Source: a phage. Taken from it: a stretch of DNA of 64,000 bases. The stretch lies in sequence record PX393108.1, one strand, 5' to 3'. The notes below the pieces were generated by a model. It worked only from the letters and a program-made list of their open reading frames with translations. It did not search any database and was not told the origin of the DNA. Positions 1 through 64,000 of this stretch are shown here, piece by piece. The position numbers and the translations under genes were made by a program. Positions within the stretch are counted from its first letter, which is position 1. Each line of letters begins with the position of its first letter.

Positions 1-490
1 TAAGGTCTTCTGTATTATTGGTCTTAAAAATCATTTGTTTATCTAGACCTTTAGCTAATCGAGCACCCAATGCTAATAATCGTCGTTGATTTTCCCACAA
101 ATCTGCAATCATTTGGTCGAATGATAATTTTGGCATTAGTCGACCATAAAGGTCATATCCTTTATTGTAATTACGAAGGATTTCACTCGCATTAATACGA
201 GACAACGCTCCAATTTTATTAAGGGCTTTCATAATGCGATTAGATAAACTCATTCCAGACCCATTTGTTCGCTGTAAATGTTTTTCTAATCCAAATCCAA
301 TATCAACTTTAAACTTATCTAAAATTTCAGCATGAACATCTCTGTCGATAACATTCAAATCCAAAGTTGGGTTAAATCTATGAAAAAATTTATCTGGCTC
401 TCCACGGCGAAGTACAGTCCATTCATTCATCATTTTTTTATTAACTAAAGATTTAATTACTGCATTGACATTATTAATTACTACTGACAT
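1..490 (-). CDS. hypothetical protein, 3' end truncated by window edge (start ATG at 490, SD GAGGAAA)
   Basis: Open frame on minus strand from ATG at 488-490 to window edge; translation MSVVINNVNAVIKSL...; no recognisable motif. Confidence 0.5.
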   Translation of the reverse strand, partial: MSVVINNVNAVIKSLVNKKMMNEWTVLRRGEPDKFFHRFNPTLDLNVIDRDVHAEILDKFKVDIGFGLEKHLQRTNGSGMSLSNRIMKALNKIGALSRINASEILRNYNKGYDLYGRLMPKLSFDQMIADLWENQRRLLALGARLAKGLDKQMIFKTNNTEDL

Positions 491-497
491 ATTTTCC

Positions 498-905
498 TCA
501 CTCAATTTCAATTTTACTAAATACACAGAATATGATTGAACAGACTACATAAGCACCACACACAGATTGAACTAATACCATCCCAAAGAACCAAACAATA
601 TTATCAAACAGTGTCTGTTTTACGTCGAAAGGACGTAAACTTACAGTAATATTATCACCTTTTTCTATTGAAGAATACATCTCTGGGGAAATATATTCAC
701 TAAATCTATAACCGTCTTTGAGTTCATATACGGCAATAAACGATAAACTAGACCCTTTTCCTTGTGTTCCTGTAATGGTATTAACTACAGTAACATCATA
801 ATCTCTATAATGCATATAATCATTAATTGCGTAATAACCATATGCAACTACTACACATAAACAACATATCAATAAATTCAATCTTTTAATTATCAACTGT
901 TTCAT
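498..905 (-). CDS. small membrane protein (hydrophobic segments at both termini)
   Basis: 135 aa ORF; N- and C-terminal hydrophobic stretches (LLICCLCVVVAYGYYAI; IVWFFGMVLVQSVCGAYVVCSIIF). Confidence 0.5.
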   Translation of the reverse strand: MKQLIIKRLNLLICCLCVVVAYGYYAINDYMHYRDYDVTVVNTITGTQGKGSSLSFIAVYELKDGYRFSEYISPEMYSSIEKGDNITVSLRPFDVKQTLFDNIVWFFGMVLVQSVCGAYVVCSIIFCVFSKIEIE

Positions 906-960
906 AATAATCTCAATTAAAAGGGCTTAGAACCATTATACCATCCTTGGTATAAAGCGG

Positions 961-1488
961 TTATGCGAGTACCGTCTTTAACCGTTCTTCAAACTTCCGA
1001 AGAGTATTTTGGCGTTCAGCTCTTTGCTTTTTGTAAGTTTCAATACGCTCTGAAATGAGAGTGTATCGTTCATTTACTGATTCTTTCATAAAATCAGGAA
1101 TTTCACGAGAAGCTTTAATCTCGTCAAATTTATCAATAACAGCTTGCTCTTCAGCAATTAAGTTATCATACATTAAAATATCTTTCTTGATGAACTCAAT
1201 ATCTTCTTGAGTTACACGAGATAATTTAGATGCTTTATCCTTTTTGTACTGTTCGTTAGTATCACGAGACCAGTGTAATGTACGATTTTTATTCGTATTT
1301 TTGTAAATTTCTACAATACCGATCTCATCAATAATAACGATCCAATTCCAACGCGATTTGTAAATTTGTCCTCCATCAACAGTGATTTCACCTCCGATTG
1401 AGATGTCATTAAAGAACTTGCTTTGTGCTTCAGATTTAAATTTACCATCGTTGTAATTTACCAAGTTGAAAATATCTTTAGCGTTCAT
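961..1488 (-). CDS. hypothetical protein
   Basis: 175 aa ORF preceded by early-promoter cassette and SD GGAGGAA. Confidence 0.55.
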   Translation of the reverse strand: MNAKDIFNLVNYNDGKFKSEAQSKFFNDISIGGEITVDGGQIYKSRWNWIVIIDEIGIVEIYKNTNKNRTLHWSRDTNEQYKKDKASKLSRVTQEDIEFIKKDILMYDNLIAEEQAVIDKFDEIKASREIPDFMKESVNERYTLISERIETYKKQRAERQNTLRKFEERLKTVLA

Positions 1489-1516
1489 TTTCTGTTCCTC
1501 CGTAGTTGATAGGGTA

Positions 1517-1545
1517 ATAATACCACAGAGGAACAGTCTTGTAAA
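1517..1545 (-). promoter_or_regulatory. T4-type early promoter (TTTACA-17-TATTAT) with conserved ATCAACT leader
   Basis: Minus-strand -35 TTTACA, 17 nt spacer, -10 TATTAT, then CCCTATCAACTACGGAGGAACAGAAAATG. Confidence 0.5.
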
Positions 1546-1548
1546 CCA

Positions 1549-1863
1549 CTAAAAGAAACTTCTTTCACAATTTTTTCCACTGAACCATGCACTCACTGCT
1601 TTCTTAGTCTCAGGAGCAGTGTTATCCATAAACCATTCAAAGGCAGCCTTTTTATGATTCTGGAGGGCTTCTCGGGCTTTAATCTGCTCACGGTCTATTA
1701 ACACTAACATATGAGCCTTTCTTGTCACCATGGGCTTCTTATGATTTTTTGAATACTCCCAGTCATTTGTCCATCGCATTGTCGTTGCGAACTGAAATAC
1801 TGCTTCTTTAATCTTAGTTTCGTAAATTTCACGAGCCTTTGAGTATAACATCACTACCTCCAT
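1549..1863 (-). CDS. hypothetical protein
   Basis: 104 aa ORF. Confidence 0.45.
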   Translation of the reverse strand: MEVVMLYSKAREIYETKIKEAVFQFATTMRWTNDWEYSKNHKKPMVTRKAHMLVLIDREQIKAREALQNHKKAAFEWFMDNTAPETKKAVSAWFSGKNCERSFF

Positions 1864-1952
1864 TCACCAGTTTAATTCTAGTCATCTTTTTAATGGCAGT
1901 CCATATAATCTATTTCTGAACTGCCTTTTTGTCATAGAAGTCCTCTTATGAA

Positions 1953-2921
1953 TTATTTCAGAAGAGTAACCTCAGCAATTTCTTCCCAACCGTTTTTGTC
2001 GGTCATAATAAAGTCAGCAAGATAAAGAGCAGTACGCAGTGAAACATTGCGTAAACGATTAACATTAACTTTCATCCATGATAATGCTTTATAAGTTTCT
2101 TCATCAGAAAGACCGCGCTTTTGCATCATGTCAGTTGAAAGAATAACATCTTCAACCCTGACCATAATTTCTTCATTAGTGTGAACACCCAAATCCAAAT
2201 AAACCGAGCGGGACACTAATGCTTGTAAATGTGGAGCAAGTTTAGTACCACGGTCTAATTCGCGGTCAATGTCAACGTTTGTGATAAAAACAATCGTTCC
2301 TTTAAATTCAAACTCACGGTCAATGCCTTTTTCTTCTAAGTAAGAAGATGCAGTGCTCCAGCAGACTTTACGGGTCTCTCCAGTGTCCAGAGCAGCTTTT
2401 AGAAGATTAAGAATGTCCATATCAGAGAAAACATCCACATCATCAATCAAAAGGACAGAATTCTCTTCACGATTATTCCAAAGCTGTTCATAAAGACCAA
2501 TACCAGAGATTTTACCATTAATGCTTTTATACTCAATGTATCCAATATCATTTGCTTTATTTAAAGCTTTATCTAAAGAATACGTTTTACCAATACCTGC
2601 TGCGCCAGAGATAATCAATGAACGAATATTTCCGTTAATAATACCATTCGTCATCATTCCCATAACATTAAATCTTTTATTAATGCGGGTTTTCATATCT
2701 TCATACGATTCTTTAACTTCCTCAACTTTTACACTATCATATGAAATATCTGATTTGTAAACCCAAACACCGCGACGTTTACCGTCAATTTCAACAAAAA
2801 CTTTACCATCTCCTTGTGCATCTACCGGAGCATTATCTGGGAACCATTCGCCTAAGAGCTCAAAAGTTCCAGAGATTTCTTTACCAAAGTAGATACCCTT
2901 ATTGATAGTTACAGTTTTCAT
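1953..2921 (-). CDS. P-loop ATPase (Walker A GAAGIGKT, Walker B LLIDDVD, sensor-like FITN), AAA-like
   Basis: 322 aa from ATG at 2919-2921 (MKTVTINKG, SD GGAGAATAAA); the longer track start at 3089 would read through a terminator hairpin. Confidence 0.7.
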   Translation of the reverse strand: MKTVTINKGIYFGKEISGTFELLGEWFPDNAPVDAQGDGKVFVEIDGKRRGVWVYKSDISYDSVKVEEVKESYEDMKTRINKRFNVMGMMTNGIINGNIRSLIISGAAGIGKTYSLDKALNKANDIGYIEYKSINGKISGIGLYEQLWNNREENSVLLIDDVDVFSDMDILNLLKAALDTGETRKVCWSTASSYLEEKGIDREFEFKGTIVFITNVDIDRELDRGTKLAPHLQALVSRSVYLDLGVHTNEEIMVRVEDVILSTDMMQKRGLSDEETYKALSWMKVNVNRLRNVSLRTALYLADFIMTDKNGWEEIAEVTLLK

Positions 2922-2955
2922 TTTATTCTCCAAATCCGTATCAGTTGATAGTTGT

Positions 2956-2984
2956 ATAGTACCATAAAGCTTTATGCTTGTAAA
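2956..2984 (-). promoter_or_regulatory. T4-type early promoter (TTTACA-17-TACTAT) driving ATPase gene
   Basis: -35 at 2979-2984, -10 at 2956-2961, conserved leader ACAACTATCAACTGATAC...GGAGAATAAAATG. Confidence 0.55.
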
Positions 2985-3008
2985 CTGTTTTGTGAAAATT
3001 TTTTGAAA

Positions 3009-3034
3009 TAAAAAAAGGGAGCCCGAAGGCTCCC
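3009..3034 (-). terminator. intrinsic terminator hairpin (GGGAGCC-CGAA-GGCTCCC + U-run) after NTase gene
   Basis: 7 bp GC stem with tetraloop followed by T-run on minus strand. Confidence 0.6.
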
Positions 3035-3036
3035 TA

Positions 3037-4050
3037 TCATTTATAATAACTTCGGTGGTTTTCAAGATAAACCCTCTCAAGGAAGTCATCCCAGAAACCC
3101 ATGTCTACTTTTTGTTGCATACCGTTCTTAGAAGCTTCAATGGATGCTGCTTCTACTTGATCGACCACATCTTCCAAAAACTCTTGAACAGTTTTAAATG
3201 GATGCTTACCCAGCTTCACGTCGAGAATAAATGGAGCGTCTTGAAGTGGATAAACTAAGTCACCGGTTTTGTAAATTTCCAATAGTTGGAGTCCACCACG
3301 ACAAGCATGACTCAGAGCTTTCCAGTCAATACCCTCATTCGCTTCAGCTTTACGAGCACGTTCACCATATTCAGCATCAAGTTTATTCAAAGACTGCTTA
3401 AGCTCAATAAGAGAAAGTGTAGTCTGATATTTACGACCCAACACAGTGTAAAACGTTTGTGGGCCTGTTTTCTCATGATTATGGAATACCCATTCGCAGA
3501 ACTCGTTTTCTGGAAGACGATGCTTAATATCTTCAACTTTAGTGCGACGAAGTCTATCAGGGATTCCTTCTTGATAGTCGACCCACTGGTCAGGGATTTG
3601 ATTAACTACTTTCAATACATCACGCAATGCGGCCAAACGAGAACCCTTGACACCATATTTAGAAGCTTGCTTGCGGACATATCCTAAATAAGATTTCATG
3701 TTAGTTGTATAAAAACGAGAACGATTGTCTTGAATAAACTTCCATACATCAGGCAAATCAGATTTAACTACCAGTTCAGGTGGAGTGTGGAGCATATCCA
3801 ATGCTACAGTTTCACCATCTGCTGCTAATTTAAAGAAATACTTAAGACTGTATAGTTCATGGTCAATATCATCTTTAGTGTTTTTAGATGATGTGTTGTT
3901 AGTGTTTTTACTCATATGCTCTTTAACATTTCCAATAAGAATATCGCGAGCAGGAGGAACAAAGATTTCTTTAAAATCTACATCAGATTCTGGAGTAGAA
4001 GTTCCATAAAGATGACTACCAAAATAGCTTTTCATTACTGTTTTCATCAT
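3037..4050 (-). CDS. Pol-beta superfamily nucleotidyltransferase (GS-x10-DVD motif) with long helical C-terminal domain
   Basis: 337 aa; N-terminal YFGSHLYGTSTPESDVDF matches hG[GS]x9-13Dh[DE]; further acidic residue in ALDMLH. Confidence 0.7.
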   Translation of the reverse strand: MMKTVMKSYFGSHLYGTSTPESDVDFKEIFVPPARDILIGNVKEHMSKNTNNTSSKNTKDDIDHELYSLKYFFKLAADGETVALDMLHTPPELVVKSDLPDVWKFIQDNRSRFYTTNMKSYLGYVRKQASKYGVKGSRLAALRDVLKVVNQIPDQWVDYQEGIPDRLRRTKVEDIKHRLPENEFCEWVFHNHEKTGPQTFYTVLGRKYQTTLSLIELKQSLNKLDAEYGERARKAEANEGIDWKALSHACRGGLQLLEIYKTGDLVYPLQDAPFILDVKLGKHPFKTVQEFLEDVVDQVEAASIEASKNGMQQKVDMGFWDDFLERVYLENHRSYYK

Positions 4051-4508
4051 TCAGCCTTATATTCAATAACAGGACATACTTTAGCTTTACGCGCTTTTAA
4101 AAATTCGACGATAATAGATTTCTTTGGTTGAATAGGAGGTAAACCTTTATACGCCCTATCAATATTTTCTACATGTAAAGCATAATCCTTTTTCCATTTA
4201 TAATCTTTATATTTTTCATGCAGTTGTGCAGGAATAACAAATGAACCAATAATAAGTAAAACAAGCAAAATAGCAAGTATAAATGCTGATGGAATAAGAG
4301 TCCATAAACTACCAAAAATAAGCCATTTCTGCATGATTTCTGCGCAGATGATAGTTAGACCTGCTAGTATAGTACATCCGAAAAAAGAAACGAAAAATGT
4401 AGGGATAACAATAGACCAAAAATATGCACACAGTGTCTTAGGTCGTTTCCATTCGTCGTTAAACATTTTGAATAATTTATAGTGCCAAGAGCTTTCATTA
4501 ATAATCAT
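4047..4508 (-). CDS. polytopic membrane protein
   Basis: 153 aa; several hydrophobic helices; ATGA overlap with downstream NTase gene. Confidence 0.55.
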   Translation of the reverse strand: MIINESSWHYKLFKMFNDEWKRPKTLCAYFWSIVIPTFFVSFFGCTILAGLTIICAEIMQKWLIFGSLWTLIPSAFILAILLVLLIIGSFVIPAQLHEKYKDYKWKKDYALHVENIDRAYKGLPPIQPKKSIIVEFLKARKAKVCPVIEYKAE

Positions 4509-4510
4509 AA

Positions 4511-5032
4511 TTATCCTTTCATTGAAGGTGTAACAGTTGTTAAATACTTAATCATAGCTTCAGCTTCTGATTTTGATAATGAAATTTCTCCATTGTTTTG
4601 ACGAATAGAAATAAAATCTGGATGACGGTCACCACCAGCTTTTAAAATACACATATAAGTATCAGTTTCATCTTCAATATCTGAAATGATTGAAGCAGTT
4701 CCGCATGAATGTGGTTTTTGATAAATCAATGCAGCTTTTCTTCCACCGTTTGACTGTTCATAAACTTTTAACACATCAAACAAATCACTTCTTTTATCAA
4801 TAGCTAAGATGTTGTTTTCATCTTCAATGTTAAATCCTTCGGATACTTCATAAAGTGTCACCCATAAATCGCCAATATCAATGACAGCATTCACCTTTCC
4901 ATGATTTTCAAGAGCATTACAAATTTTCTTAATTTCATCATAACTCATTTTAATAATATCATCTCCTTGAATAAGGAAGATGTCATTTTTAAATTCAACA
5001 CGAATTAAACCGCTTTCACTTGAAATAAACAT
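4511..5032 (-). CDS. hypothetical protein, paralogue of 5039-5602
   Basis: 173 aa; shares GFNIE motif and C-terminal ...KSEAEAMIKYLTTVTPSM with neighbour. Confidence 0.55.
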   Translation of the reverse strand: MFISSESGLIRVEFKNDIFLIQGDDIIKMSYDEIKKICNALENHGKVNAVIDIGDLWVTLYEVSEGFNIEDENNILAIDKRSDLFDVLKVYEQSNGGRKAALIYQKPHSCGTASIISDIEDETDTYMCILKAGGDRHPDFISIRQNNGEISLSKSEAEAMIKYLTTVTPSMKG

Positions 5033-5038
5033 ATTTCC

Positions 5039-5602
5039 TCACTTTGAAATCATAGTTGGAATGACAGAATCAAGATAAGTCTTTAGCGCAATGGCTTCGT
5101 CTTTGGTAAATGTGACAATATGTGATCGAAAATCGTCAATTTGGCGAATAGTTAAGACATCTCCCTCTTCATAACATTTTGATACATTTAAAAGAGTTTC
5201 ATCATTTTGATCGCACTGATCGCAAGCGTTAGTAATAATAGCATTGCAATTTTTAAGCCATTTTAAACTATGTTTTCTTTCATTAGAATAATAAAAATAT
5301 TTAATGTAAGTTATAAAATTATCCCAATTATTAATTGATAAGCATATTGACTCGCTTTCAATGTTAAATCCTGGGCATGAAGAATAAAAATGAATTTTAT
5401 GCTCATCATTGATGCTTACAATTTTATCAGTGTAAGGTTTTTCAATTTGGGTTAAATGAATAATTTCGCTAGGCGTAAAATACAGCATATCGTCTTCTTG
5501 CGTCAAACGATACATATTATTTACTTTTTCTATAGCCAATTCACCAAAAAGTGAACTAACTTCTAGTACTAATCGTTTCATATTAATCCTTTTTATTGGC
5601 AT
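5039..5602 (-). CDS. hypothetical protein, paralogue of 4511-5032
   Basis: 187 aa; C-terminal ...TKDEAIALKTYLDSVIPTM. Confidence 0.55.
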   Translation of the reverse strand: MPIKRINMKRLVLEVSSLFGELAIEKVNNMYRLTQEDDMLYFTPSEIIHLTQIEKPYTDKIVSINDEHKIHFYSSCPGFNIESESICLSINNWDNFITYIKYFYYSNERKHSLKWLKNCNAIITNACDQCDQNDETLLNVSKCYEEGDVLTIRQIDDFRSHIVTFTKDEAIALKTYLDSVIPTMISK

Positions 5603-5861
5603 GAATTTTTTCTAAAATTTTAGAGTATTCCTTTGTATCAGATTTACGCACAATCGATACACTATAAGGCATACTATCAGTGTCTTTTATAAAGCGTTCC
5701 AAATGACACTCTAATAAAATTTCTGGATTATAAATCGTGTACATCAAATTACCTGTTGCTCCACGATATTGGCAGATTTCTACTGATTGAGCATCATTCC
5801 ACAATTTTGTTAAGACTAAATCACCTACTTCTAATTTCGGAAAGCTCACATTATTCACCAA
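5583..5861 (-). CDS. hypothetical protein
   Basis: 92 aa ORF. Confidence 0.45.
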   Translation of the reverse strand: MVNNVSFPKLEVGDLVLTKLWNDAQSVEICQYRGATGNLMYTIYNPEILLECHLERFIKDTDSMPYSVSIVRKSDTKEYSKILEKIHANKKD

Positions 5862-5934
5862 TTAAAGTTTCAATTAATTCTCTTAACTTAAAAGCTTGTT
5901 CATTTGTCATTACATACTCCTTTGAATAATATCA

Positions 5935-5963
5935 ATAATATTGTTAACCAGATTATAAGTAAA
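5935..5963 (-). promoter_or_regulatory. T4-type early promoter (TTTACT-17-TATTAT)
   Basis: Sequence match on minus strand upstream of a 19-codon ORF and the 5583-5861 gene. Confidence 0.45.
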
Positions 5964-6042
5964 CATTGGGTAATTATATTGAATCATCACATACACAACA
6001 AACAAAACTTTCATTCTCTTCTCCTTGGCAGTTGACAAGATT

Positions 6043-6071
6043 ACTATACCATAACCTTGCCAACTTGTAAA
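6043..6071 (-). promoter_or_regulatory. sigma70-like early promoter (TTTACA-17-TATAGT)
   Basis: Sequence match on minus strand in a 200 nt non-coding gap. Confidence 0.4.
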
Positions 6072-6074
6072 CCA

Positions 6075-6221
6075 TTAAATGACGTTTTCAATAAAATTCT
6101 GAAGCTTTGTGTGAGCATCAACCATGATTTTCATTTCTTCCTTTGCGAAAGCTGTACCTCTTTCTCGAGCAGAATACTCATAGTCAGAAACTGCATTAGC
6201 ATATTCTTCAATTAGTTTCAT
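6075..6221 (-). CDS. small hypothetical protein (48 aa)
   Basis: ATG-initiated 48-codon ORF MKLIEEYANAVSDYEYSARERG...; below track size cut-off. Confidence 0.3.
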   Translation of the reverse strand: MKLIEEYANAVSDYEYSARERGTAFAKEEMKIMVDAHTKLQNFIENVI

Positions 6222-6237
6222 TAAAAACATCTGCTTT

Positions 6238-6432
6238 TCAGTTTTCATTATTCCACCTAATCATTTCAAGATATTGAACTAACTTAGCTTTGGATTTATC
6301 CAAATCCTTTTTAGCTGCTTCTATACCATCGTATGAATATCCTTCACAATGCTCAACTGCCAATTGGTATGAATCTATTTCAATATCACGTGCTAATTTA
6401 ATGATTTTTTCAAACTGTTCACGTGTTAGCAT
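6238..6432 (-). CDS. hypothetical protein
   Basis: 64 aa ORF. Confidence 0.4.
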   Translation of the reverse strand: MLTREQFEKIIKLARDIEIDSYQLAVEHCEGYSYDGIEAAKKDLDKSKAKLVQYLEMIRWNNEN

Positions 6433-6434
6433 AC

Positions 6435-6638
6435 TTAAACTCTCGTATTATGATCGATAATTTCATCAAGAAACATATCTAAAGCTTCTACAGCATTATC
6501 AACTTTAGCTTCAAGTTCTTCAGCGCCTTTATTTGCAATGCCTGCCGAAAACCAAGCAAAGTCACTAAGTTCCTCGTCTGCTTTGCGAATTAAAGCTACC
6601 AATTCTTTAATTTTATCTGCTTGTTCGATACTAATCAT
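6435..6638 (-). CDS. hypothetical protein (start chosen at [13 protein letters not shown])
   Basis: ORF 6435-6674 with internal Met giving ATGA overlap with upstream gene. Confidence 0.4.
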   Translation of the reverse strand: MISIEQADKIKELVALIRKADEELSDFAWFSAGIANKGAEELEAKVDNAVEALDMFLDEIIDHNTRV

Positions 6639-6826
6639 TATTCCACCACATATGAAAGAGAGAATATTGCACACGCCATATGAGTTGCAGCTTCATCACA
6701 CATATCATAACGTTTCTTAAGAAGTTTTTCAAGTTCTTCACTGGTAACTTCATCCATGTCGACGAAAAAATCGCCATTAATGATGACGTAGATATTTCCT
6801 TCTTGATTGAGTGCTTCAATTTTCAT
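6638..6826 (-). CDS. hypothetical protein (start [10 protein letters not shown])
   Basis: Preceded by early-promoter cassette and SD AAGAGGAGAA. Confidence 0.45.
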
Positions 6827-6854
6827 GATGTTCTCCTCTTTATCTGATGGTTGT

Positions 6855-6883
6855 ATAGTATCACAGCTCAAATGGAAAGTAAA
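6855..6883 (-). promoter_or_regulatory. T4-type early promoter (TTTACT-17-TACTAT)
   Basis: Conserved cassette with ACAACCATCAG leader. Confidence 0.5.
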
Positions 6884-6894
6884 CCGGTAAAATG

Positions 6895-6916
6895 AAAAAA
6901 GTCTCCCGAAGGAGAC
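6895..6916 (-). terminator. intrinsic terminator hairpin (GTCTCC-CGAA-GGAGAC + U-run) after rI.-1
   Basis: GC hairpin followed by T-run on minus strand. Confidence 0.55.
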
Positions 6917-6921
6917 TAATG

Positions 6922-7308
6922 TTATTCGAGGGAAAGAAGATATTTACTTTGATAAAACATCCCAGTAATATCATCTATCGTGCTTTGAATGGCTGGAGGC
7001 ATTTCTTTATAAATGCTGTTAGACTGGTCTAGTATGCGATCAATCATTTTAATTGTGTCGGTAGGAAGTTTACTGGCATCCGGAATTGACGGCGTGTATT
7101 TTCTACCAGAATACCCCAAATATTGCTCACCAAATTTATCAATCAAATCTGGTAACTCAGAGAAAATAAAATCGTATGCTTTGTGTCTAGCATAACTTTT
7201 AGTTTCAAAATGCGCAGAATGAAAATAAGCTTGTGCAGCCATTAATAAACCTAAGTATTCATCTGCCTTTGAAGGTTTTCCACTTTGTGAAAAGTCGCTG
7301 AATTTCAT
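6922..7308 (-). CDS. rI.-1: rI.-1-like protein
   Basis: 128 aa ORF immediately downstream of rI as in T4. Confidence 0.6.
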
Positions 7309-7598
7309 TCAGTCTCCAATTTAATGTTCATAATTCTAGCGTATGATTGTGCCATCTCCGCGCCTCGCTCTATACATTCAAAATCGGAAGAGCACGGGTC
7401 ATTTTTATAGGTCGTTCGCATAAAACTATAGAACTGTTCAGATGATTCTACGCTTTTATTTTCAAAAAGCATATAAACATGTCTAATACCAGATTCCATA
7501 AATTTATCAAAATGAGGATCGACATTCGCTTCAATCGGTGGAGATAAAGCAAACGCTAATCCTAGCATGGCAAATAGTGCCGTTGCTTTTAAGGCCAT
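7305..7598 (-). CDS. rI: lysis-inhibition regulator rI (signal-anchored periplasmic protein)
   Basis: 97 aa; N-terminal signal MALKATALFAMLGLAFALSPPIEA; matches recalled T4 RI sequence and position next to tk. Confidence 0.85.
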   Translation of the reverse strand: MALKATALFAMLGLAFALSPPIEANVDPHFDKFMESGIRHVYMLFENKSVESSEQFYSFMRTTYKNDPCSSDFECIERGAEMAQSYARIMNIKLETE

Positions 7599-7610
7599 AA
7601 AGGCCTCCTA

Positions 7611-7823
7611 TCATTTTTGTCCTGTATTTACTTTGTGCCGATGCACGGCCTTAACTTTATCAAGGTATTTTTCAAAATTTCGCAATCTAGTATAGTCTGC
7701 CGGAGATTGGTTGAGTGATACTTCTCGACGCAAAGCTGAAATGATATTTCCAACTTCCCTACGAATTTCATCTAATTGAAGAACAGTAAGATTGCGAAGT
7801 TGCTTTTCAGTTAATTGTAGCAT
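7611..7823 (-). CDS. rI.1: rI.1-like protein
   Basis: 70 aa ORF between tk and rI. Confidence 0.55.
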
Positions 7824-7865
7824 ATATACCCCTTTAGTTAGATAAACCTATTTATAACTTTTGCA

Positions 7866-8447
7866 CTAACCGAGCTTTTTAGTTAATTCATTCCAATGTT
7901 TTCTACACAAAGAAACATAAATTTCATCACCAATACAGATTTGATTACCTTCTTTAACTGGTGTTCCATCTTCCATTAATCGAGCTGTCATAATAGCTTT
8001 TTTACCACAATGACAAACTGCTTTTAGTTCAATAAGTTTATCTGCAATCGCCAAAAGTTCTTTAGAACCTTCAAATAATTTTCCAGCGAAATCAGTCCTT
8101 AGCCCATAAGCCATAACAGGAACATTGTATGTATCGACAATTCGGCTTAATTGATGCACCTGTTCAGTTTTTAAAAACTGAGCTTCATCTACAAATACGC
8201 AATGAATATCTTTTTGTGCTTCAGCCCATTTATAGAACTCAAAAATATCCATATCATCCGTAATAATATTCGCTTCCTGCTTAATTCCAATGCGAGAAAC
8301 GACTTCACAGACAGAATCGCGAGTATCAATAGCAGGTTTAAGAACTAATACACCCATTCCGCGTTCTTTATAATTATGCGCAGCAGTCAAAAGAGAAGCA
8401 GATTTTCCAGCATTCATTGCTGCATAAGTAAAAATTAAACTCGCCAT
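7866..8447 (-). CDS. tk: thymidine kinase
   Basis: 193 aa; P-loop AMNAGKS, FVDEAQF, C-terminal Cys cluster typical of TK1-type kinases; T4 Tk size. Confidence 0.9.
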   Translation of the reverse strand: MASLIFTYAAMNAGKSASLLTAAHNYKERGMGVLVLKPAIDTRDSVCEVVSRIGIKQEANIITDDMDIFEFYKWAEAQKDIHCVFVDEAQFLKTEQVHQLSRIVDTYNVPVMAYGLRTDFAGKLFEGSKELLAIADKLIELKAVCHCGKKAIMTARLMEDGTPVKEGNQICIGDEIYVSLCRKHWNELTKKLG

Positions 8448-8456
8448 ATCACCTTC

Positions 8457-8663
8457 TTAAAGCGTATTCACATAAGCTATTAATTCGTTTTCTTTCTTAT
8501 CAAACCGGTCAGCAAATTCTTCTTGCTGTTCGGGAGATAGCGGGCCGTATTCATCATAAAAGGTGTTTGCTTCTGTATGCTCATCTAGAAGTTCATGGAT
8601 AAGCTCAAACAATTTATCTTTTTGTTCTTTACTCAGACTCATAACCATGTAACCTTTAAGCAA
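8457..8663 (-). CDS. hypothetical small acidic protein
   Basis: 68 aa ORF. Confidence 0.45.
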   Translation of the reverse strand: MLKGYMVMSLSKEQKDKLFELIHELLDEHTEANTFYDEYGPLSPEQQEEFADRFDKKENELIAYVNTL

Positions 8664-8851
8664 TATTCTTCTACATGTTGTTTACGACCTTTCCTATCAA
8701 TAAAGGTATATTCAACGAATGTTCCAATATAGTCTTTATCTACATCATGAGGACTATTAATTGGGCATTTAGTACGGCAAATGCGTTCCCATTGACGAAT
8801 AATTTCCGCTTTGTTTTTAGGATCAAACGGATGCGGGTAATGTACTTTCAT
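8639..8851 (-). CDS. hypothetical protein
   Basis: 70 aa ORF. Confidence 0.4.
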   Translation of the reverse strand: MKVHYPHPFDPKNKAEIIRQWERICRTKCPINSPHDVDKDYIGTFVEYTFIDRKGRKQHVEEYCLKVTWL

Positions 8852-9302
8852 AATCCACCACTATCAAATCAATATCAGGAGTAAACATGTCGATTAATTT
8901 AGAAACCTTATCCCAATCACCGCCAGCAATACCACAACCTATGCGTGGAATATAAATTACTGGTTTAAACAAAAGGGTCTCTGCCTGTAGATTTAATTCT
9001 ATCATGCAATTTACTAAAGCACCATAATCAAGATTAGGACCCGGTTCGTATTGCGTATACAGGTTATAGCATATACCAAATCCCGTAGGACTATGTTTAA
9101 AAACAATAGACATATCGCCTAATTTATCGCGAGAACCGTACTCGGTAGTAGTTTTATCTATTTCTAAAATTTTGGGATAGGCTCTTGCTAATTGACCTGC
9201 CACACCTGAACCCATAGTATGAAAGCAGTTGCACCCGTGCGCAATAATATTACCTTGAAGAAATAGGGCGACAATATCGCCCTTGATATATTTTACAATC
9301 AT
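8823..9302 (-). CDS. macro domain protein (TARG1/OARD1/DarG-like ADP-ribose hydrolase fold)
   Basis: 159 aa; KGDIVALFLQGNIIAHGCNCFHTMGSGVAGQLA and IPRIGCGIAGGDW fit macro-domain ligand-binding loops. Confidence 0.65.
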   Translation of the reverse strand: MIVKYIKGDIVALFLQGNIIAHGCNCFHTMGSGVAGQLARAYPKILEIDKTTTEYGSRDKLGDMSIVFKHSPTGFGICYNLYTQYEPGPNLDYGALVNCMIELNLQAETLLFKPVIYIPRIGCGIAGGDWDKVSKLIDMFTPDIDLIVVDYESTLPASV

Positions 9303-9640
9303 CTAGTACTCAATCCTCGATTATAAGAATCTACCAAACGGTCAACCATTGAATGACAAGCGGCTTTATCTTTCTCCTCCGCAACTGAACATTCTAAGGT
9401 ATTCCACTTTTTAGCATATCGTTTTAATAAAGTATCGTTCTTGTATCTGCTTGATTTATCTCTTTCTCCGTCTTTATATGCATATATTAATTTCTGCGCA
9501 AATTCAGCTTGGCATGCTTTATTTTTCCCGCAATAATCCGCGGCAGTACGGTTTACATACTCTCTAATTTCAGTATATGATGTATTTGCTAACGCAGAAA
9601 ATGAAATTAATCCTATACATAAAACCAAAATTTTAGTCAT
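9299..9640 (-). CDS. secreted small Cys-containing protein (signal peptide)
   Basis: 113 aa; N-terminal MTKILVLCIGLISFSALA then four Cys. Confidence 0.55.
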   Translation of the reverse strand: MTKILVLCIGLISFSALANTSYTEIREYVNRTAADYCGKNKACQAEFAQKLIYAYKDGERDKSSRYKNDTLLKRYAKKWNTLECSVAEEKDKAACHSMVDRLVDSYNRGLSTR

Positions 9641-10178
9641 TTACTATTTCCAAAAGTTTATTATTTTTAAGGTAGTTAGCCTTTTCTAGGACTTCAGAAG
9701 CATATTTAGAACCTGCTTTAACATTCCATCCCGAATTATAAGAGGATATAGCCTTTCTTATATCGCCCTTATGTATATTTAACCAATAAGAAAGTTCAAT
9801 GTACGCCCAGGAAGCTGAATTGGACCGTTTATTCAACATTCTTTTTATTTCGGCATCGGTCATATTATAACCAAGTTCCTTAACTCTTGCTCGCATAGTA
9901 GGCAAATAATTTTGGAACATTCCGTAGGCATGATGCTTTGGTTTAGATTTTAAATTAACTCCGGCAGAGCTTTCTTGCCATAAAATAGCAGCCATTATAT
10001 GACCTAATCCGCTCTTATGGATATTTTTGTGTGTTTTATATTTTCCATCCTTAGAAAATTGTTCCCCGAATTGATACGCGTAACGCATGTTATCGAGTTG
10101 GACATTACTGAAAGTATGCTCGGAGCTATGTGCCATCATTGAAATGGCCAATAGACCAGCGAGTAGTGCTTTTCTCAT
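9633..10178 (-). CDS. periplasmic soluble lytic transglycosylase-like protein (SLT domain)
   Basis: 181 aa; signal peptide MRKALLAGLLAISMMAHS; SLT motif AAILWQESSAG...YGMFQ. Confidence 0.65.
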   Translation of the reverse strand: MRKALLAGLLAISMMAHSSEHTFSNVQLDNMRYAYQFGEQFSKDGKYKTHKNIHKSGLGHIMAAILWQESSAGVNLKSKPKHHAYGMFQNYLPTMRARVKELGYNMTDAEIKRMLNKRSNSASWAYIELSYWLNIHKGDIRKAISSYNSGWNVKAGSKYASEVLEKANYLKNNKLLEIVND

Positions 10179-10185
10179 GCTTACC

Positions 10186-10647
10186 TCATTGAGTTTTAAT
10201 TACTGCTTTAGAAGCCTTTCCCGGTAAACGACGACTATTGATAATTGCCATCCTGCACTGAAGTGACGGGTCTTTGAACTTCGCATTAGGTTTACAAACT
10301 GTAAATCCAAGCCAAAGATTTCCATCTGTGATTTCTAAACGCCCAGGACGATATTCAACCCCATCAATAAAATCCTCGTCAATGTCAGGACGCGGAGGCA
10401 TACTCAGGAATTCATTAACTTCTAAAACATGGTCTTTTATTTTATGGAATAATTCAAAAACATATGTCTCATCAATCTCCCGTTGAATTGCACGATCAAG
10501 AAGATGCTGAGAATATTTTAGATGAAACGATGAGACCCCTGCTGCTTTTGATGCCTCACGAATCTCATTGTTAATTTGACGAAACTCCGACTCAAAGTGA
10601 CGACGGAGCTTATTTCGACGGATAAAAACTTCTGTGTTGATAGTCAT
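10186..10647 (-). CDS. regB: RegB site-specific endoribonuclease
   Basis: 153 aa; matches recalled T4 RegB sequence and size; preceded by early promoter. Confidence 0.8.
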   Translation of the reverse strand: MTINTEVFIRRNKLRRHFESEFRQINNEIREASKAAGVSSFHLKYSQHLLDRAIQREIDETYVFELFHKIKDHVLEVNEFLSMPPRPDIDEDFIDGVEYRPGRLEITDGNLWLGFTVCKPNAKFKDPSLQCRMAIINSRRLPGKASKAVIKTQ

Positions 10648-10674
10648 GTTATTCTCCTCTTAACTGATAGAAAA

Positions 10675-10703
10675 ATTATACCACAGTCAAGAGGAAAAGT
10701 AAA
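10675..10703 (-). promoter_or_regulatory. T4-type early promoter (TTTACT-17-TATAAT) for regB
   Basis: -10 TATAAT at 10675-10680, -35 at 10698-10703, SD AAGAGGAGAATAAC. Confidence 0.55.
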
Positions 10704-10706
10704 CAG

Positions 10707-10985
10707 TTATTCTTTAAATCTAATCAATTTATTCATAGACTTTGTAACTTCTGCACGAACCTCATGTAGGTTTTTGAGCTGTTCAAGACGTTGCTCATAG
10801 TAAGCAATTTCATCTTCTTCGAGACAGTCCTGTGAATCTTCTTTAAGATAACGTGCATAGTCCTGGAAAGCTTTACGGACTACTTCCTGGAAGTCATCAA
10901 GACTTTGAATTTTCTTAGGAGCAACAGATACACGACGAGGGGCAGTATAATACTCATAACCAAACCCTGCGCTTAATTGAGCCAT
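10707..10985 (-). CDS. hypothetical protein (start [13 protein letters not shown])
   Basis: 92 aa from internal ATG overlapping upstream stop. Confidence 0.45.
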
Positions 10986-11251
10986 TAATATTTTTCCTCT
11001 GGTTGGAACACAGCACGACAAGCCCACATACTGGCTTCTTTGAGTTTCGTTTTAGCAATAGTTAACTGATCAAGACTTTCAGCATAATTCTTTGCGAATT
11101 CACAGTCTTCACAATTATCTAGTGCTTCCCAGAATTCATCATACAAAGCATCAAAGATAAGTCCTAAACGAACTTCAGCATCTTTGATAGCATTCACTTT
11201 ACCGATTTTCTCTTCAGTGTGCGGCTTATAACCCTTAATATCTTCAATCAT
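10985..11251 (-). CDS. hypothetical protein (88 aa)
   Basis: ORF in the position where vs.3/vs.4 lie in T4 as I recall; identity not verifiable from sequence. Confidence 0.45.
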
Positions 11252-11465
11252 ATTCTACTTCCTCACCAGTACATAAATCATATTCAACTAAACGAATAGG
11301 TTCATGAATGCCATATCCCTGAACAGAAATTTCTGTCGTAGGATAAATTCCATCAATATCACCCATATTCCATGCTTCATTAAATTGCTGTTCGCCTGAA
11401 TTACTAAACCACTCGGCGAAAGCATTTAGCACATCTTTAGAACCTTCAATAATTATCTTTGCCAT
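11244..11465 (-). CDS. hypothetical protein (73 aa)
   Basis: ORF. Confidence 0.45.
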   Translation of the reverse strand: MAKIIIEGSKDVLNAFAEWFSNSGEQQFNEAWNMGDIDGIYPTTEISVQGYGIHEPIRLVEYDLCTGEEVEYD

Positions 11466-11839
11466 TACAGACTCTCGGTAAAGGTACGAGCGATAACGTC
11501 GCGCTGCTGTTCCGGAGTCAGAGAGTTAAAGCGAACTGCATAACCGGATACACGGATGGTCAGCTGCGGATATTTTTCCGGATGCTTAACTGCATCTTCC
11601 AGAGTTTCACGACGCAGAACGTTAACGTTCAGGTGTTGACCACCTTCAATTTTAACTGTAGGTTGTGTTTCAATTTCAATTTCACGGGCATGCAAACCGT
11701 AGAAAATTTCTGGGTCTACAAAAGAGTCCTCTTTAAAGGTTTTAGAGACAATAATTCGTGCTTGAATACCGTCTTCAAAATAAATAGTACCTTTATGCGT
11801 GCCTTCAAGAATTTGATATGCTTTCATATAACCTCTCAA
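11465..11839 (-). CDS. autonomous glycyl radical cofactor (GrcA/YfiD homologue)
   Basis: 124 aa; C-terminal half ...[63 protein letters not shown] carries the RVSGY glycyl-radical motif, near-identical to E. coli GrcA. Confidence 0.85.
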
Positions 11840-12162
11840 TTAGAAAATAAATTTATCCAAGACTGTTCTTTAATTAAAAATGGCTCAGAATCATATGCCA
11901 TTAAACTTTGGGTGATTAGTCCTTTAAAAGGTCCATCAATAAATTCCATGGTAAAATATGGAATTTTATTCATTAATCTTGCATTAGGAGCAGTACACAA
12001 AACTCTGCATCCTTTGAATACGCCTTTTTGTAATTTGTATTGCTTAGGATAAAATTCGCTCAAGACGTTGTTATTTGCCAAAATTTCAAAATGATTCACC
12101 AATTTATTTTTAATAGTTTTTGGCGAAAAATAAAGATATTCGAAAAGTTGCGTATCTGTCAT
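11836..12162 (-). CDS. hypothetical protein (start likely [10 protein letters not shown])
   Basis: ORF; longer 12216 start would overlap upstream gene. Confidence 0.45.
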
Positions 12163-12749
12163 CATTGCATCCCAATTACGAAAAACTGTGGACGAGTAAT
12201 ACCACCAATGCAACATTTACTATTGCAGCAGTGTTGCACAGTTTCAATATGAATATCGTAAATTTTATCCATATCAGGAGATTTAACAGGCTCATCAATT
12301 ATATACAAAATTCGTGAAAGCGATAAACCTCTGAACTTGCTACCTCTATTACCAACAAAACTACGGACAGAATCAGTAAATAAACGGAATCGAATATCAT
12401 CATTAGAATAACGTGAAAATTCTTTTTTAATGTGGCCCGCAGAAATTTTAGCGTAAGCTGAAGTATTAGAAAGAACAATAACTGTTCCACCGTCATACAA
12501 CCAATTAGCGGCAAAATTAGTTACTGCAGTTGATTTACCGGATTGACGTCCACCATCTAAACGAAGTGTGCAATACTGCTTAAGTAAGTCTTCAAATGGT
12601 GGGATATAATCGTTTTTACAAATTTCTTCTACTCTAGCATCAGAATGGTGTGTAAAAGCATTCATCAGGGATAGATAAGGACCAGTTAAAAATGTTCTCA
12701 TTTTATTCTCTCTAAATTTGGGCCATTCCATGGCGCATGAATTGTCCAT
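12162..12749 (-). CDS. small P-loop NTPase (Walker A GGRQSGKST, Walker B ILYIIDEP)
   Basis: 195 aa ORF with both Walker motifs. Confidence 0.55.
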   Translation of the reverse strand: MDNSCAMEWPKFRENKMRTFLTGPYLSLMNAFTHHSDARVEEICKNDYIPPFEDLLKQYCTLRLDGGRQSGKSTAVTNFAANWLYDGGTVIVLSNTSAYAKISAGHIKKEFSRYSNDDIRFRLFTDSVRSFVGNRGSKFRGLSLSRILYIIDEPVKSPDMDKIYDIHIETVQHCCNSKCCIGGITRPQFFVIGMQ

Positions 12750-12842
12750 TTCTGTATTTACCCATTACCGCACTTGGGCTCGACCTTATTACAGGTTGGC
12801 GGGAATCCCTCACAGAATCATGAGGTCCAGGTTGTTCCCATA

Positions 12843-13316
12843 TTATTTGAATGATTTGACGTACTGAATAGAACCTTTACTATTCACGAAAGCGATTTTA
12901 CCATTCTTATTATACATGGTAGCAGTACGCTGATAGCCATAAGTTTGCTTACCAGATTGATAACCAACTAATGCGAAATTATCTTCACCCATTTTATTCT
13001 GTTTAGCACGAATACGTTCATGACCGTGTGCCATAAGAACCTTAGCATCACCAGTTGAAATTGATCTACGAGTTTTTTCATCTTCAACTGTATTAACAAA
13101 GTCGTCAAATGAATCAAATTTAGCATGGGATTTATTATACAGTTTTCCATCTACTGCATAATTATATCCCTGTACATCCATCTCAACTTCTGTACCATCA
13201 TCCAATACAGCAGTGATTTTTTGACCTTTTTTAAATTTCAAAAGATCAGTAAAAGATTCAGCAATAATTTGAGAATTAATAGCTGCTTCAGTAATAAATT
13301 CTTGATATGTTTTCAT
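12843..13316 (-). CDS. internal protein (IPIII-like), N-terminal capsid targeting sequence MKTYQEFITE
   Basis: 157 aa; first 10 aa match the T4 IP capsid-targeting sequence with gp21-type L/I-x-E cleavage site. Confidence 0.7.
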   Translation of the reverse strand: MKTYQEFITEAAINSQIIAESFTDLLKFKKGQKITAVLDDGTEVEMDVQGYNYAVDGKLYNKSHAKFDSFDDFVNTVEDEKTRRSISTGDAKVLMAHGHERIRAKQNKMGEDNFALVGYQSGKQTYGYQRTATMYNKNGKIAFVNSKGSIQYVKSFK

Positions 13317-13330
13317 GTGTATCCTTTAAT

Positions 13331-13648
13331 TTATTCTTTAGGGAAGTTTTTAGAATATGCATCATAAAGCTTATTTCCAATACGGCGGAAAACTCTAGCC
13401 GCAAAACGATTTTCTGGGTTTTTAATCATGATTTGCATCATATAAGTACCCGCGTCAGAAAGAGCTTCTTCATAGTACCCATTAATTTCTTTAAGAGTCC
13501 TACGTTTACCACCAGGACCATCAACAGTAATTTTCCATTTACCTGTAGAAGTGCGGCTCGGTGGCTCAACTTGTTCAATCCAAATATAACCTCCTTCTAC
13601 ACGTTGTCCTTGGGCAGATTCTGCAATAAATTCTTTATACGTTTTCAT
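13331..13648 (-). CDS. internal protein (IPII-like), CTS MKTYKEFIAE
   Basis: 105 aa; CTS motif. Confidence 0.7.
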   Translation of the reverse strand: MKTYKEFIAESAQGQRVEGGYIWIEQVEPPSRTSTGKWKITVDGPGGKRRTLKEINGYYEEALSDAGTYMMQIMIKNPENRFAARVFRRIGNKLYDAYSKNFPKE

Positions 13649-13657
13649 ATGTTTCCT

Positions 13658-14074
13658 TTAAATGTAAATATTTTTGCCGTAATACTTGTACCAGTGTGGC
13701 TTTATTAAAATTTTTTCATCGAGTCGTTGTTGACTCAATTTAATAGCTGATTTGCATGGATTATAATCATTTTTCCATTCTGCTGGAATATCGCTGATGT
13801 CGGGAACTTCAGTATCTTTTATACTAAACCCACGTTTTAAGCATTCCGTTATAATGTCTGATTGACGCTTTCGCAAAAATTCTAACTTATCGTAAAAGAA
13901 CGTAACATGACCAGAACCTAAAATAAACTCGGAAGATATTTTAAAATCTTTAACCCGCTTACCATTTGCCACGTGTTTACGAACTATACCAAAAACACGT
14001 GGCAATTCACGGTATTCTGCGATTAAATGCTGATCAGCAAGTTCAGATACTAAAGTCAAATTAATACGAGTCAT
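13658..14074 (-). CDS. denV: endonuclease V (pyrimidine-dimer DNA glycosylase)
   Basis: 138 aa; [17 protein letters not shown]...WYKYYGK matches recalled T4 DenV. Confidence 0.9.
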
Positions 14075-14099
14075 TTTATCCCTCCAAGTAACTGTGAAT

Positions 14100-14128
14100 A
14101 TACTATCACAGTTTTAGGAGAAAGTAAA
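14100..14128 (-). promoter_or_regulatory. T4-type early promoter (TTTACT-17-TAGTAT) for denV
   Basis: Conserved cassette upstream of denV start. Confidence 0.5.
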
Positions 14129-14133
14129 CAACT

Positions 14134-14664
<531 letters not shown>

Positions 14665-15120
14665 TTAAAAGAGGCTGTTCATTATTCGGTAAAGTGAAGG
14701 ACCCATCACATATTGCCACTGAGTACGAGGAATAAGAGCAAAAGCATCCATCTCTGGAATCATAACGCCATCTTTATTTTCAAAATAAGACTCACAACGG
14801 CAATTTCTGAACATCTCATGCTCTACTGGAATCGTATAATAAAATAACTGTAAGTCTTTATTACTAGAATATTTAAATACACCTAGGTCTTCTAGAAGGT
14901 CTGGATTATAATTGTTAAAACCAGTCTCTTCTGAGCATTCTCTTCGTGCTGCATCTAATGCGCTTAAATCAGAATTTTCTACACGCCCCTTTGGAATATC
15001 CCAGCGATGTGCCATCATTCCAGGCTTACGAGAACCAGTAACTCGTCCCATAAATAAATCTTTATCTTCTGTCATAAAGATAATACCAGCTGATAATGTT
15101 TTCATTTTAATTTCCTGCAT
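14665..15120 (-). CDS. nudE: Nudix hydrolase NudE
   Basis: 151 aa; Nudix box GRVENSDLSALDAARRECSEETGF; downstream of e as in T4; alternative start at 15105. Confidence 0.85.
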   Translation of the reverse strand: MQEIKMKTLSAGIIFMTEDKDLFMGRVTGSRKPGMMAHRWDIPKGRVENSDLSALDAARRECSEETGFNNYNPDLLEDLGVFKYSSNKDLQLFYYTIPVEHEMFRNCRCESYFENKDGVMIPEMDAFALIPRTQWQYVMGPSLYRIMNSLF

Positions 15121-15590
15121 TCAGTGATAAAGTTATTTAAATTTTGAGTATATTTCTTTTCATCAAAAATCTTTTGTTGTCTGCGTAGCCGCCATGGCAT
15201 TTCAATGAACGCGTACCATATCCCAGATAATATTGCTGCTGTAAAAATATTAACAAGTATGGTTAAAATAATCCAATCTCCCGTTCTGCCTACTGGACTT
15301 TCTCCAAAGAAGCAAAATACAAATGATGTCACAGGAAAACTAATAATGTACCACAGAATCATAATTTTATCTGTGAACCAATCAGCGTTCGTTAATTTAG
15401 CGCGACCATTATGAATACACACGAATTTATCATCTGTTGCAGTAGATGGCTTAACTGGTTGATATCCCATTCTAAACTCCCTAATTAATCGTTTCTTTGT
15501 ATCTTCAGAACAGCCGCTCCAGTCAACTCTATCGACTGAAATGCCATCGTCCCCATCATCTAAATCATACCAGCGAGTTTTTAAAATCAT
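15102..15590 (-). CDS. membrane protein, member of tandem array (C-terminal ...FITECRKLK)
   Basis: 162 aa; two hydrophobic helices in C-terminal half. Confidence 0.55.
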   Translation of the reverse strand: MILKTRWYDLDDGDDGISVDRVDWSGCSEDTKKRLIREFRMGYQPVKPSTATDDKFVCIHNGRAKLTNADWFTDKIMILWYIISFPVTSFVFCFFGESPVGRTGDWIILTILVNIFTAAILSGIWYAFIEMPWRLRRQQKIFDEKKYTQNLNNFITECRKLK

Positions 15591-15949
15591 TTAATTTTCC
15601 TACAATCACTCACAAACTCTTCCATTGATTCATTTTCAATATAAGACATGTAGTTATTATATTCTTTTAATTGTATTTTGTAATCCTTTTTTCTTTGCCA
15701 ATTTATTTTAAAATTATCATAATGAAAATATAGCATGGTACCAAAGAATGAAAATAATGTAATCGCTATAGTAAAACGAAGTTCACTCCAAACCTCTGTT
15801 ATAATTGCTGAACCATCGATGTTTAAAATAATACAGTCAATTAACAATCCAATAAGACTACCAGCAAGAGCTGCAAATACTGACACGGCAAGAATTAATA
15901 GTGCCTCGGGAAACGAATATTTGACTTTATTTAGTTTTGGCTTTTGCAT
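15587..15949 (-). CDS. membrane protein, member of tandem array (C-terminal ...EFVSDCRKIK)
   Basis: 120 aa; two or three hydrophobic helices; ATGA overlap with next gene. Confidence 0.55.
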   Translation of the reverse strand: MQKPKLNKVKYSFPEALLILAVSVFAALAGSLIGLLIDCIILNIDGSAIITEVWSELRFTIAITLFSFFGTMLYFHYDNFKINWQRKKDYKIQLKEYNNYMSYIENESMEEFVSDCRKIK

Positions 15950-16323
15950 CGTGATTCCTTAACAAATTTCATAATTTCATTAAATTCATACTCAGCAAGT
16001 TTAAGCTGGTGTTCCTTTTTAATCTTTTTACACTGTGCTTTCCAATCACGTACACGTTTACGATAATGTCTTCCTTGATACCAATATCCTATCCAATTTA
16101 CAGGTACTAATAAAAGTGGAACTATTAATGGAAGAATTAGCATTAACACAAGTATTTCGCCAGAATCAATATCAGTCATAACATCTAAAACACCTCCAAT
16201 AATCAATAGAATTACAAATGATATGAGTATAACAGGACCTATTAATACATCAGTAGGAATTAGCTGACGCTTTAGTTCATACTTCACAGGTTTACTTGGA
16301 AGGTATAGTGATGGCTTTGACAT
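15931..16323 (-). CDS. membrane protein, member of tandem array (start MSKPSLY)
   Basis: about 130 aa; hydrophobic helices; start after SD AAGGAATGTAGAGAAT. Confidence 0.55.
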   Translation of the reverse strand: MSKPSLYLPSKPVKYELKRQLIPTDVLIGPVILISFVILLIIGGVLDVMTDIDSGEILVLMLILPLIVPLLLVPVNWIGYWYQGRHYRKRVRDWKAQCKKIKKEHQLKLAEYEFNEIMKFVKESRCKSQN

Positions 16324-16897
16324 ATTCTCTACATTCCTTAACAAATTTTTCTAATAATAAATCGCTTTCAAAATTAGGATTTTCCACGAATTTATCAAAA
16401 AGATCATCAACGATAGTTAAGATATTCTTTTTACTAAGAATACGCTTATTTTCATATTTTGTTTCAGAGTCAACTATAAGAGTAAAGAAATATTTCTTTC
16501 CCTGAAATTTTACCGTAGTATCAATATAGAACAAATTTGACTTTTGTAAATTACGTTTAAACCATGCGTCACTTAAACTGTAAACGCCAAGATAATCATA
16601 ATCGTCATTTAAATAACAAACTGTCCATTCAGGAGAAATGAAATCAGTAAATTCAACATCAAAATCACACGTCAATGAATGAATTGATTCAATACTTTTA
16701 ATGAGTATTCCAGGACGTATTAAAGACTTTTTACCTTTATAAAATCCAGAAAGACTTTCATCAGTTTCATATGAAGACCCCCAATAGTAATTACGTCCTT
16801 CTGCCATACGTTTAAGAGCATTTAGTAATTGGTCTGGAACATCAATCTGTCTTTGGAACTCTTCAAACATTGAATTGAAATCACTTTGCATTTTCAT
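16292..16897 (-). CDS. hypothetical soluble protein heading the tandem array (C-terminal ...KFVKECREYVKAI)
   Basis: 201 aa ORF. Confidence 0.5.
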   Translation of the reverse strand: MKMQSDFNSMFEEFQRQIDVPDQLLNALKRMAEGRNYYWGSSYETDESLSGFYKGKKSLIRPGILIKSIESIHSLTCDFDVEFTDFISPEWTVCYLNDDYDYLGVYSLSDAWFKRNLQKSNLFYIDTTVKFQGKKYFFTLIVDSETKYENKRILSKKNILTIVDDLFDKFVENPNFESDLLLEKFVKECREYVKAITIPSK

Positions 16898-16918
16898 TCC
16901 TATTTACTCCAAGTAATA

Positions 16919-16932
16919 GGGGCCGAAGCCCC
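16919..16932 (-). terminator. GC hairpin with UUCG-type tetraloop (terminator or RNA-stability element)
   Basis: GGGGC-CGAA-GCCCC immediately after the 16939 stop. Confidence 0.4.
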
Positions 16933-16938
16933 TTATCA

Positions 16939-17532
16939 TTATTTCAGAGAATTAATGTATTCCTGAACATCGGCAGAGGTAGTTTCAACCCCGGAAATAT
17001 TACCGTTAAAGGTTTCAACTCGAGCAAGGGTATCTTCAATATCAACCTTAGTCAGTGCTGCAATTTCAACTACATCATCGGCAGTACTAATTCCAAGAGC
17101 ATTTGCCGCACGAGTTTCACGGATATATTCCAATTTAACCGCAAGTTCTTGGCGAGCATCATCTAACTCAACTACTTTCTTGGCGATTTCAATTCGCATT
17201 TCAGCATAACCGTCAGCTTTAGTAGTCAACTGCTCAGCTGTTCGACGATATAGCAAACCGAGTTTAGCATGCATTGTTACATCTTGACCTTCGGAAAGAA
17301 GTTTACGAATTTCACGCTCTTTTGATTCGGCCTGTCGATTCTTTTCGATAACAAGTTCACGAATACGTTTTTCTTCATTAATAGATTTAATAGAAGCAGT
17401 TTTTAGATCTTTAATTTTATCAAGTAATTTTGCTGCTGCAGCAGTATACTGTTCTTCGACAGATAGATTTTTAGCCATAGCAGAACCAAGTTTAGTGCGA
17501 ATAAACTCAACAATTTTCTTCAGTGTGTTCAT
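16939..17532 (-). CDS. coiled-coil protein (possibly PspA/IM30-like, speculative)
   Basis: 197 aa, strongly helical heptad-like composition; preceded by perfect early promoter. Confidence 0.5.
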
Positions 17533-17574
17533 AGTATTTCCTTAGGTTAATTGAGATTTAAAATCCGTTGGAGT

Positions 17575-17603
17575 ATTATATCTTGTTCTCCGAGGGATGT
17601 AAA
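17575..17603 (-). promoter_or_regulatory. T4-type early promoter (TTTACA-17-TATAAT)
   Basis: Perfect -10 TATAAT, 17 nt spacer, -35 TTTACA. Confidence 0.55.
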
Positions 17604-17607
17604 CATG

Positions 17608-18006
17608 CTATTTCATTTTTGCGAGACAGATTTCGTTGGCTTCCCATTGAGCTTGCTTAATAATAGCTTTGGATACAGGAACCTTTTGACCATAAGTTTT
17701 TGATGTTGAGAGAACAATATATTTGTTTGCCTCATTATGCCAACCCCATGATTTTTCACCATGAGTACCTTTAACTACAGCTGACACCTCAACAGAACAA
17801 CCATCAGCTCCAATCTTGGTATCCACAATCCATTCATTTCTCTCGGCAGCTTCATTTTCCGACCTCATTTTTTCTTCATACACGGCGGCCCAATCAGTTT
17901 TTGTCAAGCTTAAACTAAGAGCTTTCTCTAATTCTTTGGCAGCTTTTTGTTGTTCGGGTGTTAATGAATTATATAACTCTCGCATTTCTTTATCTTCAAT
18001 ATTCAT
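17608..18006 (-). CDS. hypothetical protein
   Basis: 132 aa ORF. Confidence 0.5.
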   Translation of the reverse strand: MNIEDKEMRELYNSLTPEQQKAAKELEKALSLSLTKTDWAAVYEEKMRSENEAAERNEWIVDTKIGADGCSVEVSAVVKGTHGEKSWGWHNEANKYIVLSTSKTYGQKVPVSKAIIKQAQWEANEICLAKMK

Positions 18007-18061
18007 TATGTTCTCCTCAAGTTACAGGCTCATAATATCTCAATCATGAGCCTGTGTAAAC

Positions 18062-18325
18062 TTATTTCATATTATTGAAATATTCTTCTGCGATTTCGTC
18101 GTTATCATGGTAAACTTTAGAAGACAGTTTAACATAACCTTCTGCTGTAAACATGTTAATCACAACCTTTACAGTATACCACTGACCATCTTCATTACCC
18201 ATTACTGCGTAAGTTTCAAACATCGGATGATCAGGACCGATAACTTTAATATCATTCACTGTACGACCGAAATCTTCTGAAACACATTTCATAAAGAAGT
18301 TGAACAGTTCGCCGTAATTATCCAT
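18062..18325 (-). CDS. hypothetical protein (start MDNYGELF)
   Basis: 87 aa from ATG with SD GGAGAATAAA; the longer track ORF would overlap its own promoter. Confidence 0.5.
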   Translation of the reverse strand: MDNYGELFNFFMKCVSEDFGRTVNDIKVIGPDHPMFETYAVMGNEDGQWYTVKVVINMFTAEGYVKLSSKVYHDNDEIAEEYFNNMK

Positions 18326-18368
18326 TTTATTCTCCAAGTTGTTTTCTGTATCAGTAGTTGATATTGAT

Positions 18369-18397
18369 ATAGTACCACGGAAGAACATGGATGTAAA
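18369..18397 (-). promoter_or_regulatory. T4-type early promoter (TTTACA-17-TACTAT)
   Basis: Conserved cassette with ATCAATATCAACTACTGATAC leader. Confidence 0.5.
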
Positions 18398-18564
18398 CAG
18401 TTTTGTGAAAAAAATTTTAAAAAGTTTTAGGGAATTCTAGGGCAGGGAGGGGCAATTAAAGGATAGGATAATATATTATAAAGGGTAGAAACTAAATGAT
18501 GCCTAGAGAGGTCCAGAAAGGCCTAGATACCAAAAAGCCCTATCATTTAGATAGGGATTTAAAA

Positions 18565-19128
18565 TTATTTATCTAGTTTAGTTATTATAGCTTCTGCGGC
18601 AGCTTTTAGCTTAGATGCAGTGTTAATACGATTTTTAATTTCAGTATACGCATCGCCAAGAACATCAAGGCTATCAGAATAAACACTTACACTATTGCGT
18701 TCGCTATTTGAAATAGAACCTTTAGTTTTACGATCAAAATCGGTGTACACGTCTTGAAGATCACGGGCTGCCTTCTTTGCATCATCCAATGCATCAAGAG
18801 CTTTATTCAAAGCATTAACGTATTTTTTAGTGTCGAACATATTCTTAGAAATTTTAACAGGTGCGCGTTCAGGAGTAGCTAATGCAGATTTAGGAACCTG
18901 AGCGCCAGATGCCAATTTCTTAGAAATTTTGAAAAACGCTTTATTGAATTTATTTTCTTGACTCATCGTAAAAGAACTATTATCGATGTTGTACATTTCA
19001 ATAGCTTTAGCTTTCCACTTAAGAAAATCGCCGCGGTCTTTTGGGTCCAAGTGGAAGAATACTTTAGTAAGATCTGCTTCAGATGGTAATTTTGCTGCTT
19101 CGGTTAAAAATTCGGCATAGGTTTTCAT
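18565..19128 (-). CDS. internal-protein-like capsid-targeted protein (CTS MKTYAEFLTE)
   Basis: 187 aa; N-terminal CTS motif. Confidence 0.6.
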   Translation of the reverse strand: MKTYAEFLTEAAKLPSEADLTKVFFHLDPKDRGDFLKWKAKAIEMYNIDNSSFTMSQENKFNKAFFKISKKLASGAQVPKSALATPERAPVKISKNMFDTKKYVNALNKALDALDDAKKAARDLQDVYTDFDRKTKGSISNSERNSVSVYSDSLDVLGDAYTEIKNRINTASKLKAAAEAIITKLDK

Positions 19129-19216
19129 TTAAAATCCTTGAAATAATTTATCGGTTGGTTATTAATTATTTATTACTTTGTTATTATCCGTAACAGCATT
19201 CTCTATGTGATTCAAA

Positions 19217-19248
19217 CTAAAAACCCCAACCTTTCGGTCGGGGCTAAG
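19217..19248 (-). terminator. intrinsic terminator, copy 1 of a 32 nt direct repeat
   Basis: Minus-strand hairpin CCCCGACC-GAAA-GGTTGGGG followed by TTTTT. Confidence 0.6.
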
Positions 19249-19433
19249 AATGTTATTTGATTTGTTTAGCAGACCAAATGCGGTCTTTGATGATTTTTTG
19301 GATGTCTTCAACATACTCTAGGTCATGAGCATGTGGGTTATCTTTGAAACTATAAGCACGAGCTAGTTTTTGGCCTTCAGTTTTGATTACTAAAAGCTCT
19401 TTAAGGATAGCTTCATATTTAGCGATAATTCCT

Positions 19434-19727
19434 TTAACAATATTTTTTTTCTTGTGCAGCTTTAGGATCTGCTTTAGGAGCAGGTTTACCCGAAGCCTTT
19501 GCAAAAGCAGCACCAGTAGCAACTAAACTTTTCCAGGCCATACTAACCGCATTTCCTGTAAATCCTTCTGCTTTCATGTCGCGAGCAAACTGGAATCGTG
19601 ATTCGTCAGAAGCATCTTTATAGGAATATTTACCCGCTGCAATGGCTGCTTTTGCGACAGCTTGAATTTCGGTGCTAGATGCTTCATTTAACACCGCTTC
19701 ATTTAAAAATTGAGCATATGATTTCAT
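19434..19727 (-). CDS. internal-protein-like capsid-targeted protein (CTS MKSYAQFLNE); frame ends just after an A8 tract
   Basis: 97 aa; CTS motif; late promoter upstream; downstream overlapping ORF 19253-19522 continues in another frame. Confidence 0.6.
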   Translation of the reverse strand: MKSYAQFLNEAVLNEASSTEIQAVAKAAIAAGKYSYKDASDESRFQFARDMKAEGFTGNAVSMAWKSLVATGAAFAKASGKPAPKADPKAAQEKKYC

Positions 19728-19766
19728 CTTATTTCCTGTTTTAATTCGTGATTTAATATACTACTA

Positions 19767-19774
19767 TATTTATA
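19767..19774 (-). promoter_or_regulatory. late promoter TATAAATA
   Basis: Exact TATAAATA on minus strand about 40 nt upstream of the IP-like ATG. Confidence 0.5.
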
Positions 19775-19807
19775 CTAAAAAGCCCCAACCTTTCGGTCGG
19801 GGCTAAG
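19774..19807 (-). terminator. intrinsic terminator, copy 2 of the 32 nt direct repeat
   Basis: Same hairpin plus U-run as 19217-19248, one extra G. Confidence 0.6.
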
Positions 19808-19809
19808 CC

Positions 19810-20110
19810 TTGCGGCAACCTTGTCGGGGTTCCACCTGCTAAGGCAAGTGTTTGTACGAAACGCCGGGATTCGAACCCGGTTATTAAGCAGTTGACGCTA
19901 CTTAATATTTTTAAAAGGCCATATCTCGACCATATCCGAACGTTCCGTCAAAAACGCTACTCGGCTTACGGCAAAGATATTTCCTCGAATCGATAATTCG
20001 GTGCGCCGTTTCTGCTGTGATGTAAGAGGGCATCAACAAATCATAAAGATTTATTAACACAATTCCTTACTCAGGGAACATCAGTCCGACGACTTACCGG
20101 TAGCGACCCG
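19810..20110 (-). ncRNA. putative structured small RNA region (tRNA-like T-arm, no cloverleaf)
   Basis: No ORF of 60 codons or more; perfect T-arm-like CCGGGTTCGAATCCCGG on minus strand; in T4 the small stable RNAs C and D map near the tRNA cluster as I recall. Confidence 0.3.
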
Positions 20111-20115
20111 GTTTC

Positions 20116-20466
20116 TTAATATTCTTTTAAAGCATCAATCTGTTCACGACGTTTACGCCATAAATCAATTGCTTCATACGCAGATTCAGCATTTCGAATT
20201 GGACGGCATTTATATAAAGACTTGTGATTTTGATATTGCGTAGATAACGAAATTTTATCTAAAAGGTCTTTACGTTCAAAGTATTCGTAACCATCTAAGC
20301 CAAATGAACGATTTTTGAGAAATTGCCAATGACCATATTCGTTTTCGACATAAACATAATCCGCGTGTTGATAAAGCAAATTAATTACACGTTCAGAAAT
20401 AACAGTGTCATTGTGATTAAAATAAAATGTTAAATCATGAACTACTAAATAAACATTACCTTTCAT
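20116..20466 (-). CDS. hypothetical protein
   Basis: 116 aa ORF between the ncRNA region and tRNA-Arg. Confidence 0.5.
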   Translation of the reverse strand: MKGNVYLVVHDLTFYFNHNDTVISERVINLLYQHADYVYVENEYGHWQFLKNRSFGLDGYEYFERKDLLDKISLSTQYQNHKSLYKCRPIRNAESAYEAIDLWRKRREQIDALKEY

Positions 20467-20472
20467 ATTTTC

Positions 20473-20548
20473 CTCACTTATAATTGGTCGAGGCAGTAGG
20501 GATCGAACCTACGACCTAGGACTTAGAAGGTCCTTGCTCTTCCTTCTG
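20473..20548 (-). tRNA. tRNA-Arg (anticodon UCU)
   Basis: Cloverleaf folded by hand: anticodon loop CTTCTAA, T-arm GTAGG-TTCGATC-CCTAC, CCA encoded. Confidence 0.85.
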
Positions 20549-20552
20549 AGCT

Positions 20553-20628
20553 ATGCCCCGTAATTGGGGTGACCGATGGGAGTCGAACCCATGACTACGA
20601 GAATCACAATCTCGAGTTCTACCAACTG
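20553..20628 (-). tRNA. tRNA-His (anticodon GUG), discriminator C73, no encoded G-1
   Basis: Anticodon stem-loop CGAGATTGTGATTCTCG; 3' end CCACCCCA like E. coli tRNA-His. Confidence 0.8.
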
Positions 20629-20753
20629 AACTACGGCCACATTAATACCTACTCCAACAATCAAGATGTCTTCACACGAAATTAAGAGAAGAGTGATCAG
20701 TTCAACCCTATAATCGCGTCAAGTAGATATTAATGTGACAGTTGTCACAAATT

Positions 20754-20828
20754 TGGCGGACGTGATAGGATTCGAACCTATAACCAATCGCTTAACAGGC
20801 GATCGCTCTGCCATTGAGCTACACATCC
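20754..20828 (-). tRNA. tRNA-Asn (anticodon GUU)
   Basis: Anticodon loop CTGTTAA; T-arm ATAGG-TTCGAAT-CCTAT; CCA encoded. Confidence 0.8.
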
Positions 20829-20832
20829 AAAT

Positions 20833-20919
20833 TGGTGGGGAGTGATGGAGTCGAACCACCCGAGTCGCAATGACAATGGATTTACAGTCCACACCGCTAC
20901 CTCTACGGGATAACTCCCC
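20833..20919 (-). tRNA. tRNA-Tyr (anticodon GUA), long variable arm
   Basis: 87 nt; anticodon loop CTGTAAA; discriminator A; CCA encoded. Confidence 0.8.
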
Positions 20920-20932
20920 TTAATTCTTAATT

Positions 20933-21007
20933 TGGTGGCCCTGGGTGGAATTGAACCACCATCTGGCGATTATGAGTCGCTTGCTTGAACCTTCCAGCTA
21001 CAGGGCC
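20933..21007 (-). tRNA. tRNA-Ile (anticodon CAU, Ile2/lysidine type; Met not excluded)
   Basis: Anticodon arm GCGACTCATAATCGC identical to E. coli tRNA-Ile2 as recalled; CCA encoded. Confidence 0.75.
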
Positions 21008-21008
21008 T

Positions 21009-21085
21009 TGGTGCTGATTGACGGAATCGAACCGCCGACCTTCTCATTACAAGTGAGTTGCTCTACCTACTGAGCTAAATCAGCA
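21009..21085 (-). tRNA. tRNA-Thr (anticodon UGU)
   Basis: Anticodon loop CTTGTAA; perfect 7 bp acceptor stem; 1 nt from Ile tRNA. Confidence 0.85.
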
Positions 21086-21089
21086 AAAC

Positions 21090-21179
21090 TGGCGGAGGCG
21101 ATAGGATTTGAACCTATGAGTCGCCGGAGCGACTGCCGGTTTTCAAGACCGGTGCATTAAACCACTCTGCCACGCCTCC
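21090..21179 (-). tRNA. tRNA-Ser (anticodon UGA), type II
   Basis: 90 nt; anticodon loop TCTTGAAAA region; long variable arm. Confidence 0.85.
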
Positions 21180-21181
21180 AG

Positions 21182-21255
21182 TCTCCATACAAGGATTTGA
21201 ACCTTGGACCTCCTGATCCCAAATCAGGCGCTCTACCAAACTGAGCTACACGGAG
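21182..21255 (-). tRNA. tRNA-Pro (anticodon UGG), CCA not encoded
   Basis: Anticodon loop TTTGGGA; 3' end lacks CCA; 2 nt from tRNA-Ser. Confidence 0.8.
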
Positions 21256-21265
21256 TAAATTAAAT

Positions 21266-21339
<74 letters not shown>

Positions 21340-21344
21340 AAATT

Positions 21345-21431
21345 TGGTGCGAGAAGTGGGACTCGAACCCACAAGGAAATCATTCCGCAGCATTTTAAGT
21401 GCTGTGCCTTTACCAATTTGACCATTCTCGC
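21345..21431 (-). tRNA. tRNA-Leu (anticodon UAA), type II
   Basis: 87 nt; anticodon loop CTTAAAA; long variable arm. Confidence 0.85.
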
Positions 21432-21432
21432 G

Positions 21433-21505
21433 CTGGGAATAAAGGACTCGAACCTTTGCATCCTGGAATCAAAATCCAGTGCCTTACCAACTTGGCTAAT
21501 TCCCA
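21433..21505 (-). tRNA. tRNA-Gln (anticodon UUG), starts with U1, CCA not fully encoded
   Basis: Anticodon loop TTTTGAT; abuts tRNA-Leu as a dimeric precursor. Confidence 0.85.
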
Positions 21506-21591
21506 ATTATTAACAAAGGCTCTCAGGAAAGAACCCTTGATGATAGAGGGTATTAATCAATGCGATATGAGTTAATAATAACAAATAATTC

Positions 21592-22116
21592 TTAAAGCAA
21601 ATTAAACATTTTAACGGTCGGCAAAACAATTTCTTCTTCTATATAAGAGTATTTAACACTCTCAACTACACGCAAAAAATCATAATCATAATACTCAGAA
21701 GCATTACCTAAAATATTAATAAGTCCTTCAAGCACTTTATTACCATTCACAAAGAATAAGTCAAATACACGTTCTTCATCTTCTTCAGATTTATTACCAA
21801 GGTCAACTTCTATATCAAAGACCTTTTTAATGAATTCTGGATAAAGTTGGTCTGAGAACAGTCCTTCAACCAAGTATTCATAGATAAAAAGCGATTGCTC
21901 ACTGAACGAAGCATTACCACAATAGTGCTCAATTTTAGTACTAGAATGTCGGCTTTTAAACTTCTTTAAAAGATATTGGAATTGTAAGATTTCATGCTCT
22001 TCTACGCCAAACAGTGTTTTGGTTTTATAGTTGTCACCATCATTTTCCCAGGTAGTGACATCAATTACGTAACCCTGCGGAATTGTAGTACCCAAACAAA
22101 TATTCATTTTCATCAC
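21592..22116 (-). CDS. hypothetical protein
   Basis: 174 aa ORF. Confidence 0.5.
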   Translation of the reverse strand: MMKMNICLGTTIPQGYVIDVTTWENDGDNYKTKTLFGVEEHEILQFQYLLKKFKSRHSSTKIEHYCGNASFSEQSLFIYEYLVEGLFSDQLYPEFIKKVFDIEVDLGNKSEEDEERVFDLFFVNGNKVLEGLINILGNASEYYDYDFLRVVESVKYSYIEEEIVLPTVKMFNLL

Positions 22117-22400
22117 GCTGCATTAATGTAAGTATATTTAATACATTCAAGATCTAAAGGATTCTTGAAAATATCATATTCAAGAGGACCTTTTTCCGTT
22201 TCAATAAAGAAATCAAAGTTAACTGTGTTAAATTTACGGTCTTCCTTCACTAATTTAACTTGAGAAGATGAACGGTCAATGTAAACCTTTTCAACTTCAA
22301 AATATGTTAAAATGCCATAATCATTAATCAAGGCTTTAGCCGCGTCTTGATCATATTTATATCCATTTTCAATGGACGATACTTTCGCATAAAGAATCAT
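22113..22400 (-). CDS. hypothetical protein
   Basis: 95 aa ORF, ATGA overlap. Confidence 0.5.
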   Translation of the reverse strand: MILYAKVSSIENGYKYDQDAAKALINDYGILTYFEVEKVYIDRSSSQVKLVKEDRKFNTVNFDFFIETEKGPLEYDIFKNPLDLECIKYTYINAA

Positions 22401-22402
22401 TA

Positions 22403-22807
22403 TTAACCTTTATCAACAATAGTATGAGTATGGGCATTTACAATTTGCCACCAGTCGAAACTATCGCCAAATCGTTTTGATTTATTGTCTTCAATAATTT
22501 GGCGTAATTCATCTTCTGTTTCAGCATACGCAATCAAATCATCATATCCACCGCAAGGATAGTAATTATCGCCTGCGAACAAAAGAAAATTTACTTTAGA
22601 TGGGTCTACATAATAATGCTCTTTAGGATATTTAGTTCCTTTCCAATCAGTTACTTCAACATAACGGTAAGAAAATCCATTTTTACTTTCAACCCAACTC
22701 CACGCTTCAAAAGGAGTATTAAAAACTTTATCAGGTATTAAATTACCTTCAAAATGAGAAGGATTTGCATAATCCCCAGCATAAACATAGTATTCGTTAA
22801 TACTCAT
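22403..22807 (-). CDS. hypothetical protein
   Basis: 134 aa ORF. Confidence 0.5.
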   Translation of the reverse strand: MSINEYYVYAGDYANPSHFEGNLIPDKVFNTPFEAWSWVESKNGFSYRYVEVTDWKGTKYPKEHYYVDPSKVNFLLFAGDNYYPCGGYDDLIAYAETEDELRQIIEDNKSKRFGDSFDWWQIVNAHTHTIVDKG

Positions 22808-22993
22808 CTATTCACCTTTAGAAATTTTATCCATAACAATAGCGATTAAACCAATTAAAAATGCTACTACAAGTGAAAACACATTTTCTGCTGTAGTTAA
22901 TAATCCACATATAAATCCAACAAACATTGAAAAACTAAAAGCAGAAGCAGAAATTGCAATAGCAACATTTCGAATTAATTCACAACGTTTCAT
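22808..22993 (-). CDS. small single-pass membrane protein
   Basis: 61 aa, almost entirely hydrophobic; preceded by early promoter. Confidence 0.5.
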   Translation of the reverse strand: MKRCELIRNVAIAISASAFSFSMFVGFICGLLTTAENVFSLVVAFLIGLIAIVMDKISKGE

Positions 22994-23021
22994 TTTATTC
23001 TCCTCGGTAGTTGATAGGGTA

Positions 23022-23050
23022 ATAGTATCACAACTAAAACCCTATGTAAA
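23022..23050 (-). promoter_or_regulatory. T4-type early promoter (TTTACA-17-TACTAT)
   Basis: Conserved cassette; near-identical to the copy at 23387-23415. Confidence 0.5.
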
Positions 23051-23069
23051 CAACTTTGTGAAATATTTA

Positions 23070-23357
23070 TTACAAAAGATTTTTAGCAATAATCTTGAGA
23101 TGTGCCGCAGAAATGTGTTTAGCTTTAAACAACGCAGTTTCTTCAGCAGGAGAGATAATGATTGTAGCACCATCCTTTTTAGCAGACCACCCATCACCTA
23201 GGTAAACAGTACCTTTGATTTCTTCGCCATCAACCAAACTAATCATTGGTTTACCTTCTCGTCCTTTATTTGCTTTAATAACTTCAGAAGTAAGAGTAGC
23301 TTCAGTAATAGTAGAAACCGGGGTAGTTTTTGTAGTAAACTCTTTGAAAGTTTTCAT
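23070..23357 (-). CDS. internal protein I-like capsid-targeted protein (CTS MKTFKEF...ITE)
   Basis: 95 aa; CTS-like N-terminus; position upstream of 57B corresponds to ipI in T4. Confidence 0.6.
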   Translation of the reverse strand: MKTFKEFTTKTTPVSTITEATLTSEVIKANKGREGKPMISLVDGEEIKGTVYLGDGWSAKKDGATIIISPAEETALFKAKHISAAHLKIIAKNLL

Positions 23358-23386
23358 TTTATTTTCCTAATTAATTTTGATGAGAT

Positions 23387-23415
23387 AATAGTATCACTAC
23401 CTCATCAACGTGTAA
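23387..23415 (-). promoter_or_regulatory. T4-type early promoter (TTTACA-17-TACTAT)
   Basis: Conserved cassette. Confidence 0.5.
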
Positions 23416-23429
23416 ACAACTTTGTGAAA

Positions 23430-24126
<697 letters not shown>

Positions 24127-24127
<1 letters not shown>

Positions 24128-24840
24128 TATAGTACCTTTAGTGTATTTTTAATTTTAGAAAAAAGTTCTTCAAGAGAACCATCGTTTGTAATTACTAAAT
24201 CGCCATCACGAATTGGCAATCCAGCTTCTGTAATATGAGTATCATTGGATTTTTGACCAGGACGAACTACATGAATTACTGTAGCACCCATCGCCCTAGC
24301 CGCATCCATTTCATGATCTTGACGAGTATCAGGAACGATATAATAATCATAACCTGAGTTAAATTTATCAAGATAATCTAAAGCAAATAATTTTACCCAA
24401 TACATGCGGTCGAAGTTATTAACAATCAAATCCGTACCTAGGGCTTGCATCAGACGACGGACTGACCATTGATCTTCAATATTATTTATAACGTCAGCAA
24501 TCTTGTTAAATGCTACGAAATTAACTGCGTCATCAAAAATAAACACACCTTTAATTGGGCTTTTACTATTAAGATAGCAAAATGCTTGTTCCATAATCGT
24601 AATTACTTCTAATTTAGTCAGATTTAAATTAGTTTCACGATCATAGTCAATTCCTTCAAACTCTTTACGAGTTAAACAAGGATAGCCAGTGTTTGCTGCA
24701 AATACACCCCATGCATAAGCCAATGCATCCTTAATAGGACCAGCAAGTTGATATTTAACTGCAGAATAATTTTCCATGATAAAATCCGCAGTAGTATCTT
24801 TTCCGCTACGCTTTACACCACTTAAAAAGATTAGTTTCAT
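24127..24840 (-). CDS. 1: deoxynucleoside monophosphate kinase (gene 1)
   Basis: 237 aa; P-loop GVKRSGKDT; position as in T4. Confidence 0.9.
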
Positions 24841-24889
24841 ATGTTTCTCCTCAAATTTAGTTAAGATTATAACACATGAAACTGAAGCA

Positions 24890-25420
24890 TTAAACTTCTG
24901 CTATAATTTTGCCATCTTTTTCTACTTGAAAATACGTATAAGGAATCGTTGCTGTGCATACTAAGGCTGGGTCTGAATCTTCTGTGTAGCTAAATTCTAC
25001 TTCAGACAGGTCAGAAACCCAAGGCTTATAAAAATTTATTGACATCACGATTTCAGTTTTACTATTATCTAAAATGTAAAGCGTAATGTATTCAGGACCT
25101 GTTTTTTGGGCAGTATTTTCGCCTGTAAGATAGTTACTAGTTCCTAGCATCCATTCATACATTCCTATCCATGACTTAAGCTCTTCATCAACTATAAATC
25201 TCACGATGAGTGGGTCGTACTCAAATGTAACACCTGGACGTTGTGCTCGGCCTAGTCCAAACGGCCCAGTCACGGTATCAGTAACAGGTATCCTAATTCC
25301 CGGAATAGGAACTGACTGAGCATTTAAAGTAAAAGCAGATGTAGTATTACTATGCGGTATTGATACTACAAAGTTAGTTGTATTTGCTTGGTTAAAAATT
25401 TGTTGCAATGCTTGCGACAT
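24890..25420 (-). CDS. 3: gp3 tail tube terminator / sheath stabiliser
   Basis: ORF 24890-25501; start at MSQALQQ gives the 176 aa T4 size. Confidence 0.8.
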   Translation of the reverse strand: MSQALQQIFNQANTTNFVVSIPHSNTTSAFTLNAQSVPIPGIRIPVTDTVTGPFGLGRAQRPGVTFEYDPLIVRFIVDEELKSWIGMYEWMLGTSNYLTGENTAQKTGPEYITLYILDNSKTEIVMSINFYKPWVSDLSEVEFSYTEDSDPALVCTATIPYTYFQVEKDGKIIAEV

Positions 25421-25526
25421 ATATTCCTCATAATGCTTCATAAATGTTGGTGGTATAATGGGTCTAAGTCCCTTCCATTCAATTCCAATTAGAACAAACA
25501 ATAGAAAAGAATGGAAGATAATAGAA

Positions 25527-26351
25527 TTAGATATTTGACCAGACTTTGTTTGCAGAGAAACGTTTTCCTTTTGAAACGAACTGCTGAAGTGGCATTAACA
25601 CAACGTTCGCCCAGTCTTTCGGGGCGATTTCAACAAGGCTACCCATAATATTACCGGGTATATATGCCTTAATCATTTGGTCTGCACCCCTAAATCCTTT
25701 CACTTGACTCCAATCAATTTTTAATTTCGTTTTATTAGTAATAGTAGGTGTATTCGAATATTGCTTTAAAAGCTCTTCTAGAAATTGCTGACGAGCTTTA
25801 GGTGGAATATAGTGCAAGTTCAATCCGTACATTAAATTATGTTTACCTAAACCGAGGTAAATTATCAAAGGAAATTTATCCCAGTAAGGAAGAGTTTCTT
25901 TGTGTTTAGCATCGTAAGCAAAAGCATATATTCGTCCCGGCTGCGGGCGAACAACTTTATGTCCTTTTACTTGCTTAATAGTTTCAGCAAACCACTTTCT
26001 GGTTTTATTATTAATTGCTGCACCTTCATTACGAATTTTATCACGCAATGTTTGCCTGAATGAATTTATCATAAGCAGTTGTCTTTCTTGCTTATTGAGT
26101 TTATTCATTGGTTTTGATTCAAGCTTTTGAATCTTTTCAGCCGTTTTAATTCCTGAAGCATATTTTGACATTGCCGAAGTAAACGTAGAGTATTTGATTC
26201 CTCTTTCTTCAGCAAATTGCTTTCCTGTCATTCCTTTTGCTTTGGCCTTTCTGTATTCAAGACCTATTTGAATCCATTTCTTTTCGTTTAATGATTGCTT
26301 AACCTTTGGAACTTGGGGAGTGCTTTCATTAATTATTTGAAAAATAGCCAT
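25527..26351 (-). CDS. 2: gp2 DNA end-protector protein
   Basis: 274 aa, T4 size and position. Confidence 0.85.
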
Positions 26352-26803
26352 TATGCCCCCTTAAAGCCAAGAGCTCTTAATCCATCTTCTGTTAGAATTC
26401 TAAATTTTATTCCACGCTTTTCAGCTAAAGCTTGCGCTGCTTTCCATTTGTCAGTATTAACGGAATATGTATAAATTTCATTCATAAATCTTTTCTTCGC
26501 TGCAGTTGTTAGATGTGCTGGTTTAACTGGTGGTTGTGTTTCTTTTTTAGGTTTTATTTCAATAAAAAATTCTTGTCCAGAAGAATCTTTCATCCAAATA
26601 TCCATGAAGTATCTACGTTTTTTCCCTTCTGCATTACAAAAATAAGGAATTACTGCTGTTTCACTACCCCATGCAATAATTTCTGGATTTTTATCTAACC
26701 ATTCAAAAAAGAATTTTTCCCAATTTGATCTATACGTAATTTTTTTAGGGTCACCTCTATATTTTGATATATTTTTAGGAACCCATTTTCCAGAATATGC
26801 CAT
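26351..26803 (-). CDS. 4: gp4 head completion protein
   Basis: 150 aa, T4 size and position. Confidence 0.85.
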
Positions 26804-26814
26804 TGGATTCTCCT

Positions 26815-26822
26815 TATAAATA
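26815..26822 (+). promoter_or_regulatory. late promoter TATAAATA for gene 53
   Basis: Exact TATAAATA 29 nt upstream of the gene 53 ATG. Confidence 0.55.
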
Positions 26823-26829
26823 GATAATA

Positions 26830-26837
26830 TATTTATA
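26830..26837 (-). promoter_or_regulatory. late promoter TATAAATA for gene 4 (divergent)
   Basis: Exact TATAAATA on minus strand. Confidence 0.5.
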
Positions 26838-26850
26838 AACAGGAGGGCCC

Positions 26851-27441
26851 ATGCTCTTTACATTTTTTGATCCGATTGAATATGCGGCCAAAACGGTGAA
26901 TAAAAACGCGCCGACTATTCCTATGACAGATATTTTTAGAAACTATAAAGACTATTTCAAACGTGCTCTTGCGGGATACCGTTTACGCACTTATTATATC
27001 AAAGGTTCACCACGCCCGGAAGAATTAGCAAATGCTATATATGGAAATCCGCAGTTGTATTGGGTTTTATTGATGTGTAATGATAATTATGATCCGTATT
27101 ATGGATGGATTACTTCGCAAGAAGCTGCTTATCAAGCATCTATACAAAAATACAAAAATGTAGGTGGAGACCAAATAGTATATCATGTGAATGAGAACGG
27201 TGAAAAATTTTATAATTTAATATCATACGATGATAATCCATATGTTTGGTATGACAAAGGCGATAAAGCTAGAAAATATCCTCAATATGAAGGAGCACTT
27301 GCTGCGGTCGATACGTATGAAGCTGCTGTTCTTGAAAATGAAAAACTTCGTCAAATAAAAATAATAGCAAAATCAGACATCAATTCATTTATGAACGACC
27401 TTATACGTATAATGGAGAAATCTTATGGAAATGATAAGTAA
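26851..27441 (+). CDS. 53: gp53 baseplate wedge protein
   Basis: 196 aa, T4 size and position. Confidence 0.9.
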   Translation: MLFTFFDPIEYAAKTVNKNAPTIPMTDIFRNYKDYFKRALAGYRLRTYYIKGSPRPEELANAIYGNPQLYWVLLMCNDNYDPYYGWITSQEAAYQASIQKYKNVGGDQIVYHVNENGEKFYNLISYDDNPYVWYDKGDKARKYPQYEGALAAVDTYEAAVLENEKLRQIKIIAKSDINSFMNDLIRIMEKSYGNDK

Positions 27442-29152
27442 TAACCTTAATTGGTTTGTTGGTGTTGTTGAAGATAGAATGGACCCATTAAAATTAGGTC
27501 GTGTTCGTGTTCGTGTGGTTGGTCTGCATCCACCTCAAAGAGCACAAGGTGATGTAATGGGTATTCCAACCGATAAATTACCATGGATGTCAGTTATTCA
27601 ACCTATAACTTCTGCAGCAATGTCTGGAATTGGAGGCTCCGTTACTGGTCCGGTAGAAGGAACTAGAGTTTATGGTCATTTTTTAGACAAATGGAAAACT
27701 AACGGAATTGTCCTTGGCACGTATGGTGGAATAGTTCGCGAAAAGCCTAATAGACTTGAAGGATTTTCTGACCCGACTGGACAGTATCCTAGACGTCTAG
27801 GAAATGATACTAACGTATTAAACCAAGGCGGAGAAGTAGGATATGATTCGTCTTCTAATATTATCCAAGATAGTAATTTAGACACTGCGATAAATCCTGA
27901 TGATAGACCACTATCAGAGATTCCAACTGATGATAATCCAAATATGTCAATGGCTGAAATGCTTCGCCGCGATGAAGGATTAAGACTAAAAGTTTATTGG
28001 GATACCGAAGGATATCCGACAATTGGTATTGGTCATCTTATCATGAAGCAGCCAGTTCGTGATATGGCCCAAATTAATAAAGTTTTATCAAAACAAGTTG
28101 GTCGTGAAATTACCGGAAATCCAGGTTCTATTACAATGGAAGAAGCGGTAACTTTATTTGAACGTGATTTAGCTGATATGCAACGTGATATTAAATCACA
28201 TTCTAAAGTTGGCCCAGTTTGGCAGGCAGTTAATCGTTCTCGTCAAATGGCATTAGAAAATATGGCATTCCAAATGGGTGTTGGCGGTGTAGCTAAATTT
28301 AACACAATGTTAACTGCTATGTTAGCCGGAGATTGGGAAAAAGCATATAAAGCTGGTCGTGATTCATTGTGGTATCAACAAACAAAAGGCCGTGCATCCC
28401 GTGTTACCATGATTATTCTTACAGGGAATTTGGAATCATACGGCATTGAAGTGAAAACACCGGCTAGGTCTTTGTCAGCAATGGCTGCTGCTGTAGCAAA
28501 GTCTTCTGATCCAGCTGACCCTCCTATTCCGAATGATTCGAGAATTTTATTTAAAGAACCTGTTTCTTCATATAAAGGTGAATATCCGTATGTTCACACA
28601 ATGGAAACTGAAAGCGGTCATATTCAGGAATTTGACGATACCCCGGGACAAGAACGATACAGATTAGTTCATCCGACTGGAACATATGAGGAAGTATCAC
28701 CGTCAGGAAGAAGAACAAGAAAAACTGTTGATAATTTGTATGATATAACAAATGCTGATGGTAATTTTTTGGTAGCTGGCGATAAAAAGACTAACGTCGG
28801 TGGATCAGAAATTTATTACAACATGGATAATCGTCTCCACCAAATAGATGGAAGCAATACAATATTTGTACGTGGCGATGAAACTAAGACAGTTGAAGGT
28901 AATGGAACTATCCTAGTCAAAGGTAATGTTACTATTGTAGTCGAAGGTAATGCTGACATTACAGTTAAAGGTGATGCTACTACTTTAGTTGAAGGAAATC
29001 AAACTAACACAGTAAATGGAAATCTTTCTTGGAAAGTTGCTGGGACGGTTGATTGGGACGTTGGTGGTGATTGGACAGAAAAAATGGCATCTATGAATTC
29101 TATTTCATCTGGTCAATACACAATTGATGGATCGAGGATTGACATTGGCTAA
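27425..29152 (+). CDS. 5: gp5 baseplate hub / tail lysozyme (cell-puncturing device)
   Basis: 575 aa; T4-lysozyme-like middle domain (MAEMLRRDEGLRLKVYWDTEGYPTIGIGHL) and C-terminal VEGN beta-helix repeats. Confidence 0.95.
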   Translation: MEMISNNLNWFVGVVEDRMDPLKLGRVRVRVVGLHPPQRAQGDVMGIPTDKLPWMSVIQPITSAAMSGIGGSVTGPVEGTRVYGHFLDKWKTNGIVLGTYGGIVREKPNRLEGFSDPTGQYPRRLGNDTNVLNQGGEVGYDSSSNIIQDSNLDTAINPDDRPLSEIPTDDNPNMSMAEMLRRDEGLRLKVYWDTEGYPTIGIGHLIMKQPVRDMAQINKVLSKQVGREITGNPGSITMEEAVTLFERDLADMQRDIKSHSKVGPVWQAVNRSRQMALENMAFQMGVGGVAKFNTMLTAMLAGDWEKAYKAGRDSLWYQQTKGRASRVTMIILTGNLESYGIEVKTPARSLSAMAAAVAKSSDPADPPIPNDSRILFKEPVSSYKGEYPYVHTMETESGHIQEFDDTPGQERYRLVHPTGTYEEVSPSGRRTRKTVDNLYDITNADGNFLVAGDKKTNVGGSEIYYNMDNRLHQIDGSNTIFVRGDETKTVEGNGTILVKGNVTIVVEGNADITVKGDATTLVEGNQTNTVNGNLSWKVAGTVDWDVGGDWTEKMASMNSISSGQYTIDGSRIDIG

Positions 29153-29186
29153 TATACTTCCAATGAGCGCTGATTTAGGAGAATCC

Positions 29187-29681
29187 ATGGAAGGTTCTTC
29201 TATCGACGTCACCTTTACCGCTCAATTAGAAACAGGTGAAACGTTAGTATCTATAAATATAACTAGTTACGAAGAAACTCCTGGGGTTTTAGTAGAAGAA
29301 AATCGTTTATATGGAACGTATGAATCTGTATTTGGATTTGGAAATGATGCGCTGAAATATCGTTTAGATAATGAATTTAAAACCGCTACTTCATGGGAAG
29401 ACCTTCCAACTGATTCTAATACTCAGTTATATCTATGGAAGGCTCCTCAAAACCTCCAGAAGACATTCACTTACGAAGTAACATTAATATATGACTACCA
29501 AGAACAAGGTGAATCTGGAGGTTCTGGCAGTAATTCTAGGTCATCTTCTGATACTACTGAACCAACGAATCCTCCAGCTCCAATAAGAAAAACTCTTGTT
29601 AAAAATTACACAAAAACTATAGTTGGAAATTGGAGTCGTTGGGCTAATAAATTGAGAAGCTACGTGTATGAGAGGCCATAA
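29187..29681 (+). CDS. 5.1: 5.1-like protein
   Basis: ORF 29124-29681; start chosen at MEGSSID after SD AGGAGAA. Confidence 0.6.
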
Positions 29682-29975
29682 ATGTCAGGATTAAGTTATG
29701 ATAAGTGTGTTACTGCTGGCCATGAAGCGTGGCCTCCAACAGTTGTAAATGCTACACAAAGTAAAGTATTCACCGGAGGAATTGCTGTTCTCGTAGCAGG
29801 TGATCCAATTACAGAACATACAGAAATTAAAAAGCCATATGAAACACATGGCGGAGTGACACAACCTAGAACTTCTAAGGTATATGTCACTGGAAAGAAA
29901 GCTGTTCAAATGGCTGATCCAATATCATGCGGTGATACTGTGGCTCAGGCATCATCTAAAGTATTCATTAAATAG
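29682..29975 (+). CDS. 5.4: gp5.4 PAAR-repeat spike tip protein
   Basis: 97 aa, T4 size; Gly/Thr-rich PAAR-like. Confidence 0.85.
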
Positions 29976-29983
29976 GATTTAAA

Positions 29984-31966
29984 ATGGCAAATACCCCTGT
30001 AAATTATCAATTAACAAGAACAGCAAATGCTATTCCCGAGATATTCGTCGGGGGTACATTTGCTGAAATAAAACAAAACCTCATTGAATGGCTTAATGGC
30101 CAAAATGAATTTTTGGATTATGATTTTGAAGGCTCAAGATTAAACGTTCTGTGCGACCTTTTGGCTTATAATACATTATACATTCAGCAGTTTGGTAATG
30201 CTGCCGTGTATGAAAGCTTTATGCGTACTGCTAATTTGCGTAGTTCAGTAGTTCAAGCTGCACAAGATAATGGATATTTACCTACTTCAAAATCAGCTGC
30301 TCAAACTGAAATTATGCTAACTTGTACAGATGCATTGAATAGAAATTACATTACTATTCCTCGTGGTACTCGCTTTTTAGCATATGCAAAGGATACTTCC
30401 GTTAATCCTTACAACTTTGTATCTACCGAAGATGTTATTGCTATTCGCGATAAAAATAACCAATATTTTCCACGTTTAAAATTAGCCCAGGGACGTATAG
30501 TAAGAACTGAAATCATTTATGATAAATTAACACCTATTATCATTTATGACAAAAATATAGATAGAAACCAAGTTAAACTATATGTTGATGGAGCAGAATG
30601 GATTAACTGGACAAGAAAGTCAATGGTTCATGCTGGTTCTACATCAACAATTTACTACATGCGTGAAACTATTGATGGAAATACTGAGTTTTATTTTGGT
30701 GAAGGTGAGATTTCTGTTAATGCGGCAGAAGGAGCATTGACTGCTAATTATATTGGAGGTCTTAAACCTACCCAGAACTCTACGATTGTTATTGAGTACA
30801 TCAGTACTAACGGTGCAGATGCGAATGGCGCAGTCGGATTTTCATATGCAGATACATTAACAAATATAACTGTCATCAACATTAATGAAAATCCAAACGA
30901 TGACCCAGATTTTGTTGGGGCAGATGGCGGCGGTGATCCAGAAGATATTGAACGTATTCGCGAATTGGGTACTATTAAACGCGAAACCCAGCAGCGCTGC
31001 GTAACTGCGACTGACTATGATACATTCGTTTCAGAGAGATTTGGTTCTATTATTCAAGCAGTTCAGACGTTCACTGATTCTACTAAACCTGGTTATGCAT
31101 TTATTGCTGCTAAACCTAAATCAGGGCTATATTTAACTACTGTACAGCGCGAAGATATTAAAAATTATCTCAAAGACTATAATTTAGCTCCTATTACGCC
31201 ATCAATTATTTCTCCTAATTATCTTTTTATTAAGACTAATTTAAAAGTCACATATGCTTTAAATAAGCTGCAAGAATCCGAACAGTGGCTCGAAGGTCAA
31301 ATAATTGATAAAATTGATCGTTATTATACCGAAGATGTAGAAATTTTTAACTCATCTTTCGCTAAATCTAAGATGTTGACATATGTAGATGATGCAGATC
31401 ATTCTATCATTGGCTCATCAGCGACAATTCAAATTGTTCGTGAAGTACAAAACTTCTATAAAACGCCTGAAGCAGGTATTAAATACAATAATCAAATAAA
31501 AGATCGTTCTATGGAATCTAATACGTTTTCATTTAATTCTGGACGAAAGGTTGTAAATCCTGATACTGGTTTAGAAGAAGATGTATTATATGACGTTCGC
31601 ATAGTATCAACAGACCGAGATTCTAAAGGAATTGGTAAAGTTATTATTGGTCCATTTGCTTCTGGCGATGTTACAGAAAATGAAAACATTCAGCCGTATA
31701 CAGGCAACGATTTTAACAAATTAGCAAATTCTGATGGACGCGACAAATACTATGTTATCGGTGAAATAAATTATCCAGCTGATGTGATTTATTGGAATAT
31801 CGCTAAAATTAATTTAACATCTGAAAAATTTGAAGTTCAGACTATTGAATTATATTCTGACCCAACCGATGATGTTATCTTTACTCGCGATGGTTCACTG
31901 ATTGTATTTGAAAATGACTTACGTCCACAATACTTAACTATCGATTTGGAGCCTATATCACAATGA
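29984..31966 (+). CDS. 6: gp6 baseplate wedge protein
   Basis: 660 aa. Confidence 0.95.
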   Translation: MANTPVNYQLTRTANAIPEIFVGGTFAEIKQNLIEWLNGQNEFLDYDFEGSRLNVLCDLLAYNTLYIQQFGNAAVYESFMRTANLRSSVVQAAQDNGYLPTSKSAAQTEIMLTCTDALNRNYITIPRGTRFLAYAKDTSVNPYNFVSTEDVIAIRDKNNQYFPRLKLAQGRIVRTEIIYDKLTPIIIYDKNIDRNQVKLYVDGAEWINWTRKSMVHAGSTSTIYYMRETIDGNTEFYFGEGEISVNAAEGALTANYIGGLKPTQNSTIVIEYISTNGADANGAVGFSYADTLTNITVININENPNDDPDFVGADGGGDPEDIERIRELGTIKRETQQRCVTATDYDTFVSERFGSIIQAVQTFTDSTKPGYAFIAAKPKSGLYLTTVQREDIKNYLKDYNLAPITPSIISPNYLFIKTNLKVTYALNKLQESEQWLEGQIIDKIDRYYTEDVEIFNSSFAKSKMLTYVDDADHSIIGSSATIQIVREVQNFYKTPEAGIKYNNQIKDRSMESNTFSFNSGRKVVNPDTGLEEDVLYDVRIVSTDRDSKGIGKVIIGPFASGDVTENENIQPYTGNDFNKLANSDGRDKYYVIGEINYPADVIYWNIAKINLTSEKFEVQTIELYSDPTDDVIFTRDGSLIVFENDLRPQYLTIDLEPISQ

Positions 31967-34900
31967 CAGTAAAAGCACCTTCAGTCACTAGTCTCAGAAT
32001 TTCCAAGTTATCCGCAAATCAGGTGCAAGTACGCTGGGATGACGTTGGTGCTAATTTCTACTATTTTGTAGAAATCGCTGAGACAAAAACAAACTCGGGG
32101 GAAAATCTCCCGAGTAATCAATACAGATGGATTAACTTAGGATATACTGCAAATAACAGCTTCTTTTTTGATGATGCTGACCCATTGACATCATACGTTA
32201 TTAGAGTAGCTACAGCTGCACAAGATTTTGAGCAGTCTGATTGGATTTATACCGAAGAGTTTGAAACTTTTGCTACAAATGCTTATACATTTCAAAACAT
32301 GATTGAAATGCAATTAGCTAATAAATTCATTCAGGAAAAATTTACTCTTAATAATTCTGATTATGTTAATTTTAACAATGACACTATAATGGCTGCATTG
32401 ATGAATGAATCATTTCAATTCAGCCCATCATATGTTGATGTTTCATCAATAAGTAATTTTATTATTGGTGAAAATGAGTATCATGAAATACAGGGTTCTA
32501 TTCAGCAAGTATGTAAGGATATTAACCGAGTTTATTTGATGGAATCAGAAGGGATTCTATACCTTTTTGAGCGTTATCAACCTGTAGTTAAAGTATCCAA
32601 TGATAAAGGACAAACTTGGAAAGCTGTAAAGCTCTTCAATGACCGCGTAGGATATCCTTTATCTAAGACAGTATATTACCAATCTGCGAACACAACATAC
32701 GTTCTAGGATACGACAAGATTTTCTATGGCCGCAAATCTACTGATGTTAGATGGTCAGCTGACGATGTCAGATTTAGTTCTCAGGATATAACATTCGCTA
32801 AACTTGGCGACCAATTACATTTAGGATTTGATGTAGAAATTTTTGCCACTTACGCAACTTTGCCAGCGAATGTATATCGCATTGCAGAAGCTATTACTTG
32901 CACCGATGATTACATTTACGTTGTCGCCAGAGACAAAGTTAGATACATAAAAACGAGTAATGCACCTATAGATTCTGATCCATTATCTCCAACATATTCG
33001 GAAAGGCTTTTTGAGCCTGATACAATGACTATAACCGGAAATCCTAAAGCAGTATGCTATAAAATGGATTCTATCGGTGATAAAGTTTTTGCTCTTATTA
33101 TTGGTGAAGTTGAAACATTAAATGCTAATCCTAGAACATCAAAAATAATTGATTCTGCTGATAAAGGAATATATGTTTTAAATCACGACACAAAAACGTG
33201 GAAAAGAGTTTTTGGCAACACTGAAGAAGAAAGAAGACGTATTCAACCAGGGTATGCGAATATGTCAACTGATGGTAAATTAGTTTCTCTATCATCGAGT
33301 AATTTTAAATTTTTAAGTGATAATGTTGTTAATGACCCTGAAACTGCAGCAAAATATCAGTTAATCGGTGCTGTTAAATATGAATTTCCTCGTGAATGGC
33401 TAGCTGATAAGCATTATCATATGATGGCATTTATAGCAGATGAAAAGTCTGATTGGGAAACTTTTACTCCTCAGCCGATGAAATACTACGCTGAACCATT
33501 CTTTAACTGGTCTAAAAAATCTAACACACGTTGTTGGATAAACAACTCTGATAGGGTTGTAGTAGTTTATGCTGATTTAAAATACACTAAAGTTATAGAA
33601 AATATTCCTGAAACATCACCAGATAGATTAGTTCATGAATACTGGGATGATGGCGATTGCACTATAGTAATGCCAAATGTTAAATTCACTGGATTTAAAA
33701 AATATGCATCTGGGATGCTTTTCTATAAAGCTTCTGGTGAAATAATTTCTTACTATGATTTTAACTATCGTGTTAGAGACACTGTCGAAATTATTTGGAA
33801 GCCAACTGAAGTATTTTTAAAAGCATTTTTACAAAACCAAGAGCATGAAACTCCTTGGTCGCCTGAAGAAGAGCGTGGATTAGCTGACCCTGATTTAAGA
33901 CCATTGATTGGCACAATGATGCCTGATTCTTATTTGTTACAGGATTCGAATTTTGAGGCATTTTGCGAAGCATATATTCAATATCTTTCTGATGGGTATG
34001 GAACTCAGTATAACAATTTACGAAATTTAATTCGTAACAAATATCCACGAGAAGAGCATGCATGGGAATATTTGTGGTCAGAGATATATAAAAGAAACAT
34101 TTATTTAAATGCTGACAAACGTGATGCTGTTACAAGATTTTTTGAATCACGTAGCTATGATTTTTATTCTACTAAAGGAATTGAAGCATCATACAAATTT
34201 CTTTTTAAAGTTCTTTATAATGAAGAGGTTGAAATTGAAATTGAATCTGGAGCTGGTACTGAATATGATATAATCGTTCAATCTGATTCTTTAACTGAAG
34301 ATTTAGTAGGACAAACGATTTATACAGCTACAGGAAGATGTAATGTTACTTATATAGAAAGAAGTTATTCTAACGGTAAATTGCAATGGACCGTAACTAT
34401 TCATAATCTTTTGGGAAGATTAATTGCCGGTCAAGAAGTTAAAGCAGAAAGACTCCCTAGTTTTGAAGGCGAAATTATTCGTGGAGTTAAAGGGAAGGAT
34501 TTGCTTCAAAATAATATAGACTATATTAATAGAAGTCGGTCATATTATGTAATGAAAATTAAATCCAATTTGCCTTCTTCCCGCTGGAAATCTGACGTTA
34601 TTCGTTTTGTTCATCCAGTAGGATTTGGATTTATAGCAATTACTCTTTTAACAATGTTTATTAATGTTGGTTTAACTCTTAAACACACAGAGACTATAAT
34701 TAATAAATACAAAAACTACAAATGGGATTCTGGATTGCCTACTGAATATGCTGATAGAGTAGCTAAATTAACTCCAACCGGTGAAATTGAGCATGATTCG
34801 GTAACAGGCGAAGCAATTTATGAGCCTGGCCCAATGGCTGGCGTAGAATATCCTCTTCCTGATGACTATAATGCTGAAAATAATAATTCAATATTTCAAG

Positions 34901-35061
34901 GTCAATTGCCGTCTGAACGACGCAAATTAATGAGTCCTTTATTTGATGCATCTGGAACAACATTTGCGCAATTTAGGGATTTAGTTAATAAACGTCTAAA
35001 AGATAATATAGGAAATCCAAGAGACCCTGAAAATCCAACACAGGTTAAAATAGATGAATGA
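31963..35061 (+). CDS. 7: gp7 baseplate wedge initiator
   Basis: 1032 aa. Confidence 0.95.
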   Translation: MTVKAPSVTSLRISKLSANQVQVRWDDVGANFYYFVEIAETKTNSGENLPSNQYRWINLGYTANNSFFFDDADPLTSYVIRVATAAQDFEQSDWIYTEEFETFATNAYTFQNMIEMQLANKFIQEKFTLNNSDYVNFNNDTIMAALMNESFQFSPSYVDVSSISNFIIGENEYHEIQGSIQQVCKDINRVYLMESEGILYLFERYQPVVKVSNDKGQTWKAVKLFNDRVGYPLSKTVYYQSANTTYVLGYDKIFYGRKSTDVRWSADDVRFSSQDITFAKLGDQLHLGFDVEIFATYATLPANVYRIAEAITCTDDYIYVVARDKVRYIKTSNAPIDSDPLSPTYSERLFEPDTMTITGNPKAVCYKMDSIGDKVFALIIGEVETLNANPRTSKIIDSADKGIYVLNHDTKTWKRVFGNTEEERRRIQPGYANMSTDGKLVSLSSSNFKFLSDNVVNDPETAAKYQLIGAVKYEFPREWLADKHYHMMAFIADEKSDWETFTPQPMKYYAEPFFNWSKKSNTRCWINNSDRVVVVYADLKYTKVIENIPETSPDRLVHEYWDDGDCTIVMPNVKFTGFKKYASGMLFYKASGEIISYYDFNYRVRDTVEIIWKPTEVFLKAFLQNQEHETPWSPEEERGLADPDLRPLIGTMMPDSYLLQDSNFEAFCEAYIQYLSDGYGTQYNNLRNLIRNKYPREEHAWEYLWSEIYKRNIYLNADKRDAVTRFFESRSYDFYSTKGIEASYKFLFKVLYNEEVEIEIESGAGTEYDIIVQSDSLTEDLVGQTIYTATGRCNVTYIERSYSNGKLQWTVTIHNLLGRLIAGQEVKAERLPSFEGEIIRGVKGKDLLQNNIDYINRSRSYYVMKIKSNLPSSRWKSDVIRFVHPVGFGFIAITLLTMFINVGLTLKHTETIINKYKNYKWDSGLPTEYADRVAKLTPTGEIEHDSVTGEAIYEPGPMAGVEYPLPDDYNAENNNSIFQGQLPSERRKLMSPLFDASGTTFAQFRDLVNKRLKDNIGNPRDPENPTQVKIDE

Positions 35062-36058
35062 TTCAAGTGTTATCTATCGTGCGATAGTTACTTCAAAATT
35101 TAGAACAGAAAAAATGTTGAATTTTTATAATTCAATTGGAAGTGGTCCGGATAAAAACACTATCTTTATCACATTTGGAAGATCAGAACCGTGGTCATCA
35201 AATGAAAATGAGGTGGGCTTTGCTCCACCTTATCCAACCGATTCTGCATTAGGTGTAACTGACATGTGGACTCATATGATGGGAACTGTAAAGGTTCTTC
35301 CATCTATGCTTGATGCAGTTATTCCTCGTAGAGATTGGGGAGATACTAGATATCCGGATCCATACACATTTAGAATTAACGATATTGTAGTGTGTAACTC
35401 AGCTCCTTACAATGCTACTGAATCAGGCGCAGGCTGGTTAGTATATCGTTGTTTAGATGTTCCTGACACGGGAATGTGTTCAATTGAGTCTTTAACTAAT
35501 AAGGATGAATGCCTTAAGTTGGGTGGAAAATGGACTCCTTCTGCTAGGTCAATGACTCCTCCTGAAGGTCGAGGAGACGCGGAAGGAACAATCGAACCTG
35601 GAGACGGGTATGTATGGGAATATCTTTTTGAGATTCCGCCCGATGTATCTATAAATAGATGTACGAATGAATATATCGTGGTTCCTTGGCCTGAGGAATT
35701 AAAAGAAGACCCGGCTAGATGGGGATATGAAGATAATCTCACTTGGCAACAAGATGATTTTGGATTAATTTACCGTGTTAAGGCAAATACTATCCGTTTT
35801 AAAGCATATTTAGATTCAGTTTATTTTCCTGAAGCTGCACTGCCGGGAAATAAAGGATTTAGGCAAATATCAATAATCACGAATCCTCTTGAAGCTAAAG
35901 CTCATCCAAATGACCCAAACGTTAAAGCTGAAAAGGATTATTATGATCCGGAAGATTTAATGAGGCATTCGGGCGAAATGATTTATATGGAAAATAGGCC
36001 ACCTATTATCATGGCAATGGATCAAACAGAAGAAATCAATATTCTGTTTACATTTTAA
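35054..36058 (+). CDS. 8: gp8 baseplate wedge protein
   Basis: 334 aa. Confidence 0.95.
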   Translation: MNDSSVIYRAIVTSKFRTEKMLNFYNSIGSGPDKNTIFITFGRSEPWSSNENEVGFAPPYPTDSALGVTDMWTHMMGTVKVLPSMLDAVIPRRDWGDTRYPDPYTFRINDIVVCNSAPYNATESGAGWLVYRCLDVPDTGMCSIESLTNKDECLKLGGKWTPSARSMTPPEGRGDAEGTIEPGDGYVWEYLFEIPPDVSINRCTNEYIVVPWPEELKEDPARWGYEDNLTWQQDDFGLIYRVKANTIRFKAYLDSVYFPEAALPGNKGFRQISIITNPLEAKAHPNDPNVKAEKDYYDPEDLMRHSGEMIYMENRPPIIMAMDQTEEINILFTF

Positions 36059-36063
36059 CTTAA

Positions 36064-36087
36064 GGGAGCCCATGGGCTCCCTTTTTC
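36064..36087 (+). terminator. intrinsic terminator after gene 8
   Basis: GGGAGCCC-ATG-GGCTCCC hairpin plus T-run. Confidence 0.6.
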
Positions 36088-36089
36088 TT

Positions 36090-36097
36090 TATAAATA
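36090..36097 (+). promoter_or_regulatory. late promoter TATAAATA for gene 9
   Basis: Exact match 25 nt upstream of ATG. Confidence 0.55.
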
Positions 36098-36121
36098 CTA
36101 TAAACTCATAAGGAAACCGCT

Positions 36122-36988
36122 ATGTTCATTCAAGAGCCAAAGAAATTGATTGATACCGGCGAAATTGGTAACGCTTCTACTGGTGATATCTTATTCGACG
36201 GTGGTAATAAAATTAATAGTGATTTTAACGCAATTTATAATGCATTTGGCGATCAACGTAAAATGGCAGTAGCAAATGGAACTGGAGCAGATGGCCAAAT
36301 TATCCATGCTACTGGATATTATCAAAAACACTCTATTGCAGAGTACGCAACTCCAGTAAAAGTTGGCACTAGGCATGATATTGATACCTCTACTGTAGGT
36401 GTTAAAGTTATCATTGAAAGAGGCGAACTTGGTGATTGCGTTGAATTTATTAACTCAAATGGATCTATATCAGTTACTAATCCTTTAACGATTCAAGCGA
36501 TTGATTCAATTAAAGGTGTTTCAGGTAATTTAGTAGTAACTAGCCCATATAGTAAAGTTACTTTACGTTGTATTTCATCTGATAATTCTACATCGGTGTG
36601 GAATTATTCTATTGAAAGTATGTTTGGCCAAAAGGAATCACCAGCTGAAGGTACATGGAATATTTCTACATCCGGATCAGTTGATATTCCACTATTTCAT
36701 CGCACTGAATACAATATGGCTAAATTGCTAGTTACATGCCAATCAGTAGATGGAAGAAAAATTAAAACAGCAGAAATAAATATTCTTGTGGATACTGTTA
36801 ATTCAGAGGTCATTTCTTCTGAATATGCTGTCATGCGGGTTGGGAATGAAACCGAAGAAGACGAAATCGCTAACATTGCATTTAGTATTAAAGAAAATTA
36901 TGTAACGGCGACTATAAGTTCTCCAACTGTCGGTATGAGAGCAGCAGTTAAAGTTATCGCTACGCAGAAAATCGGGGTGGCTCAATAA
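36122..36988 (+). CDS. 9: gp9 baseplate protein (long tail fibre socket)
   Basis: 288 aa. Confidence 0.95.
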   Translation: MFIQEPKKLIDTGEIGNASTGDILFDGGNKINSDFNAIYNAFGDQRKMAVANGTGADGQIIHATGYYQKHSIAEYATPVKVGTRHDIDTSTVGVKVIIERGELGDCVEFINSNGSISVTNPLTIQAIDSIKGVSGNLVVTSPYSKVTLRCISSDNSTSVWNYSIESMFGQKESPAEGTWNISTSGSVDIPLFHRTEYNMAKLLVTCQSVDGRKIKTAEINILVDTVNSEVISSEYAVMRVGNETEEDEIANIAFSIKENYVTATISSPTVGMRAAVKVIATQKIGVAQ

Positions 36989-38796
36989 TGAAACAAAATA
37001 TTAATATCGGTAATGTTGTTGATGATGGTACCGGTGACTACCTGCGTAAAGGTGGTATAAAAATAAATGAAAACTTTGATGAGCTTTATTATGAGCTCGG
37101 TGATGGAGATGTTCCATATTCAGCCGGTGCCTGGAAAACTTATGATGCTTCATCTGGCCAAACACTAAAAGCTGAGTGGGGAAAATCATACGCTATTAAT
37201 ACCTCTTCTGGAAGAGTAACTATAAATCTTCCAAAAGGAACTGTCAATGATTACAACAAGGTAATTAGAGCTAGAGACGTATTTGCTACATGGAACGTCA
37301 ACCCAGTTACATTAGTAGCTGCTTCCGGTGATACGATTAAAGGGTCTGCAGTACCAGTAGAAATTAATGTTCAATTCAGCGATTTGGAATTAGTGTATTG
37401 CGCCCCAGGACGTTGGGAATATGTCAAAAATAAGCAAATTGACAAAATTACCAGTTCAGACATTAGTAATGTAGCTCGTAAAGAATTTTTAGTCGAAGTC
37501 CAAGGACAAACAGACTTTTTAGATGTTTTCCGTGGAACTAGTTATAATGTAAATAACATCAGAGTAAAACATCGTGGTAACGAATTGTATTACGGCGATG
37601 TATTTAGTGAAAACAGCGATTTTGGCTCTCCGGGCGAAAATGAAGGTGAATTAGTTCCTCTTGATGGATTTAATATTCGATTAAGACAGCCTTGTAATAT
37701 TGGTGATACTGTTCAAATTGAAACATTTATGGATGGCGTATCACAGTGGAGAAGTTCATATACAAGACGTCAAATTAGAGTGTTAGATTCAAAATTAACG
37801 TCAAAGACTTCTTTAGAAGGAAGCATTTACGTTACTGATTTATCAACAATGAAATCAATTCCGTTTTCAGCTTTTGGATTAATTCCAGGTGAACCTATTA
37901 ATCCTAATTCTCTCGAGGTCCGTTTTAATGGAATTTTACAAGAATTGGCTGGAACAGTTGGAATGCCATTATTTCATTGTGTTGGTGCCGATTCAGACGA
38001 TGAAGTAGAATGCTCTGTTTTAGGTGGAACTTGGGAACAGTCTCATACAGACTATTCAGTTGAAACTGATGAAAACGGCATACCAGAAACATTGCACTTC
38101 GATAGAGTATTTGAGCATGGCGACATTATCAATATCACCTGGTTTAATAATGATTTAGGTACATTATTAACAAAAGATGAGATTATTGATGAAACTGATA
38201 ATCTTTATGTATCGCAAGGACCAGGAGTAGATATTTCCGGTGATGTAAATTTAACAGACTTCGATAAAATTGGTTGGCCAAATGTAGAAGCAGTTCAATC
38301 TTATCAACGCGAATTTAACGCTGTTTCAAATATCTTTGATACGATTTATCCTATTGGAACTATATATGAAAACGCTGTTAATCCAAATAACCCTGTTACA
38401 TATATGGGATTCGGCTCATGGAAATTATTTGGGCAAGGAAAAGTTTTAGTTGGATGGAATGAAGATATTTCGGACCCTAACTTTGCTCTAAATAACAACG
38501 ATTTAGATTCGGGTGGAAATCCTTCACATACTGCAGGTGGAACAGGTGGTTCTACTTCTGTTACATTGGAAAATGCTAATCTTCCTGCAACTGAGACAGA
38601 TGAAGAAGTTCTAATAGTTGATGAAAATGGATCAGTCATTGTTGGTGGATGTCAATACGATCCAGATGAATCTGGTCCAGTTTACACGAAATACCGTGAA
38701 GCTAAAGCATCTACTAACTCTACTCACACTCCGCCAACATCAATAACTAACATTCAACCATATATTACAGTTTATCGTTGGATAAGGATTGCATAA
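36988..38796 (+). CDS. 10: gp10 baseplate wedge / short tail fibre attachment
   Basis: 602 aa. Confidence 0.95.
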
Positions 38797-39455
38797 TGAG
38801 TTTACTTAATAATAAAGCGGGAGTTATTTCCCGCTTAGCCGATTTTCTTGGTTTTAGACCTAAAACTGGCGACATTGATGTAATGAATCGTCAATCAGTT
38901 GGGTCAGTGACAATTTCTCAATTAGCGAAAGGATTTTATGAACCAAATGTAGAATCAGCTATTAATGATGTTCATAATTTTTCTATAAAAGACGTTGGTA
39001 CAATTATTACTAATAAAACTGGTGTTTCTCCTGAGGGTGTTTCTCAAACTGATTATTGGGCATTTTCAGGAACTGTGACAGATGATTCGCTTCCTCCTGG
39101 TTCTCCTGTTACTGTATTAGTATTTGGTCTTCCAGTTTCAGCAACAACTGGAATGACAGCTATTGAGTTTGTCGCCAAAGTTCGTGTTGCGCTACAAGAA
39201 GCTATTGCGTCATTTACTGCTATCAATTCATATAAAGACCATCCAACCGATGGTAGTAAATTAGAAGTTACTTATTTAGATAATCAGAAACATATATTAA
39301 GCACATATTCTACATATGGAATAACTATTTCCCAAGAAATTATTTCCGAATCTAAGCCTGGATATGGCACATGGAATTTGCTTGGTGCACAAACTGTAAC
39401 TTTAGATAATCAGCAAACTCCAATAGTACTTTATCATTTTGAGAGAACAGCATGA
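38796..39455 (+). CDS. 11: gp11 baseplate wedge / short tail fibre attachment
   Basis: 219 aa from [20 protein letters not shown]; TAATG overlap with gene 10. Confidence 0.95.
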
Positions 39456-41035
39456 GTAATAATACATATCAACACGTTTCTAATGAATCTCGCTATGTAA
39501 AATTTGATCCAACTGGTACAAATTTTCCGGCAGAGATTACTGATGTTCAGGCTGCTATAGCAGCCATTTCTCCTGCTGGTGTAAATGGAGTTCCTGATGC
39601 ATCATCAACAACAAAAGGAATTTTATTTCTTGCCACTGAACAGGAAGTTATCGACGGAACTGATAATACCAAAGCAGTTACACCAGCAACGTTGGCAACA
39701 AGATTATCTTATCCAAACGCAACTGAAACTGTTTATGGATTAACAAGATATTCAACCAATGATGAAGCAATTGCCGGAGTTAATAATGAATCTTCTATAA
39801 CTCCCGCTAAATTTACTGTTGCCCTTAATAATGCCTTTGAAACACGAGTTTCAACTGAATCATCAAATGGAGTTATTAAAATTTCATCTCTACCGCAAGC
39901 ATTAGCTGGCGCAGATGATACTACTGCAATGACTCCATTAAAAACGCAGCAGTTAGCTATTAAACTAATTGCACAAATCGCTCCTTCTGAATCCACAGCT
40001 ACCGAATCGGCCCAAGGTGTTGTTCAATTAGCGACAGTAGCTCAAGTTCGTCAAGGAACCTTAAGAGAAGGCTATGCAATTTCTCCTTATACGCTAATGA
40101 ATTCTACTGCTACTGAAGAATATAAAGGCGTAATTAAATTAGGAACACAATCAGAAGTTAACTCGAATAATGCTTCTGTTGCGGTTACTGGCGCAACTCT
40201 TAATGGTCGTGGTTCTACAACGTCAATGAGAGGCGTAGTTAAATTAACTACAACCGCCGGCTCACAGAGTGGAGGTGATGCTTCATCAGCACTAGCTTGG
40301 AATGCTGACGTTATCCATCAAAGAGGTGGTCAAACGATTAATGGAACACTTCGCATTAATAATACGCTCACAATAGCTTCAGGCGGAGCAAATATTACCG
40401 GAACAGTTAACATGACCGGTGGTTATATTCAGGGTAAGCGTGTTGTAACGCAGAATGAAATAGATAGAACTATTCCTGTCGGAGCTATTATGATGTGGGC
40501 GGCTGATAGCCTTCCTAGTGATGCTTGGCGCTTCTGTCATGGCGGAACTGTTTCAGCGTCGGATTGCCCATTATATGCTTCTAGAATTGGAACAAGATAC
40601 GGCGGAAGCTCATCAAATCCTGGATTACCTGATATGCGTGGTCTTTTTGTTCGTGGCTCTGGTCGTGGCTCTCACTTAACAAATCCAAATGTTAATGGTA
40701 ATGACCAATTTGGTAAGCCTAGATTAGGTGTAGGTTGTACCGGTGGATATGTTGGTGAAGTACAAAAACAGCAGATGTCTTATCATAAACACGCTGGCGG
40801 ATTTGGTGAGCATGATGATTCTGGAGCATTCGGTAATACCCGTAGATCAAATTTTGTTGGTACACGTAAAGGACTTGACTGGGATAACCGTTCATATTTC
40901 ACCAATGACGGATATGAAATTGACCCAGCATCACAACGAAATTCCAAATATACATTAAATCGTCCTGAATTAATTGGAAATGAAACACGTCCATGGAACA
41001 TTTCTTTAAACTACATAATTAAGGTAAAAGAATGA
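39452..41035 (+). CDS. 12: gp12 short tail fibre
   Basis: 527 aa. Confidence 0.95.
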
Positions 41036-42495
41036 CAGATATTGTACTGAATGACTTACCATTCGTTGACGGCCCTCCTGCAGAGGGCCAGAGCCGCATT
41101 TCCTGGATTAAAAACGGCGAAGAAATATTAGGAGCTGACACACAATATGGAAGTGAAGGCTCAATGAATAGACCTACAGTTTCTGTACTAAGAAATGTTG
41201 AAGTTCTTGATAAAAACATTGGAATACTTAAAACATCTTTAGAAACCGCAAATAGTGATATTAAAACAATTCAGGGCATCTTAGATGTATCTGGCGATAT
41301 TGAAGCTTTGGCCCAAATAAGTATCAATAAAAAGGATATTTCTGACCTTAAAACGCTAACCAGTGAACATACAGAAATATTAAATGGGACTAATAGTACG
41401 GTTGACAGCATTCTTGCTGATATTGGTCCATTTAACTCCGAGGCCAACTCTGTATACAGAACGATCAGAAATGATTTACTGTGGATAAAGCGTGAACTTG
41501 GGCAATATACAGGCCAAGATATTAATGGTCTTCCTGTTGTAGGAAATCCTAGCACAGGAATGAAGCATCGCATTATTAATAATACTGATGTCATCACTTC
41601 ACAGGGAATACGTTTAAGCGAATTAGAAACAAAATTTATTGAATCTGATGTAGGTTCTTTAACTATTGAAGTTGGTAATCTTCGTGAAGAGCTTGGACCT
41701 AAACCACCATCGTTTTCACAAACCGTCTACAGCCGCTTAAATGAAATTGACACTAAACAGACAACAGTTGAGTCTGACATTAGTGCTATTAAGACCTCAA
41801 TAGGATATCCAGGAAATAATTCGATTATCACGAGTGTTAATACAAACACTGATAATATTGCATCTATTAATTTAGAGCTAAATCAAAGTGGAGGTATTAA
41901 ACAGCGTTTAACCGTTATTGAAACTTCTATTGGTTCAGATGATATTCCTTCGAGTATTAAAGGTCAAATCAAAGATAATACGACTTCAATTGAAGCTTTA
42001 AATGGAATCGTCGGTGAAAACACTTCATCCGGTTTAAGAGCGAATGTTTCGTGGTTAAACCAAATTGTTGGAACTGATTCTAGCGGTGGACAACCTTCTC
42101 CTCCTGGGTCTCTTTTAAACCGAGTTTCTACAATTGAAACTTCTGTTTCAAGCTTGAACAACGATGTTCAAAACCTACAAGTAGAGATTGGTAATAACAG
42201 CACAGGAATTAAAGGGCAAGTTGTAGCATTAAATACTTTAGTAAATGGAACTAATCCAAACGGTTCAACTGTCGAAGAACGTGGATTAACCAATTCAATA
42301 AAAGCTAACGAAACCAACATTGCATCAGTTACACAAGAAGTGAATACAGCCAAAGGTAGTATATCTTCTCTGCAAGGTGATGTTCAAGCTCTACAAGAAG
42401 CAGGTTATATTCCTGAAGCTCCAAAAGATGGTCAAGCTTACGTTCGTAAAGACGGCGAATGGGTATTACTTTCTACCTTTTTATCACCAGCATAA
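41032..42495 (+). CDS. wac: fibritin (whisker antigen control)
   Basis: 487 aa coiled-coil; C-terminal foldon [27 protein letters not shown]. Confidence 0.97.
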
Positions 42496-42496
42496 C

Positions 42497-42512
42497 ATGG
42501 GGCCGCAAGGCC
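42497..42512 (+). terminator. GC hairpin after wac (weak terminator)
   Basis: GGGGCC-GCAA-GGCCCC. Confidence 0.4.
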
Positions 42513-42527
42513 CCAAAGGATTTTTAA

Positions 42528-44229
<1,702 letters not shown>

Positions 44230-44270
44230 TAAATATTATAAACTAATTAAAGCCCAGATTAGGAGAAATC

Positions 44271-47411
<3,141 letters not shown>

Positions 47412-47439
47412 TATTAAAGCATATTAAAGAGGATTAAAA

Positions 47440-49419
47440 ATGACTTTATTATCTCCGGGCATTGAGCTCAAAGAAACTACGGTTCAAAGCACCGTGGTTA
47501 ATAACTCTACTGGTACAGCAGCTTTGGCCGGTAAATTCCAGTGGGGTCCTGCTTTTCAAATTAAACAGGTTACAAATGAAGTAGATTTAGTTAATACTTT
47601 TGGTCAACCTACAGCTGAAACTGCTGACTATTTTATGTCTGCAATGAATTTCTTACAATACGGAAATGATTTGCGAGTTGTGCGTGCTGTCGATAGAGAT
47701 ACCGCTAAAAACTCATCTCCAATTGCCGGTAATATTGAATACACTATTTCTACCCCAGGTAGTAACTACGCGGTTGGAGATAAAATCACGGTTAAGTATG
47801 TTTCAGAAGACATTGAAACAGAATGTAAAGTTACCGAAGTAGATGCTGATGGAAAAATTAAGAAAATTAATATTCCTACCGCAAAAATTATCGCTAAAGC
47901 GAAAGAAGTAGGCGAATATCCAGAATTAGGTTCTAACTGGACCGCGGAAATTTCTTCGTCTTCCTCTGGTTTAGCTGCAGTAATAACTCTTGGAAAAATT
48001 ATTACTGATTCTGGTATTTTATTAGCTGAAATTGAAAATGCCGAAGCTGCTATGACAGCGGTTGAATTTCAAGCAAATCTCGAAAAATATGGAATTCCAG
48101 GAGTAGTAGCTCTTTATCCAGGCGAGTTGGGCGATAAAATCGAAATCGAAATCGTATCTAAAGCTGACTACGCAAAAGGGGCTTCTGCATTACTTCCAAT
48201 TTATCCAGGTGGCGGAACACGCGCATCTACTGCCAAAGCAGTGTTTGGATATGGACCACAAACTGATTCACAATACGCTATTATAGTTCGTCGCAATGAT
48301 GCTATTGTTCAAAGCGTTGTTCTTTCAACGAAGCGTGGTGAAAAAGATATTTACGATAGTAACATTTATATTGATGACTTTTTCGCAAAAGGTGGTTCAG
48401 AATATATTTTTGCAACTGCACAAAACTGGCCAGAAGGCTTCTCTGGAATTTTAACTCTGTCTGGCGGATTATCGTCAAATGCTGAAGTAACAGCAGGAGA
48501 TTTGATGGAAGCTTGGGACTTCTTTGCTGACCGCGAATCTGTTGATGTTCAGTTGTTTATTGCGGGTTCTTGCGCCGGCGAATCTTTAGAAACAGCATCT
48601 ACTGTCCAAAAACACGTCGTTTCAATTGGTGATGCTCGCCAAGATTGCTTAGTACTGTGCTCACCACCGCGTGAAACTGTAGTTGGAATTCCTGTAACTC
48701 GTGCTGTTGATAACTTAGTCAATTGGAGAACTGCAGCAGGTTCATACACTGATAACAACTTTAATATCAGTTCAACCTATGCAGCAATCGATGGTAACTA
48801 CAAGTATCAGTATGACAAATATAATGATGTGAATCGTTGGGTTCCATTAGCAGCTGATATTGCTGGTTTGTGTGCAAGAACTGATAACGTTTCTCAGACT
48901 TGGATGTCTCCAGCTGGTTATAATCGTGGCCAGATTCTTAACGTTATTAAACTTGCTATTGAAACTCGCCAGGCACAACGCGACCGTTTATATCAAGAAG
49001 CTATCAACCCGGTAACCGGTACAGGTGGTGATGGTTACGTATTGTATGGTGATAAAACAGCTACTTCTGTTCCTTCTCCATTTGATCGTATTAACGTTCG
49101 TCGTCTGTTTAATATGTTGAAAACGAATATCGGACGTAGTTCAAAATATCGTTTGTTCGAATTAAACAACGCGTTTACTCGTTCATCGTTCCGCACAGAA
49201 ACTTCCCAGTACTTGCAGGGAATTAAAGCTCTCGGTGGAATTTATGAATATCGTGTAGTTTGCGATACAACAAATAACACTCCGTCAGTAATTGATAGAA
49301 ATGAGTTTGTTGCAACATTCTACATTCAACCGGCTAGAAGCATTAACTACATTACCTTAAACTTCGTAGCAACTGCTACTGGTGCAGATTTCGATGAGTT
49401 AACTGGTCTTGCAGGTTAA
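47440..49419 (+). CDS. 18: gp18 tail sheath protein
   Basis: 659 aa. Confidence 0.97.
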   Translation: MTLLSPGIELKETTVQSTVVNNSTGTAALAGKFQWGPAFQIKQVTNEVDLVNTFGQPTAETADYFMSAMNFLQYGNDLRVVRAVDRDTAKNSSPIAGNIEYTISTPGSNYAVGDKITVKYVSEDIETECKVTEVDADGKIKKINIPTAKIIAKAKEVGEYPELGSNWTAEISSSSSGLAAVITLGKIITDSGILLAEIENAEAAMTAVEFQANLEKYGIPGVVALYPGELGDKIEIEIVSKADYAKGASALLPIYPGGGTRASTAKAVFGYGPQTDSQYAIIVRRNDAIVQSVVLSTKRGEKDIYDSNIYIDDFFAKGGSEYIFATAQNWPEGFSGILTLSGGLSSNAEVTAGDLMEAWDFFADRESVDVQLFIAGSCAGESLETASTVQKHVVSIGDARQDCLVLCSPPRETVVGIPVTRAVDNLVNWRTAAGSYTDNNFNISSTYAAIDGNYKYQYDKYNDVNRWVPLAADIAGLCARTDNVSQTWMSPAGYNRGQILNVIKLAIETRQAQRDRLYQEAINPVTGTGGDGYVLYGDKTATSVPSPFDRINVRRLFNMLKTNIGRSSKYRLFELNNAFTRSSFRTETSQYLQGIKALGGIYEYRVVCDTTNNTPSVIDRNEFVATFYIQPARSINYITLNFVATATGADFDELTGLAG

Positions 49420-49454
49420 TACGGTGCATTCTAAAGGCCTGTTTCGGCAGGCCA

Positions 49455-49521
49455 TATAAATACACTATATCCTTAATTCTTTAATTCTATATGCCCTAGG
49501 TTAAACATAGGGATATAAATA
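49455..49521 (+). promoter_or_regulatory. two late promoters TATAAATA (49455-49462 and 49514-49521) for gene 19
   Basis: Exact matches in the 18-19 intergenic region, after a GC hairpin at 49437-49454. Confidence 0.5.
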
Positions 49522-49535
49522 CTACAGAGGCTAAT

Positions 49536-50027
49536 ATGTTTGTAGATGATGTAACACGAGCGTTTGAATCTGGTGATTTTGCTCGACCTAACTTATTCCA
49601 AGTAGAAATTTCTTATCTTGGACAAAATTTTACGTTTCAATGTAAAGCCACTGCTTTACCAGCTGGTATTGTAGAAAAAATTCCAGTCGGATTTATGAAC
49701 CGTAAAATTAACGTAGCAGGCGATCGTACATTCGATGACTGGACTGTTACAGTAATGAACGATGAGGCACATGATGCTCGCCAGAAGTTTGTTGATTGGC
49801 AAAGCATTGCTGCTGGGCAAGGGAACGAAATTACTGGTGGAAAACCAGCAGAGTATAAAAAGAGCGCTGTTGTTCGCCAATATGCTCGTGACGCTAAAAC
49901 TGTAACAAAAGAAGTCGAAATTAAAGGCCTGTGGCCTACCAACGTGGGTGAACTTCAATTAGATTGGGATTCAAACAATGAAATCCAAACCTTTGAAGTA
50001 ACTCTCGCTCTCGATTATTGGGAATAA
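49536..50027 (+). CDS. 19: gp19 tail tube protein
   Basis: 163 aa. Confidence 0.97.
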   Translation: MFVDDVTRAFESGDFARPNLFQVEISYLGQNFTFQCKATALPAGIVEKIPVGFMNRKINVAGDRTFDDWTVTVMNDEAHDARQKFVDWQSIAAGQGNEITGGKPAEYKKSAVVRQYARDAKTVTKEVEIKGLWPTNVGELQLDWDSNNEIQTFEVTLALDYWE

Positions 50028-50033
50028 AATGAA

Positions 50034-50047
50034 TGGGGAGAAATCCC
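50034..50047 (+). terminator. GC hairpin after gene 19
   Basis: GGGGA-GAAA-TCCCC. Confidence 0.4.
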
Positions 50048-50059
50048 CATCCTGCTTAA

Positions 50060-51684
<1,625 letters not shown>

Positions 51685-51685
<1 letters not shown>

Positions 51686-51918
51686 TGGAAGGTTTAATTG
51701 AAGCTATTAAATCAAACGACCTCGTAGCCGCTCGTAAATTCTTTGCTGAAGCCATGGCTGCAAGAACGATTGATTTAATTAAAGAAGAAAAAATCGCTAT
51801 CGCTCGTAATTTCTTAATCGAAGGTGAAGAACCTGAAGACGAGGATGATGACGAAGATAGCGATGATAAAGACGACAAAAAAGACAAAGACTCTGACGAA
51901 GACGAGGATGATGAATAA
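51685..51918 (+). CDS. 67: gp67 prohead core protein (acidic tail)
   Basis: 77 aa; poly-Asp/Glu C-terminus. Confidence 0.9.
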
Positions 51919-52343
51919 TGCTTCTGATCCCTGAAACTCATGAATTAGTTCTCGAGAATGTCGAAGCACTTATTCCTGAAGCACAGGGTCGCTTTGACGA
52001 ATTGTCTTCTGCTTTAAATAAAGACGATATAAATACAATTATCGAGAATATGCTTGATGATGAAACTGATTTAGCAGTTGCATTAGCTTCTATTAATGAA
52101 AATATGCCGTTAAATGAATTCATTGTTAAGCATGTTTCAGCTCGTGGTGAAATTACACGTACTAAAGACCGCAAAACGCGCGAACGTAATGCATTTCAAA
52201 CCACTGGGCTGTCTAAAGCAAAACGTAGACAAATTGCTCGCAAAGCTACCAAAACGAAGATTGCCAATCCAGCAGGTCAATCTCGTGCTCAGCGTAAGCG
52301 TAAAAAAGCTCTTAAACGCCGTAAAGCATTAGGATTAAGCTAA
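51918..52343 (+). CDS. 68: gp68 prohead core protein
   Basis: 141 aa. Confidence 0.9.
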
Positions 52344-52981
52344 TGAATGAACCCCAATTACTAATTGAAACTTGGGGTCAACCTGGCGAAATTATTGATG
52401 GCGTGCCAATGCTTGAATCTCATGATGGAAAAGACTTAGGTTTAAAACCTGGTTTATACATCGAAGGAATATTCATGCAAGCGGAAGTCGTCAATAGAAA
52501 TAAACGTCTTTATCCAAAACGCATATTAGAAAAAGCGGTAAAAGACTATATCAATGAGCAAGTTTTAACAAAACAAGCTCTCGGAGAATTAAATCATCCT
52601 CCACGCGCTAATGTTGACCCGATGCAAGCCGCTATCATTATAGAAGATATGTGGTGGAAAGGAAATGACGTATACGGACGAGCTCGTGTTATTGAAGGTG
52701 ACCACGGTCCTGGAGATAAATTAGCAGCTAATATTCGTGCCGGATGGATTCCAGGAGTTTCTTCTCGTGGATTAGGTTCATTGACTGACACAAATAAAGG
52801 TTATCGTATCGTAAACGAAGGATTCAAATTAACTGTAGGTGTTGATGCAGTATGGGGTCCAAGTGCTCCAGATGCATGGGTAACTCCTAAGGAAATTACC
52901 GAATCACAGACGGCGGAAGCCGATACAAGTGCCGATGACGCCTATATGGCTCTCGCAGAGGCCATGAAAAAAGCGTTATAA
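52343..52981 (+). CDS. 21: gp21 prohead core protease
   Basis: 212 aa. Confidence 0.95.
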   Translation: MNEPQLLIETWGQPGEIIDGVPMLESHDGKDLGLKPGLYIEGIFMQAEVVNRNKRLYPKRILEKAVKDYINEQVLTKQALGELNHPPRANVDPMQAAIIIEDMWWKGNDVYGRARVIEGDHGPGDKLAANIRAGWIPGVSSRGLGSLTDTNKGYRIVNEGFKLTVGVDAVWGPSAPDAWVTPKEITESQTAEADTSADDAYMALAEAMKKAL

Positions 52982-53011
52982 ATATTATTATCTAAACAAC
53001 AGGACTACAAA

Positions 53012-53821
53012 ATGCTTAAAGAACAACTGATTGCTGAAGCGCAAAAAATTGATGCTTCCGTTGCTCTTGATAGTATTTTCGAATCAGTTAATATTTCTCC
53101 GGAAGCAAAAGAAACTTTCGGCACTGTATTCGAAGCTACCGTCAAGCAGCACGCCGTTAAATTAGCTGAATCTCATATCGCTAAAATTGCTGAAAAAGCA
53201 GAAGAAGAAGTAGAAAAAAATAAAGAAGAAGCCGAAGAAAAAGCTGAGAAGAAAATCGCTGAGCAAGCTTCTAAATTCATTGACCATCTTGCGAAAGAAT
53301 GGCTCGCTGAAAATAAATTAGCAGTTGATAAAGGCATCAAAGCCGAACTGTTTGAATCCATGCTTGGTGGATTAAAAGAGCTCTTTGTTGAACACAACGT
53401 TGTTGTTCCAGAAGAATCAGTTGATGTTGTGGCTGAAATGGAAGAAGAGCTGCAAGAACATAAAGAAGAATCAGCTCGTCTGTTCGAAGAACTCAATAAG
53501 CGTGACGCATATATCAATTATGTGCAGCGTGAAGTGGCATTGAGCGAAAGTACTAAAGATCTGACTGAGTCTCAAAAAGAAAAAGTCTCTGCTCTGGTCG
53601 AAGGTATGGATTATTCAGATGAATTCTCAAGTAAATTGAGTGCCATCGTAGAAATGGTGAAGAAGTCTAATAAAGATGAAAGCACTATTACTGAGGGTAT
53701 AAATACTCCTGATACTGAAGCAGCCGGACTGAATTTCGTCACTGAAGCTGTAGAAGATAAAGCTGCACCTGGTGCAGAAGATATTGTAAGTGTATATGCG
53801 AAAGTCGCATCTCGTTTCTAA
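53012..53821 (+). CDS. 22: gp22 prohead core scaffold protein
   Basis: 269 aa, Glu/Lys-rich coiled coil. Confidence 0.95.
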   Translation: MLKEQLIAEAQKIDASVALDSIFESVNISPEAKETFGTVFEATVKQHAVKLAESHIAKIAEKAEEEVEKNKEEAEEKAEKKIAEQASKFIDHLAKEWLAENKLAVDKGIKAELFESMLGGLKELFVEHNVVVPEESVDVVAEMEEELQEHKEESARLFEELNKRDAYINYVQREVALSESTKDLTESQKEKVSALVEGMDYSDEFSSKLSAIVEMVKKSNKDESTITEGINTPDTEAAGLNFVTEAVEDKAAPGAEDIVSVYAKVASRF

Positions 53822-53839
53822 TTTTAAAGGTTAACACAA

Positions 53840-55405
53840 ATGACTATCAAAACTAAAGCTGAACTTTTGAACAAATGGAAGCCATTACTGGAAGGTGAAG
53901 GTTTACCGGAAATTGCTAATAGCAAACAAGCGATTATCGCTAAAATCTTTGAAAACCAGGAAAAAGATTTCCAGACAGCTCCAGAGTACAAAGACGAAAA
54001 AATCGCTCAGGCGTTCGGTTCTTTCTTAACAGAAGCTGAAATCGGTGGTGACCACGGTTACAACGCTACTAACATCGCTGCTGGTCAGACTTCTGGCGCA
54101 GTAACTCAGATTGGCCCAGCTGTTATGGGTATGGTACGTCGTGCTATTCCTAACCTGATTGCTTTCGATATTTGCGGTGTTCAGCCGATGAACAGCCCGA
54201 CTGGCCAGGTATTCGCACTGCGCGCAGTATATGGTAAAGACCCAATCGCTTCCGGTGCTAAAGAAGCATTCCACCCAATGTATGGTCCAGATGCAATGTT
54301 CTCTGGTCAGGGTGCTGCTAAGAAATTCCCGGCTCTGGCTGCTAGCACAGAAACCACAGTAGGTGATATCTATACTCACTTCTTCCAGGACACTGGTACT
54401 GTGTATCTGCAGGCTTCTGCTCAAGTAACAATTAGTGCAAGCGCAACTGATGCAGCTAAATTAGATGCTGAAATTAAGAAACAAATGGAAGCTGGTGCAT
54501 TGGTAGAAATCGCTGAAGGTATGGCTACTTCTATCGCTGAACTCCAGGAAGGTTTCAACGGTTCTACCGATAACCCATGGAATGAAATGGGCTTCCGTAT
54601 CGATAAACAAGTTATCGAAGCTAAATCTCGCCAGCTGAAAGCTGCTTACTCTATCGAATTAGCACAAGACCTCCGCGCTGTTCACGGTATGGATGCTGAT
54701 GCTGAACTGTCTGGTATTCTGGCTACCGAAATCATGCTGGAAATCAACCGTGAAGTTGTTGATTGGATTAACTACTCGGCTCAGGTTGGTAAATCTGGTA
54801 TGACCTTGACTCCAGGTTCTAAAGCTGGTGTATTTGACTTCCAGGATCCGATTGATATTCGTGGTGCTCGCTGGGCGGGTGAATCCTTTAAAGCTCTGTT
54901 GTTCCAGATTGACAAAGAAGCAGTTGAAATTGCTCGTCAGACCGGTCGTGGTGAAGGTAACTTCATTATCGCTTCCCGTAACGTAGTTAACGTTCTGGCT
55001 TCAGTTGATACTGGCATTTCTTATGCTGCACAAGGTCTGGCTACCGGCTTTAACACTGATACTACCAAGTCAGTATTTGCTGGTGTTCTGGGTGGTAAAT
55101 ACCGTGTATATATCGACCAGTATGCTAAACAGGATTATTTCACTGTAGGTTATAAAGGTCCGAACGAAATGGATGCTGGTATTTACTACGCTCCATATGT
55201 AGCTCTGACTCCGCTGCGTGGTTCCGATCCGAAGAACTTCCAACCAGTAATGGGATTCAAAACTCGTTACGGTATCGGTATCAACCCATTTGCAGAATCC
55301 GCTGCTCAGGCTCCGGCTTCTCGCATCCAGAGCGGTATGCCTTCTATTCTGAATAGCCTTGGTAAAAACGCTTACTTCCGCCGTGTATATGTTAAAGGTA
55401 TCTAA
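53840..55405 (+). CDS. 23: gp23 major capsid protein
   Basis: 521 aa; MTIKTKAELLNKWKPLLEGEG... Confidence 0.98.
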   Translation: MTIKTKAELLNKWKPLLEGEGLPEIANSKQAIIAKIFENQEKDFQTAPEYKDEKIAQAFGSFLTEAEIGGDHGYNATNIAAGQTSGAVTQIGPAVMGMVRRAIPNLIAFDICGVQPMNSPTGQVFALRAVYGKDPIASGAKEAFHPMYGPDAMFSGQGAAKKFPALAASTETTVGDIYTHFFQDTGTVYLQASAQVTISASATDAAKLDAEIKKQMEAGALVEIAEGMATSIAELQEGFNGSTDNPWNEMGFRIDKQVIEAKSRQLKAAYSIELAQDLRAVHGMDADAELSGILATEIMLEINREVVDWINYSAQVGKSGMTLTPGSKAGVFDFQDPIDIRGARWAGESFKALLFQIDKEAVEIARQTGRGEGNFIIASRNVVNVLASVDTGISYAAQGLATGFNTDTTKSVFAGVLGGKYRVYIDQYAKQDYFTVGYKGPNEMDAGIYYAPYVALTPLRGSDPKNFQPVMGFKTRYGIGINPFAESAAQAPASRIQSGMPSILNSLGKNAYFRRVYVKGI

Positions 55406-55420
55406 TCTTTGACGATTTAA

Positions 55421-55445
55421 GGGACCTTCGGGTCCCTTTAGTTGT
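55421..55445 (+). terminator. intrinsic terminator after gene 23
   Basis: GGGACC-TTCG-GGTCCC plus T-rich tail. Confidence 0.6.
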
Positions 55446-55453
55446 TTTTATGG

Positions 55454-55461
55454 TATAAATA
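55454..55461 (+). promoter_or_regulatory. late promoter TATAAATA for gene 24
   Basis: Exact match. Confidence 0.55.
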
Positions 55462-55488
55462 AATCATATAAACCAAAAGGAAAGCGCA

Positions 55489-56772
55489 ATGGCTAAAATC
55501 AACGAACTTCTGCGCGAATCAACCACAACGAATAGCAACTCAATCGGTCGCCCAAATCTCGTTGCTTTGACTCGCGCTACCACTAAATTAATATATTCTG
55601 ACATTGTAGCAACGCAAAGAACTAATCAACCTGTTGCTGCTTTTTATGGTATCAAATACCTTAATCCAGATAACGAATTTACATTTAAAACTGGTGCTAC
55701 TTACGCTGGCGAAGCTGGGTACGTAGACCGAGAACAAATCACAGAATTAACAGAAGAGTCTAAATTAACTCTCAATAAAGGCGATTTATTCAAATATAAT
55801 AATATCGTTTATAAAGTATTAGAAGATACACCATTTGCTGATATTGAAGAAAGCGATTTAGAATTAGCTCTTCAGATTGCAATTGTTCTTTTAAAGGTTC
55901 GTCTATTTTCTGATGCTGCAGTAACAAGCAAATTTGAAAGCTCTGATAGCGAAATTGCGGATGCTAGATTCCAGATTAATAAATGGCAAACCGCAGTTAA
56001 ATCTCGTAAACTTAAAACTGGCATTACAGTTGAATTAGCACAAGATTTAGAAGCAAATGGATTCGATGCTCCTAATTTCTTGGAAGATTTGCTTGCAACT
56101 GAAATGGCAGATGAAATCAATAAAGATATTCTGCAATCTTTGATTACAGTATCAAAACGTTATAAAGTTACAGGAATTACTGATACTGGATTCATTGATT
56201 TGAGTTATGCATCTGCACCTGAAGCTGGTCGTTCATTATATCGAATGGTATGTGAAATGGTTTCACATATCCAAAAAGAATCAACTTATACTGCAACGTT
56301 CTGTGTTGCTTCAGCTCGTGCCGCTGCGATTCTTGCTGCATCAGGTTGGTTAAAACATAAACCAGAAGATGATAAATATCTTTCACAAAATGCCTACGGG
56401 TTCTTAGCTAATGGTTTACCGCTTTATTGCGATACTAACAGCCCATTAGATTATGTAATCGTTGGTGTAGTAGAAAATATTGGCGAAAAAGAAATTGTTG
56501 GATCAATTTTCTATGCTCCGTATACAGAAGGTCTTGACTTAGATGACCCTGAACATGTAGGTGCATTTAAAGTTGTAGTTGATCCAGAAAGCTTACAACC
56601 ATCTATCGGTTTATTGGTTAGATATGCTTTATCTGCAAATCCTTACACTGTAGCAAAAGATGAAAAAGAAGCAAGAATAATTGATGGTGGAGACATGGAT
56701 AAAATGGCGGGTCGTTCAGATTTGTCTGTTTTATTAGGTGTTAAATTACCAAAAATTATCGTTGATGAATAA
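55489..56772 (+). CDS. 24: gp24 capsid vertex protein
   Basis: 427 aa. Confidence 0.95.
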   Translation: MAKINELLRESTTTNSNSIGRPNLVALTRATTKLIYSDIVATQRTNQPVAAFYGIKYLNPDNEFTFKTGATYAGEAGYVDREQITELTEESKLTLNKGDLFKYNNIVYKVLEDTPFADIEESDLELALQIAIVLLKVRLFSDAAVTSKFESSDSEIADARFQINKWQTAVKSRKLKTGITVELAQDLEANGFDAPNFLEDLLATEMADEINKDILQSLITVSKRYKVTGITDTGFIDLSYASAPEAGRSLYRMVCEMVSHIQKESTYTATFCVASARAAAILAASGWLKHKPEDDKYLSQNAYGFLANGLPLYCDTNSPLDYVIVGVVENIGEKEIVGSIFYAPYTEGLDLDDPEHVGAFKVVVDPESLQPSIGLLVRYALSANPYTVAKDEKEARIIDGGDMDKMAGRSDLSVLLGVKLPKIIVDE

Positions 56773-56778
56773 AACAAA

Positions 56779-56800
56779 GGGACCGAAAGGTCCCTTTTTT
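56779..56800. terminator. bidirectional intrinsic terminator between convergent genes 24 and rnlB
   Basis: GGGACC-GAAA-GGTCCC flanked by A-run and T-run. Confidence 0.65.
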
Positions 56801-56802
56801 AT

Positions 56803-57807
56803 TTAACTTACCAATTCAATCCAAGCCGGACGAAGTACATCTTGTACCATTTTAACTAATTCCTTTTTAATCAAAGAAGGATTATCCGCTTGAGTTAAAG
56901 TAATACCTTCACGAGAAGTTTCTTCCAAAATATCTTGAACAGTTAGTCCCATCACCTTTCCAAAATCCTTTGGACCAATTTCGCCAATTTTAGAAATAAC
57001 GTTATTTACTCGGTTCAGTGTAACGTAGCAAGCTAAAATTCCCAGCAATTTATTATCAGCTTCTGACAGCTTAACTTTAGCTTTAATAGGCTTATCAGAC
57101 TTTTTCTTTTCGCTAAATTTAGAGTTCTTGCATTTGATAGCTACGCGATTACCATTAGGCATCCAAGAAGGATAACAAGGTTTCAATACATAACCTTCAG
57201 CAGTAAATACTTCGCCTTTTGCTTCGGCATTCCAAACGCATTTATTTGCATCAACTAATCCAGCGTGGTCTACCGTAAAATTATAATCCTGGACGACAGA
57301 ATCTAAATCATTTGGCAATTTAATAAGTTCTTCAAATTTACCACGACCCAAAAGTGGAGCCATTTTAAATTTGAATGTATTACAGAATGATTCCATCATA
57401 TAATCATCGACATAAGTCACATCACCACTTTCTGTAGTAACAATAATGTCAAATACATAAAAATCTTTATCACCATAATCGACATTCTTCTGAATGCCAG
57501 GTCCAGCGAATTCGCCGAAGACTTGATAAGATACAACCGCTGAAGTTTCCATAATATCTTGTACTGCTTTAATGGAATCAGCGTAATTCTTCAAAATAAT
57601 TTCATACCCAAAGAAATCTTCAGCAGGAAGAATCGGTCCAGTACGTTTAGCACAAGTTACTTTATCACGCTCAATAATCAATGAAAAGTTTGTACCATGA
57701 ATCTTTTCACGAGCTACCCATTCGCCGCCAGTCAATCCTAAACTGTAAAGTTTTTCAATGAATTTAGAATTGTAATGATTTTCAAGACTGCTATACTTTT
57801 TAAACAT
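56803..57807 (-). CDS. rnlB: RNA ligase 2 (RnlB)
   Basis: 334 aa; ligase motif I EKIHGTN. Confidence 0.9.
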
Positions 57808-57816
57808 AATTAATCC

Positions 57817-58095
57817 TCAAAATGTAATTTCTAACCAATCACCATCACGCTGATCACTATTGACTTTAAAGCTAAATCCTTCTTTTCTCAGCCAATCACC
57901 AATTTCTTCAGTAATCAATTTATCGCGAGCAGTACAATAATAACTAAAATATGTTTTACCTTGCTCAGCTGCTTTATTAGCAAGTTCCGAAAAATCTTTA
58001 ATAAAACACTCTAGTTTAAACTGTTTACTTTTAAGTGCTTTTTCGCGTAATTGATTAGCGAAAGATTCATTTTCATAAAGATCATACTGTTCCAT
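57817..58095 (-). CDS. 24.2: 24.2-like protein
   Basis: 92 aa ORF in T4 position. Confidence 0.6.
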   Translation of the reverse strand: MEQYDLYENESFANQLREKALKSKQFKLECFIKDFSELANKAAEQGKTYFSYYCTARDKLITEEIGDWLRKEGFSFKVNSDQRDGDWLEITF

Positions 58096-58297
58096 TTTTC
58101 ACCTTTTTATTAATATGTCTTTTTCTATAGACAACTTTTTCTCGAGTCTCAAATTTATTCTTAGCAGTCATAGCTCGAGCCCATAATACAGCCACTTCTT
58201 TTGCCTGTAAGTTCAATTCACGAGCAATTTCAATGAATGACTTTCCAGACTCATGAAGAGTAAACACCACAACCTCAGTTCTCATAATCAATCTCAT
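58082..58297 (-). CDS. 24.3: 24.3-like small protein (possible HTH)
   Basis: 71 aa; GKSFIEIARELNLQAKEV helix-turn-helix-like. Confidence 0.55.
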   Translation of the reverse strand: MRLIMRTEVVVFTLHESGKSFIEIARELNLQAKEVAVLWARAMTAKNKFETREKVVYRKRHINKKVKNGTV

Positions 58298-58354
58298 GTT
58301 ATCGAGTTGGTGCCATTATATACATCATTTTCTGAGTGTGTTTTGTGTGCTTTC

Positions 58355-58380
58355 AAAATGAAGAAAGGGGCCGAAGCCCC
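58355..58380 (-). terminator. intrinsic terminator after hoc
   Basis: GGGGC-CGAA-GCCCC hairpin then U-rich tail on minus strand. Confidence 0.55.
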
Positions 58381-58386
58381 TTATGA

Positions 58387-59517
58387 TTATGGATAGGTAT
58401 AGATTATACCAGTTTCTAAAGCAGTTTTATGAATGATGTATCCATTACGTGATTCTTGGACATCAACTTCTGGATAGTCTTTCATCATCTTCTGAAGAGT
58501 GTAACGATGCAGGTAGTATTTACTATCTGGATCTTCAGTTTTCCAATCTTTACCTTCTTCGGTCATTTTTTGGATTTCATCCATAACCCACCAACCGCAC
58601 CAGATATAAGCTGAAGTACGATGTGGAAGAGGATGAACATAAGGCAATTCACCTTCTGGTTCTGGAGCAACTTTATCAGTTACCTGAACTTGGCCTTCTG
58701 CTGTGATAGTTTTGCTATCATAATCAGTAGCAGTAACAGTTGCAGTAACTTCAATAGTTTGACTTCCAACAGATGAGGTATCAACGGTGTATACGTTAGT
58801 TGACCCTTCTACAGGAGAAGAATCTTTCTTCCATGAATATTCGATTTGCGCTTCTTCAGGAGCATCAGTGACATTAGCAGTAAATGTAGCCGAAGCATCT
58901 TGCTGAACATTAATAGAAGGAGGAGTCAATGTAACCTGTGGATTCATTGTCTTCTTATTAACAGTCAGTGATACTTCATTAGAAGTAACTTCCTTTGCAT
59001 CATAATCTGTCGCTGTTACTTGGGCTACGCATTTAATTCTTTTTACTCCACTTGTAGTTGGAGTATAGCTAAATGTAGAGTTAGTTTCCCCACTAGCCTG
59101 AGAGTCATCAACATACCATTGATACGTAGCAGATGCGCCTGATGGTTGAGAAGCTAAAGCAGCAGTAAATTCAACAGGAGTTCCAATCACTCCAGCAGCA
59201 GGACTATCAGGAGTTACAGCTAAGGTAGTTGTCTGTGTCTTATTTTGAACTGTGATAGTTGTAGTAGCTTCTGCTGTTTCAGCATCAGTATCTGGAACTG
59301 TGTTTGTTGCAACTACTTTAATAGTCTTTTGACCGGCAGGTCCTTTTAGTACATAACTAAAAGTTGCTTCAGTTCCATCTTGTGGAACATCGTCTACAGT
59401 CCAAGCATATGTAATAGGTCCATCTCCAGTTTGACCACTGGGTGTAGCAGTAAACTGCTGAGTCTGATCTATAACTCCAGTAGGTGTTTTAGGAGTTATA
59501 TCAACTGTAAAAGCCAT
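58387..59517 (-). CDS. hoc: Hoc highly immunogenic outer capsid protein (Ig-like repeats)
   Basis: 376 aa; repeated Thr/Val-rich Ig-like segments. Confidence 0.9.
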   Translation of the reverse strand: MAFTVDITPKTPTGVIDQTQQFTATPSGQTGDGPITYAWTVDDVPQDGTEATFSYVLKGPAGQKTIKVVATNTVPDTDAETAEATTTITVQNKTQTTTLAVTPDSPAAGVIGTPVEFTAALASQPSGASATYQWYVDDSQASGETNSTFSYTPTTSGVKRIKCVAQVTATDYDAKEVTSNEVSLTVNKKTMNPQVTLTPPSINVQQDASATFTANVTDAPEEAQIEYSWKKDSSPVEGSTNVYTVDTSSVGSQTIEVTATVTATDYDSKTITAEGQVQVTDKVAPEPEGELPYVHPLPHRTSAYIWCGWWVMDEIQKMTEEGKDWKTEDPDSKYYLHRYTLQKMMKDYPEVDVQESRNGYIIHKTALETGIIYTYP

Positions 59518-59526
59518 AAGTTATCC

Positions 59527-60207
59527 TTATTTTAATGTTACGAAAGAAGAATTACGTGTTTCACGAATTAGAACTGATCCGTCACGATTAATGTAGTAAA
59601 TTAAGCTAAATAAAGTTTGGTGTGCCGACGCGTGTTCAAAACTAGTTGGGTGAGATTTCCAATCTGGGGTTTCAGCAATCCATTGATAAATCCACCAAGG
59701 AACAGTGCAGAATCCTGGATTTTTTCCAATCAGCTGAAGATTCGGACTAAAGTTTTCCGGAAGAGTAAATACAGACGGCTTTTCAGATTCAATAATCTCA
59801 GCTACAGCCTGTTCGAATTTTTCTTCAACAAAAGGAGTATCTTCAATCAAAACATCGGTATTTTCGGGAATTTTATCCATTTCGACTACTTTAATTTTAA
59901 TGTCAGATTTAACCGGAGAATCAATCAGAAGTGCTGCTTCTGGATTGACTTCTTCATCGTCATATTTTAATCCCTCTGCGGCATCAGCAGCATTGATTAA
60001 GTCTTTAATAGATAACCCATCAGTCTCTGGCATAGGTTCACTAGCGAGCTTCTGGAGGGCTTCTTCAATATCAATAACGATATTATCAAAAGATTTATTC
60101 TTTTTGACCTTTATACCAAACTGTTCAGCATATTCGGCTAATTTAGCCTTAGCTTCTTTATTATCATCAAGAGCCTTCAGCTCTGCAATATAATCTTTAT
60201 CTATCAT
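59527..60207 (-). CDS. inh: Inh prohead protease inhibitor
   Basis: 226 aa in T4 position. Confidence 0.8.
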   Translation of the reverse strand: MIDKDYIAELKALDDNKEAKAKLAEYAEQFGIKVKKNKSFDNIVIDIEEALQKLASEPMPETDGLSIKDLINAADAAEGLKYDDEEVNPEAALLIDSPVKSDIKIKVVEMDKIPENTDVLIEDTPFVEEKFEQAVAEIIESEKPSVFTLPENFSPNLQLIGKNPGFCTVPWWIYQWIAETPDWKSHPTSFEHASAHQTLFSLIYYINRDGSVLIRETRNSSFVTLK

Positions 60208-60257
60208 AATATTTCCTCAGTATAAATATAGATATATTTATTACATGGTATTTAGAC

Positions 60258-61769
60258 ATGACTGACATTAAAGTACATTTTTATGATTTTAGTCACGTGA
60301 GAATTGATTGTGAAGAAAGTACATTTCATGAACTCCGTGATTTCTTTAGCTTCGAAGCTGATGGGTATCGTTTTAATCCGAAATACAAGTATGGTCACTG
60401 GGATGGACGAATCCGTCTATTAGATTATAATCGCCTTCTTCCGTTTGGCTTAGTCGGGCAAATTAAAAAGTTCTGTGATAACTTTGGCTATAAAGCCTGG
60501 ATTGACCCACAGATTAACGAAAAAGAAGAATTATCAAGAAAAGATTTTGATGAATGGCTTTCTAAGTTAGAAATCTATTCAGGAAATAAAAGAATTGAAC
60601 CACACTGGTATCAAAAAGATGCAGTGTTCGAAGGATTAGTTAATCGTCGTAGAATTCTTAATCTTCCAACATCCGCAGGTAAATCTTTAATTCAAGCTTT
60701 GCTTGCTCGATATTATTTGGAAAATTATGAAGGTAAAATTCTTATCATTGTTCCAACAACTGCTCTGACAACTCAGATGGCTGATGACTTTGTTGACTAT
60801 CGTTTATTCAGTCATGCAATGATAAAGAAAATCGGTGGTGGAGCATCAAAAGATGATAAATATAAAAATGATGCACCAGTCGTTGTTGGTACATGGCAAA
60901 CTGTAGTAAAACAACCAAAAGAATGGTTCTCACAGTTTGGAATGATGATGAATGATGAATGCCATCTTGCTACAGGAAAAAGTATTTCATCTATCATATC
61001 AGGTTTAAATAACTGTATGTTTAAATTTGGTTTGTCCGGTTCATTACGCGATGGCAAAGCCAATATCATGCAGTATGTTGGAATGTTCGGTGAAATATTT
61101 AAGCCAGTAACGACTTCTAAATTAATGGAAGATGGGCAAGTAACTGAGTTAAAAATTAATAGTATTTTTCTTCGCTATCCCGATGAGTTCACTACTAAAT
61201 TAAAGGGAAAAACTTACCAAGAAGAAATAAAAATTATTACTGGGCTCAGTAAAAGAAATAAATGGATCGCTAAATTAGCTATTAAGCTTGCGCAAAAAGA
61301 TGAAAACGCTTTTGTCATGTTTAAACACGTATCACACGGTAAAGCTATTTTCGATTTAATTAAAAATGAATACGATAAAGTTTATTACGTATCAGGGGAA
61401 GTTGATACCGAAACACGCAACGTAATGAAAACCCTAGCTGAAAACGGTAAAGGAATAATTATAGTAGCTAGTTATGGTGTATTTTCTACTGGTATTTCAG
61501 TTAAAAATCTGCATCACGTTGTTTTAGCACACGGTGTTAAATCTAAAATTATTGTATTGCAAACAATAGGTCGCGTATTACGTAAGCATGGTTCTAAAAC
61601 AATCGCAACGGTCTGGGACCTCATAGATGATTGCGGTGTTAAGCCAAAATCTGCTAATACGAAAAAGAAATATGTTCATTTGAACTATCTTTTAAAACAC
61701 GGCATTGATCGTATTCAGCGATACGCAGATGAAAAATTTAATTACGTAATGAAAACAGTTAATTTATAA
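60258..61769 (+). CDS. uvsW: UvsW DNA/RNA helicase (SF2)
   Basis: 503 aa; Walker A LPTSAGKS, DECH box. Confidence 0.95.
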   Translation: MTDIKVHFYDFSHVRIDCEESTFHELRDFFSFEADGYRFNPKYKYGHWDGRIRLLDYNRLLPFGLVGQIKKFCDNFGYKAWIDPQINEKEELSRKDFDEWLSKLEIYSGNKRIEPHWYQKDAVFEGLVNRRRILNLPTSAGKSLIQALLARYYLENYEGKILIIVPTTALTTQMADDFVDYRLFSHAMIKKIGGGASKDDKYKNDAPVVVGTWQTVVKQPKEWFSQFGMMMNDECHLATGKSISSIISGLNNCMFKFGLSGSLRDGKANIMQYVGMFGEIFKPVTTSKLMEDGQVTELKINSIFLRYPDEFTTKLKGKTYQEEIKIITGLSKRNKWIAKLAIKLAQKDENAFVMFKHVSHGKAIFDLIKNEYDKVYYVSGEVDTETRNVMKTLAENGKGIIIVASYGVFSTGISVKNLHHVVLAHGVKSKIIVLQTIGRVLRKHGSKTIATVWDLIDDCGVKPKSANTKKKYVHLNYLLKHGIDRIQRYADEKFNYVMKTVNL

Positions 61770-61782
61770 GGGCTTCGGCCCT

Positions 61783-62025
61783 TTGGAGAAAAAGATGTTA
61801 CTAGAATTTAAACAATTTCTTTATGAAGCTTCTATTGATGAATTTATGGGTAAAATTGCCTCTTGTCAAACATTAGAAGGTCTAGAAGAACTTGAAGCTT
61901 ATTACAAGAAAAGAGTTAAAGAAACTGAATTAAAAGATACTGATGACATCTCTGTGAGAGATGCTTTGGCAGGAAAAAGAGCTGAATTAGAAGATTCAGA
62001 CGATGAAGTAGAAGAAAGCTTTTAA
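61783..62025 (+). CDS. uvsW.1: UvsW.1
   Basis: 80 aa ORF directly after uvsW. Confidence 0.75.
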   Translation: MEKKMLLEFKQFLYEASIDEFMGKIASCQTLEGLEELEAYYKKRVKETELKDTDDISVRDALAGKRAELEDSDDEVEESF

Positions 62026-62080
62026 ATTAAAAAAGGCCCAACCAAAAAGGAAGGGCCAAAACTATAGACTAAAGGTCACA

Positions 62081-62248
62081 CTATAGCAAAAGTTGTGTTT
62101 CATTTAATTGTTCTTCCGAACTTTCTGAAACTGGTAGTTCTTTAATGTAATTATAGCAAGGCCCAGGATGTACAGGACCTTTGTCTGTTTCAACAACCAA
62201 TGCAGAATCGATTGGAGTTTTACAGACAACACAAATCTTATCTGACAT
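62081..62248 (-). CDS. small Cys-rich protein (55 aa, CxxC...PGPC zinc-ribbon-like)
   Basis: ATG ORF with strong SD GAGGAGACAATC; MSDKICVVCKTPIDS...; below track cut-off. Confidence 0.45.
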   Translation of the reverse strand: MSDKICVVCKTPIDSALVVETDKGPVHPGPCYNYIKELPVSESSEEQLNETQLLL

Positions 62249-62278
62249 GATTGTCTCCTCTAAATTATATATATCTAT

Positions 62279-62503
62279 TTATATAACTCTCATATGCATA
62301 TCAATGCCCATATCTTTAGAATAAAAATATTCATCAAGATATCCGGCAAATTTTCCTTTAATATAAAGTACATCTTCACCGCATGGATGGTCGGCCAGGA
62401 TACGAATATCCTGACGCTTGAGATTATACTTTTTCATTAAGAATTGAATTTCCGTTTCAAATTCTTCTTCATAATTAAAAGCATCATCAATGCTATATCT
62501 CAT
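62279..62503 (-). CDS. uvsY.-2: uvsY.-2-like protein
   Basis: 74 aa ORF downstream of uvsY. Confidence 0.6.
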   Translation of the reverse strand: MRYSIDDAFNYEEEFETEIQFLMKKYNLKRQDIRILADHPCGEDVLYIKGKFAGYLDEYFYSKDMGIDMHMRVI

Positions 62504-62916
62504 TATTTTCCAGCCTCAAATGCTCGCATGTCTTGAATATGCTTAATAGCAAATCCACGTGATTTAATAGCATCAAGAGCTCCGCTACAGAAATCTAATA
62601 AAATTCCCCAATATTGTAATGAAGTATCAACTTTTAAAACATCCTTATCGGCTGATAGAACTGTCTTCATTTCTGATTTCTCATAACGATCCATACTAAA
62701 TTCATCACCATCTCCTCGTCCCGAGTAGTAGTCTAATTTAGCTTTAAGAGCAACTTTTTTCTGTGCGTCAATTCTAAGCATTTCCTTTTTAATACTTGAA
62801 TGCTTATTGAGCCATTTACTATATAACATCACATTATTAGCTGCTTCATACTGTAATTTAGTCGAATCTATAAACACATCTTTCTTCAATTCTTCTTGAA
62901 GATCTTCTAATTTCAT
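62503..62916 (-). CDS. uvsY: UvsY recombination mediator
   Basis: 137 aa. Confidence 0.9.
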   Translation of the reverse strand: MKLEDLQEELKKDVFIDSTKLQYEAANNVMLYSKWLNKHSSIKKEMLRIDAQKKVALKAKLDYYSGRGDGDEFSMDRYEKSEMKTVLSADKDVLKVDTSLQYWGILLDFCSGALDAIKSRGFAIKHIQDMRAFEAGK

Positions 62917-62982
62917 ATTGTTCTCTATTCAATTGTTATTGGATGGACTTAGATTCATTATACCACGTTTATACGTGAAGCA

Positions 62983-63381
62983 TTATACTCTGTTACTGGA
63001 AGCCAGTTGTAGTTTTATCTGCTCAATATCATCAGGGTTATCGATGACCGAAAAGCGTATTTCTACTATCAGAGTATAATCATCATAAACTGGTATTACA
63101 TTAACTGCTAATTTATCAATACGTGGCTCGTAGTTTCTTACTGCGCTTTCAATGTTACGCTCAACAGTATCAGCAGTAAGAGGAGTCATATTCTCAAAAA
63201 GCTGATCAGATAAATCGCATCCAAATTCTGGGTCAAATGGCCTTGACCCTTTCCTGGTTGTAATAATTCCTAAAAGACTATTTTTAATTGACCTTAATCC
63301 AAGAGATCTGGAAACGTCTTTGTCCCAATCCATTTTCATTTCTGGGTCAATGTCAGAATAAAGCTTATTAATATTTGCCAT
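62983..63381 (-). CDS. 25: gp25 baseplate wedge protein
   Basis: 132 aa. Confidence 0.95.
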   Translation of the reverse strand: MANINKLYSDIDPEMKMDWDKDVSRSLGLRSIKNSLLGIITTRKGSRPFDPEFGCDLSDQLFENMTPLTADTVERNIESAVRNYEPRIDKLAVNVIPVYDDYTLIVEIRFSVIDNPDDIEQIKLQLASSNRV

Positions 63382-64000
63382 TACAATAGCTCAAAGAATT
63401 CTTTGAGTCCTCTTATTACATGAGCGTGAGATTTTCCACACTCTGGACATTTAATTGGAACAGCCAAATAAACAGTAGGCTTTAAAAGCATATCTTTTAT
63501 AGCTACAATATCTGACTCTGTGATGATAGAATATAAATCTTCCAACTCTTTTTCATTCAAGTCTTCAATTGGAATGCTTTCACCGTTAGCATGAATCGTT
63601 TCTATACATGATACTATCATGTGGGCTATGTTTTTATCATCAAAAATTTTAGGGTAATGGAACTTAATTTTAATGTCATCCAGTGTATACCAGAGGTCTT
63701 CTGGTGCATCTATTTGTGTATGTAATAGATTTATATGGGTTGGTATTTCAGTTCCGCAGGTGCACTTCCAGGAGTTTTCGTGATTAACTTCTCCAAGAGA
63801 ATGTGCCCATAAATGAATCAATAGTAGTTCTGATTCTTGGCGGTTTAAATCTTTTGCATTTGTGCATTCTTTAATTAGCTTTTTAACGATCTCTTCTACT
63901 GAACCGTTCTTTTTAGCAGTAATAAGTTCTAGATATTCTTTGAGAGTAAATGCGCGACAGTTGATTATTTTAGAACCAACTCTCACATCAAATTTGTATT
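63381..64000 (-). CDS. 26: gp26 baseplate hub protein, 5' end truncated by window edge
   Basis: Open frame runs to window end; the track start at 63986 is a GTG, the frame continues upstream. Confidence 0.8.
   Translation of the reverse strand, partial: YKFDVRVGSKIINCRAFTLKEYLELITAKKNGSVEEIVKKLIKECTNAKDLNRQESELLLIHLWAHSLGEVNHENSWKCTCGTEIPTHINLLHTQIDAPEDLWYTLDDIKIKFHYPKIFDDKNIAHMIVSCIETIHANGESIPIEDLNEKELEDLYSIITESDIVAIKDMLLKPTVYLAVPIKCPECGKSHAHVIRGLKEFFELL

Follow-up and report, generated by a model that had tools for sequence, protein, structure and literature searches.

T4-type early promoter cassettes upstream of eleven early genes of a Tequatrovirus, about half of them with a hairpin around the promoter

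A short arrangement of GTTTAC(A/T), 17 nt, TA(C/T)TAT, a leader, GGAG(A/G)A, and ATG recurs near one gene after another in a 64,000-nt stretch of phage DNA (PX393108.1; the whole stretch is called the window here). An earlier note had listed eleven copies and likened them to shuffling cassettes of T4-type phages that bound exchangeable gene modules. This raises the question of whether the repeats are promoters, recombination linkers, or both. The window is 95 to 97% identical at the nucleotide level to many Tequatrovirus genomes (sequenced T4-like coliphages) and, judged by its sequence, is a Tequatrovirus. Its first 24 kb (1-24 kb) form an early region, coded on the minus strand and running from nrdC.8 to ipI/57B, in which the gene order is collinear with nrdC.8...ipI/57B of T4. 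The repeats are well-known strong T4-type early promoters with ribosome-binding leaders, located upstream of eleven early genes. It is very probable that they are sigma-70-dependent T4-like early promoters, each joined to its own early gene's leader and ribosome-binding site. Such cassettes are ordinary within the T4-like group and already known; a hairpin around half of them has been little discussed so far.

Early promoter cassettes and their anatomy

The pattern GTTTACW-N17-TAYTAT has eight exact matches in the window against 0.01 expected (at least eight were reached in 0 of 100 shuffles) and, with one mismatch permitted, 14 against 2.8 expected. We built a motif from the copies, as the earlier note had advised, and the weight-matrix scan of the window returned 12 strong sites of at least 17 bits, all on the minus strand of the early region between 1.5 and 23.4 kb, while 24-64 kb contained none. 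In an independent repeat search, the cassette ranked first among the direct-repeat families of the window. Eleven of the 12 sites are credible, including one at 18032-18061 that had been missed, and the copy at 5935 is doubtful. The arrangement is found at all eleven positions listed previously, though it reads along the minus strand; the listed positions mark the plus-strand low end of the 30-nt block from -35 to -10, and 23387 should read 23388. The cassette sites all lie on the coding strand, directly 5' of ORFs, and are kept at orthologous places in 10 relatives, with T4 positional orthologs for all eleven credible cassettes (Table 1). In the ASO78A record, eight sites in the stretch, of which seven have an orthologous cassette in the window, are annotated as early promoters ([quoted passage not shown]); the mobD.5 promoter is among the T4-type early promoters of that annotation. 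Promoter activity of the window cassettes is predicted from orthology and consensus, and we found no global T4 start-site map in the literature. As a check of register, the T4 -35 G at 133331 predicts a +1 at 133295, and the GenBank name of this T4 promoter is Pe133295.

Table 1. Positions and elements of the cassettes, the doubtful copy, and the two upstream terminators (start sites are predicted; energies in kcal/mol).
Feature	Span	Strand	UP-like	-35	-10	+1	Leader, SD, or other sequence	ATG	Hairpin arms	Energy	z	T4 ortholog
nrdC.8 early promoter cassette	1486..1571	-		GTTTACA 1546-1540	TGg+TATTAT, hexamer 1522-1517	A 1510	leader ATCAACTAC; SD GGAGGA 1501-1496	1488	1536-1522 / 1506-1492, SD enclosed	-23.2	-5.6	-35 G at 53943
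nrdC.10 early promoter cassette	2919..3010	-	TTTTCACAAAACA	2985-2979	TACTAT 2961-2956	2949	leader ATCAACTGATACGG; SD within perfect RegB 11-mer GGAGAATAAAA at 2931-2921	2921	none embedded on folding			55384
intrinsic terminator, 30 nt 5' of nrdC.10 -35 (upstream PeSL-type stem-loop)	3016..3035	-					AGGGAGCC-TTCG-GGCTCCCT then T7				-3.4	
doubtful copy, entirely within mobD.2 coding sequence	5907..5964	-		GTTTACT	TATTAT (after N17)							
mobD.2 early promoter cassette	6012..6097	-		6072-6066	TATAGT 6048-6043	6036	SD AAGGAG	6014	6065-6051 / 6044-6030	-19.0	-4.3	57990
mobD.5 early promoter cassette	6824..6899	-		6884-6878	TACTAT 6860-6855	6848	SD GAGGAG	6826				58780
intrinsic terminator, 15 nt 5' of mobD.5 -35	6900..6917	-					AGTCTCC-TTCG-GGAGACT then T6					
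regB early promoter cassette	10645..10729	-		10704-10698	TATAAT 10680-10675	10668	SD GGAG 10657-10654	10647	10698-10681 / 10670-10652, SD enclosed	-22.4	-5.8	
denV early promoter cassette	14072..14154	-		14129-14123	TAGTAT 14105-14100, in hairpin loop	14093	SD GGAGGG	14074	inner 14113-14106 / 14097-14090; outer 14123-14117 / 14085-14079, pairs with SD	-18.8	-4.2	
e.6 early promoter cassette	17530..17629	-		17604-17598	TATAAT 17580-17575, TGn absent	17568	36-nt leader; SD AAGGA	17532	none significant on folding			
e.7-variant gene early promoter cassette	18004..18086	-		18061-18055	TATTAT 18037-18032	18025	SD GAGGAG	18006	18055-18043 / 18036-18024	-20.0	-4.6	
e.8 early promoter cassette	18323..18423	-	TTTTTTTCACAAAACT	18398-18392	TACTAT 18374-18369	18362	37-nt leader ATCAACTACTGATACAG...; perfect RegB 11-mer GGAGAATAAAA	18325				70696
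trna.4 early promoter cassette	22991..23076	-	ATTTCACAAAGTT	23051-23045	TACTAT 23027-23022	23015	leader CTATCAACTAC; RegB 11-mer GGAGAATAAAA	22993	23045-23039 / 23020-23014, weak	-14.2	-2.1	
ipI early promoter cassette	23355..23442	-	ATTTCACAAAGTT	23417-23411	TACTAT 23393-23388	23381	SD TAGGAAAA	23357	23408-23395 / 23390-23377	-15.5	-4.2	73939

A typical cassette fills one entire intergenic gap of 55 to 76 nt. The e.8 gap measures 239 nt, two gaps are lengthened by a terminator 5' of the promoter, and the e.7-variant -35 begins immediately 3' of the e.8 stop codon. From its 5' end, the cassette consists of an A/T-rich UP-like stretch (TTTCACAAA(A/G)NN in four copies), the -35 element GTTTAC(A/T) at -36..-30, a spacer of nonconserved sequence, an extended -10 of TGn plus TA(Y/N)(T/A)AT, a predicted start at an A seven bases past the -10 (often within CT-A-TCAAC), a leader of 19 to 37 nt, and a GGAG Shine-Dalgarno (SD) 6 to 9 nt upstream of the ATG, at its best in the form GGAGAATAAAA, which in published work is the optimal site for RegB/S1 cleavage. 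The uniform layout described previously is real, but not every element occurs in every copy. TAYTAT is exact in seven of the 11 credible copies (TATAGT, TATAAT, TAGTAT, and TATAAT in the rest), GGAG(A/G)A is found in 8 of the 12 sites, ATCA at +1 in seven copies, and exact CTATCAAC in three. Conservation is position-specific (UP, -35, TGn/-10, +1, SD), and spacer cores are 30% identical between copies, which equals background. Near-identity over more than 40 nt, also claimed, was not found: the best 40-nt stretch anywhere in the window reaches 85% (1546 versus 23051), and the longest exact runs common to window copies are 18 to 20 nt. For the pair given as an example (23022/23387), the 30-nt core is 70% identical in register and 17% as written, and the best 40 nt reach 78%.

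T4 has about 40 early promoters (Pe) with the consensus GTTTAC(N14)gtggTAttaT (Miller et al. 2003), a class named "UP/-35/TGn/-10" promoters (Hinton 2010), for which GTTTAC at -36..-31, the UP element, and TGn have been described (PMC1524935; PMC2988021). The window cassettes share with them this -35 position, the 17-nt spacing, TGn with a TAttaT-type -10, the A/T-rich upstream region, and the position and orientation ahead of early genes. We see no essential difference: the window, which comes from a close T4 relative, has the same promoters. The nrdC.8 -10 reads TATTAT in the window and TACTAT in T4, and the e-proximal promoter is followed by denV in the window and by ipIII in T4.

By its sequence, GGAG(A/G)A is the consensus published for cleavage by RegB/S1 (GGAGRAYARAA, optimum GGAGAAUAAAA; Durand et al. 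2006; Uzan & Miller 2010; PMC1702504; PMC3014915). The exact optimal 11-mer is present in 3 of the 11 cassettes, regB and other cassettes are one or two mismatches away from it, and GGAG is absent from two of the eleven (e.6 and ipI). In T4, the nrdC.8 and regB GGAGs are cut in vivo (PMC1702504; PMC3014915), and regB is preceded by a typical early promoter, its own SD being cut by RegB (PMC3014915). Like the T4 targets, the window sites are intergenic, at the SD position, and on early transcripts. By analogy with T4, host RNA polymerase would fire the very strong early promoters right after infection, and the early mRNAs would be translated until RegB cut within GGAG and early expression ended.

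Cassettes and the exchange of gene modules

Repeats of this type are known as PeSLs, first described for RB49/phi1 (Arbiol et al. 2010, PMC2839356) and extended to PST/T4, with the consensus TTTACW-N17-TAYWAT, and to nt-1/KVP40 (Comeau, Arbiol & Krisch 2014, PMC4122927). The window motif fits both this PST/T4 consensus and the classical T4 early-promoter consensus. The link made earlier to reported shuffling cassettes is therefore right in substance, although the name stands for "promoter-early stem-loop" and not "stop". Like PeSLs, the window cassettes are composite intergenic units of AT-rich region, early promoter, stem-loop, SD, and ATG that adjoin variable ORFs, contain crossovers, and have the internal-protein (IP) loci as their showcase.

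We compared breakpoints and synteny between the window and 14 relatives. Of five multi-allelic slots, four have cassettes at their boundaries (e.7, ipI-side IP, nrdC.10/nrdC.11, and IP/denV), homology switches fall within cassettes and not beside them, and the cassettes, which make up 5.6% of the sequence, contain 9 of 43 breakpoint clusters (p=5e-4 versus a uniform model). The nrdC.10 cassette is an insertion hot spot at which 8 phages carry 6 variants. The e.6 cassette bounds the e.7 swap slot on the left, its leader being kept among relatives while the -35/spacer halves differ; the denV cassette is the right-hand boundary of the IP/denV slot, and the trna.4 cassette is the left boundary of the IP slot, with 6 relatives breaking at 23011-23068. 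Between trna.4 and 57B, the cassette+ip modules number one in the window, T4, and G8, two in KAW1E185 and W143, and four in VEc74. In T4, five promoter pairs have a near-identical spacer core in common (0.016 expected), and mosaics combine the same leader with different spacers (5 pairs) or the same spacer with different leaders (4 pairs); the e.8 leader belongs to a family common to T4 27080, 163673, and 167086. These data in part show the cassettes to be dispersed, partly paralogous modules. Because cassette halves are found recombined, they plausibly serve at times as short homology patches for gene-module swaps, which is the published PeSL idea, but as linkers they are not preferential in this sample of 14 relatives.

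Indeed, breakpoints occur at 7 of 12 cassette junctions and at 24 of 50 cassette-less gene junctions, which is no excess (Fisher p=0.75; 14 of 38 cassette-less junctions and p=0.31 with tRNA junctions removed), and this sets the window apart from PeSLs. The cassettes at 1546, 6072, 6884, and 10704 contain no breakpoint among the 14 relatives. Many indels end at promoter-less gene starts, conserved internal-protein gene 5' ends, tRNA genes, or a repeated terminator, and promoter-less microhomologies mediate indels too, such as the 2178-nt G8/HY03 deletion. Together with the position-specific conservation and the background-level spacers, this is consistent with the cassettes being promoters alone, alike through selection for polymerase binding and RegB-controlled translation, with no special part in shuffling and with breakpoints overlapping them merely because viable indels respect gene boundaries. 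We regard this as possible but somewhat doubtful, since the switches lie inside and not next to cassettes, the five dispersed T4 pairs have near-identical spacers that are functionally unconstrained as well as reassorted halves, slots are cassette-bounded and tandem arrays of cassette and IP gene vary in number, and experiments in RB49/phi1 demonstrated PeSL mini-circles (PMC2839356). Because breakpoints are no commoner at cassettes, four cassettes are unbroken, and indels occur elsewhere, we consider the cassettes to be foremost promoters that may sometimes act as homology patches. The proposal that they mark module boundaries thus holds for the four slots and for the crossovers inside cassettes, but not as an excess of breakage or for the four unbroken cassettes.

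Conserved linkers have been reported for T-even IP loci (Repoila et al. 1994, as cited by Arbiol et al. 2010). As with these, Botstein-type modular linkers, and morons, variable IP genes of the window lie between conserved flanks, and as at the IP loci, tandem cassette+ip modules vary in number. Set against the linkers as cited there, the window has two kinds, the early-promoter cassette and the conserved ip 5' coding end.

Hairpins embedded in the cassettes

A stem-loop is present at 8 or 9 of the 11 cassettes, comprising two upstream intrinsic terminators and six or seven hairpins around the -10. In six of the eleven, the promoter spacer can base-pair with the leader or SD, which places the -10 in the loop. 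Strand folding of six cassettes gave z values of -4.2 to -5.8, while five of the 11 folded without a significant embedded hairpin. Spacer/leader duplexes averaged -12.6 kcal/mol with their own partner and -7.7 with cross-partners (permutation p<5e-5), and 17 T4 promoters without an ortholog among the window cassettes showed the own-partner effect again (p=5e-5). A z of -3 or lower was found at 6 of 11 cassette gene starts and at 1 of 42 gene starts without a cassette (Fisher p=1.3e-4), this one being the textbook gene e hairpin. Compensatory arm changes are seen in orthologs and in three regB lineages. They include AATTGTGA/TCACAATT of denV in T4, the e.7-variant arms (CAGGCTCA/TGAGCCTG in the window, TAGGCT.A/TGAGCCTA in T4, TGGGCTCA/TGAGCCCA in ECO78), and those of the mobD.2 paralog at T4 20612; the regB hairpin is retained in two diverged regB lineages despite different arm sequences, and the T4 ortholog of the ipI hairpin has a perfect 10-bp stem. 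In three cases, the SD itself is the 3' arm. In sequence and structure, the spacer-leader hairpin is a second layer of the cassettes, for which we infer a function below.

In PST/T4 PeSLs, stem-loops are drawn just 5' of the promoter, a place occupied in the window at only 2 of 11 cassettes, by true terminators, whereas the six or seven other stem-loops use the promoter spacer as 5' arm and the leader/SD as 3' arm. This geometry is nearer to the RB49 classes, in which stem-loops lie between -35 and -10 or overlap the -10 (PMC2839356), but the window stems are AT-richer and cassette-specific. Across cassettes, hairpin presence and breakpoint presence do not correspond.

Such a hairpin would form only on read-through transcripts from upstream, as transcripts from the cassette's own promoter would lack the 5' arm. 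The T4 leader hairpins with an internal promoter (e, soc, 49, and I-TevI) likewise have their 5' arm upstream of the internal start. Because the 5' arm precedes this start, long transcripts would hide the SD and internal-promoter transcripts would not. In those T4 cases, however, the internal promoters are late and serve to delay translation, while in the window the internal promoter is of the early sigma-70 type and supplies, with its own spacer, the 5' arm of a hairpin of predicted function. The 2010 review does not list the window type of case. In contrast to T4 RegB/S1 targets, the GGAG of three window cassettes is predicted to be paired on read-through transcripts, and in published data pairing shields GGAG from RegB.

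The hairpins might instead be the main point of the repeats, as attenuators or terminators that insulate genes from upstream transcription and not as switches of translation or RegB access. Terminator-like activity was measured for one PeSL stem-loop (Arbiol 2010, PMC2839356), and energies of -15 to -23 kcal/mol make the window hairpins stable. However, a U-tract follows none of the six embedded hairpins, the sequence past the 3' arm being A-rich (AAAAUG, AAUAACAUG), and the terminator function of RB49 PeSLs can therefore not be assumed here. In addition, the upstream hairpins at 3035-3016 and 6917-6900 are the only ones picked up by the terminator scan, and an SD serving as 3' arm fits the translational masking of e, soc, 49, and I-TevI. 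We thus consider insulation rather unlikely and favor early promoters whose hairpins would act on translation or RegB access.

Other origins of the repeats and the copy at 5935

A dedicated mobile element (a site-specific recombinase or miniature transposon), in place of promoters recombining by general homology, is very improbable. Dispersed near-identical copies exist in T4, and Arbiol 2010 speculated on a helper protein (PMC2839356), but the copies lack terminal inverted repeats and target-site duplications, crossovers fall at different points of the cassette (SD/ATG, +1, -35), most spacers are unrelated, and no recombinase accompanies the copies, the nearby homing endonucleases acting elsewhere (tRNA region, mobD). 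It is hardly conceivable that the sites match by chance or are promoters of another class (MotA-dependent middle, gp55 late); for 11 of the 12 this is refuted by their counts, coding-strand position directly 5' of ORFs, and conservation in 10 relatives, and every cassette lacks both a MotA box at -30 (GCTT at -30..-27) and the late-promoter TATAAATA.

The copy at 5935 alone behaves like a chance match. At 17.2 bits, it is the weakest of the 12 weight-matrix sites, it lacks a UP element, TGn, and the conserved leader, and it was not called in any relative compared. Its -10, TATTAT, reads CATTAT in T4, ECO78, PD112, HY01, KAW1E185, and W143. Because this -10 arises from a window-specific C-to-T change, and given its location in coding sequence and its chance-like match, the copy is doubtful as a genuine early promoter. 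A 19-codon remnant ORF lies downstream of it.

Identity of the repeated cassettes

Megablast matched window positions 1-24000 to 1198 phage records. The best of these, with 91-95% query cover and 95-97% identity, were all Tequatrovirus (T4-like coliphages and Shigella phages); about 350 genomes of this genus span the region. The early stretch is collinear with T4 (AF158101) from nrdC.7 to gene 1, and all of its genes lie on the minus strand. Within it, the earlier note had described eleven copies of a promoter and leader arrangement, here called cassettes (early promoter, leader, SD and ATG) and numbered by the G of their -35 element. The arrangement is real at the positions cited: GTTTACW-N17-TAYTAT had 8 exact matches against 0.01 expected, which rules out chance matches, and 14 against 2.8 expected with one mismatch allowed. 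In an independent direct-repeat search, the cassette was the top-ranked direct-repeat family. The scan with a motif built from the copies, suggested in the same note, was performed with a two-block weight matrix, and sites of at least 17 bits were kept. It returned 12 sites, all on the minus strand and with identical spacing, and none at or above 17 bits in 24-64 kb.

Positions of the cassettes and of other features in the window. The -35 G positions were obtained with the weight matrix; embedded hairpins are predictions for each cassette folded from -35 to ATG
Feature	Position	Strand	Predicted +1	T4 ortholog (-35 G)	Embedded hairpin or remark
nrdC.8 cassette	1546	minus	1510	53943	-23.2 kcal/mol, z -5.6
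nrdC.10 cassette	2985	minus	2949	55384	
mobD.2, doubtful copy	5964	minus			
mobD.2 cassette	6072	minus	6036	57990	-19.0 kcal/mol, z -4.3
mobD.5 cassette	6884	minus	6848	58780	
regB cassette	10704	minus	10668	62797	-22.4 kcal/mol, z -5.8
denV cassette	14129	minus	14093	66498	-18.8 kcal/mol, z -4.2
e.6 cassette	17604	minus	17568	69967	
e.7-variant cassette	18061	minus	18025	70359	-20.0 kcal/mol, z -4.6
e.8 cassette	18398	minus	18362	70696	
trna.4 cassette	23051	minus	23015	73572	weak, z -2.1
ipI cassette	23417	minus	23381	73939	-15.5 kcal/mol, z -4.2
Intrinsic terminator upstream of cassette 2985	3035-3016	minus			U-tract
Intrinsic terminator upstream of cassette 6884	6917-6900	minus			U-tract
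11-tRNA cluster	20485-21505	minus			
ip-type 5' ends	13282-13329, 13614-13661, 19094-19141, 23277-23310				
nrdC.10/nrdC.11 junction	cassette 2985				6 variants in 8 phages
IP/denV slot	ends at cassette 14129				at least 10 variants
e.7 slot	cassettes 17604-18061				7 variants in 8 phages
IP slot	cassettes 23051-23417				5 variants in 6 phages

The coordinates first assigned to the copies are the low ends, in plus-strand numbering, of the 30-nt block from -35 to -10, but the motif lies on the minus strand, and the copy placed at 23387 belongs at 23388. Ten of the eleven listed copies are credible; 18032-18061 had been overlooked, and 5935-5964 is doubtful as an early promoter on sequence grounds. 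This copy lies wholly within the mobD.2 reading frame, has no upstream A/T block, TGn or conserved leader, and carries a -10 that reads TATTAT here and CATTAT in six relatives including T4; none of the relatives scanned at this place scores as a promoter site. The further claim of near-identity between copies over >40 nt fails within the window. The best pair (1546/23051) reaches 85%, and the pair given as an example shows 70% identity over the core once in register and 78% over the best 40 nt. The longest exact runs between window copies are 18-20 nt, and the 14-nt spacer cores have a mean identity of 30%, equal to background. Conservation is position-specific, falling on the upstream block, the -35, the TGn/-10, the start region, and the SD. 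In T4, near-identity between certain early-promoter modules (27080, 55384, 146875, 163673, and 167086 among others) extends much further than in any window pair. Those at 55384 and 146875 have in common 22/25 compared upstream bases, the -35, the -10, 14/14 spacer-core bases, and the first 9 leader bases; those at 27080 and 167086 have 30/30 leader bases in common and unrelated spacers.

Judged by their sequence, the cassettes are T4 early promoters together with their leaders. The T4 early consensus comprises GTTTAC at -36..-31, an A-rich UP element near -42, a GT-rich/TGn stretch, and a TAttaT-type -10 (PMC1524935; PMC2988021). The -35 GTTTAC(A/T) is exact at -36..-30 in all 11 credible cassettes. 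The -10 is spaced uniformly in all copies, 17 nt from the TTTACW hexamer (18 nt from GTTTAC); it reads TAYTAT in seven cassettes, TATAAT in two, and TATAGT and TAGTAT in one each, and is preceded by TGn (gtgg/gtga) in 9/11. Upstream AT content is 58-82% (38 nt, about -40 to -3 from the -35 G, roughly -76 to -39 from +1), and TTTCACAAA(A/G)NN stands immediately 5' of the -35 in four copies. The cassettes are co-oriented with the genes on the coding (minus) strand, and a leader of 19-37 nt is followed by the SD and ATG. The distance from the upstream stop codon to the -35 is 0-4 nt in 6/11, and in 8/11 a single cassette exactly fills the 55-76 nt intergenic gap. The GenBank record of ASO78A annotates eight sites here as early promoters ([quoted passage not shown]), seven of which are orthologous to window cassettes. 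The T4 GenBank record has no promoter features; positional orthologs exist in T4 for all 11 credible cassettes.

The register was checked in T4, where the -35 G at 133331, found by scanning the genome, predicts a +1 at 133295, and the T4 record names Pe133295. The predicted window starts follow from this match; the +1 base is A in 9/11 cassettes, and ATCA stands at the start in 7/11. The leader first described as CTATCAACT, which covers -2 to +7, occurs exactly, as CTATCAAC, in 3 copies and partially in others. Middle (MotA) and late (gp55) promoter classes are ruled out, as neither motif is found in any cassette. With respect to the MotA box (a/t)(a/t)(a/t)TGCTTtA centred at -30, no cassette has GCTT at -30..-27, the sole GCTT among them being at -21 in cassette 2985. 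The gp55 motif TATAAATA is absent at -13..-6 from all cassettes and is found where expected, for example before gene e (14649 and 14662).

The element GGAG(A/G)A preceding the ATG in the earlier description matches the consensus of the published RegB/S1 target. RegB cleaves early mRNAs in GGAG, with strong sites GGAGRAYARAA and a T4 optimum of GGAGAAUAAAA, and the regB and nrdC.8 sites are cleaved in vivo (PMC1702504; PMC3014915). The optimum GGAGAATAAAA is exact at the predicted sites of cassettes 2985, 18398, and 23051; the regB cassette carries GGAGAATAACA as its predicted RegB site, and cassettes 6884 and 18061 have GGAGAACAT.. at theirs. Among the 11 cassettes, GGAG is absent at 17604 (e.6) and 23417 (ipI).

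The earlier note had also likened the cassettes to those held to mediate modular shuffling. This pointed to the right literature, that on promoter-early stem-loops (PeSLs) in RB49/phi1 (Arbiol 2010, PMC2839356) and PST/T4 (Comeau 2014, PMC4122927), but under a wrong name ("early-stop" for stem-loop). The window motif matches the PST/T4 consensus TTTACW-N17-TAYWAT (PMC4122927), and the PeSL composite of AT-rich upstream sequence, strong sigma-70-type early promoter, SD, and ATG in one intergenic cassette is also the window layout. The position of the stem-loop as drawn for PST mostly differs from that in the window cassettes. The cassettes are thus already known on three levels: as T4 early promoters, through RegB-sensitive SDs, and as T4/PST PeSL-type cassettes. 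Their description amounts to a rediscovery of T4 early promoters and of the PeSL idea and adds little. It is of practical use for correct annotation of promoters, start sites, and RegB sites in this phage, and for phage engineering and comparative annotation through the mapping of freely exchangeable slots (e.7, the two IP slots, and nrdC.10/nrdC.11).

Gene e contains in its 3' part, 109 nt 5' of cassette 14129, a conserved sigma-70-like site, GTTAACT-N17-TGG-TATAAT (14209-14238, minus strand, 16.9 bits). This possible weaker internal promoter was found in up to 9/10 annotated relatives scanned and was not called there in ECO78, W143, and G8. Between a hairpin at 18556-18538 and the e.8 promoter, the 80 nt that precede this promoter (18399-18478, minus strand) contain no ORF; they are C/U-rich on the transcribed strand and predicted to be fully unstructured (MFE 0).

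Spacer-leader hairpins

A stem-loop within or adjoining the promoter was found in 8-9 of the 11 cassettes. Stem-loops upstream of the promoter are ruled out as a general cassette feature, occurring in 2/11 only (2985 and 6884). In the six strong embedded hairpins, the promoter spacer forms the 5' arm and the leader the 3' arm, the -10 occupies the loop or the stem top, and GGAG is within the stem in 1546, 10704, and 14129. Early promoters predicted to lie in this way inside a hairpin, between a spacer arm and a leader/SD arm, make up a large share, 6/11 in the window and about 10/28 in T4. Folding of cassettes 17604 and 18398 gave no stem-loop. No U-tract follows the embedded hairpins; only the two upstream hairpins have one. 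Rfam contained no family for the cassette hairpins and detected only the 11 tRNAs.

Base composition as the cause of the hairpins was ruled out in three ways. The mean spacer/leader duplex energy was -12.6 kcal/mol with the own partner versus -7.7 kcal/mol with mismatched partners (permutation p<5e-5). In T4, 17 early promoters not orthologous to any window cassette showed the own-partner effect again (p=5e-5). Last, among 53 gene starts in the window, z<=-3 was reached by 6/11 with a cassette versus 1/42 others (Fisher p=1.3e-4). The sole cassette-less start that folds far better than its shuffles is that of gene e (14628-14690, minus strand, z -3.3), whose leader contains the late-promoter TATAAATA motifs at 14649 and 14662. 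A leader hairpin with late promoters inside it is the textbook case of translation masking for this gene (2010 review), and its recovery serves as a positive control for the hairpin scan.

The two arms also co-vary. At the e.7 promoter they read CAGGCTCA/TGAGCCTG in the window, TAGGCT.A/TGAGCCTA in T4, and TGGGCTCA/TGAGCCCA in ECO78; at the denV-side promoter they read AACTGTGA/TCACAGTT in the window and AATTGTGA/TCACAATT in T4. The SD-containing hairpin of the regB promoter is kept in three diverged lineages with differing arm sequences (CCTCTTGACTG/CAGTTAAGAGG; CCTCTAGTTG/CAACTAGAGG; CTCCTGTAAG/CTTACAGGAG). RNAalifold on a MAFFT alignment of these lineages gave 13 pairs, 3 of them compensatory. 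Because the stems were slightly misaligned, each lineage was also folded alone, which yielded -14.5 to -22.6 kcal/mol and z -3.0 to -6.1. IMG/VR provided 11 loci in a RegB search and 3 with a stem-agnostic e.7-promoter pattern, a set too thin for covariation. This co-varying and statistically robust pairing of promoter spacer and leader/SD may be the sole element that goes beyond the literature consulted, and the spacer-leader hairpin is the one part of potentially greater weight.

Own-promoter transcripts cannot form the hairpin, because its 5' arm precedes the predicted start; only read-through RNA can. There, the hairpin would mask the SD. It would also mask the RegB site, since RNA structure protects against RegB (PMC3014915). 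A general switch, by which an early gene would be translated and exposed to RegB mainly from own-promoter transcripts, is a tentative proposal that we hold to be possible but somewhat improbable. With its predicted hairpins, the window would present the early-promoter counterpart of e, soc, 49, and I-TevI, where a late promoter lies inside the hairpin; the 2010 review contains late-promoter hairpin cases only. In RB49 and phi1, PeSL stem-loops are between the -35 and -10 or overlap the -10 and were interpreted as terminators (PMC2839356). If the switch exists, it would extend the paradigm of the internal late promoter to early sigma-70 promoters, and the stem-loop of PeSLs would gain a function at the RNA level, instead of or besides termination and recombination. 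It would also account for the conservation of a supposedly free promoter spacer together with its gene and, if own-promoter and read-through transcripts are truly separated, for the individual control of dense, overlapping early genes.

Breakpoints, allelic slots, and recombined cassettes

Synteny breakpoints were derived from chained blastn alignments of window positions 1-26000 with 14 Tequatrovirus relatives (T4, ECO78, HY01, KAW1E185, ASO78A, PD112, VEc74, W143, G8, HY03, and four IMG/VR genomes), counting events of at least 60 nt. Gene junctions held 33 of the 43 breakpoint clusters. Cassette junctions cover 5.6% of the sequence and held 9/43 (binomial p=5e-4 under a uniform model), with no excess over other gene junctions (7/12 versus 24/50, Fisher p=0.75), also when tRNA junctions were left out (7/12 versus 14/38, p=0.31). 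Cassettes 1546, 6072, 6884, and 10704 had no breakpoint in any of the 14 relatives. The presence of a hairpin showed no association with that of a breakpoint. The link between cassettes and breakpoints had been overstated.

Counting alleles rather than hits gives a picture more favourable to the cassettes. Slot by slot, 4/5 multi-allelic slots have a cassette boundary, which upholds in part the proposal that cassettes bound exchangeable modules; the fifth slot is the tRNA cluster with homing endonucleases. The indels that lack a cassette have essentially two alleles each; these are tk.1, a 367-nt small-gene pair, a 522-nt ORF, and a 315-nt insert. The window cluster contains 11 tRNA genes (Arg, His, Asn, Tyr, Met, Thr, Ser, Pro, Gly, Leu, and Gln) versus 8 in T4; in relatives, tRNA genes are gained or lost and homing-endonuclease genes occur between them, giving 8 structural variants in 9 phages.

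Homology switch points fall inside the cassettes. In ASO78A, PD112, and HY03, the nrdC.10 promoter of the window (spacer agcataaagctttatgg) continues beyond CTATCAA into a different leader and gene, and their nrdC.10 has acquired another promoter. The e.6 leader is constant and is combined with four different -35/spacer halves across phages. Between trna.4 and 57B, one to four tandem cassette+ip modules are present in relatives and one in the window and T4. Across the T4 genome, five dispersed promoter pairs have 11-14 of 14 spacer-core bases in common (0.016 expected). In five pairs the leader is shared and the spacers are unrelated; in four the reverse holds. Promoter halves and leader halves thus appear to be reassorted paralogous modules, which agrees, as far as sequence comparison goes, with the PeSL proposal (PMC2839356; PMC4122927). 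A transposon-like element is ruled out, given that there are no terminal repeats and the joints are variable.

A preference for cassettes over other short homologies does not follow from this reassortment, and other linkers were found. Breakpoints at 13279-13329, 13616-13663, and 23323-23336 fall on the conserved 5' ends of ip genes. These ends (start region and first ~12 codons, MKTY.EF..EA-like) form a second repeat family, and the ORF at 18565-19128, which has one, looks from its sequence like a further internal-protein gene. Another linker is a 30-nt intrinsic-terminator hairpin (AGCCCCGACC-GAAA-GGTTGGGG and a T-run), present in two 97%-identical copies (19219-19248 and 19778-19807, minus strand) that flank a 559-nt module. 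As six relatives have a breakpoint at 19216-19219, the repeated terminator serves as a promoter-less linker. Last, G8 and HY03 lack 2178 nt between similar promoter-less gene starts at 4037-4060 and 6239-6262 (minus strand; GGCTGAATGATGAAAACAG and GGTGGAATAATGAAAACTG), which shows that ~19 nt of imperfect gene-start homology suffice for a deletion.

The segment 5583-5909 is an insert, absent from T4 and nine other relatives. The ORF starting at ATG 5910 (5851-5910, minus strand) is a 19-codon remnant, MTNEQAFKLRELIETLIGE and stop, of a 61-aa PD112 protein (locus L006, 7834-8019), with 42 codons lost between two "..IET" repeats.

What the first reader, a model, noticed from the sequence alone, without database searches (positions are those of the whole stretch)
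8823..9302. Phage-encoded TARG1/DarG-like macro domain in the regB-tk early operon
The 159 aa product has the macro-domain ligand-binding signature (GDI...GNIIAHGCNC...MGSGVAGQLA and IPRIGCGIAGGDW). The closest architecture I recognise is the TARG1/OARD1 clade, which is also the fold of the DarG antitoxin that removes ADP-ribose from DNA. An early-expressed macro domain could therefore reverse host ADP-ribosylation defences (DarT-like DNA modification or protein ADP-ribosylation), or process ADP-ribose-derived signals. It is co-transcribed with regB, a periplasmic SLT and tk.
Basis: partly seen in the sequence, partly recalled or inferred. Interest (0 to 1): 0.7.

Follow-up and report, generated by a model that had tools for sequence, protein, structure and literature searches.

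The report
T4-type phage anti-DarT macrodomain (tk.4/adfM)

Summary

A November 2025 preprint (HIDEN-SEQ) showed that deleting T4 tk.4 sensitises T4 to DarTG2 and renamed the gene adfM.

Three refinements come from this work:
- **Active site.** The protein lacks the catalytic Lys of TARG1 and DarG and the Asp of TARG1. It carries an invariant Gln84/Asn25/Gly124 set that matches Gln85/Asn27/Gly128 of Streptomyces SCO6735, a Lys-less macrodomain shown to cleave thymidine-linked ADP-ribose from ssDNA.
- **Allele.** The window's protein is only 58% identical to T4/T2 Tk.4. It sits as a sharply bounded divergent cassette in flanks that are 93-100% identical, and this allele has not been tested.
- **Family.** It is a large family of stand-alone proteins of about 150 aa, present in 2,790 of 50,697 phage records.

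Hydrolase activity has not been shown for any T-even Tk.4. Verdict: already known, low interest.

The parts
8823..9302 (-). tk.4 / adfM-type ORF: 159 aa, a single macro domain. The last 29 nt overlap the start of tk.3.
9195..9239 (-). Codons H22-G36 (HGCNCFHTMGSGVAG): the first ADP-ribose-binding loop. It includes invariant Asn25 (9228-9230), the equivalent of SCO6735 Asn27.
   Evidence: Coordinates checked. N25 is present in 258/258 ungapped homologues. The role of Asn27 comes from PMC9411070.
9051..9053 (-). Codon Gln84. It occupies the position of the catalytic Lys84 of TARG1 and Lys80 of DarG, and equals Gln85 of SCO6735.
   Evidence: hhalign against TARG1 and SCO6735. HMM alignment to BT1257. 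Gln in 260/260 sequences. The SCO6735 Q85A mutant is inactive (PMC9411070).
8913..8948 (-). Codons P119-W130 (PRIGCGIAGGDW): the second, diphosphate-binding loop. Gly124 equals SCO6735 Gly128, and Ala126 sits where TARG1 has Asp125.
9156..9158 (-). Codon Asp49. It is invariant in the Tk.4 family but has no counterpart in SCO6735, BT1257 (Tyr) or TARG1. Its role is unknown.
   Evidence: 260/260. Alignments.
10675..10703 (-). Sigma-70 / T4-early-type promoter-like site (GTTTAC, 17 nt, TATAAT, with upstream TG) ahead of regB. It is the likely start of the transcript that reaches tk.4.
   Evidence: Its function is inferred.
7866..10647 (-). Tightly packed same-strand gene block regB, vs.1, vs, tk.4, tk.3, tk.2, tk, which provides the expression context.
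   Evidence: Junction sequences.
9265..9283 (-). 8-bp G+C-rich hairpin inside tk.4 codons 7-13. It is conserved in T4 and weakly terminator-like. Its significance is unproven.
   Evidence: z -2.25 in the window, -1.1 in T4.

Best explanation
The ORF is the tk.4/adfM gene of a T4-like phage. I read it as a stand-alone ADP-ribosyl glycohydrolase made early in infection.

**Proposed role.** The host toxin DarT2 attaches ADP-ribose to thymidine in single-stranded phage DNA. This enzyme removes it, so replication can proceed on hosts that carry DarTG2. Because it erases the mark rather than binding the toxin, it should work against any transferase that makes the same adduct.

**Proposed chemistry.** The mechanism is probably that of SCO6735, not of DarG or TARG1. 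No lysine nucleophile is present. Gln84, held in place by Asn25, positions the distal ribose, and a backbone-activated water attacks C1''.

**Status of each step.**
- Shown here: the ORF, the fold, the class, the active-site residues and the synteny.
- Shown by others for the T4 allele: the gene is needed to plate on DarTG2.
- Shown by others for SCO6735: T-ADPr hydrolysis without a Lys.
- Inferred: this 58%-identical allele does the same, the protection is enzymatic, and the gene is expressed early.
For: - **ORF and macro domain:**
- **Orthology:** the gene sits in the T4 tk.4 position between vs and tk.3 and is 58% identical to T4 Tk.4 at E=1e-70.
- **T4 genetics:** tk.4 was the only HIDEN-SEQ hit on DarTG2, and the knock-out was sensitised. 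T2 and T4 lacking adfA and adfN stay DarTG2-resistant (PMC11825919).
- **Active site:** Gln84, Asn25 and Gly124 are invariant in 258-260 homologues. They align to Gln85, Asn27 and Gly128 of SCO6735.
- **SCO6735 biochemistry:** the Q85A and N27S mutants lose activity. The wild type cleaves DarT-made T-ADPr on ssDNA and rescues DarT toxicity in E. coli (PMC9411070).
- **Precedent in another phage:** an unrelated phage macrodomain, PhiKZ gp104, removes DarT2 marks in vitro (PMC13309987).
- **Early expression:** an early-type promoter lies upstream of regB and no terminator follows before tk. GenBank X04567 calls this stretch the T4 'early region'.
Against: - No biochemical assay exists for any T-even Tk.4. 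The preprint itself says only that enzymatic removal 'seems likely'.
- The allele in this window is 58% identical to the one tested, and T2 carries the T4 allele too. This version is therefore untested.
- Tk.4 lacks the 5-residue longer 'mobile loop', with its Lys residues, that SCO6735 and Bt_1257 have and that was proposed to aid DNA processivity.
- The ALC1 macro domain also has Gln at this position and is a non-catalytic binder, so Gln alone does not prove activity.
- The same class also acts on protein-Glu-ADPr, on U-ADPr in RNA and on ADP-ribose-1''-phosphate (Poa1p). DNA may not be the only substrate.
Confidence: 0.77

Rival explanations
1. It is a small-molecule enzyme, as in the historical annotation 'A1pp phosphatase'. 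It would be an ADP-ribose-1''-phosphate phosphatase like yeast Poa1p, or an O-acetyl-ADP-ribose deacetylase, cleaning up NAD-derived metabolites rather than repairing DNA.
For: - T4 RefSeq and PHROG 335 call the protein 'phosphatase'.
- The CDD A1pp match has been noted since 2006.
Against: - The annotation is a domain-name transfer, not an assay.
- The sequence match to Poa1p is strong only over residues 3-79.
- T4's RNA-repair pathway (Pnk plus RNA ligase; own knowledge) does not generate Appr>p or Appr1p.
- The only phenotype known for tk.4 is DarTG2 sensitivity.
Confidence: 0.06
2. Its main substrate is ADP-ribosylated protein or RNA, not DNA. It would reverse host ART-type defences that mark RNA or proteins, or tune the phage's own Alt/ModA/ModB modifications.
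For: - Members of this class (TARG1, SCO6735, DarG) also remove ADP-ribose from uracil in ssRNA (PMC13036486).
- SCO6735 and TARG1 act on Glu-linked protein ADP-ribose.
- T-even phages carry three ARTs of their own (own knowledge).
Against: - Alt and Mod modify arginine, a linkage that macro domains of this class are not known to cleave (own knowledge).
- The CmdT adenine-ADPr mark on mRNA is described as irreversible.
- In the T4 screen, tk.4 was the single significant hit on the DarTG2 host; its behaviour on the other defence hosts was not read here.
- This reading may be an additional activity rather than a true rival.
Confidence: 0.1
3. It is a non-catalytic binder or sponge. It would shield ADP-ribosylated DNA, sequester ADP-ribose-containing immune signals such as Thoeris gcADPR, or bind DarT2 directly.
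For: - Some macro domains are readers only. ALC1 is one, and it also has Gln at the 'catalytic' position.
- No catalysis has been demonstrated for Tk.4.
Against: - All three residues needed for SCO6735 catalysis are invariant across 260 homologues. ALC1 has lost the Asn and the Gly.
- The protein lacks the DarT-binding C-terminal domain of DarG: it is 159 aa and scores 27.7 bits against a DarG cut-off of 250.
Confidence: 0.04

Closest known systems
T4 Tk.4 = AdfM (anti-DarT factor Macrodomain), bioRxiv 10.1101/2025.11.20.689424
   Same: - It occupies the same locus, between vs and tk.3 and downstream of regB.
- It is a single macro domain of similar length (159 vs 155 aa), 58% identical at E=1e-70.
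- All family-invariant residues are shared.
   Different: - It is a deeply diverged allele. DNA identity falls to 47-82% inside the ORF while the flanks are 93-100% identical.
- The second Gly-rich loop reads GCGIAGGDW, against GAGIGKGNW in T4.
- It carries a 4-aa C-terminal extension that overlaps tk.3.
- Only the T4 allele, which is identical in T2, has a phenotype on record.
Streptomyces coelicolor SCO6735 / Bacteroides Bt_1257 (Lys-less subclass of ALC1-like macrodomains; PDB 5E3B, 2FG1)
   Same: - They are the best PDB sequence and structure matches.
- Gln replaces the catalytic Lys, and the Asn27 and Gly128 equivalents are conserved.
- The proteins are stand-alone, with no DarT partner.
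- SCO6735 cleaves T-ADPr on ssDNA and rescues DarT toxicity.
   Different: - Identity is only 26-29%.
- Tk.4 lacks the 5-6-residue longer mobile loop.
- Tk.4 has its own invariant Asp49 and Tyr82.
- Tk.4 is phage-encoded and used as a counter-defence.
DarG (DarTG2 antitoxin) macrodomain, e.g. M. tuberculosis 5M3I, T. aquaticus 5M31
   Same: - It is presumed to act on the same substrate, the ADP-ribose mark DarT2 puts on thymidine.
- The Asn is conserved.
   Different: - Tk.4 has no Lys80.
- Tk.4 has no C-terminal DarT-binding domain.
- No darT gene is adjacent.
- It scores far below the NCBIfam DarG cut-off (27.7 vs 250 bits).
Human TARG1/OARD1
   Same: It has the same class and size, and a profile match at E=3e-17. 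TARG1 also reverses T-ADPr on DNA.
   Different: The Lys84/Asp125 dyad is replaced by Gln84/Ala126, so the Schiff-base mechanism is not possible.
PhiKZ gp104, independently also named AdfM (Cell Rep 2026, PMC13309987)
   Same: It is a phage stand-alone macrodomain that counters DarTG2. De-ADP-ribosylation of DNA was shown in vitro for it.
   Different: It belongs to a different clade: DarG-like with the 'PTK' lysine. It is only distantly related to the Tk.4 family (hhalign E=2e-9). It is imported into the phage nucleus.
T4 AdfN (gene 30.3, NADAR)
   Same: It uses the same strategy, an orphan antitoxin-like eraser carried by T-even phages.
   Different: It has an unrelated fold, is specific for guanine-ADPr (DarTG1), and lies at a different locus outside this window.

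Membership tests
Macro domain superfamily (Pfam PF01661) | Profile match above the curated gathering score | tested here: met
   32 bits against a cut-off of 22, E=1.3e-7, covering residues 22-136.
Macro domain superfamily (Pfam PF01661) | Three-layer alpha/beta/alpha macro fold | tested here: met
   [not shown]
ALC1-like class (TARG1 / DarG / SCO6735 / Poa1p) | Closest structural and profile neighbours belong to this class, separated from the MacroD, viral and PARG classes | tested here: met
   [not shown]
TARG1/OARD1 | Catalytic Lys84-Asp125 dyad | tested here: not met
   Gln84 and Ala126 occupy the aligned positions.
DarG antitoxin (NCBIfam NF048014, PADLOC DarG) | Equivalog score, and the two-domain architecture with a C-terminal DarT-binding domain | tested here: not met
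   27.7 bits against a cut-off of 250. The protein is 159 aa against a 338-position model, and only the macro part matches.
DarG antitoxin (NCBIfam NF048014, PADLOC DarG) | Catalytic Lys80 | tested here: not met
   Gln is present in 260/260 family members. The equivalence Lys80 = Lys84 = Gln85 comes from PMC9411070.
DarG antitoxin (NCBIfam NF048014, PADLOC DarG) | Encoded next to a darT toxin gene | tested here: not met
   The neighbours are vs and tk.3 (DUF7202). A bacterial homologue is also stand-alone.
SCO6735/Bt_1257 subclass | Gln at the catalytic position, plus the Asn27 and Gly128 equivalents | tested here: met
   Q84, N25 and G124 align to Q85, N27 and G128 and are invariant in the family.
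SCO6735/Bt_1257 subclass | Mobile loop five residues longer than in TARG1 and DarG | tested here: not met
   There is a 5-residue gap opposite SCO6735 'KTGSK' and a 6-residue gap opposite BT1257.
SCO6735/Bt_1257 subclass | Hydrolysis of thymidine-linked ADP-ribose on ssDNA | not testable with these tools
   This needs a biochemical assay. It has been shown for SCO6735 only.
T4 Tk.4 / AdfM | Positional orthology (regB-vs.1-vs-[tk.4]-tk.3-tk) and sequence homology | tested here: met
   (58% identity, E=1e-70, full length).
T4 Tk.4 / AdfM | Required for plating on a DarTG2 host | not testable with these tools
   This was shown for the T4 allele. The window's allele is untested; T2 carries the T4 allele.
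Poa1p-type ADP-ribose-1''-phosphate phosphatase | Phosphatase activity on Appr1p | not testable with these tools
   [not shown]

The most novel reading that the evidence does not exclude
Two deeply diverged tk.4 alleles circulate at comparable frequency among Tequatroviruses. They are 58% identical in protein and about 50% identical in DNA over the C-terminal two-thirds. The genomes that carry them are otherwise 93-100% identical around the gene.

If this polymorphism is maintained by selection, the alleles may differ in function. They could differ in substrate scope (T-ADPr DNA versus U-ADPr RNA or other adducts). They could also differ in susceptibility to a host factor that senses or inhibits AdfM. 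In that case this allele would be more than a copy of T4 AdfM.

The family-specific invariant Asp49 could also mark a catalytic solution distinct from both the Lys type and the SCO6735 type.
Probability: 0.15. Interest if true: 0.55.

Novelty: already known. Interest (0 to 1): 0.22.

Why it matters
DarTG systems are widespread toxin-antitoxin defences, and T-even phages stack several counter-measures against them (AdfA, AdfN, AdfM).

Recognising tk.4-type macrodomains as erasers of thymidine ADP-ribosylation explains why these phages ignore DarTG2. It also gives a function to a gene family found in about 5% of sequenced phage genomes.

What this analysis adds is modest. The T-even enzyme belongs mechanistically with the Lys-less SCO6735 type rather than with DarG. 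The locus is also an allele-swapping hotspot, so the published T4 result should not be assumed to cover the allele found here without a test.

Tried and rejected
- **Membership in DarG or TARG1 proper.** Rejected. The catalytic Lys/Asp, the second domain and a toxin neighbour are all absent.
- **Origin as an 'orphan DarG'.** The closest relatives are stand-alone proteins of about 150 aa: median 156 aa, and 1 of 258 is at least 300 aa. A bacterial homologue in Pelagimonas has no DarT nearby. A direct DarG origin is therefore not supported. Only one bacterial context was inspected.
- **The hairpin at 9265-9283 as a terminator splitting the operon.** It lies inside the ORF and is conserved in T4. 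Its folding z-scores are unremarkable (-2.25 and -1.1) and its U-tract is weak. It is not treated as functional.
- **Rfam at gathering threshold over the whole window.** It found only tRNAs and nothing near the gene.
- **Poa1p literature search for catalytic residues.** It returned nothing usable. The LeRoux 2022 DarTG paper is not held in the library.
- **3D check that Asn25, Gln84 and Asp49 line the pocket.** This could not be done, because model coordinates are not exposed to the scripting tool.

Full report
**Observation.** The window is a T4-like phage (Tequatrovirus). The stretch 7800-10700 is 98.9% identical to Shigella phage SH-1 and matches several hundred T-even genomes. Its neighbours on the same strand, in order, are:
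- regB (Pfam REGB_T4, E=1e-68);
- vs.1 (SLT domain, signal-peptide-like N-terminus);
- vs;
- this ORF;
- tk.3 (DUF7202);
- tk.2 (DUF7438);
- tk.

In phage ime09 and in T4 the ORF in this position is annotated tk.4.

**Is it a macro domain of the TARG1/DarG kind?** Yes.
- Pfam Macro scores above its gathering threshold, at E=1.3e-7.
- Direct sequence search of the PDB finds BT1257 (4e-10), yeast Poa1p (1.6e-9), SCO6735 (8.5e-8), M. tuberculosis DarG (4.9e-5) and TARG1 (0.01).
- A profile built from 58 homologues raises these to between 1e-19 and 1e-10, while coronavirus nsp3 macro domains score only 2e-3.
- An AlphaFold2 model built on that alignment is confident, with pLDDT 93.8 and pTM 0.89.

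**What is already known.** The A1pp/macro match of tk.4 orthologues was reported in 2006 (PMC1524935), and RefSeq calls the T4 protein 'phosphatase'.

T2 and T4 were known to resist DarTG2 even without adfA and adfN, which suggested a further factor (PMC11825919). In November 2025 the HIDEN-SEQ preprint reported that tk.4 was the single significant hit when a T4 transposon library was grown on a DarTG2 host. A clean tk.4 knock-out was sensitised to DarTG2. The authors noted structural similarity to the DarG macrodomain, renamed the gene adfM, and considered enzymatic removal of ADP-ribose from DNA 'likely'.

A separate 2026 paper gave the same name to PhiKZ gp104 and showed in vitro removal of DarT2 marks (PMC13309987).

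**Refinement 1: the active site is not that of TARG1 or DarG.**
- Profile-profile alignment to TARG1 puts Gln84 opposite the nucleophile Lys84, and Ala126 opposite Asp125.
- Alignment to SCO6735 puts Gln84 on Gln85, Asn25 on Asn27 and Gly124 on Gly128. The SCO6735 sequence was recovered from the PDB alignment, and its numbering was verified against Val25, Asn27, Gln85 and Gly128.
- Hloušek-Kasun et al. (PMC9411070) showed four things about SCO6735. It lacks the Lys/Asp residues. Its Q85A and N27S mutants are inactive. It cleaves DarT-made thymidine-ADP-ribose on ssDNA faster than DarG or TARG1. It rescues DarT toxicity in E. coli. They propose a backbone-activated water mechanism.
- In 260 aligned members of the Tk.4 family, Gln84 is present in 260/260, and Asn25 and Gly124 in 258/258.
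- ALC1 also has the Gln but is a non-catalytic reader, and it has lost the Asn and the Gly. This makes the conserved trio in Tk.4 meaningful.

There are also differences from SCO6735 and Bt_1257. Tk.4 lacks their 5-6-residue longer 'mobile loop'. It has its own invariant Asp49 and Tyr82, which have no counterpart in the solved relatives. PhiKZ gp104 'AdfM', by contrast, keeps the DarG-type 'PTK' lysine and is only distantly related (hhalign E=2e-9). The two proteins named AdfM therefore represent different branches of the class.

**Refinement 2: this is not the T4 allele.**
- The protein is 58% identical to T4 Tk.4, and T2 Tk.4 is identical to T4's.
- A DNA alignment of the window against T4 shows 93-100% identity through tk, tk.3, vs, vs.1 and regB. 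Identity falls to 47-82% within 8823-9284, so the divergence is bounded almost exactly by the ORF. tk.1 is also missing and tk.2 has diverged.
- In the phage collection, 313 records carry a protein at least 90% identical to the window's. About 225 carry DNA at least 90% identical to the T4 allele.
- The two alleles therefore co-circulate in otherwise near-identical backbones, which is typical of counter-defence loci.
- All family-invariant residues are shared. The differences lie in a beta-hairpin (residues 64-77), helices 93-113 and 130-150, and the second Gly loop (GCGIAGGDW against GAGIGKGNW).

**Family breadth.**
- tblastn finds homologues in 2,790 of 50,697 phage records.
- An exhaustive HMM search finds 1,141 50%-identity clusters at E<=1e-30 and 9,385 at E<=1e-10. 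Nearly all of the best hits are single-domain proteins of 145-200 aa.
- A bacterial member, in Pelagimonas, sits among housekeeping genes with no DarT nearby.
- The family thus looks like stand-alone erasers rather than truncated DarG antitoxins.

**Expression.**
- A promoter-like site with T4-early features (GTTTAC, 17 nt, TATAAT, upstream TG) lies at 10703-10675, just before regB. The Shine-Dalgarno sequence of regB contains GGAG.
- The downstream ORFs overlap or abut (ATGA at the vs/tk.4 junction).
- No credible terminator is predicted on that strand before tk.
- GenBank X04567 describes this T4 segment as an 'early region' and lists only 'potential' internal promoters.
- Co-transcription and early timing are therefore plausible inferences, not demonstrated here.

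**Mechanism proposed.** The protein is made early. It scans single-stranded phage DNA, binds ADP-ribose attached to the N3 of thymidine by DarT2, and hydrolyses the N-glycosidic bond by the Lys-independent, Gln/Asn-positioned water mechanism. This releases ADP-ribose and restores a replicable template.
- Shown here: fold, class, residues and synteny.
- Shown by others: the T4 phenotype and the SCO6735 chemistry.
- Inferred: catalysis by Tk.4, equivalence of this allele, and timing.

Confidence is about 0.77.

**Rivals.**
- A metabolite phosphatase or deacetylase, as in the old annotation.
- A protein or RNA de-ADP-ribosylase. This is possible as a side activity, since TARG1, DarG and SCO6735 also act on U-ADPr RNA.
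- A non-catalytic binder.

None of these has positive evidence beyond similarity.

**Verdict.** Two open points remain. No T-even Tk.4 has been assayed biochemically. The common, 58%-diverged allele present in this window has not been tested.

Noticed in passing
window 8447-9284 compared with T4 (L002): The tk-vs interval is a mosaic hotspot. tk.1 is absent, tk.2 is only 50-77% identical, and tk.4 is 47-82% identical at the DNA level. tk, tk.3, vs, vs.1 and regB are 93-100% identical to T4.
   Followed up: partly
window 9265-9283 (-): There is an 8-bp G+C-rich hairpin (GGGCGAUAUUGUCGCCC) inside tk.4 codons 7-13, followed by a U-rich run and conserved in T4. Folding z-scores are only -2.25 and -1.1. 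A 2026 preprint reports that the T2 tk.4 mRNA is captured with the host sRNA ArcZ on Hfq. No link between the two was tested.
   Followed up: partly
window 9156-9158 and 9057-9059 (-) (Asp49, Tyr82 of Tk.4): These two residues are invariant in all 260 family members but have no equivalent in SCO6735, BT1257 or TARG1. They could be family-specific catalytic or substrate-binding residues.
   Followed up: no
window 20485-21505 (-): This is a cluster of 11 tRNA genes: Arg, His, Asn, Tyr, Met(CAT), Thr, Ser, Pro, Gly, Leu and Gln. The close relative ime09 has 9 annotated, and T4 has 8 (own knowledge). The CAT-anticodon tRNA may be the lysidine-type tRNA-Ile.
   Followed up: no
window 9299-9640 (-) (vs) and 9633-10178 (-) (vs.1): Both products start with signal-peptide-like sequences (MTKILVLCIGLISFSALA..., MRKALLAGLLAISMMAHS...). 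That is odd for a 'valyl-tRNA synthetase modifier'. vs was the most strongly depleted T4 gene in minimal medium in HIDEN-SEQ.
   Followed up: no
window 10648-10703 (-): The regB leader has a T4-early-type promoter and a Shine-Dalgarno sequence containing GGAG, the RegB cleavage motif. This is consistent with the known autoregulation of regB (own knowledge).
   Followed up: no
window about 22600-23100 (-), by synteny with ime09 (L006): A 57B homologue is expected here. T4 57B is the anti-CBASS nuclease Acb1 according to the HIDEN-SEQ preprint. If present, the window would carry a second known counter-defence gene. This was not verified in the window sequence.
   Followed up: no
literature, not the window: Two unrelated phage macrodomains now share the name AdfM. 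T4 Tk.4 is Gln-type and SCO6735-like. PhiKZ gp104 is Lys-type and DarG-like. This is a likely source of future annotation confusion.
   Followed up: yes

Follow-up and report, generated by a model that had tools for sequence, protein, structure and literature searches.

A predicted exported lytic transglycosylase-like protein, Vs.1, and its small disulfide-type neighbour Vs as a candidate early host-wall module of a T4-like phage

What do two adjacent early genes of a T4-like phage do, if one seems to encode a wall-cleaving enzyme destined for the periplasm and the other carries the name of a factor acting on a cytoplasmic tRNA synthetase? The locus that raises this question lies in a 64,000-nt window (the whole stretch of DNA analysed here), which is a T4-like (Tequatrovirus) genome whose relevant region is 98-99% identical to Tequatrovirus genomes. 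The T4 annotation names the two ORFs vs.1 and vs; an earlier note had described their products as a periplasmic lytic transglycosylase and a secreted Cys-rich protein. The gene identities and the enzyme prediction for Vs.1 are already known, and the prediction is an old one. The most interesting point of the locus is that the Cys-rich neighbour is Vs, annotated as valyl-tRNA synthetase modifier; many records of T4-like phages take the vs name from the "valyl-tRNA synthetase modifier" of T4, which serves as the reference phage. The layout of the locus is as follows.

10675..10703, (-) strand: promoter-like site upstream of regB, TTTACT, 17-nt spacer, TG-TATAAT (consensus scan)
10184..10187, (-) strand: GAGG Shine-Dalgarno sequence of vs.1, 5 nt upstream of its ATG and overlapping the stop codon of regB (read from sequence)
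9633..10178, (-) strand: vs.1 CDS, 181 aa (T4 Vs.1, UniProt P13311 / Y06E_BPT4), predicted exported GH23/SLT-type lytic transglycosylase-like protein
9633..9640, (-) strand: overlap of the vs.1 stop and the vs start, ATGACTAA (read from sequence)
9299..9640, (-) strand: vs CDS, 113 aa (T4 Vs, UniProt P13310), annotated valyl-tRNA synthetase modifier
9299..9302, (-) strand: ATGA, overlap of the vs stop and the tk.4 start (read from sequence)

The regB, vs.1, vs and tk.4 ORFs overlap or are tightly packed, and because the vs.1 stop overlaps the vs start, vs appears to be translationally coupled to vs.1. The promoter-like site matches the consensus at 10 of 12 positions and has an extended -10, and, a consensus match alone being no proof, we regard it as likely to be the early promoter feeding regB-vs.1-vs. 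Together with the packed ORFs and the early RNA of T4 (PMC9697503), this site supports the early operon proposed in the earlier note; for T4, vs and vs.1 are listed with early RNA and middle protein, and MS detected both products (PMC9697503 supplement). Both genes are also distinct, as had been claimed, from endolysin e (14134-14628) and the tail lysozyme gene gp5 (27425-29152), which lie elsewhere and belong to another lysozyme family, PF00959; vs.1 lies ~4 kb away from e and has no adjoining holin.

Signal peptides were called by a home-made heuristic combined with conservation across each family. Vs.1 and Vs both begin with one or two Lys/Arg and no acidic residue and continue into a hydrophobic stretch of 16-20 uncharged residues; positions -3/-1 are occupied by small residues (AHS|S for Vs.1, ALA|N for Vs). 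Within 9 kb around the locus, the antiholin RI gene is the only other real gene to encode this N-terminal pattern, and the N-terminal hydrophobicity of Vs is the highest of all real genes there.

10125..10178, (-) strand: predicted Vs.1 signal peptide, residues 1-18 (MRKALLAGLLAISMMAHS|S), approximate cleavage site (heuristic)
9587..9640, (-) strand: predicted Vs signal peptide, residues 1-18 (MTKILVLCIGLISFSALA|N), AXA site (heuristic)

In Vs.1, this segment changes in sequence but keeps its character in 18 of 18 diverse homologs by the same heuristic, and the same holds for more distant homologs (Ackermannviridae, Felixounavirus and a Vibrio phage). The export signal of Vs likewise drifts in sequence and is present in all 22 diverse homologs examined; one clade (L034) carries a lipobox, LSGC, instead. 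The cleavable signal peptide that the earlier note had read in the 9633-10178 product, and the one in its 113-aa neighbour, are thus both upheld by the heuristic and by family conservation. The SignalP table of Nolan 2006 covers novel ORFs only and does not include vs and vs.1.

The enzymatic assignment of Vs.1 draws on profile, motif and structural comparisons. Vs.1 matches the Pfam SLT family PF01464 over residues 61-154 with E=4.8e-5 and 23.4 bits, above the cut-off of 21.3; of three distant phage homologs, one lies just over this cut-off (L054, 21.4 bits) and two just under it (L055 and L053, 19.2 and 19.7 bits). Earlier work had reported the similarity to SLT at E 0.012-0.74. The structural model (pLDDT 88.4) has the lysozyme-like alpha-helical fold of goose lysozyme and the Slt70 C-domain, with a Foldseek E of ~1e-2. 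Searches of PDB chains with Vs.1, as a single sequence and as a profile, gave chance or weak matches, the best being goose lysozyme at E 0.49 with the profile. The codon of the predicted catalytic residue is placed as follows.

9972..9974, (-) strand: codon of Glu69, the predicted catalytic acid/base in WQESSAG (codon read from sequence)

Across 27 diverse homologs, E69 is invariant and S70 nearly so; G86, F88, Q89 and N90 of YGMFQN, Y147, N148 and G150 of SYNSG, and Y159 are invariant too, and these residues correspond to the ES / GLMQ / AYNAG / Y motifs of family 1. The Glu-Ser pair is also retained in distant homologs from other phage families. In hhalign alignments, which score weakly, E69 falls on Glu64 of E. 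coli MltE and on Slt70 Glu505 in precursor numbering (mature Glu478). The SLT catalytic signature noted earlier therefore holds, with a match above the PF01464 cut-off and invariant motifs; the absence of the catalytic Glu, named at the time as the finding that would refute it, is not what the alignments reveal, since E69 is invariant and lines up with the catalytic Glu in both MltE and Slt70. The prediction that Vs.1 is exported and of SLT/GH23 type is supported, and its catalytic Glu is preserved. Because no second carboxylate like the Asp residues of g-lysozyme is conserved after the Glu in the homolog alignment, Vs.1 leans towards transglycosylase chemistry, which is an indication and not a proof.

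Set beside family 1 lytic transglycosylases of GH23 (E. coli Slt70, MltE and MltC; P. aeruginosa MltF and Slt) and goose-type lysozyme, Vs.1 has its Glu-Ser on the equivalent helix; like the family 1 enzymes it has GLMQ-like and AYNAG-like motifs and would reach the periplasm by a signal peptide. In contrast to them, its sequence identity is very low (13-21%), it is a minimal single domain of ~160 residues without lipid anchor, superhelical or LysM domains, and it carries a phage-specific N-terminal helix and hairpin (residues ~25-58), partly deleted in Acinetobacter-phage homologs. Whether its product class would be that of the transglycosylases (anhydro-muropeptide) or that of the lysozymes (reducing end) cannot be told from sequence.

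The downstream protein is 96.5% identical to T4 Vs and matches phrog_1256 at E=6.5e-40. Its relatives all carry the precomputed Pfam label PF26829, and the family was found on T4-like phage contigs only. Of the five Cys of Vs, the signal peptide contains one; the other four (C37, C43, C84 and C95) belong to the mature protein, for which the count of four in the earlier note is correct.

9356..9532, (-) strand: span of the four conserved mature Vs cysteines, C37/C43 (C-x5-C) and C84/C95 (C-x10-C)

Four mature Cys are found in 22 of 22 diverse homologs, with spacings of C-x5/6-C and C-x8-10-C, and the MAFFT summary gives C37, C43 and C95 as invariant. The AF2 model, built from a 7-sequence alignment, has four helices at low confidence (pLDDT 59.6), and each Cys pair flanks a helix-helix loop in it. 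Because this model is poor, the fold search is uninformative, Foldseek against the PDB returning noise only; PDB searches with Vs as a single sequence and as a profile gave nothing relevant. In a Pfam scan of the 22 homologs (E up to 10), only scattered single chance matches appeared, and the inhibitor families Ivy, PliG, MliC/PliC, LprI and Tsi3 received no support. Using HMMER, a T-even Vs profile searched against 1.8 billion representatives found 7 matches, all short or phage-like, and no bacterial relatives, and a word-indexed search with a diverse Vs profile returned PF26829 proteins only, several on contigs of phage size (~155-170 kb). Just two matches of this second search come under unexpected source labels: a hypothetical protein of Acinetobacter baumannii and a JGI "sensor histidine kinase YesM". 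We predict that Vs is an exported, disulfide-bonded small helical protein.

This prediction stands uneasily beside the history of the gene. Classical genetics and biochemistry connect vs with a factor of ~10 kDa that binds cytoplasmic valyl-tRNA synthetase, and the modifier name is found in the T4 reference record and in hundreds of others. The T4 "tau" modifier of ValRS is, by annotation, the same ORF, and the predicted mature size of Vs is ~11 kDa, which we take to be close to the ~10 kDa of the purified tau factor. Unlike what would be expected of a protein that binds a cytoplasmic enzyme, Vs has a predicted cleavable export signal and conserved disulfide-type cysteines. As read from the sequence, these export marks conflict with the textbook cytoplasmic role, and signal and cysteines together would argue against a purely cytoplasmic Vs. 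Vs has been described as binding host valyl-tRNA ligase, and full-length His-tagged Vs expressed in the cytoplasm went into inclusion bodies (PMC8076793).

The two genes travel together. In 50 of 52 diverse T4-like loci, the gene next after that of the Vs.1 homolog encodes a Vs homolog, at a gap of -8 to +4 nt, and the pairing persists down to 39% Vs.1 identity, including phages of Acinetobacter, Serratia and Klebsiella. In 21 of the 52, a third coupled exported protein (phrog_4957) follows the pair. RegB is present in 47 of the same loci; since gene order is generally conserved here, the adjacency of vs.1 and vs alone is weak evidence of a shared function. A mirror-tree (distance-matrix) test with RegB as control gave no pair-specific signal, the partial r(Vs.1,Vs | RegB) being 0.04 and r(Vs.1,RegB) 0.90.

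T4 e mutants fail to lyse. As the main or a sufficient lysis enzyme, Vs.1 is ruled out, being non-essential, early and separate from e and t; the marks of an endolysin (requirement for lysis, late expression, a holin-endolysin cassette) are absent from vs.1. The suggestion in the earlier note that this is not the main enzyme of lysis from within agrees with HIDEN-SEQ transposon data on T4, in which vs and vs.1 are non-essential (46 of the 52 TA sites of vs.1 carry insertions) and holin t is essential. In LB, insertion mutants average 26.6 reads for vs and 22.6 for vs.1, against 130-770 for all neighbours, each thus being ~10-fold rarer than the neighbours' in these published data. In M9, vs falls further, with a log2FC of -2.19 and an adjusted p reported as 0, and vs.1 falls with a log2FC of -0.87 (p 0.0055, adjusted 0.155). 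The 2025 transposon screen names vs as the strongest minimal-medium fitness gene of T4 and calls the role of ValRS modification unknown. A fitness cost, greater in minimal medium, is the sole phenotype on record for vs/vs.1; the superinfection exclusion and lysis inhibition suggested in the earlier note are speculative. The low vs.1 counts could reflect polar effects on the coupled vs, and a part in aminoacyl-tRNA supply would account for the minimal-medium phenotype of vs no less well than one at the wall.

Taking these lines together, we consider it fairly probable that the early exported Vs.1 enzyme and disulfide-bonded Vs form a module that acts on the host wall during infection and is not the main lysis enzyme. 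Here we infer actual export, muralytic chemistry, the cooperation of Vs with Vs.1 (physical or functional) and the physiological role. As a plausible mechanism, Vs.1 would be made from early transcripts and exported by Sec through its cleavable signal peptide, yielding a small, soluble, single-domain periplasmic protein with the goose-lysozyme / soluble-lytic-transglycosylase fold (GH23, family-1-like). Glu69, as a single acid/base, would cleave the MurNAc-GlcNAc bond of host peptidoglycan, most likely leaving 1,6-anhydro-MurNAc ends. Vs would be produced by coupled translation off the same mRNA and exported too, as a lipoprotein in one clade, its mature form being a four-helix fold of ~95 residues with two disulfides as staples. 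Vs.1 and Vs would constitute one periplasmic module, joined by the third exported protein in many non-T-even relatives, and this module would alter the wall of the infected cell in the latent period and not serve as the terminal lysis enzyme; it would be dispensable in rich medium and add to phage fitness, most clearly in minimal medium.

We put forward more tentatively, as a possibility that we hold at somewhat below even, that the vs ORF itself acts outside the cytoplasm, as the exported partner of Vs.1 (with phrog_4957 in many relatives) in a wall module mattering most under nutrient limitation. If so, "valyl-tRNA synthetase modifier" would be a wrong-ORF assignment, an indirect effect or an extract artefact from mixed compartments. 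The minimal-medium phenotype would then point to wall remodelling under nutrient limitation, not tRNA charging, and a widely copied annotation would need revisiting; if the pair reading is wrong, the locus consists of two known, annotated, non-essential T4 genes.

Much of the same evidence can be arranged around the existing annotation, in which cytoplasmic Vs is the tau factor binding and stabilising host ValRS, the hydrophobic N-terminus of Vs directs no export or that of a fraction of the molecules only, Vs.1 serves as an accessory wall enzyme with no relation to Vs, and the adjacency is mere conserved T4-like gene order. We hold this account to be less probable. It has on its side the name in the T4 reference record and hundreds more, the described binding to host valyl-tRNA ligase (PMC8076793), the rank of vs as the top minimal-medium gene in the T4 HIDEN-SEQ data, a condition in which amino-acid supply limits, the lack of pair-specific co-evolution in the mirror-tree test and the presence of RegB as an equally conserved neighbour. 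It sits poorly, however, with a canonical signal peptide kept in 22 of 22 homologs despite free sequence drift, which is how export signals behave, and with the clade that has a lipoprotein lipobox instead. The conserved C-x5/6-C and C-x8-10-C spacings are of the kind usual for periplasmic disulfides and differ from those of CxxC metal sites, full-length Vs was insoluble in the cytoplasm (PMC8076793), and vs.1 insertions show the same unusual low-fitness signature.

A quite different relation between the two proteins is that of an effector and its immunity protein, or of a latent enzyme, with periplasmic Vs inhibiting the pre-exported Vs.1 until lysis, much as Tsi3 acts on Tse3 or PliG and Ivy on lysozymes; at lysis Vs.1 would assist endolysin E. 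The translationally coupled order of a muramidase followed by a small exported protein recalls T6SS muramidase-immunity pairs, and a disulfide-stapled loop of Vs may resemble the loop by which Ivy inhibits. In Kayvirus, Tgl is an additional lytic enzyme, secreted and transcribed early, that works together with the main endolysin (PMC7150955). The T4 transposon data do not fit such an antidote role. If loss of Vs did harm by unleashing Vs.1, insertions in vs.1, which remove the enzyme and perhaps Vs by polarity, would be expected to be neutral, but they are as depleted as those of vs in LB and fall in M9 as well. We down-weight the model because they are not neutral, and regard it as unlikely: Vs gave no sequence match to any known inhibitor family in the PDB and Pfam searches, the mirror-tree test shows no pair-specific co-evolution, and vs.1 is dispensable whereas lysis needs t and also e. 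Neither sequence nor fold similarity of Vs was detected to the T6SS pairs Tse3-Tsi3 and Tge-Tgi or to PliG, Ivy and MliC, the fold search being uninformative. Less probable still, and in our estimate very unlikely, is that Vs.1 lacks catalysis and serves to bind peptidoglycan or as a scaffold, having retained the fold and lost the chemistry. The marginal SLT similarity (E 4.8e-5 here and weaker in the earlier work) and the modest Foldseek E would suit a dead enzyme, but all family-1 motif residues including the catalytic Glu-Ser are invariant down to ~40% identity, Glu-Ser persists in the distant homologs of other phage families, and such conservation would not be expected of a pseudo-enzyme.

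The favoured reading of Vs.1 as an early, exported accessory wall enzyme has partial counterparts elsewhere. The Tgl protein of Kayvirus (Staphylococcus phage K-like) is also an extra phage muralytic protein in which a signal peptide accompanies lytic-transglycosylase motifs; it has early-type transcription, is not the main late endolysin, and is secreted by host machinery (PMC7150955). Unlike Vs.1, it serves a phage of a Gram-positive host, is kin to IsaA/SceD and not to this GH23 family, and has been shown to be lytic and proposed as a lysis helper, with no coupled small partner described. SAR endolysins, and further muralytic enzymes that phages export ahead of lysis, share with Vs.1 its predicted holin-independent passage into the periplasm by host Sec before lysis. 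SAR enzymes are, however, the main endolysin, membrane-tethered by an uncleaved signal-anchor and freed on depolarisation, whereas Vs.1 has a short h-region and a cleavage-type AXS/AXA site and is non-essential beside the cytoplasmic endolysin e and holin t. Vs.1-like exported transglycosylases occur in ~2,000 phage records from at least three groups of large virulent phages and would represent an uncharacterised accessory function, apart from the enzymes of entry and lysis.

The window is a Tequatrovirus (T4-like) genome, and the 1.9 kb around vs.1 and vs matches hundreds of phages of E. coli and Shigella at 98-99% identity. The gene order regB, vs.1, vs, tk.4, tk.3-tk.1, tk, rI.1, rI, with every gene on the minus strand, is that of the T4 reference record. 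The earlier note had described an early-expressed periplasmic lytic transglycosylase beside a secreted Cys-rich protein, both distinct from gp5 and endolysin e; this observation is correct as a whole, e and gp5 being separate genes, and what is new here is that the Cys-rich protein is Vs. The roles that the note suggested, superinfection exclusion, lysis inhibition or periplasmic remodelling, are hypothetical.

Genes of the locus and the two lysozyme genes
10186-10647, minus strand: regB, equivalent of T4 regB
9633-10178, minus strand: vs.1, 181 aa
9299-9640, minus strand: vs, 113 aa, annotated 'valyl-tRNA synthetase modifier'
8823-9302, minus strand: tk.4, its start overlapping the vs stop; macro-domain protein (Pfam PF01661, E 1.3e-7)
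7305-7598: RI, antiholin
14134-14628: endolysin e, T4-lysozyme family PF00959
27425-29152: gp5, T4-lysozyme family PF00959

In GenBank and UniRef names, Vs.1 homologs often appear as 'RegB', 'endoribonuclease' or 'site-specific RNA endonuclease', apparently a spill-over from the adjoining regB, and Vs often appears as 'valyl-tRNA synthetase'. A 2025 preprint names tk.4 AdfM, its knockout sensitizing T4 to the DarTG2 defence system.

Vs.1 scores above the Pfam SLT threshold (E 4.8e-5; 23.4 bits vs 21.3). An AlphaFold2 model built from an alignment of 27 homologs (40-84% identity) has a mean pLDDT of 88.4, and its best Foldseek matches are MltD, Slt, LtgA, a GH23 chitinase, phi6 P5 and T7 gp16, so that structure searches with the predicted model agree on the fold. 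All four family-1 motifs are conserved in the homolog alignment: E69 (invariant) and S70 (nearly invariant) in motif I, then G86-M-F88-Q89, Y147-N148-x-G150 and Y159. In hhalign, E69 pairs with the E. coli MltE residue Glu64 and with Glu505 in the precursor of Slt70 (Glu478 in mature numbering), with weak scores because the templates are single sequences. The earlier note had named a missing catalytic Glu among the grounds for refuting its enzymatic reading; we looked for its absence and found E69 and the motifs conserved, and this objection therefore fails. Vs.1 is most likely active as an enzyme, its sequence being compatible with either true transglycosylase or hydrolytic lysozyme chemistry. 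This reading, though correct, is already published and annotated: the SLT match of vs.1 orthologs appears in Nolan et al. 2006, who cite an earlier PSI-BLAST result (PMC1524935), and some GenBank records name Vs.1 'transglycosylase SLT domain-containing'.

Both products begin with one or two basic and no acidic residues, followed by 16-20 uncharged hydrophobic residues ending in a small-x-small site (AHS|S in Vs.1, ALA|N in Vs); among the real genes of the surrounding 9 kb, only RI has a similar N-terminus. Diverse homologs, 18 of Vs.1 and 22 of Vs, keep the character of this segment while its sequence varies freely, which upholds the signal peptides noticed earlier and strongly implies export of both proteins. 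In one clade of viral loci (L034:4549-4875; also L035, L038 and L050), the Vs N-terminus, MKKLFVLLVVFALSGCKV, carries a canonical lipobox, LSGC, and Vs would there be a lipid-anchored periplasmic protein. The four cysteines, also noted before, belong to mature Vs and recur in every one of the 22 homologs, spaced C-x5/6-C and C-x8-10-C; in a low-confidence model (pLDDT 59.6) of four helices, each pair flanks a helix-helix loop.

We examined 52 loci (50 viral loci with Vs.1 homologs plus two annotated phages) using an iteratively built Vs profile. A Vs homolog lies directly 3' of the Vs.1 homolog in 50 of them, with gaps of -8 to +4 nt, and Acinetobacter phages, with Vs.1 identity as low as 39%, still show the adjacency. 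In the window, the stop codon of vs.1 overlaps the start of vs in ATGACTAA (9633-9640). In one Pseudotevenvirus, the Vs homolog lies another 1.1 kb downstream. Adjacency alone proves little because gene order is generally conserved in this region, and a distance-matrix test found no pair-specific co-evolution of Vs.1 and Vs (partial r 0.04 vs r 0.90 for Vs.1-RegB). Vs diverges much faster than Vs.1 (mean distance 0.65 vs 0.38), and phage records hold Vs.1-like genes in 2,085 cases and Vs in 796. The vs gene is split into two ORFs in L037:4549-4876 and truncated in L017:4541-4798, reflecting either frameshifts or sequencing errors, or loss of vs with vs.1 kept.

In T4, the RNAs of vs and vs.1 are classed as early, as the earlier note had proposed, and the proteins, both seen by mass spectrometry, as 'middle' (PMC9697503 supplement). 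His-tagged full-length Vs made in E. coli forms inclusion bodies (PMC8076793). In HIDEN-SEQ, a T4 transposon screen (preprint 10.1101/2025.11.20.689424), both genes are non-essential, with 30 of 32 TA sites hit in vs and 46 of 52 in vs.1. In its competition data, vs and vs.1 behave alike and their neighbours differently.

HIDEN-SEQ mean reads, LB to M9 glucose
vs: 26.6 to 5.0, log2FC -2.19, adjusted p given as 0, the strongest depletion in the screen
vs.1: 22.6 to 11.9, log2FC -0.87, p 0.0055, adjusted 0.155
vs.7: 129.6 to 112.8, log2FC -0.20
regB: 178.6 to 403.0, log2FC +1.17, p 0.049, not significant after correction
vs.4: 265.2 to 262.3, log2FC -0.02
tk.4: 289.6 to 275.0, log2FC -0.07
vs.3: 652.1 to 626.2, log2FC -0.06
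tk.3: 767.3 to 753.7, log2FC -0.03

Insertions in regB are enriched in M9 glucose, opposite in direction to vs.1 and vs just downstream. A clean vs knockout plates poorly on M9 glucose; the authors read vs by its valyl-tRNA synthetase (ValRS) annotation, stating that the role of the modification is unknown (10.1101/2025.11.20.689424).

What this analysis adds is that vs.1-vs resembles a single conserved module of exported proteins; the case draws chiefly on the export signals, on the cysteines and on the phenotype that the two genes share. The best-supported picture is of an early-transcribed periplasmic module in which Vs.1 would be a small GH23 transglycosylase-type enzyme and Vs its co-translated, exported, disulfide-bonded helical partner. 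During the latent period the two would act together on the host cell wall; the phage can do without them in rich medium, and they add to its fitness. Vs.1 is ruled out as the terminal lysis enzyme, in line with the earlier doubt about lysis from within, being non-essential, early and accompanied by e and the holin t. That Vs might instead neutralize Vs.1 as an antidote agrees with the gene order, but the transposon data speak against it, since vs.1 insertions are not neutral there. The low vs.1 counts could instead reflect polarity on the coupled vs, which would then be the sole gene that matters.

By annotation, Vs is a factor binding cytoplasmic ValRS. That role is at odds with the predicted cleavable signal peptide, with the lipobox of one clade and with the conserved cysteines of disulfide type. 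The purified ValRS-modifying factor is ~10 kDa; mature Vs, at a predicted ~11 kDa, is close to this, which agrees with processing and leaves unexplained how Vs and ValRS would meet. The minimal-medium phenotype of vs is consistent with either the ValRS role or a joint periplasmic role with Vs.1. Recognizing the Cys-rich protein as Vs, and vs.1-vs as a probable module, sharpens the question about a classic T4 gene and makes it directly testable with existing tools.

More distant Vs.1 homologs, in Ackermannviridae (L054:2453-3070, Salmonella phage heyday), Felixounavirus (L055:2501-3049, Escherichia phage tootiki) and a Vibrio phage, have no Vs neighbour; they keep the signal peptide and Glu-Ser motif and have 2-4 cysteines of their own. 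The Felixounavirus gene, which carries the annotation 'putative lysin', comes directly after rIIA-rIIB. In 21 of the 52 T4-like loci, a third exported protein, of family phrog_4957, follows vs with an overlapping start (L003:3321-3746, L012:4866-5267, L046:4857-5303 and 18 more); the window lacks it. This protein has 133-148 aa, a signal peptide and two conserved cysteines, and gave no Pfam match. Late Vs-profile iterations also retrieve a ~92-aa protein ~2 kb downstream (E 1e-14 to 1e-17; L019:6317-6595, L027:6332-6607, L025:6833-7111), with an N-terminal hydrophobic segment and conserved Cys, which may be a distant Vs paralog or an artefact, the profile having drifted on this hydrophobic segment.

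At 9265-9283 (both strands), just within the 5' end of tk.4 and 16 nt past the vs stop, is a GC-rich hairpin, AGGGCGATATTGTCGCCCT, with a T-rich tail after it; the same hairpin recurs in several T-even-type loci (L009, L019, L027, L030). Its folding energy ranks within the lowest 5% for the window's own locus and at 4-18% for the other four. The regB-vs.1-vs unit may be terminated or attenuated here; for RB49, Nolan 2006 includes a predicted terminator that lies between vs and tk.4.

Follow-up and report, generated by a model that had tools for sequence, protein, structure and literature searches.

A C-terminal peptide shared by the overlapping early genes e.5 to e.2 of a T4-type phage

The e.5 to nudE gene block

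The window considered here is a stretch of 64,000 nucleotides of phage DNA (PX393108.1), which carries on its minus strand, at positions 15102-16897, the Tequatrovirus version of the T4 early genes e.5-e.4-e.3-e.2. The gene order from e.5 to nudE is the same as in T4. Listed 5' to 3' along the minus strand, the region contains the following features:

17575..17603, minus strand: promoter-like site TTTACA-17-TATAAT (11/12, consensus match only) upstream of e.6
16939..17532, minus strand: e.6 orthologue, 197 aa; PHROG 1203, E=3e-87
16918..16933, minus strand: hairpin GGGGCUUCGGCCCC with a UUCG loop, between e.6 and e.5; z=-1.9 in its 76-nt context
16292..16897, minus strand: e.5 orthologue, 201 aa, soluble, ending in ...LLLEKFVKECREYVKAITIPSK; T4 Y06P, PHROG 2607, PF26876 Phage_T4_Y06P
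15931..16323, minus strand: e.4 orthologue, 130 aa, two transmembrane (TM) segments, ending in ...EIMKFVKESRCKSQN; T4 Y06O, PHROG 2604, PF26873
15587..15949, minus strand: e.3 orthologue, 120 aa, two TM segments, the second weak, ending in ...SMEEFVSDCRKIK; T4 Y06N, PHROG 2330
15102..15590, minus strand: e.2 orthologue, 162 aa, N-domain, two TM segments and a long helix, ending in ...LNNFITECRKLK; T4 Y06M, PHROG 2203, PF26896
14665..15105, minus strand: nudE, Nudix hydrolase (Pfam NUDIX E=9e-14, PHROG 1185, T4 annotation), coupled to the last tail

The four genes matched their PHROG families with E-values spanning 1e-57 to 1e-107. Full-length matches were obtained for e.5 (E=1.5e-107), e.4 (E=1.6e-70; 91.5% identical to T4 e.4) and e.3 (E=1.3e-57; 79% identical to T4 e.3), and synteny fits in all three cases. 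The match of e.2 covers residues 1-160 (E=9.3e-79), and the gene lies in the position of its family, upstream of nudE and overlapping its start. PF26876 is recorded on homologues of e.5 and PF26896 on all close homologues of e.2, and the Pfam names Phage_T4_Y06P, Y06O and Y06M are present in records of homologues. Direct Pfam, NCBIfam and PADLOC scans of e.2-e.6 gave no match above threshold, and none of the defence and anti-defence families of PADLOC was matched by e.2-e.5 at E <= 1. A megablast search with the region retrieved 506 phage records of 90-97% identity, all T4-type. Public genomes with these genes number roughly 640. The record of phage G8 holds a 'terminator' feature somewhere inside the 2-kb match.

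In Tequatro-, Mosig- and Dhaka-like phages alike, e.6 is the conserved gene directly upstream of e.5 or its counterpart, and it is 74-99% identical across genera. An initial presumption that e.6 is PspA/IM30-like was dropped, as it was unsupported by Pfam (E <= 10), by phmmer against PDB and by a PDB profile search. Likewise, no family search backs the label 'sulfurtransferase' that some records attach to e.3 or e.4, which was set aside as annotation noise.

An earlier note on this DNA had described four consecutive, overlapping minus-strand genes, and exactly these were found, with overlaps of 32 nt (e.5/e.4), 19 nt (e.4/e.3) and 4 nt (e.3/e.2, ATGA). Another ATGA overlap of 4 nt joins e.2 to nudE, which starts at 15105 and has a second possible in-frame ATG at 15120. 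The ATG start of e.4 and its overlap agree with the annotations of T4, IME339 and HY01, and the start codon of e.3 is contained in the Arg-Cys codons of e.4 (CGA TGC).

The promoter-like site could serve as early promoter of the genes from e.6 to nudE; sites of this kind are no more numerous in the region than in shuffled sequences. The hairpin between e.6 and e.5 probably stabilises the transcript or acts as a weak terminator, and e.5 has its own GGAG Shine-Dalgarno (SD) sequence 3' of it. In T4, the RNAs of e.2-e.5 are early, not late, and all four proteins have been detected, that of e.3 being classed as accumulating late (PMC9697503 supplement). The block consists of real, expressed accessory genes that were previously known but uncharacterised, and full-text literature searches found no functional study of e.2-e.5.

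The C-terminal tail and its junction DNA

Two hydrophobic segments each are present in e.4 (19-residue Kyte-Doolittle peaks of 2.85 and 3.04), e.3 (2.55 and a weak 1.53) and e.2 (2.09 and 2.21), and none in e.5. The three membrane proteins of the earlier note were thus recovered, each with two segments on this scale and never with the third that it had allowed for. Since the loops between the segments of e.2-e.4 are acidic and the flanks basic, an N-in/C-in topology is suggested, and the charge distribution suggests that the tails of the membrane proteins are cytoplasmic. The N-domain of e.2, whose conserved residues are W7, D11, G16, V22-D23-W24, C27, L35-I36 and G42-Y43-Q44, is also predicted to be cytoplasmic. 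The AF2 model of e.2 (pLDDT 74.6) contains helices at 69-96 and 103-160, and both AF2 models that were made have a helical tail. Fold searches with the two models returned no informative match. Tail amphipathicity is unremarkable, the observed helical moment being reached by 4-23% of 2000 shuffles. The shared peptide described below sits at the end of a predicted helix, which in the three membrane proteins would run from the second TM segment into the cytoplasm.

In the approximately 128,000 six-frame residues of the 64-kb window, the pattern F[IV]x[ED][CS]R is present 4 times, compared with 0.42 occurrences expected from composition, each time 3-11 residues ahead of the stop of one of the four consecutive genes e.5-e.2:

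16328..16345, minus strand: e.5 tail FVKECR, TTT GTT AAG GAA TGT AGA; AAGGA 11 nt before the e.4 ATG at 16323
15949..15966, minus strand: e.4 tail FVKESR(C), TTT GTT AAG GAA TCA CGA; AAGGA 6 nt before the e.3 ATG at 15949
15599..15616, minus strand: e.3 tail FVSDCR, TTT GTG AGT GAT TGT AGG; AGGA 7 nt before the e.2 ATG at 15590; ATGA overlap
15114..15131, minus strand: e.2 tail FITECR, TTT ATC ACT GAA TGC AGG; AGGA 7 nt before the nudE ATG at 15105; ATGA overlap

The fuller tail pattern of the four products is [LMI]-x-x-F-[IV]-x-[ED]-C-R-[KE]. Across about 164 kb of T4-type genome, made up of the window and of positions 1-50 kb and 119-169 kb of T4, no further ORF of 40 aa or more was found to end in this way. 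Related C-terminal peptides on all four proteins had been claimed earlier; the claim stands, with the correction that e.5 does not end in ...YVKAI and is 5 residues longer (...KAITIPSK). The family entries, annotations and papers that were looked up make no mention of a shared tail, and databases list four separate families with function unassigned.

The tail is preserved among orthologues of five Tevenvirinae genera at overall identities of just 25-55%. It is retained in e.5, e.4 and e.3 of Mosigvirus (46%, 55% and 39% overall identity) and in the e.2 homologues of Mosig-, Dhaka-, Gapriver- and Kanagawavirus and of metagenome representatives, which are 25-44% identical. An alignment of 15 e.2 sequences, down to 25% identity, has 17 invariant columns, including F154, I155, C158 and R159, and none in the TM region. 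Some variation occurs: the Cys of e.4 is shifted by two residues (SRC or IRC), and one e.3 orthologue has K for R (FIKECKS). The tail resembles the (I/L)-x-E site of the gp21 prohead protease, an identity that was rejected, as the position of the E is occupied by D in e.3 and by G in Kanagawavirus e.2, and the proteins are early membrane proteins.

At the codon level, the tail varies synonymously, with Arg encoded by AGA, CGA, AGG or CGT, Cys by TGT or TGC and Phe by TTT or TTC, and the changes at motif positions among close relatives are synonymous, which argues for selection on the peptide and not only on the embedded SD sequence. These comparisons of coding sequence show that the tail is under purifying selection as a peptide. 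Moreover, the SD sequence falls on differing codons among the copies (K-E or E-E versus C-R), so that it does not explain the F, I/V and C positions.

The earlier note had also claimed a repeated junction element that doubles as SD and start region of the next gene. Its second role was borne out, each tail containing an SD-like AAGGA or AGGA at a distance of 11, 6, 7 and 7 nt, respectively, from the ATG that follows. The repeat itself holds pairwise: the e.5/e.4 and e.4/e.3 junctions both carry AAATTTGTTAAGGAAT (16/16) and have similar starts (ATGTCAAAGCCA versus ATGCAAAAGCCA), and TG(T/C)AGGAAA(A)TTAAAATGA is common to the e.3/e.2 and e.2/nudE junctions, but only 14 of 75 columns are invariant across all four junctions. 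RNA structure was no better than in shuffles at any junction (fold z +1.00, +0.71, -1.16 and +0.69), and none contains a strong promoter match. Because every tail overlaps the initiation region of the next gene, some nucleotide-level constraint is certainly mixed in; the repeated element is mainly a conserved peptide and not primarily a nucleotide or ribosome-binding repeat.

Ancestry, rearrangement and spread of the tail

Tandem duplication, proposed in the earlier note for the whole array, has some support for the e.3/e.4 pair only. In profile-to-profile comparison (hhalign), e.3 and e.4 match with P=3.4e-5 including the tail and with P=0.005 (probability 7%, about 96 columns) without it, and their first seven codons agree at 15 of 21 nt. 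On a Dhaka-like contig, a single e.3-type gene takes the place of the two in T4 and Mosigvirus. For the other genes, the similarity is that of the tail: e.2 and e.3 match over 15-16 tail columns (P=1e-4 to 3e-5) and nothing is left when the tail is removed (P=0.06), and e.5 matches e.2 and e.3 only at the tail (9-10 columns, P=0.003-0.007) and shows no match to e.4, all three comparisons giving P=0.11-0.46 after tail removal. A match of 37 columns between the C-terminal half of e.2 and e.4 (P=0.0012) is only suggestive. What the four products have in common is the tail peptide, not the ancestry of the whole proteins. In Mosigvirus, e.2 occupies a separate site upstream of nudE, with about 3 kb between it and e.5-e.4-e.3, which indicates that the four genes of T4-type phages came to lie side by side partly by secondary juxtaposition. 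The array probably arose by one tandem duplication (e.3/e.4) and by e.2 being brought beside the e.5-e.3 block, and the tail would have been grafted onto unrelated protein bodies.

The block is also rearranged within T4-type phages. The e.2 gene of the T4 reference is frameshifted, leaving 102 aa and a remnant that still encodes the tail, and is intact here with 162 aa. In UFV05-type phages, a single e.4::e.2 chimera, fused inside the first TM segment, replaces three genes, and phiE142 has a deletion internal to e.3. Recombination between junction repeats was considered as the source of these natural deletions and rejected, since the breakpoints of phiE142 and UFV05 lie elsewhere. CRISPRi knockdown of e.2-e.5 produced no fitness defect (PMC11879866 supplement), and members of the block are individually dispensable both in nature and in the laboratory.

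The same tail ends otherwise unrelated or only distantly related proteins of related phages. Mosigvirus PECP20_215, with two TM segments, ends in ...FIKECRGK and aligns with the C-terminal half of e.2 (63 columns, P=2.9e-6). A soluble Dhaka-like protein of 178 aa in the e.5 position ends in ...FIAECREYAK and matches e.5 only in the tail, and ORF-139 of PEi26 (Kanagawavirus) is a possible further bearer. When IMG/VR was searched with degenerate DNA encoding F-I-[KE]-E-C-R-K-stop, 11 loci were retrieved, of which 10 belong to contigs of 121-172 kb and the remaining one to a 3.6-kb fragment; the tail-bearing ORFs read from them are all T4-type e.2, e.3 or e.5 homologues or the Dhaka-like protein. 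Word-indexed homologue searches returned close relatives only. The family is restricted to enterobacterial T4-type phages, with 12 cluster representatives among 1.84 billion. P0119, a candidate for a tail graft onto a new protein, was not used, because its 524-nt metagenome scaffold is T4-like for about 115 nt and is probably a chimeric assembly.

Possible roles of the tail and comparison with known systems

Our favoured reading, put forward tentatively, is that the tail could well be a shared protein-protein interaction tag on early inner-membrane proteins and on the soluble e.5. Soluble e.5 and the two-TM proteins e.4, e.3 and e.2 would bind one another or one common partner via the tail, at the cytoplasmic face of the inner membrane and early in infection, and the conserved Cys may make a metal or thiol contact. 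The SD sequence and start of the next gene lie inside the tail codons presumably because T4 packs its genes tightly and couples their translation. Such coupling would favour a joint, roughly proportional output of the four proteins and leaves the conservation of F, I/V, C and R unexplained.

A portable assembly tag can also be imagined, though we regard it as doubtful. Here the tail helices would pack with the invariant Cys in the core, as a metal or thiol centre, to form an inner-membrane hetero-oligomer confined to a few T4-type genera, and its composition would be varied per lineage by grafting the tail onto e.5, the Dhaka-like 178-aa protein, Mosigvirus p215 and PEi26 ORF-139.

Alternatively, the tail might be kept at the nucleic-acid level, as a junction cassette for ribosome binding or restart or as a homology tract for gene shuffling, the peptide being a by-product. 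The SD-like AAGGA, AGGA or GAGGA 6-11 nt before each overlapping start and the nearly identical DNA of two junction pairs (16/16 nt) would fit such a role, as would the near identity of the DNA of the Mosigvirus e.3 tail and the T4-type e.5 tail. Furthermore, gene content switches exactly at the junctions: the gene after e.3 is e.2 in T4-type phages but one of 97 aa in Mosigvirus, and the gene after e.2 is, depending on the genus, nudE, one of 78 aa or one of 106 aa. The tail is also kept on a non-homologous soluble protein in the e.5 position. However, what is conserved, TTY-RTN-NNN-GAN-TGY-MGN, is codon-degenerate, with Arg drawn from four codons of two codon families; F, I/V and C lie outside the SD sequence, whose codon position differs among the copies; no RNA structure was detected at the junctions; and the observed rearrangements took place at other sites (e.4::e.2 in the first TM segment, phiE142 inside e.3). 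Orthologous tails also retain their own peculiarities across genera (xRC in e.4, CREYxK in e.5), which speaks against homogenisation by recombination. We therefore consider an origin of the conservation in the nucleic acid unlikely.

Still less probable is a function of the small membrane proteins in superinfection exclusion or lysis timing, raised in the earlier note and comparable to that of T4 Imm and Sp or RI and T; the sequence itself speaks neither for nor against it. Like Imm, these proteins are small, produced early and located in the inner membrane; as with exclusion genes, single-phage growth in the laboratory can do without them, and their copy number differs between phages. Yet BLASTP detected no similarity to Imm or Sp (best E=2.7), and PADLOC, Pfam and NCBIfam gave no match above threshold. 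The RNAs of e.2-e.5 are early, whereas lysis genes are late, and the T4 genes for holin t, antiholins rI and rIII and the spanins lie elsewhere, the block being adjacent to lysozyme gene e through nudE only.

Short C-terminal tails are recognised by ClpX and FtsH, and a signal for a host machine, for instance a degron for FtsH or ClpXP that times the removal of early proteins, would agree with the strictly C-terminal, predicted cytoplasmic position of the tail, its basic ends (CRKLK, CRKIK, CRK) and its presence on unrelated protein bodies, but this is very improbable, as the motif is not always terminal (11 more residues follow in e.5 and 5 in e.4) and the late accumulation of the e.3 protein in T4 misfits rapid removal.

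T4 is among the best-studied viruses, yet many of its genes, this block included, have no assigned function. A conserved peptide on four adjacent early proteins and on further, unrelated proteins in sister genera provides a concrete experimental handle, and the block offers a clean natural setting in which constraint on the peptide can be told apart from constraint on the mRNA where genes overlap and are translationally coupled. Its practical weight is limited by the dispensability of the genes in laboratory growth and the confinement of the family to enterobacterial T4-type phages.

The closest known system is T4 itself, in which e.5-e.2 show 79-93% protein identity and the same order, overlaps and neighbours (e.6 upstream, nudE and e downstream); T4 differs in having ipII and ipIII beside e, a place where the window has denV and neither of these genes. 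Imm and Sp are also small early phage proteins acting at the cell envelope, and Imm is, like e.3 and e.4, small, dispensable in the laboratory and equipped with two hydrophobic segments, but neither has an FxxECR tail, an array arrangement or sequence similarity to e.2-e.5. The PeSL of T4-type phages are mobile promoter-early stem-loop repeats, non-coding, that flank ORFs in hyperplastic regions. They resemble the junctions described here as short repeats at gene boundaries in variable accessory regions of T4-type genomes where gene content changes. Unlike the PeSL, which consist of an early promoter and a stem-loop, the e.5-e.2 junctions are fully coding, without intergenic space, and conserved at the amino-acid level. 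Short-linear-motif tails, such as the partner-binding tails of replication proteins, differ from FxxECR, which is confined to a few enterobacterial T4-type genera and coincides with translational-coupling junctions; they are alike in that a C-terminus of about 10 residues is kept while the protein body diverges or is replaced, and in that one peptide is carried by several proteins of one genome.

The e.5-e.2 gene block

The window can be assigned to a Tequatrovirus, a T4-type phage, and 506 phage records match its positions 15000-17000 with 90-97% identity. Its four overlapping genes are recognisable as orthologues of T4 e.5, e.4, e.3 and e.2 and are flanked by nudE, lysozyme e and denV:

16292-16897, minus strand, e.5, 201 aa
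15931-16323, minus strand, e.4, 130 aa
15587-15949, minus strand, e.3, 120 aa
15102-15590, minus strand, e.2, 162 aa
14665-15105, flanking Nudix hydrolase gene nudE
14134-14628, flanking lysozyme gene e
13658-14074, flanking gene denV

The four consecutive overlapping minus-strand genes described in an earlier, sequence-only note are borne out, with overlaps of 32 nt (e.5/e.4), 19 nt (e.4/e.3) and 4 nt (e.3/e.2) and a further 4 nt between e.2 and nudE; independent annotations of T4, IME339 and HY01 give the same overlaps. The e.5 product, first read as ending in KAI, is five residues longer and ends ...KAITIPSK. The genes e.2-e.5 are real. In T4, early RNA has been recorded for all four and each protein has been seen by mass spectrometry, e.4 and e.5 being early, e.2 middle and e.3 late (PMC9697503 supplement). 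A tblastn search of 50,697 phage records found e.5 and e.4 in 644, e.3 in 609 and e.2 in 535, nearly all of them phages of Escherichia, Shigella and other enterobacteria, with two labelled as Pseudomonas phages. GenBank/NCBI labels on the orthologues vary ('sulfurtransferase', 'DNA primase', 'host specificity protein', 'phosphoserine phosphatase') and are backed by none of the family searches; the Pfam entries on homologues are UniProt placeholder names only (Phage_T4_Y06P, Y06O and Y06M).

An e.5-type gene is always preceded by e.6 (in the window 16939-17532, minus strand, 197 aa), whose cross-genus identity of 74-99% is far above that of e.5-e.2. A near-consensus sigma-70-like candidate promoter (17575-17603) lies upstream of e.6 and a GGGGCUUCGGCCCC hairpin (16918-16933) downstream; a PspA-like nature of e.6 was backed by none of the sequence searches. 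At the other end of the block (13658-14628), only 59 nt separate denV from lysozyme e, and the internal-protein genes ipII and ipIII, located between these genes in T4, are missing.

The shared C-terminal peptide and its coding DNA

The related C-terminal peptide that the earlier note saw on all four products, here called the tail, is well supported. Six-frame translation of the whole window yields four copies of its motif, F[IV].[ED][CS]R, where 0.42 would be expected, each copy lying 3-11 residues upstream of the stop of e.5, e.4, e.3 or e.2, and chance is excluded as its origin. Neither the whole window nor the T4 stretches 1-50 kb and 119-169 kb contain another ORF that ends with the motif; the end of thymidine kinase (YVSLCRK...) bears merely a loose resemblance. 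Mosigvirus e.5, e.4 and e.3, with overall identities of 46%, 55% and 39%, have kept their tails (FIMECREYVK, FVKEIRCKS and FIKECRK, respectively). The widest spread of the four is that of e.2: homologues with 25-44% identity exist in a few metagenome clusters as well as in Mosig-, Dhaka-, Gapriver- and Kanagawavirus, and every one of them ends FI(x)(E/G/M)CR(K/N). Even this family is very narrow, accounting for 12 of 1.84 billion cluster representatives. When 15 e.2 proteins are aligned, only 17 columns are invariant, 13 in the N-terminal domain and four in the tail (F, I, C, R), and none in the membrane part.

The repeated DNA element that was proposed to encode the tail and to provide Shine-Dalgarno (SD) and start of the next gene stands in part. 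Junction DNA is closely alike at e.5/e.4 and e.4/e.3 (AAATTTGTTAAGGAAT, 16/16) and also at e.3/e.2 and e.2/nudE, and in every tail an SD-like run precedes the next start by 6-11 nt. However, only 14 of 75 columns are invariant when all four junctions are aligned, and the codons differ: the copies in the window encode Arg by AGA, CGA, AGG and AGG, Dhaka- and Gaprivervirus e.2 by CGT, and both Cys codons (TGT, TGC) and both Phe codons (TTT, TTC) are in use. Close relatives differ from one another by silent changes at the motif positions, and the x position varies freely. Depending on the copy, the SD-like run covers K-E, E-E or C-R codons, so that the need for it cannot account for the keeping of F, I/V, C and R. 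We conclude from these comparisons that the conserved unit is the peptide, with translation-initiation signals laid over it. An RNA or DNA cassette is a possible contributing constraint, against which speak the codon degeneracy of the tails, their not being homogenised among themselves and the RNA folding of the four junctions, none of which beats shuffles (z = +1.00, +0.71, -1.16, +0.69). At the last junction (15105-15120), GAA TGC, which encodes Glu-Cys in the e.2 tail, gives rise to an ATG at 15120 in the nudE frame (MQEIKMKTLS...); a longer nudE starting here is annotated in T4, one starting from the ATG at 15105 in IME339 and HY01.

Origin of the block and other carriers of the tail

Tandem duplication of all four genes, as originally proposed, finds support in one pair only. 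The genes e.3 and e.4 are probably tandem duplicates: their profiles match with P=3.4e-5 and, with the tails cut off, still end to end (P=0.005), and their N-termini MSKPSLY and MQKPKLN are alike even in DNA. In L026, a Dhaka-like IMG/VR contig, e.6 is followed by a soluble tail-bearing protein and a single e.3-type gene (hhalign against e.3, P=1.5e-12). In contrast, e.2 matches e.3 in 15-16 tail columns only and e.4 in 37 C-terminal columns (P=0.0012), and profile comparison with e.3/e.4 gives no significant match once the tail is removed; e.5 matches e.2 and e.3 by the tail only, and its profile does not match that of e.4. Mosigvirus e.2 lies about 3 kb from e.3, in the order (228 aa)-e.2-(78 aa)-nudE, and the same arrangement is found in Dhaka-, Gapriver- and Kanagawavirus, which suggests that the four-in-a-row order of the window is partly a juxtaposition.

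The ~228-aa protein directly upstream of e.2 in these genera is well conserved (MNGPK...HMLMPGWYPAIPG(F/Y)HHDD...EFPMEGW; related loci L008 2719-3408, L009 2734-3420, L010 2743-3429 and L018 3260-3946, minus strand), and its stop codon adjoins or runs into the start of e.2. At this position upstream of e.2 it is missing from all the T4-type loci. Directly downstream of e.3, Mosigvirus (L003 4231-4968) and the Dhaka-like contig (L026 3681-4688) carry a second paralogue array, whose three to four soluble proteins are small and acidic and all end W(V/I/F)(S/T)SSxxC before the stop. Lone members occur in Dhaka-, Gapriver- and Kanagawavirus loci (L008 122-334, L009 100-297, L010 583-822), in examined stretches that contain no e.3, and the array is missing from the window and the scanned parts of T4.

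Further carriers were sought as ORFs ending in the motif within related loci, the last one listed being less certain:

Mosigvirus PECP20_215, 101 aa, two transmembrane (TM) segments, ends LENFIKECRGK; 63 columns align to the e.2 C-terminal half (P=2.9e-6)
L026 protein in the e.5 position, 178 aa, soluble, ends FIAECREYAKEVRNV; matches e.5 in 16 tail columns only (P=1.9e-4)
Kanagawavirus PEi26 ORF-139, 95 aa, soluble, ends LDAFIQMCRRNQNVS; not significant (best P=0.0046, e.2, 14 columns)

A short C-terminal peptide that outlasts a diverged or replaced protein body bears the signature of a functional tag. The 524-nt ENA metagenome scaffold L015 (1-524, carrying the related protein P0119) joins ~115 nt of e.2 tail and nudE start to unrelated sequence on either side; it is probably a chimeric assembly and, if real, would provide one more new protein with a grafted tail.

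Natural disruptions of the block also occur. Intact in the window, e.2 is frameshifted in the T4 reference (L001 2973-3461 = NC_000866 67472-67960), which has a 102-aa N-terminal ORF and, in a different frame, a remnant of 51 aa with the end ...FIEMPWRLRRQQKIFDEKKYAQNLNNFITECRKLK still encoded; further natural isolates share the 102-aa form (P0096, with 22 member sequences). In UFV05-type phages, the place of e.4, e.3 and e.2 is taken by an in-frame 106-aa chimera of e.4 residues 1-30 and the C-terminal half of e.2 (P0097; L016 4001-4321 in phage vB_EcoM-UFV05, OP555981.1; also in UFV11), whose breakpoint, read from the window's e.4 and e.2, coincides with a short microhomology, TCCTGT, inside TM1. 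This chimera shows the predicted two-TM proteins to be architecturally interchangeable. In phiE142 (L014, about 3390-3490), a ~250-bp internal e.3 deletion with breakpoints away from the junction repeats leaves MQKPELNLCCLRFSND before a stop and an out-of-frame tail.

Possible role of the tail

Three small membrane proteins were rightly recognised at the outset, but with two TM segments each rather than two or three; e.5 has no hydrophobic segments. In e.4, e.3 and e.2, an acidic loop between the segments and basic segments at the flanks suggest that both termini are cytoplasmic. Both AF2 models give helical tails, and that of e.2 terminates a single long helix (residues 103-160) running on from TM2. 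Probably located in the cytoplasm, the tails may serve as a common interaction module by which the carriers bind each other or one shared partner. Their hydrophobic positions L/M, F, I/V and C are spaced i, i+3, i+4, i+7, which would fit helix packing with the Cys in the interface, and the overlap of the start codons would help the partners to be made together. The statistically unremarkable amphipathicity of the tails counts against an interaction module; weak points are the Cys of the e.4 tail, displaced by two residues, and the individual dispensability of e.2-e.5 members, which follows from the frameshifted T4 e.2, the UFV05-type chimera and the phiE142 deletion. CRISPRi knockdown of T4 e.2-e.6 was scored "Not Fit", that is, no fitness effect, and so was lysozyme e (PMC11879866 supplement), which shows the limited sensitivity of this screen. 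It is also conceivable that the tail is a C-terminal degron. A role of e.2-e.5 in superinfection exclusion or lysis timing is less likely: no similarity to Imm or Sp was found, T4 makes these RNAs early, and the known lysis genes are located elsewhere.

The family annotations and papers searched mention neither a selected C-terminal peptide common to the four products and sister-genus proteins, nor e.3 and e.4 as the sole demonstrable duplicates, nor the tail on unrelated protein bodies, although such absence is no proof. The genes are dispensable in the laboratory and narrowly distributed. The block is an accessory early-gene block of T-even phage already catalogued in T4, to which the window adds an intact e.2.
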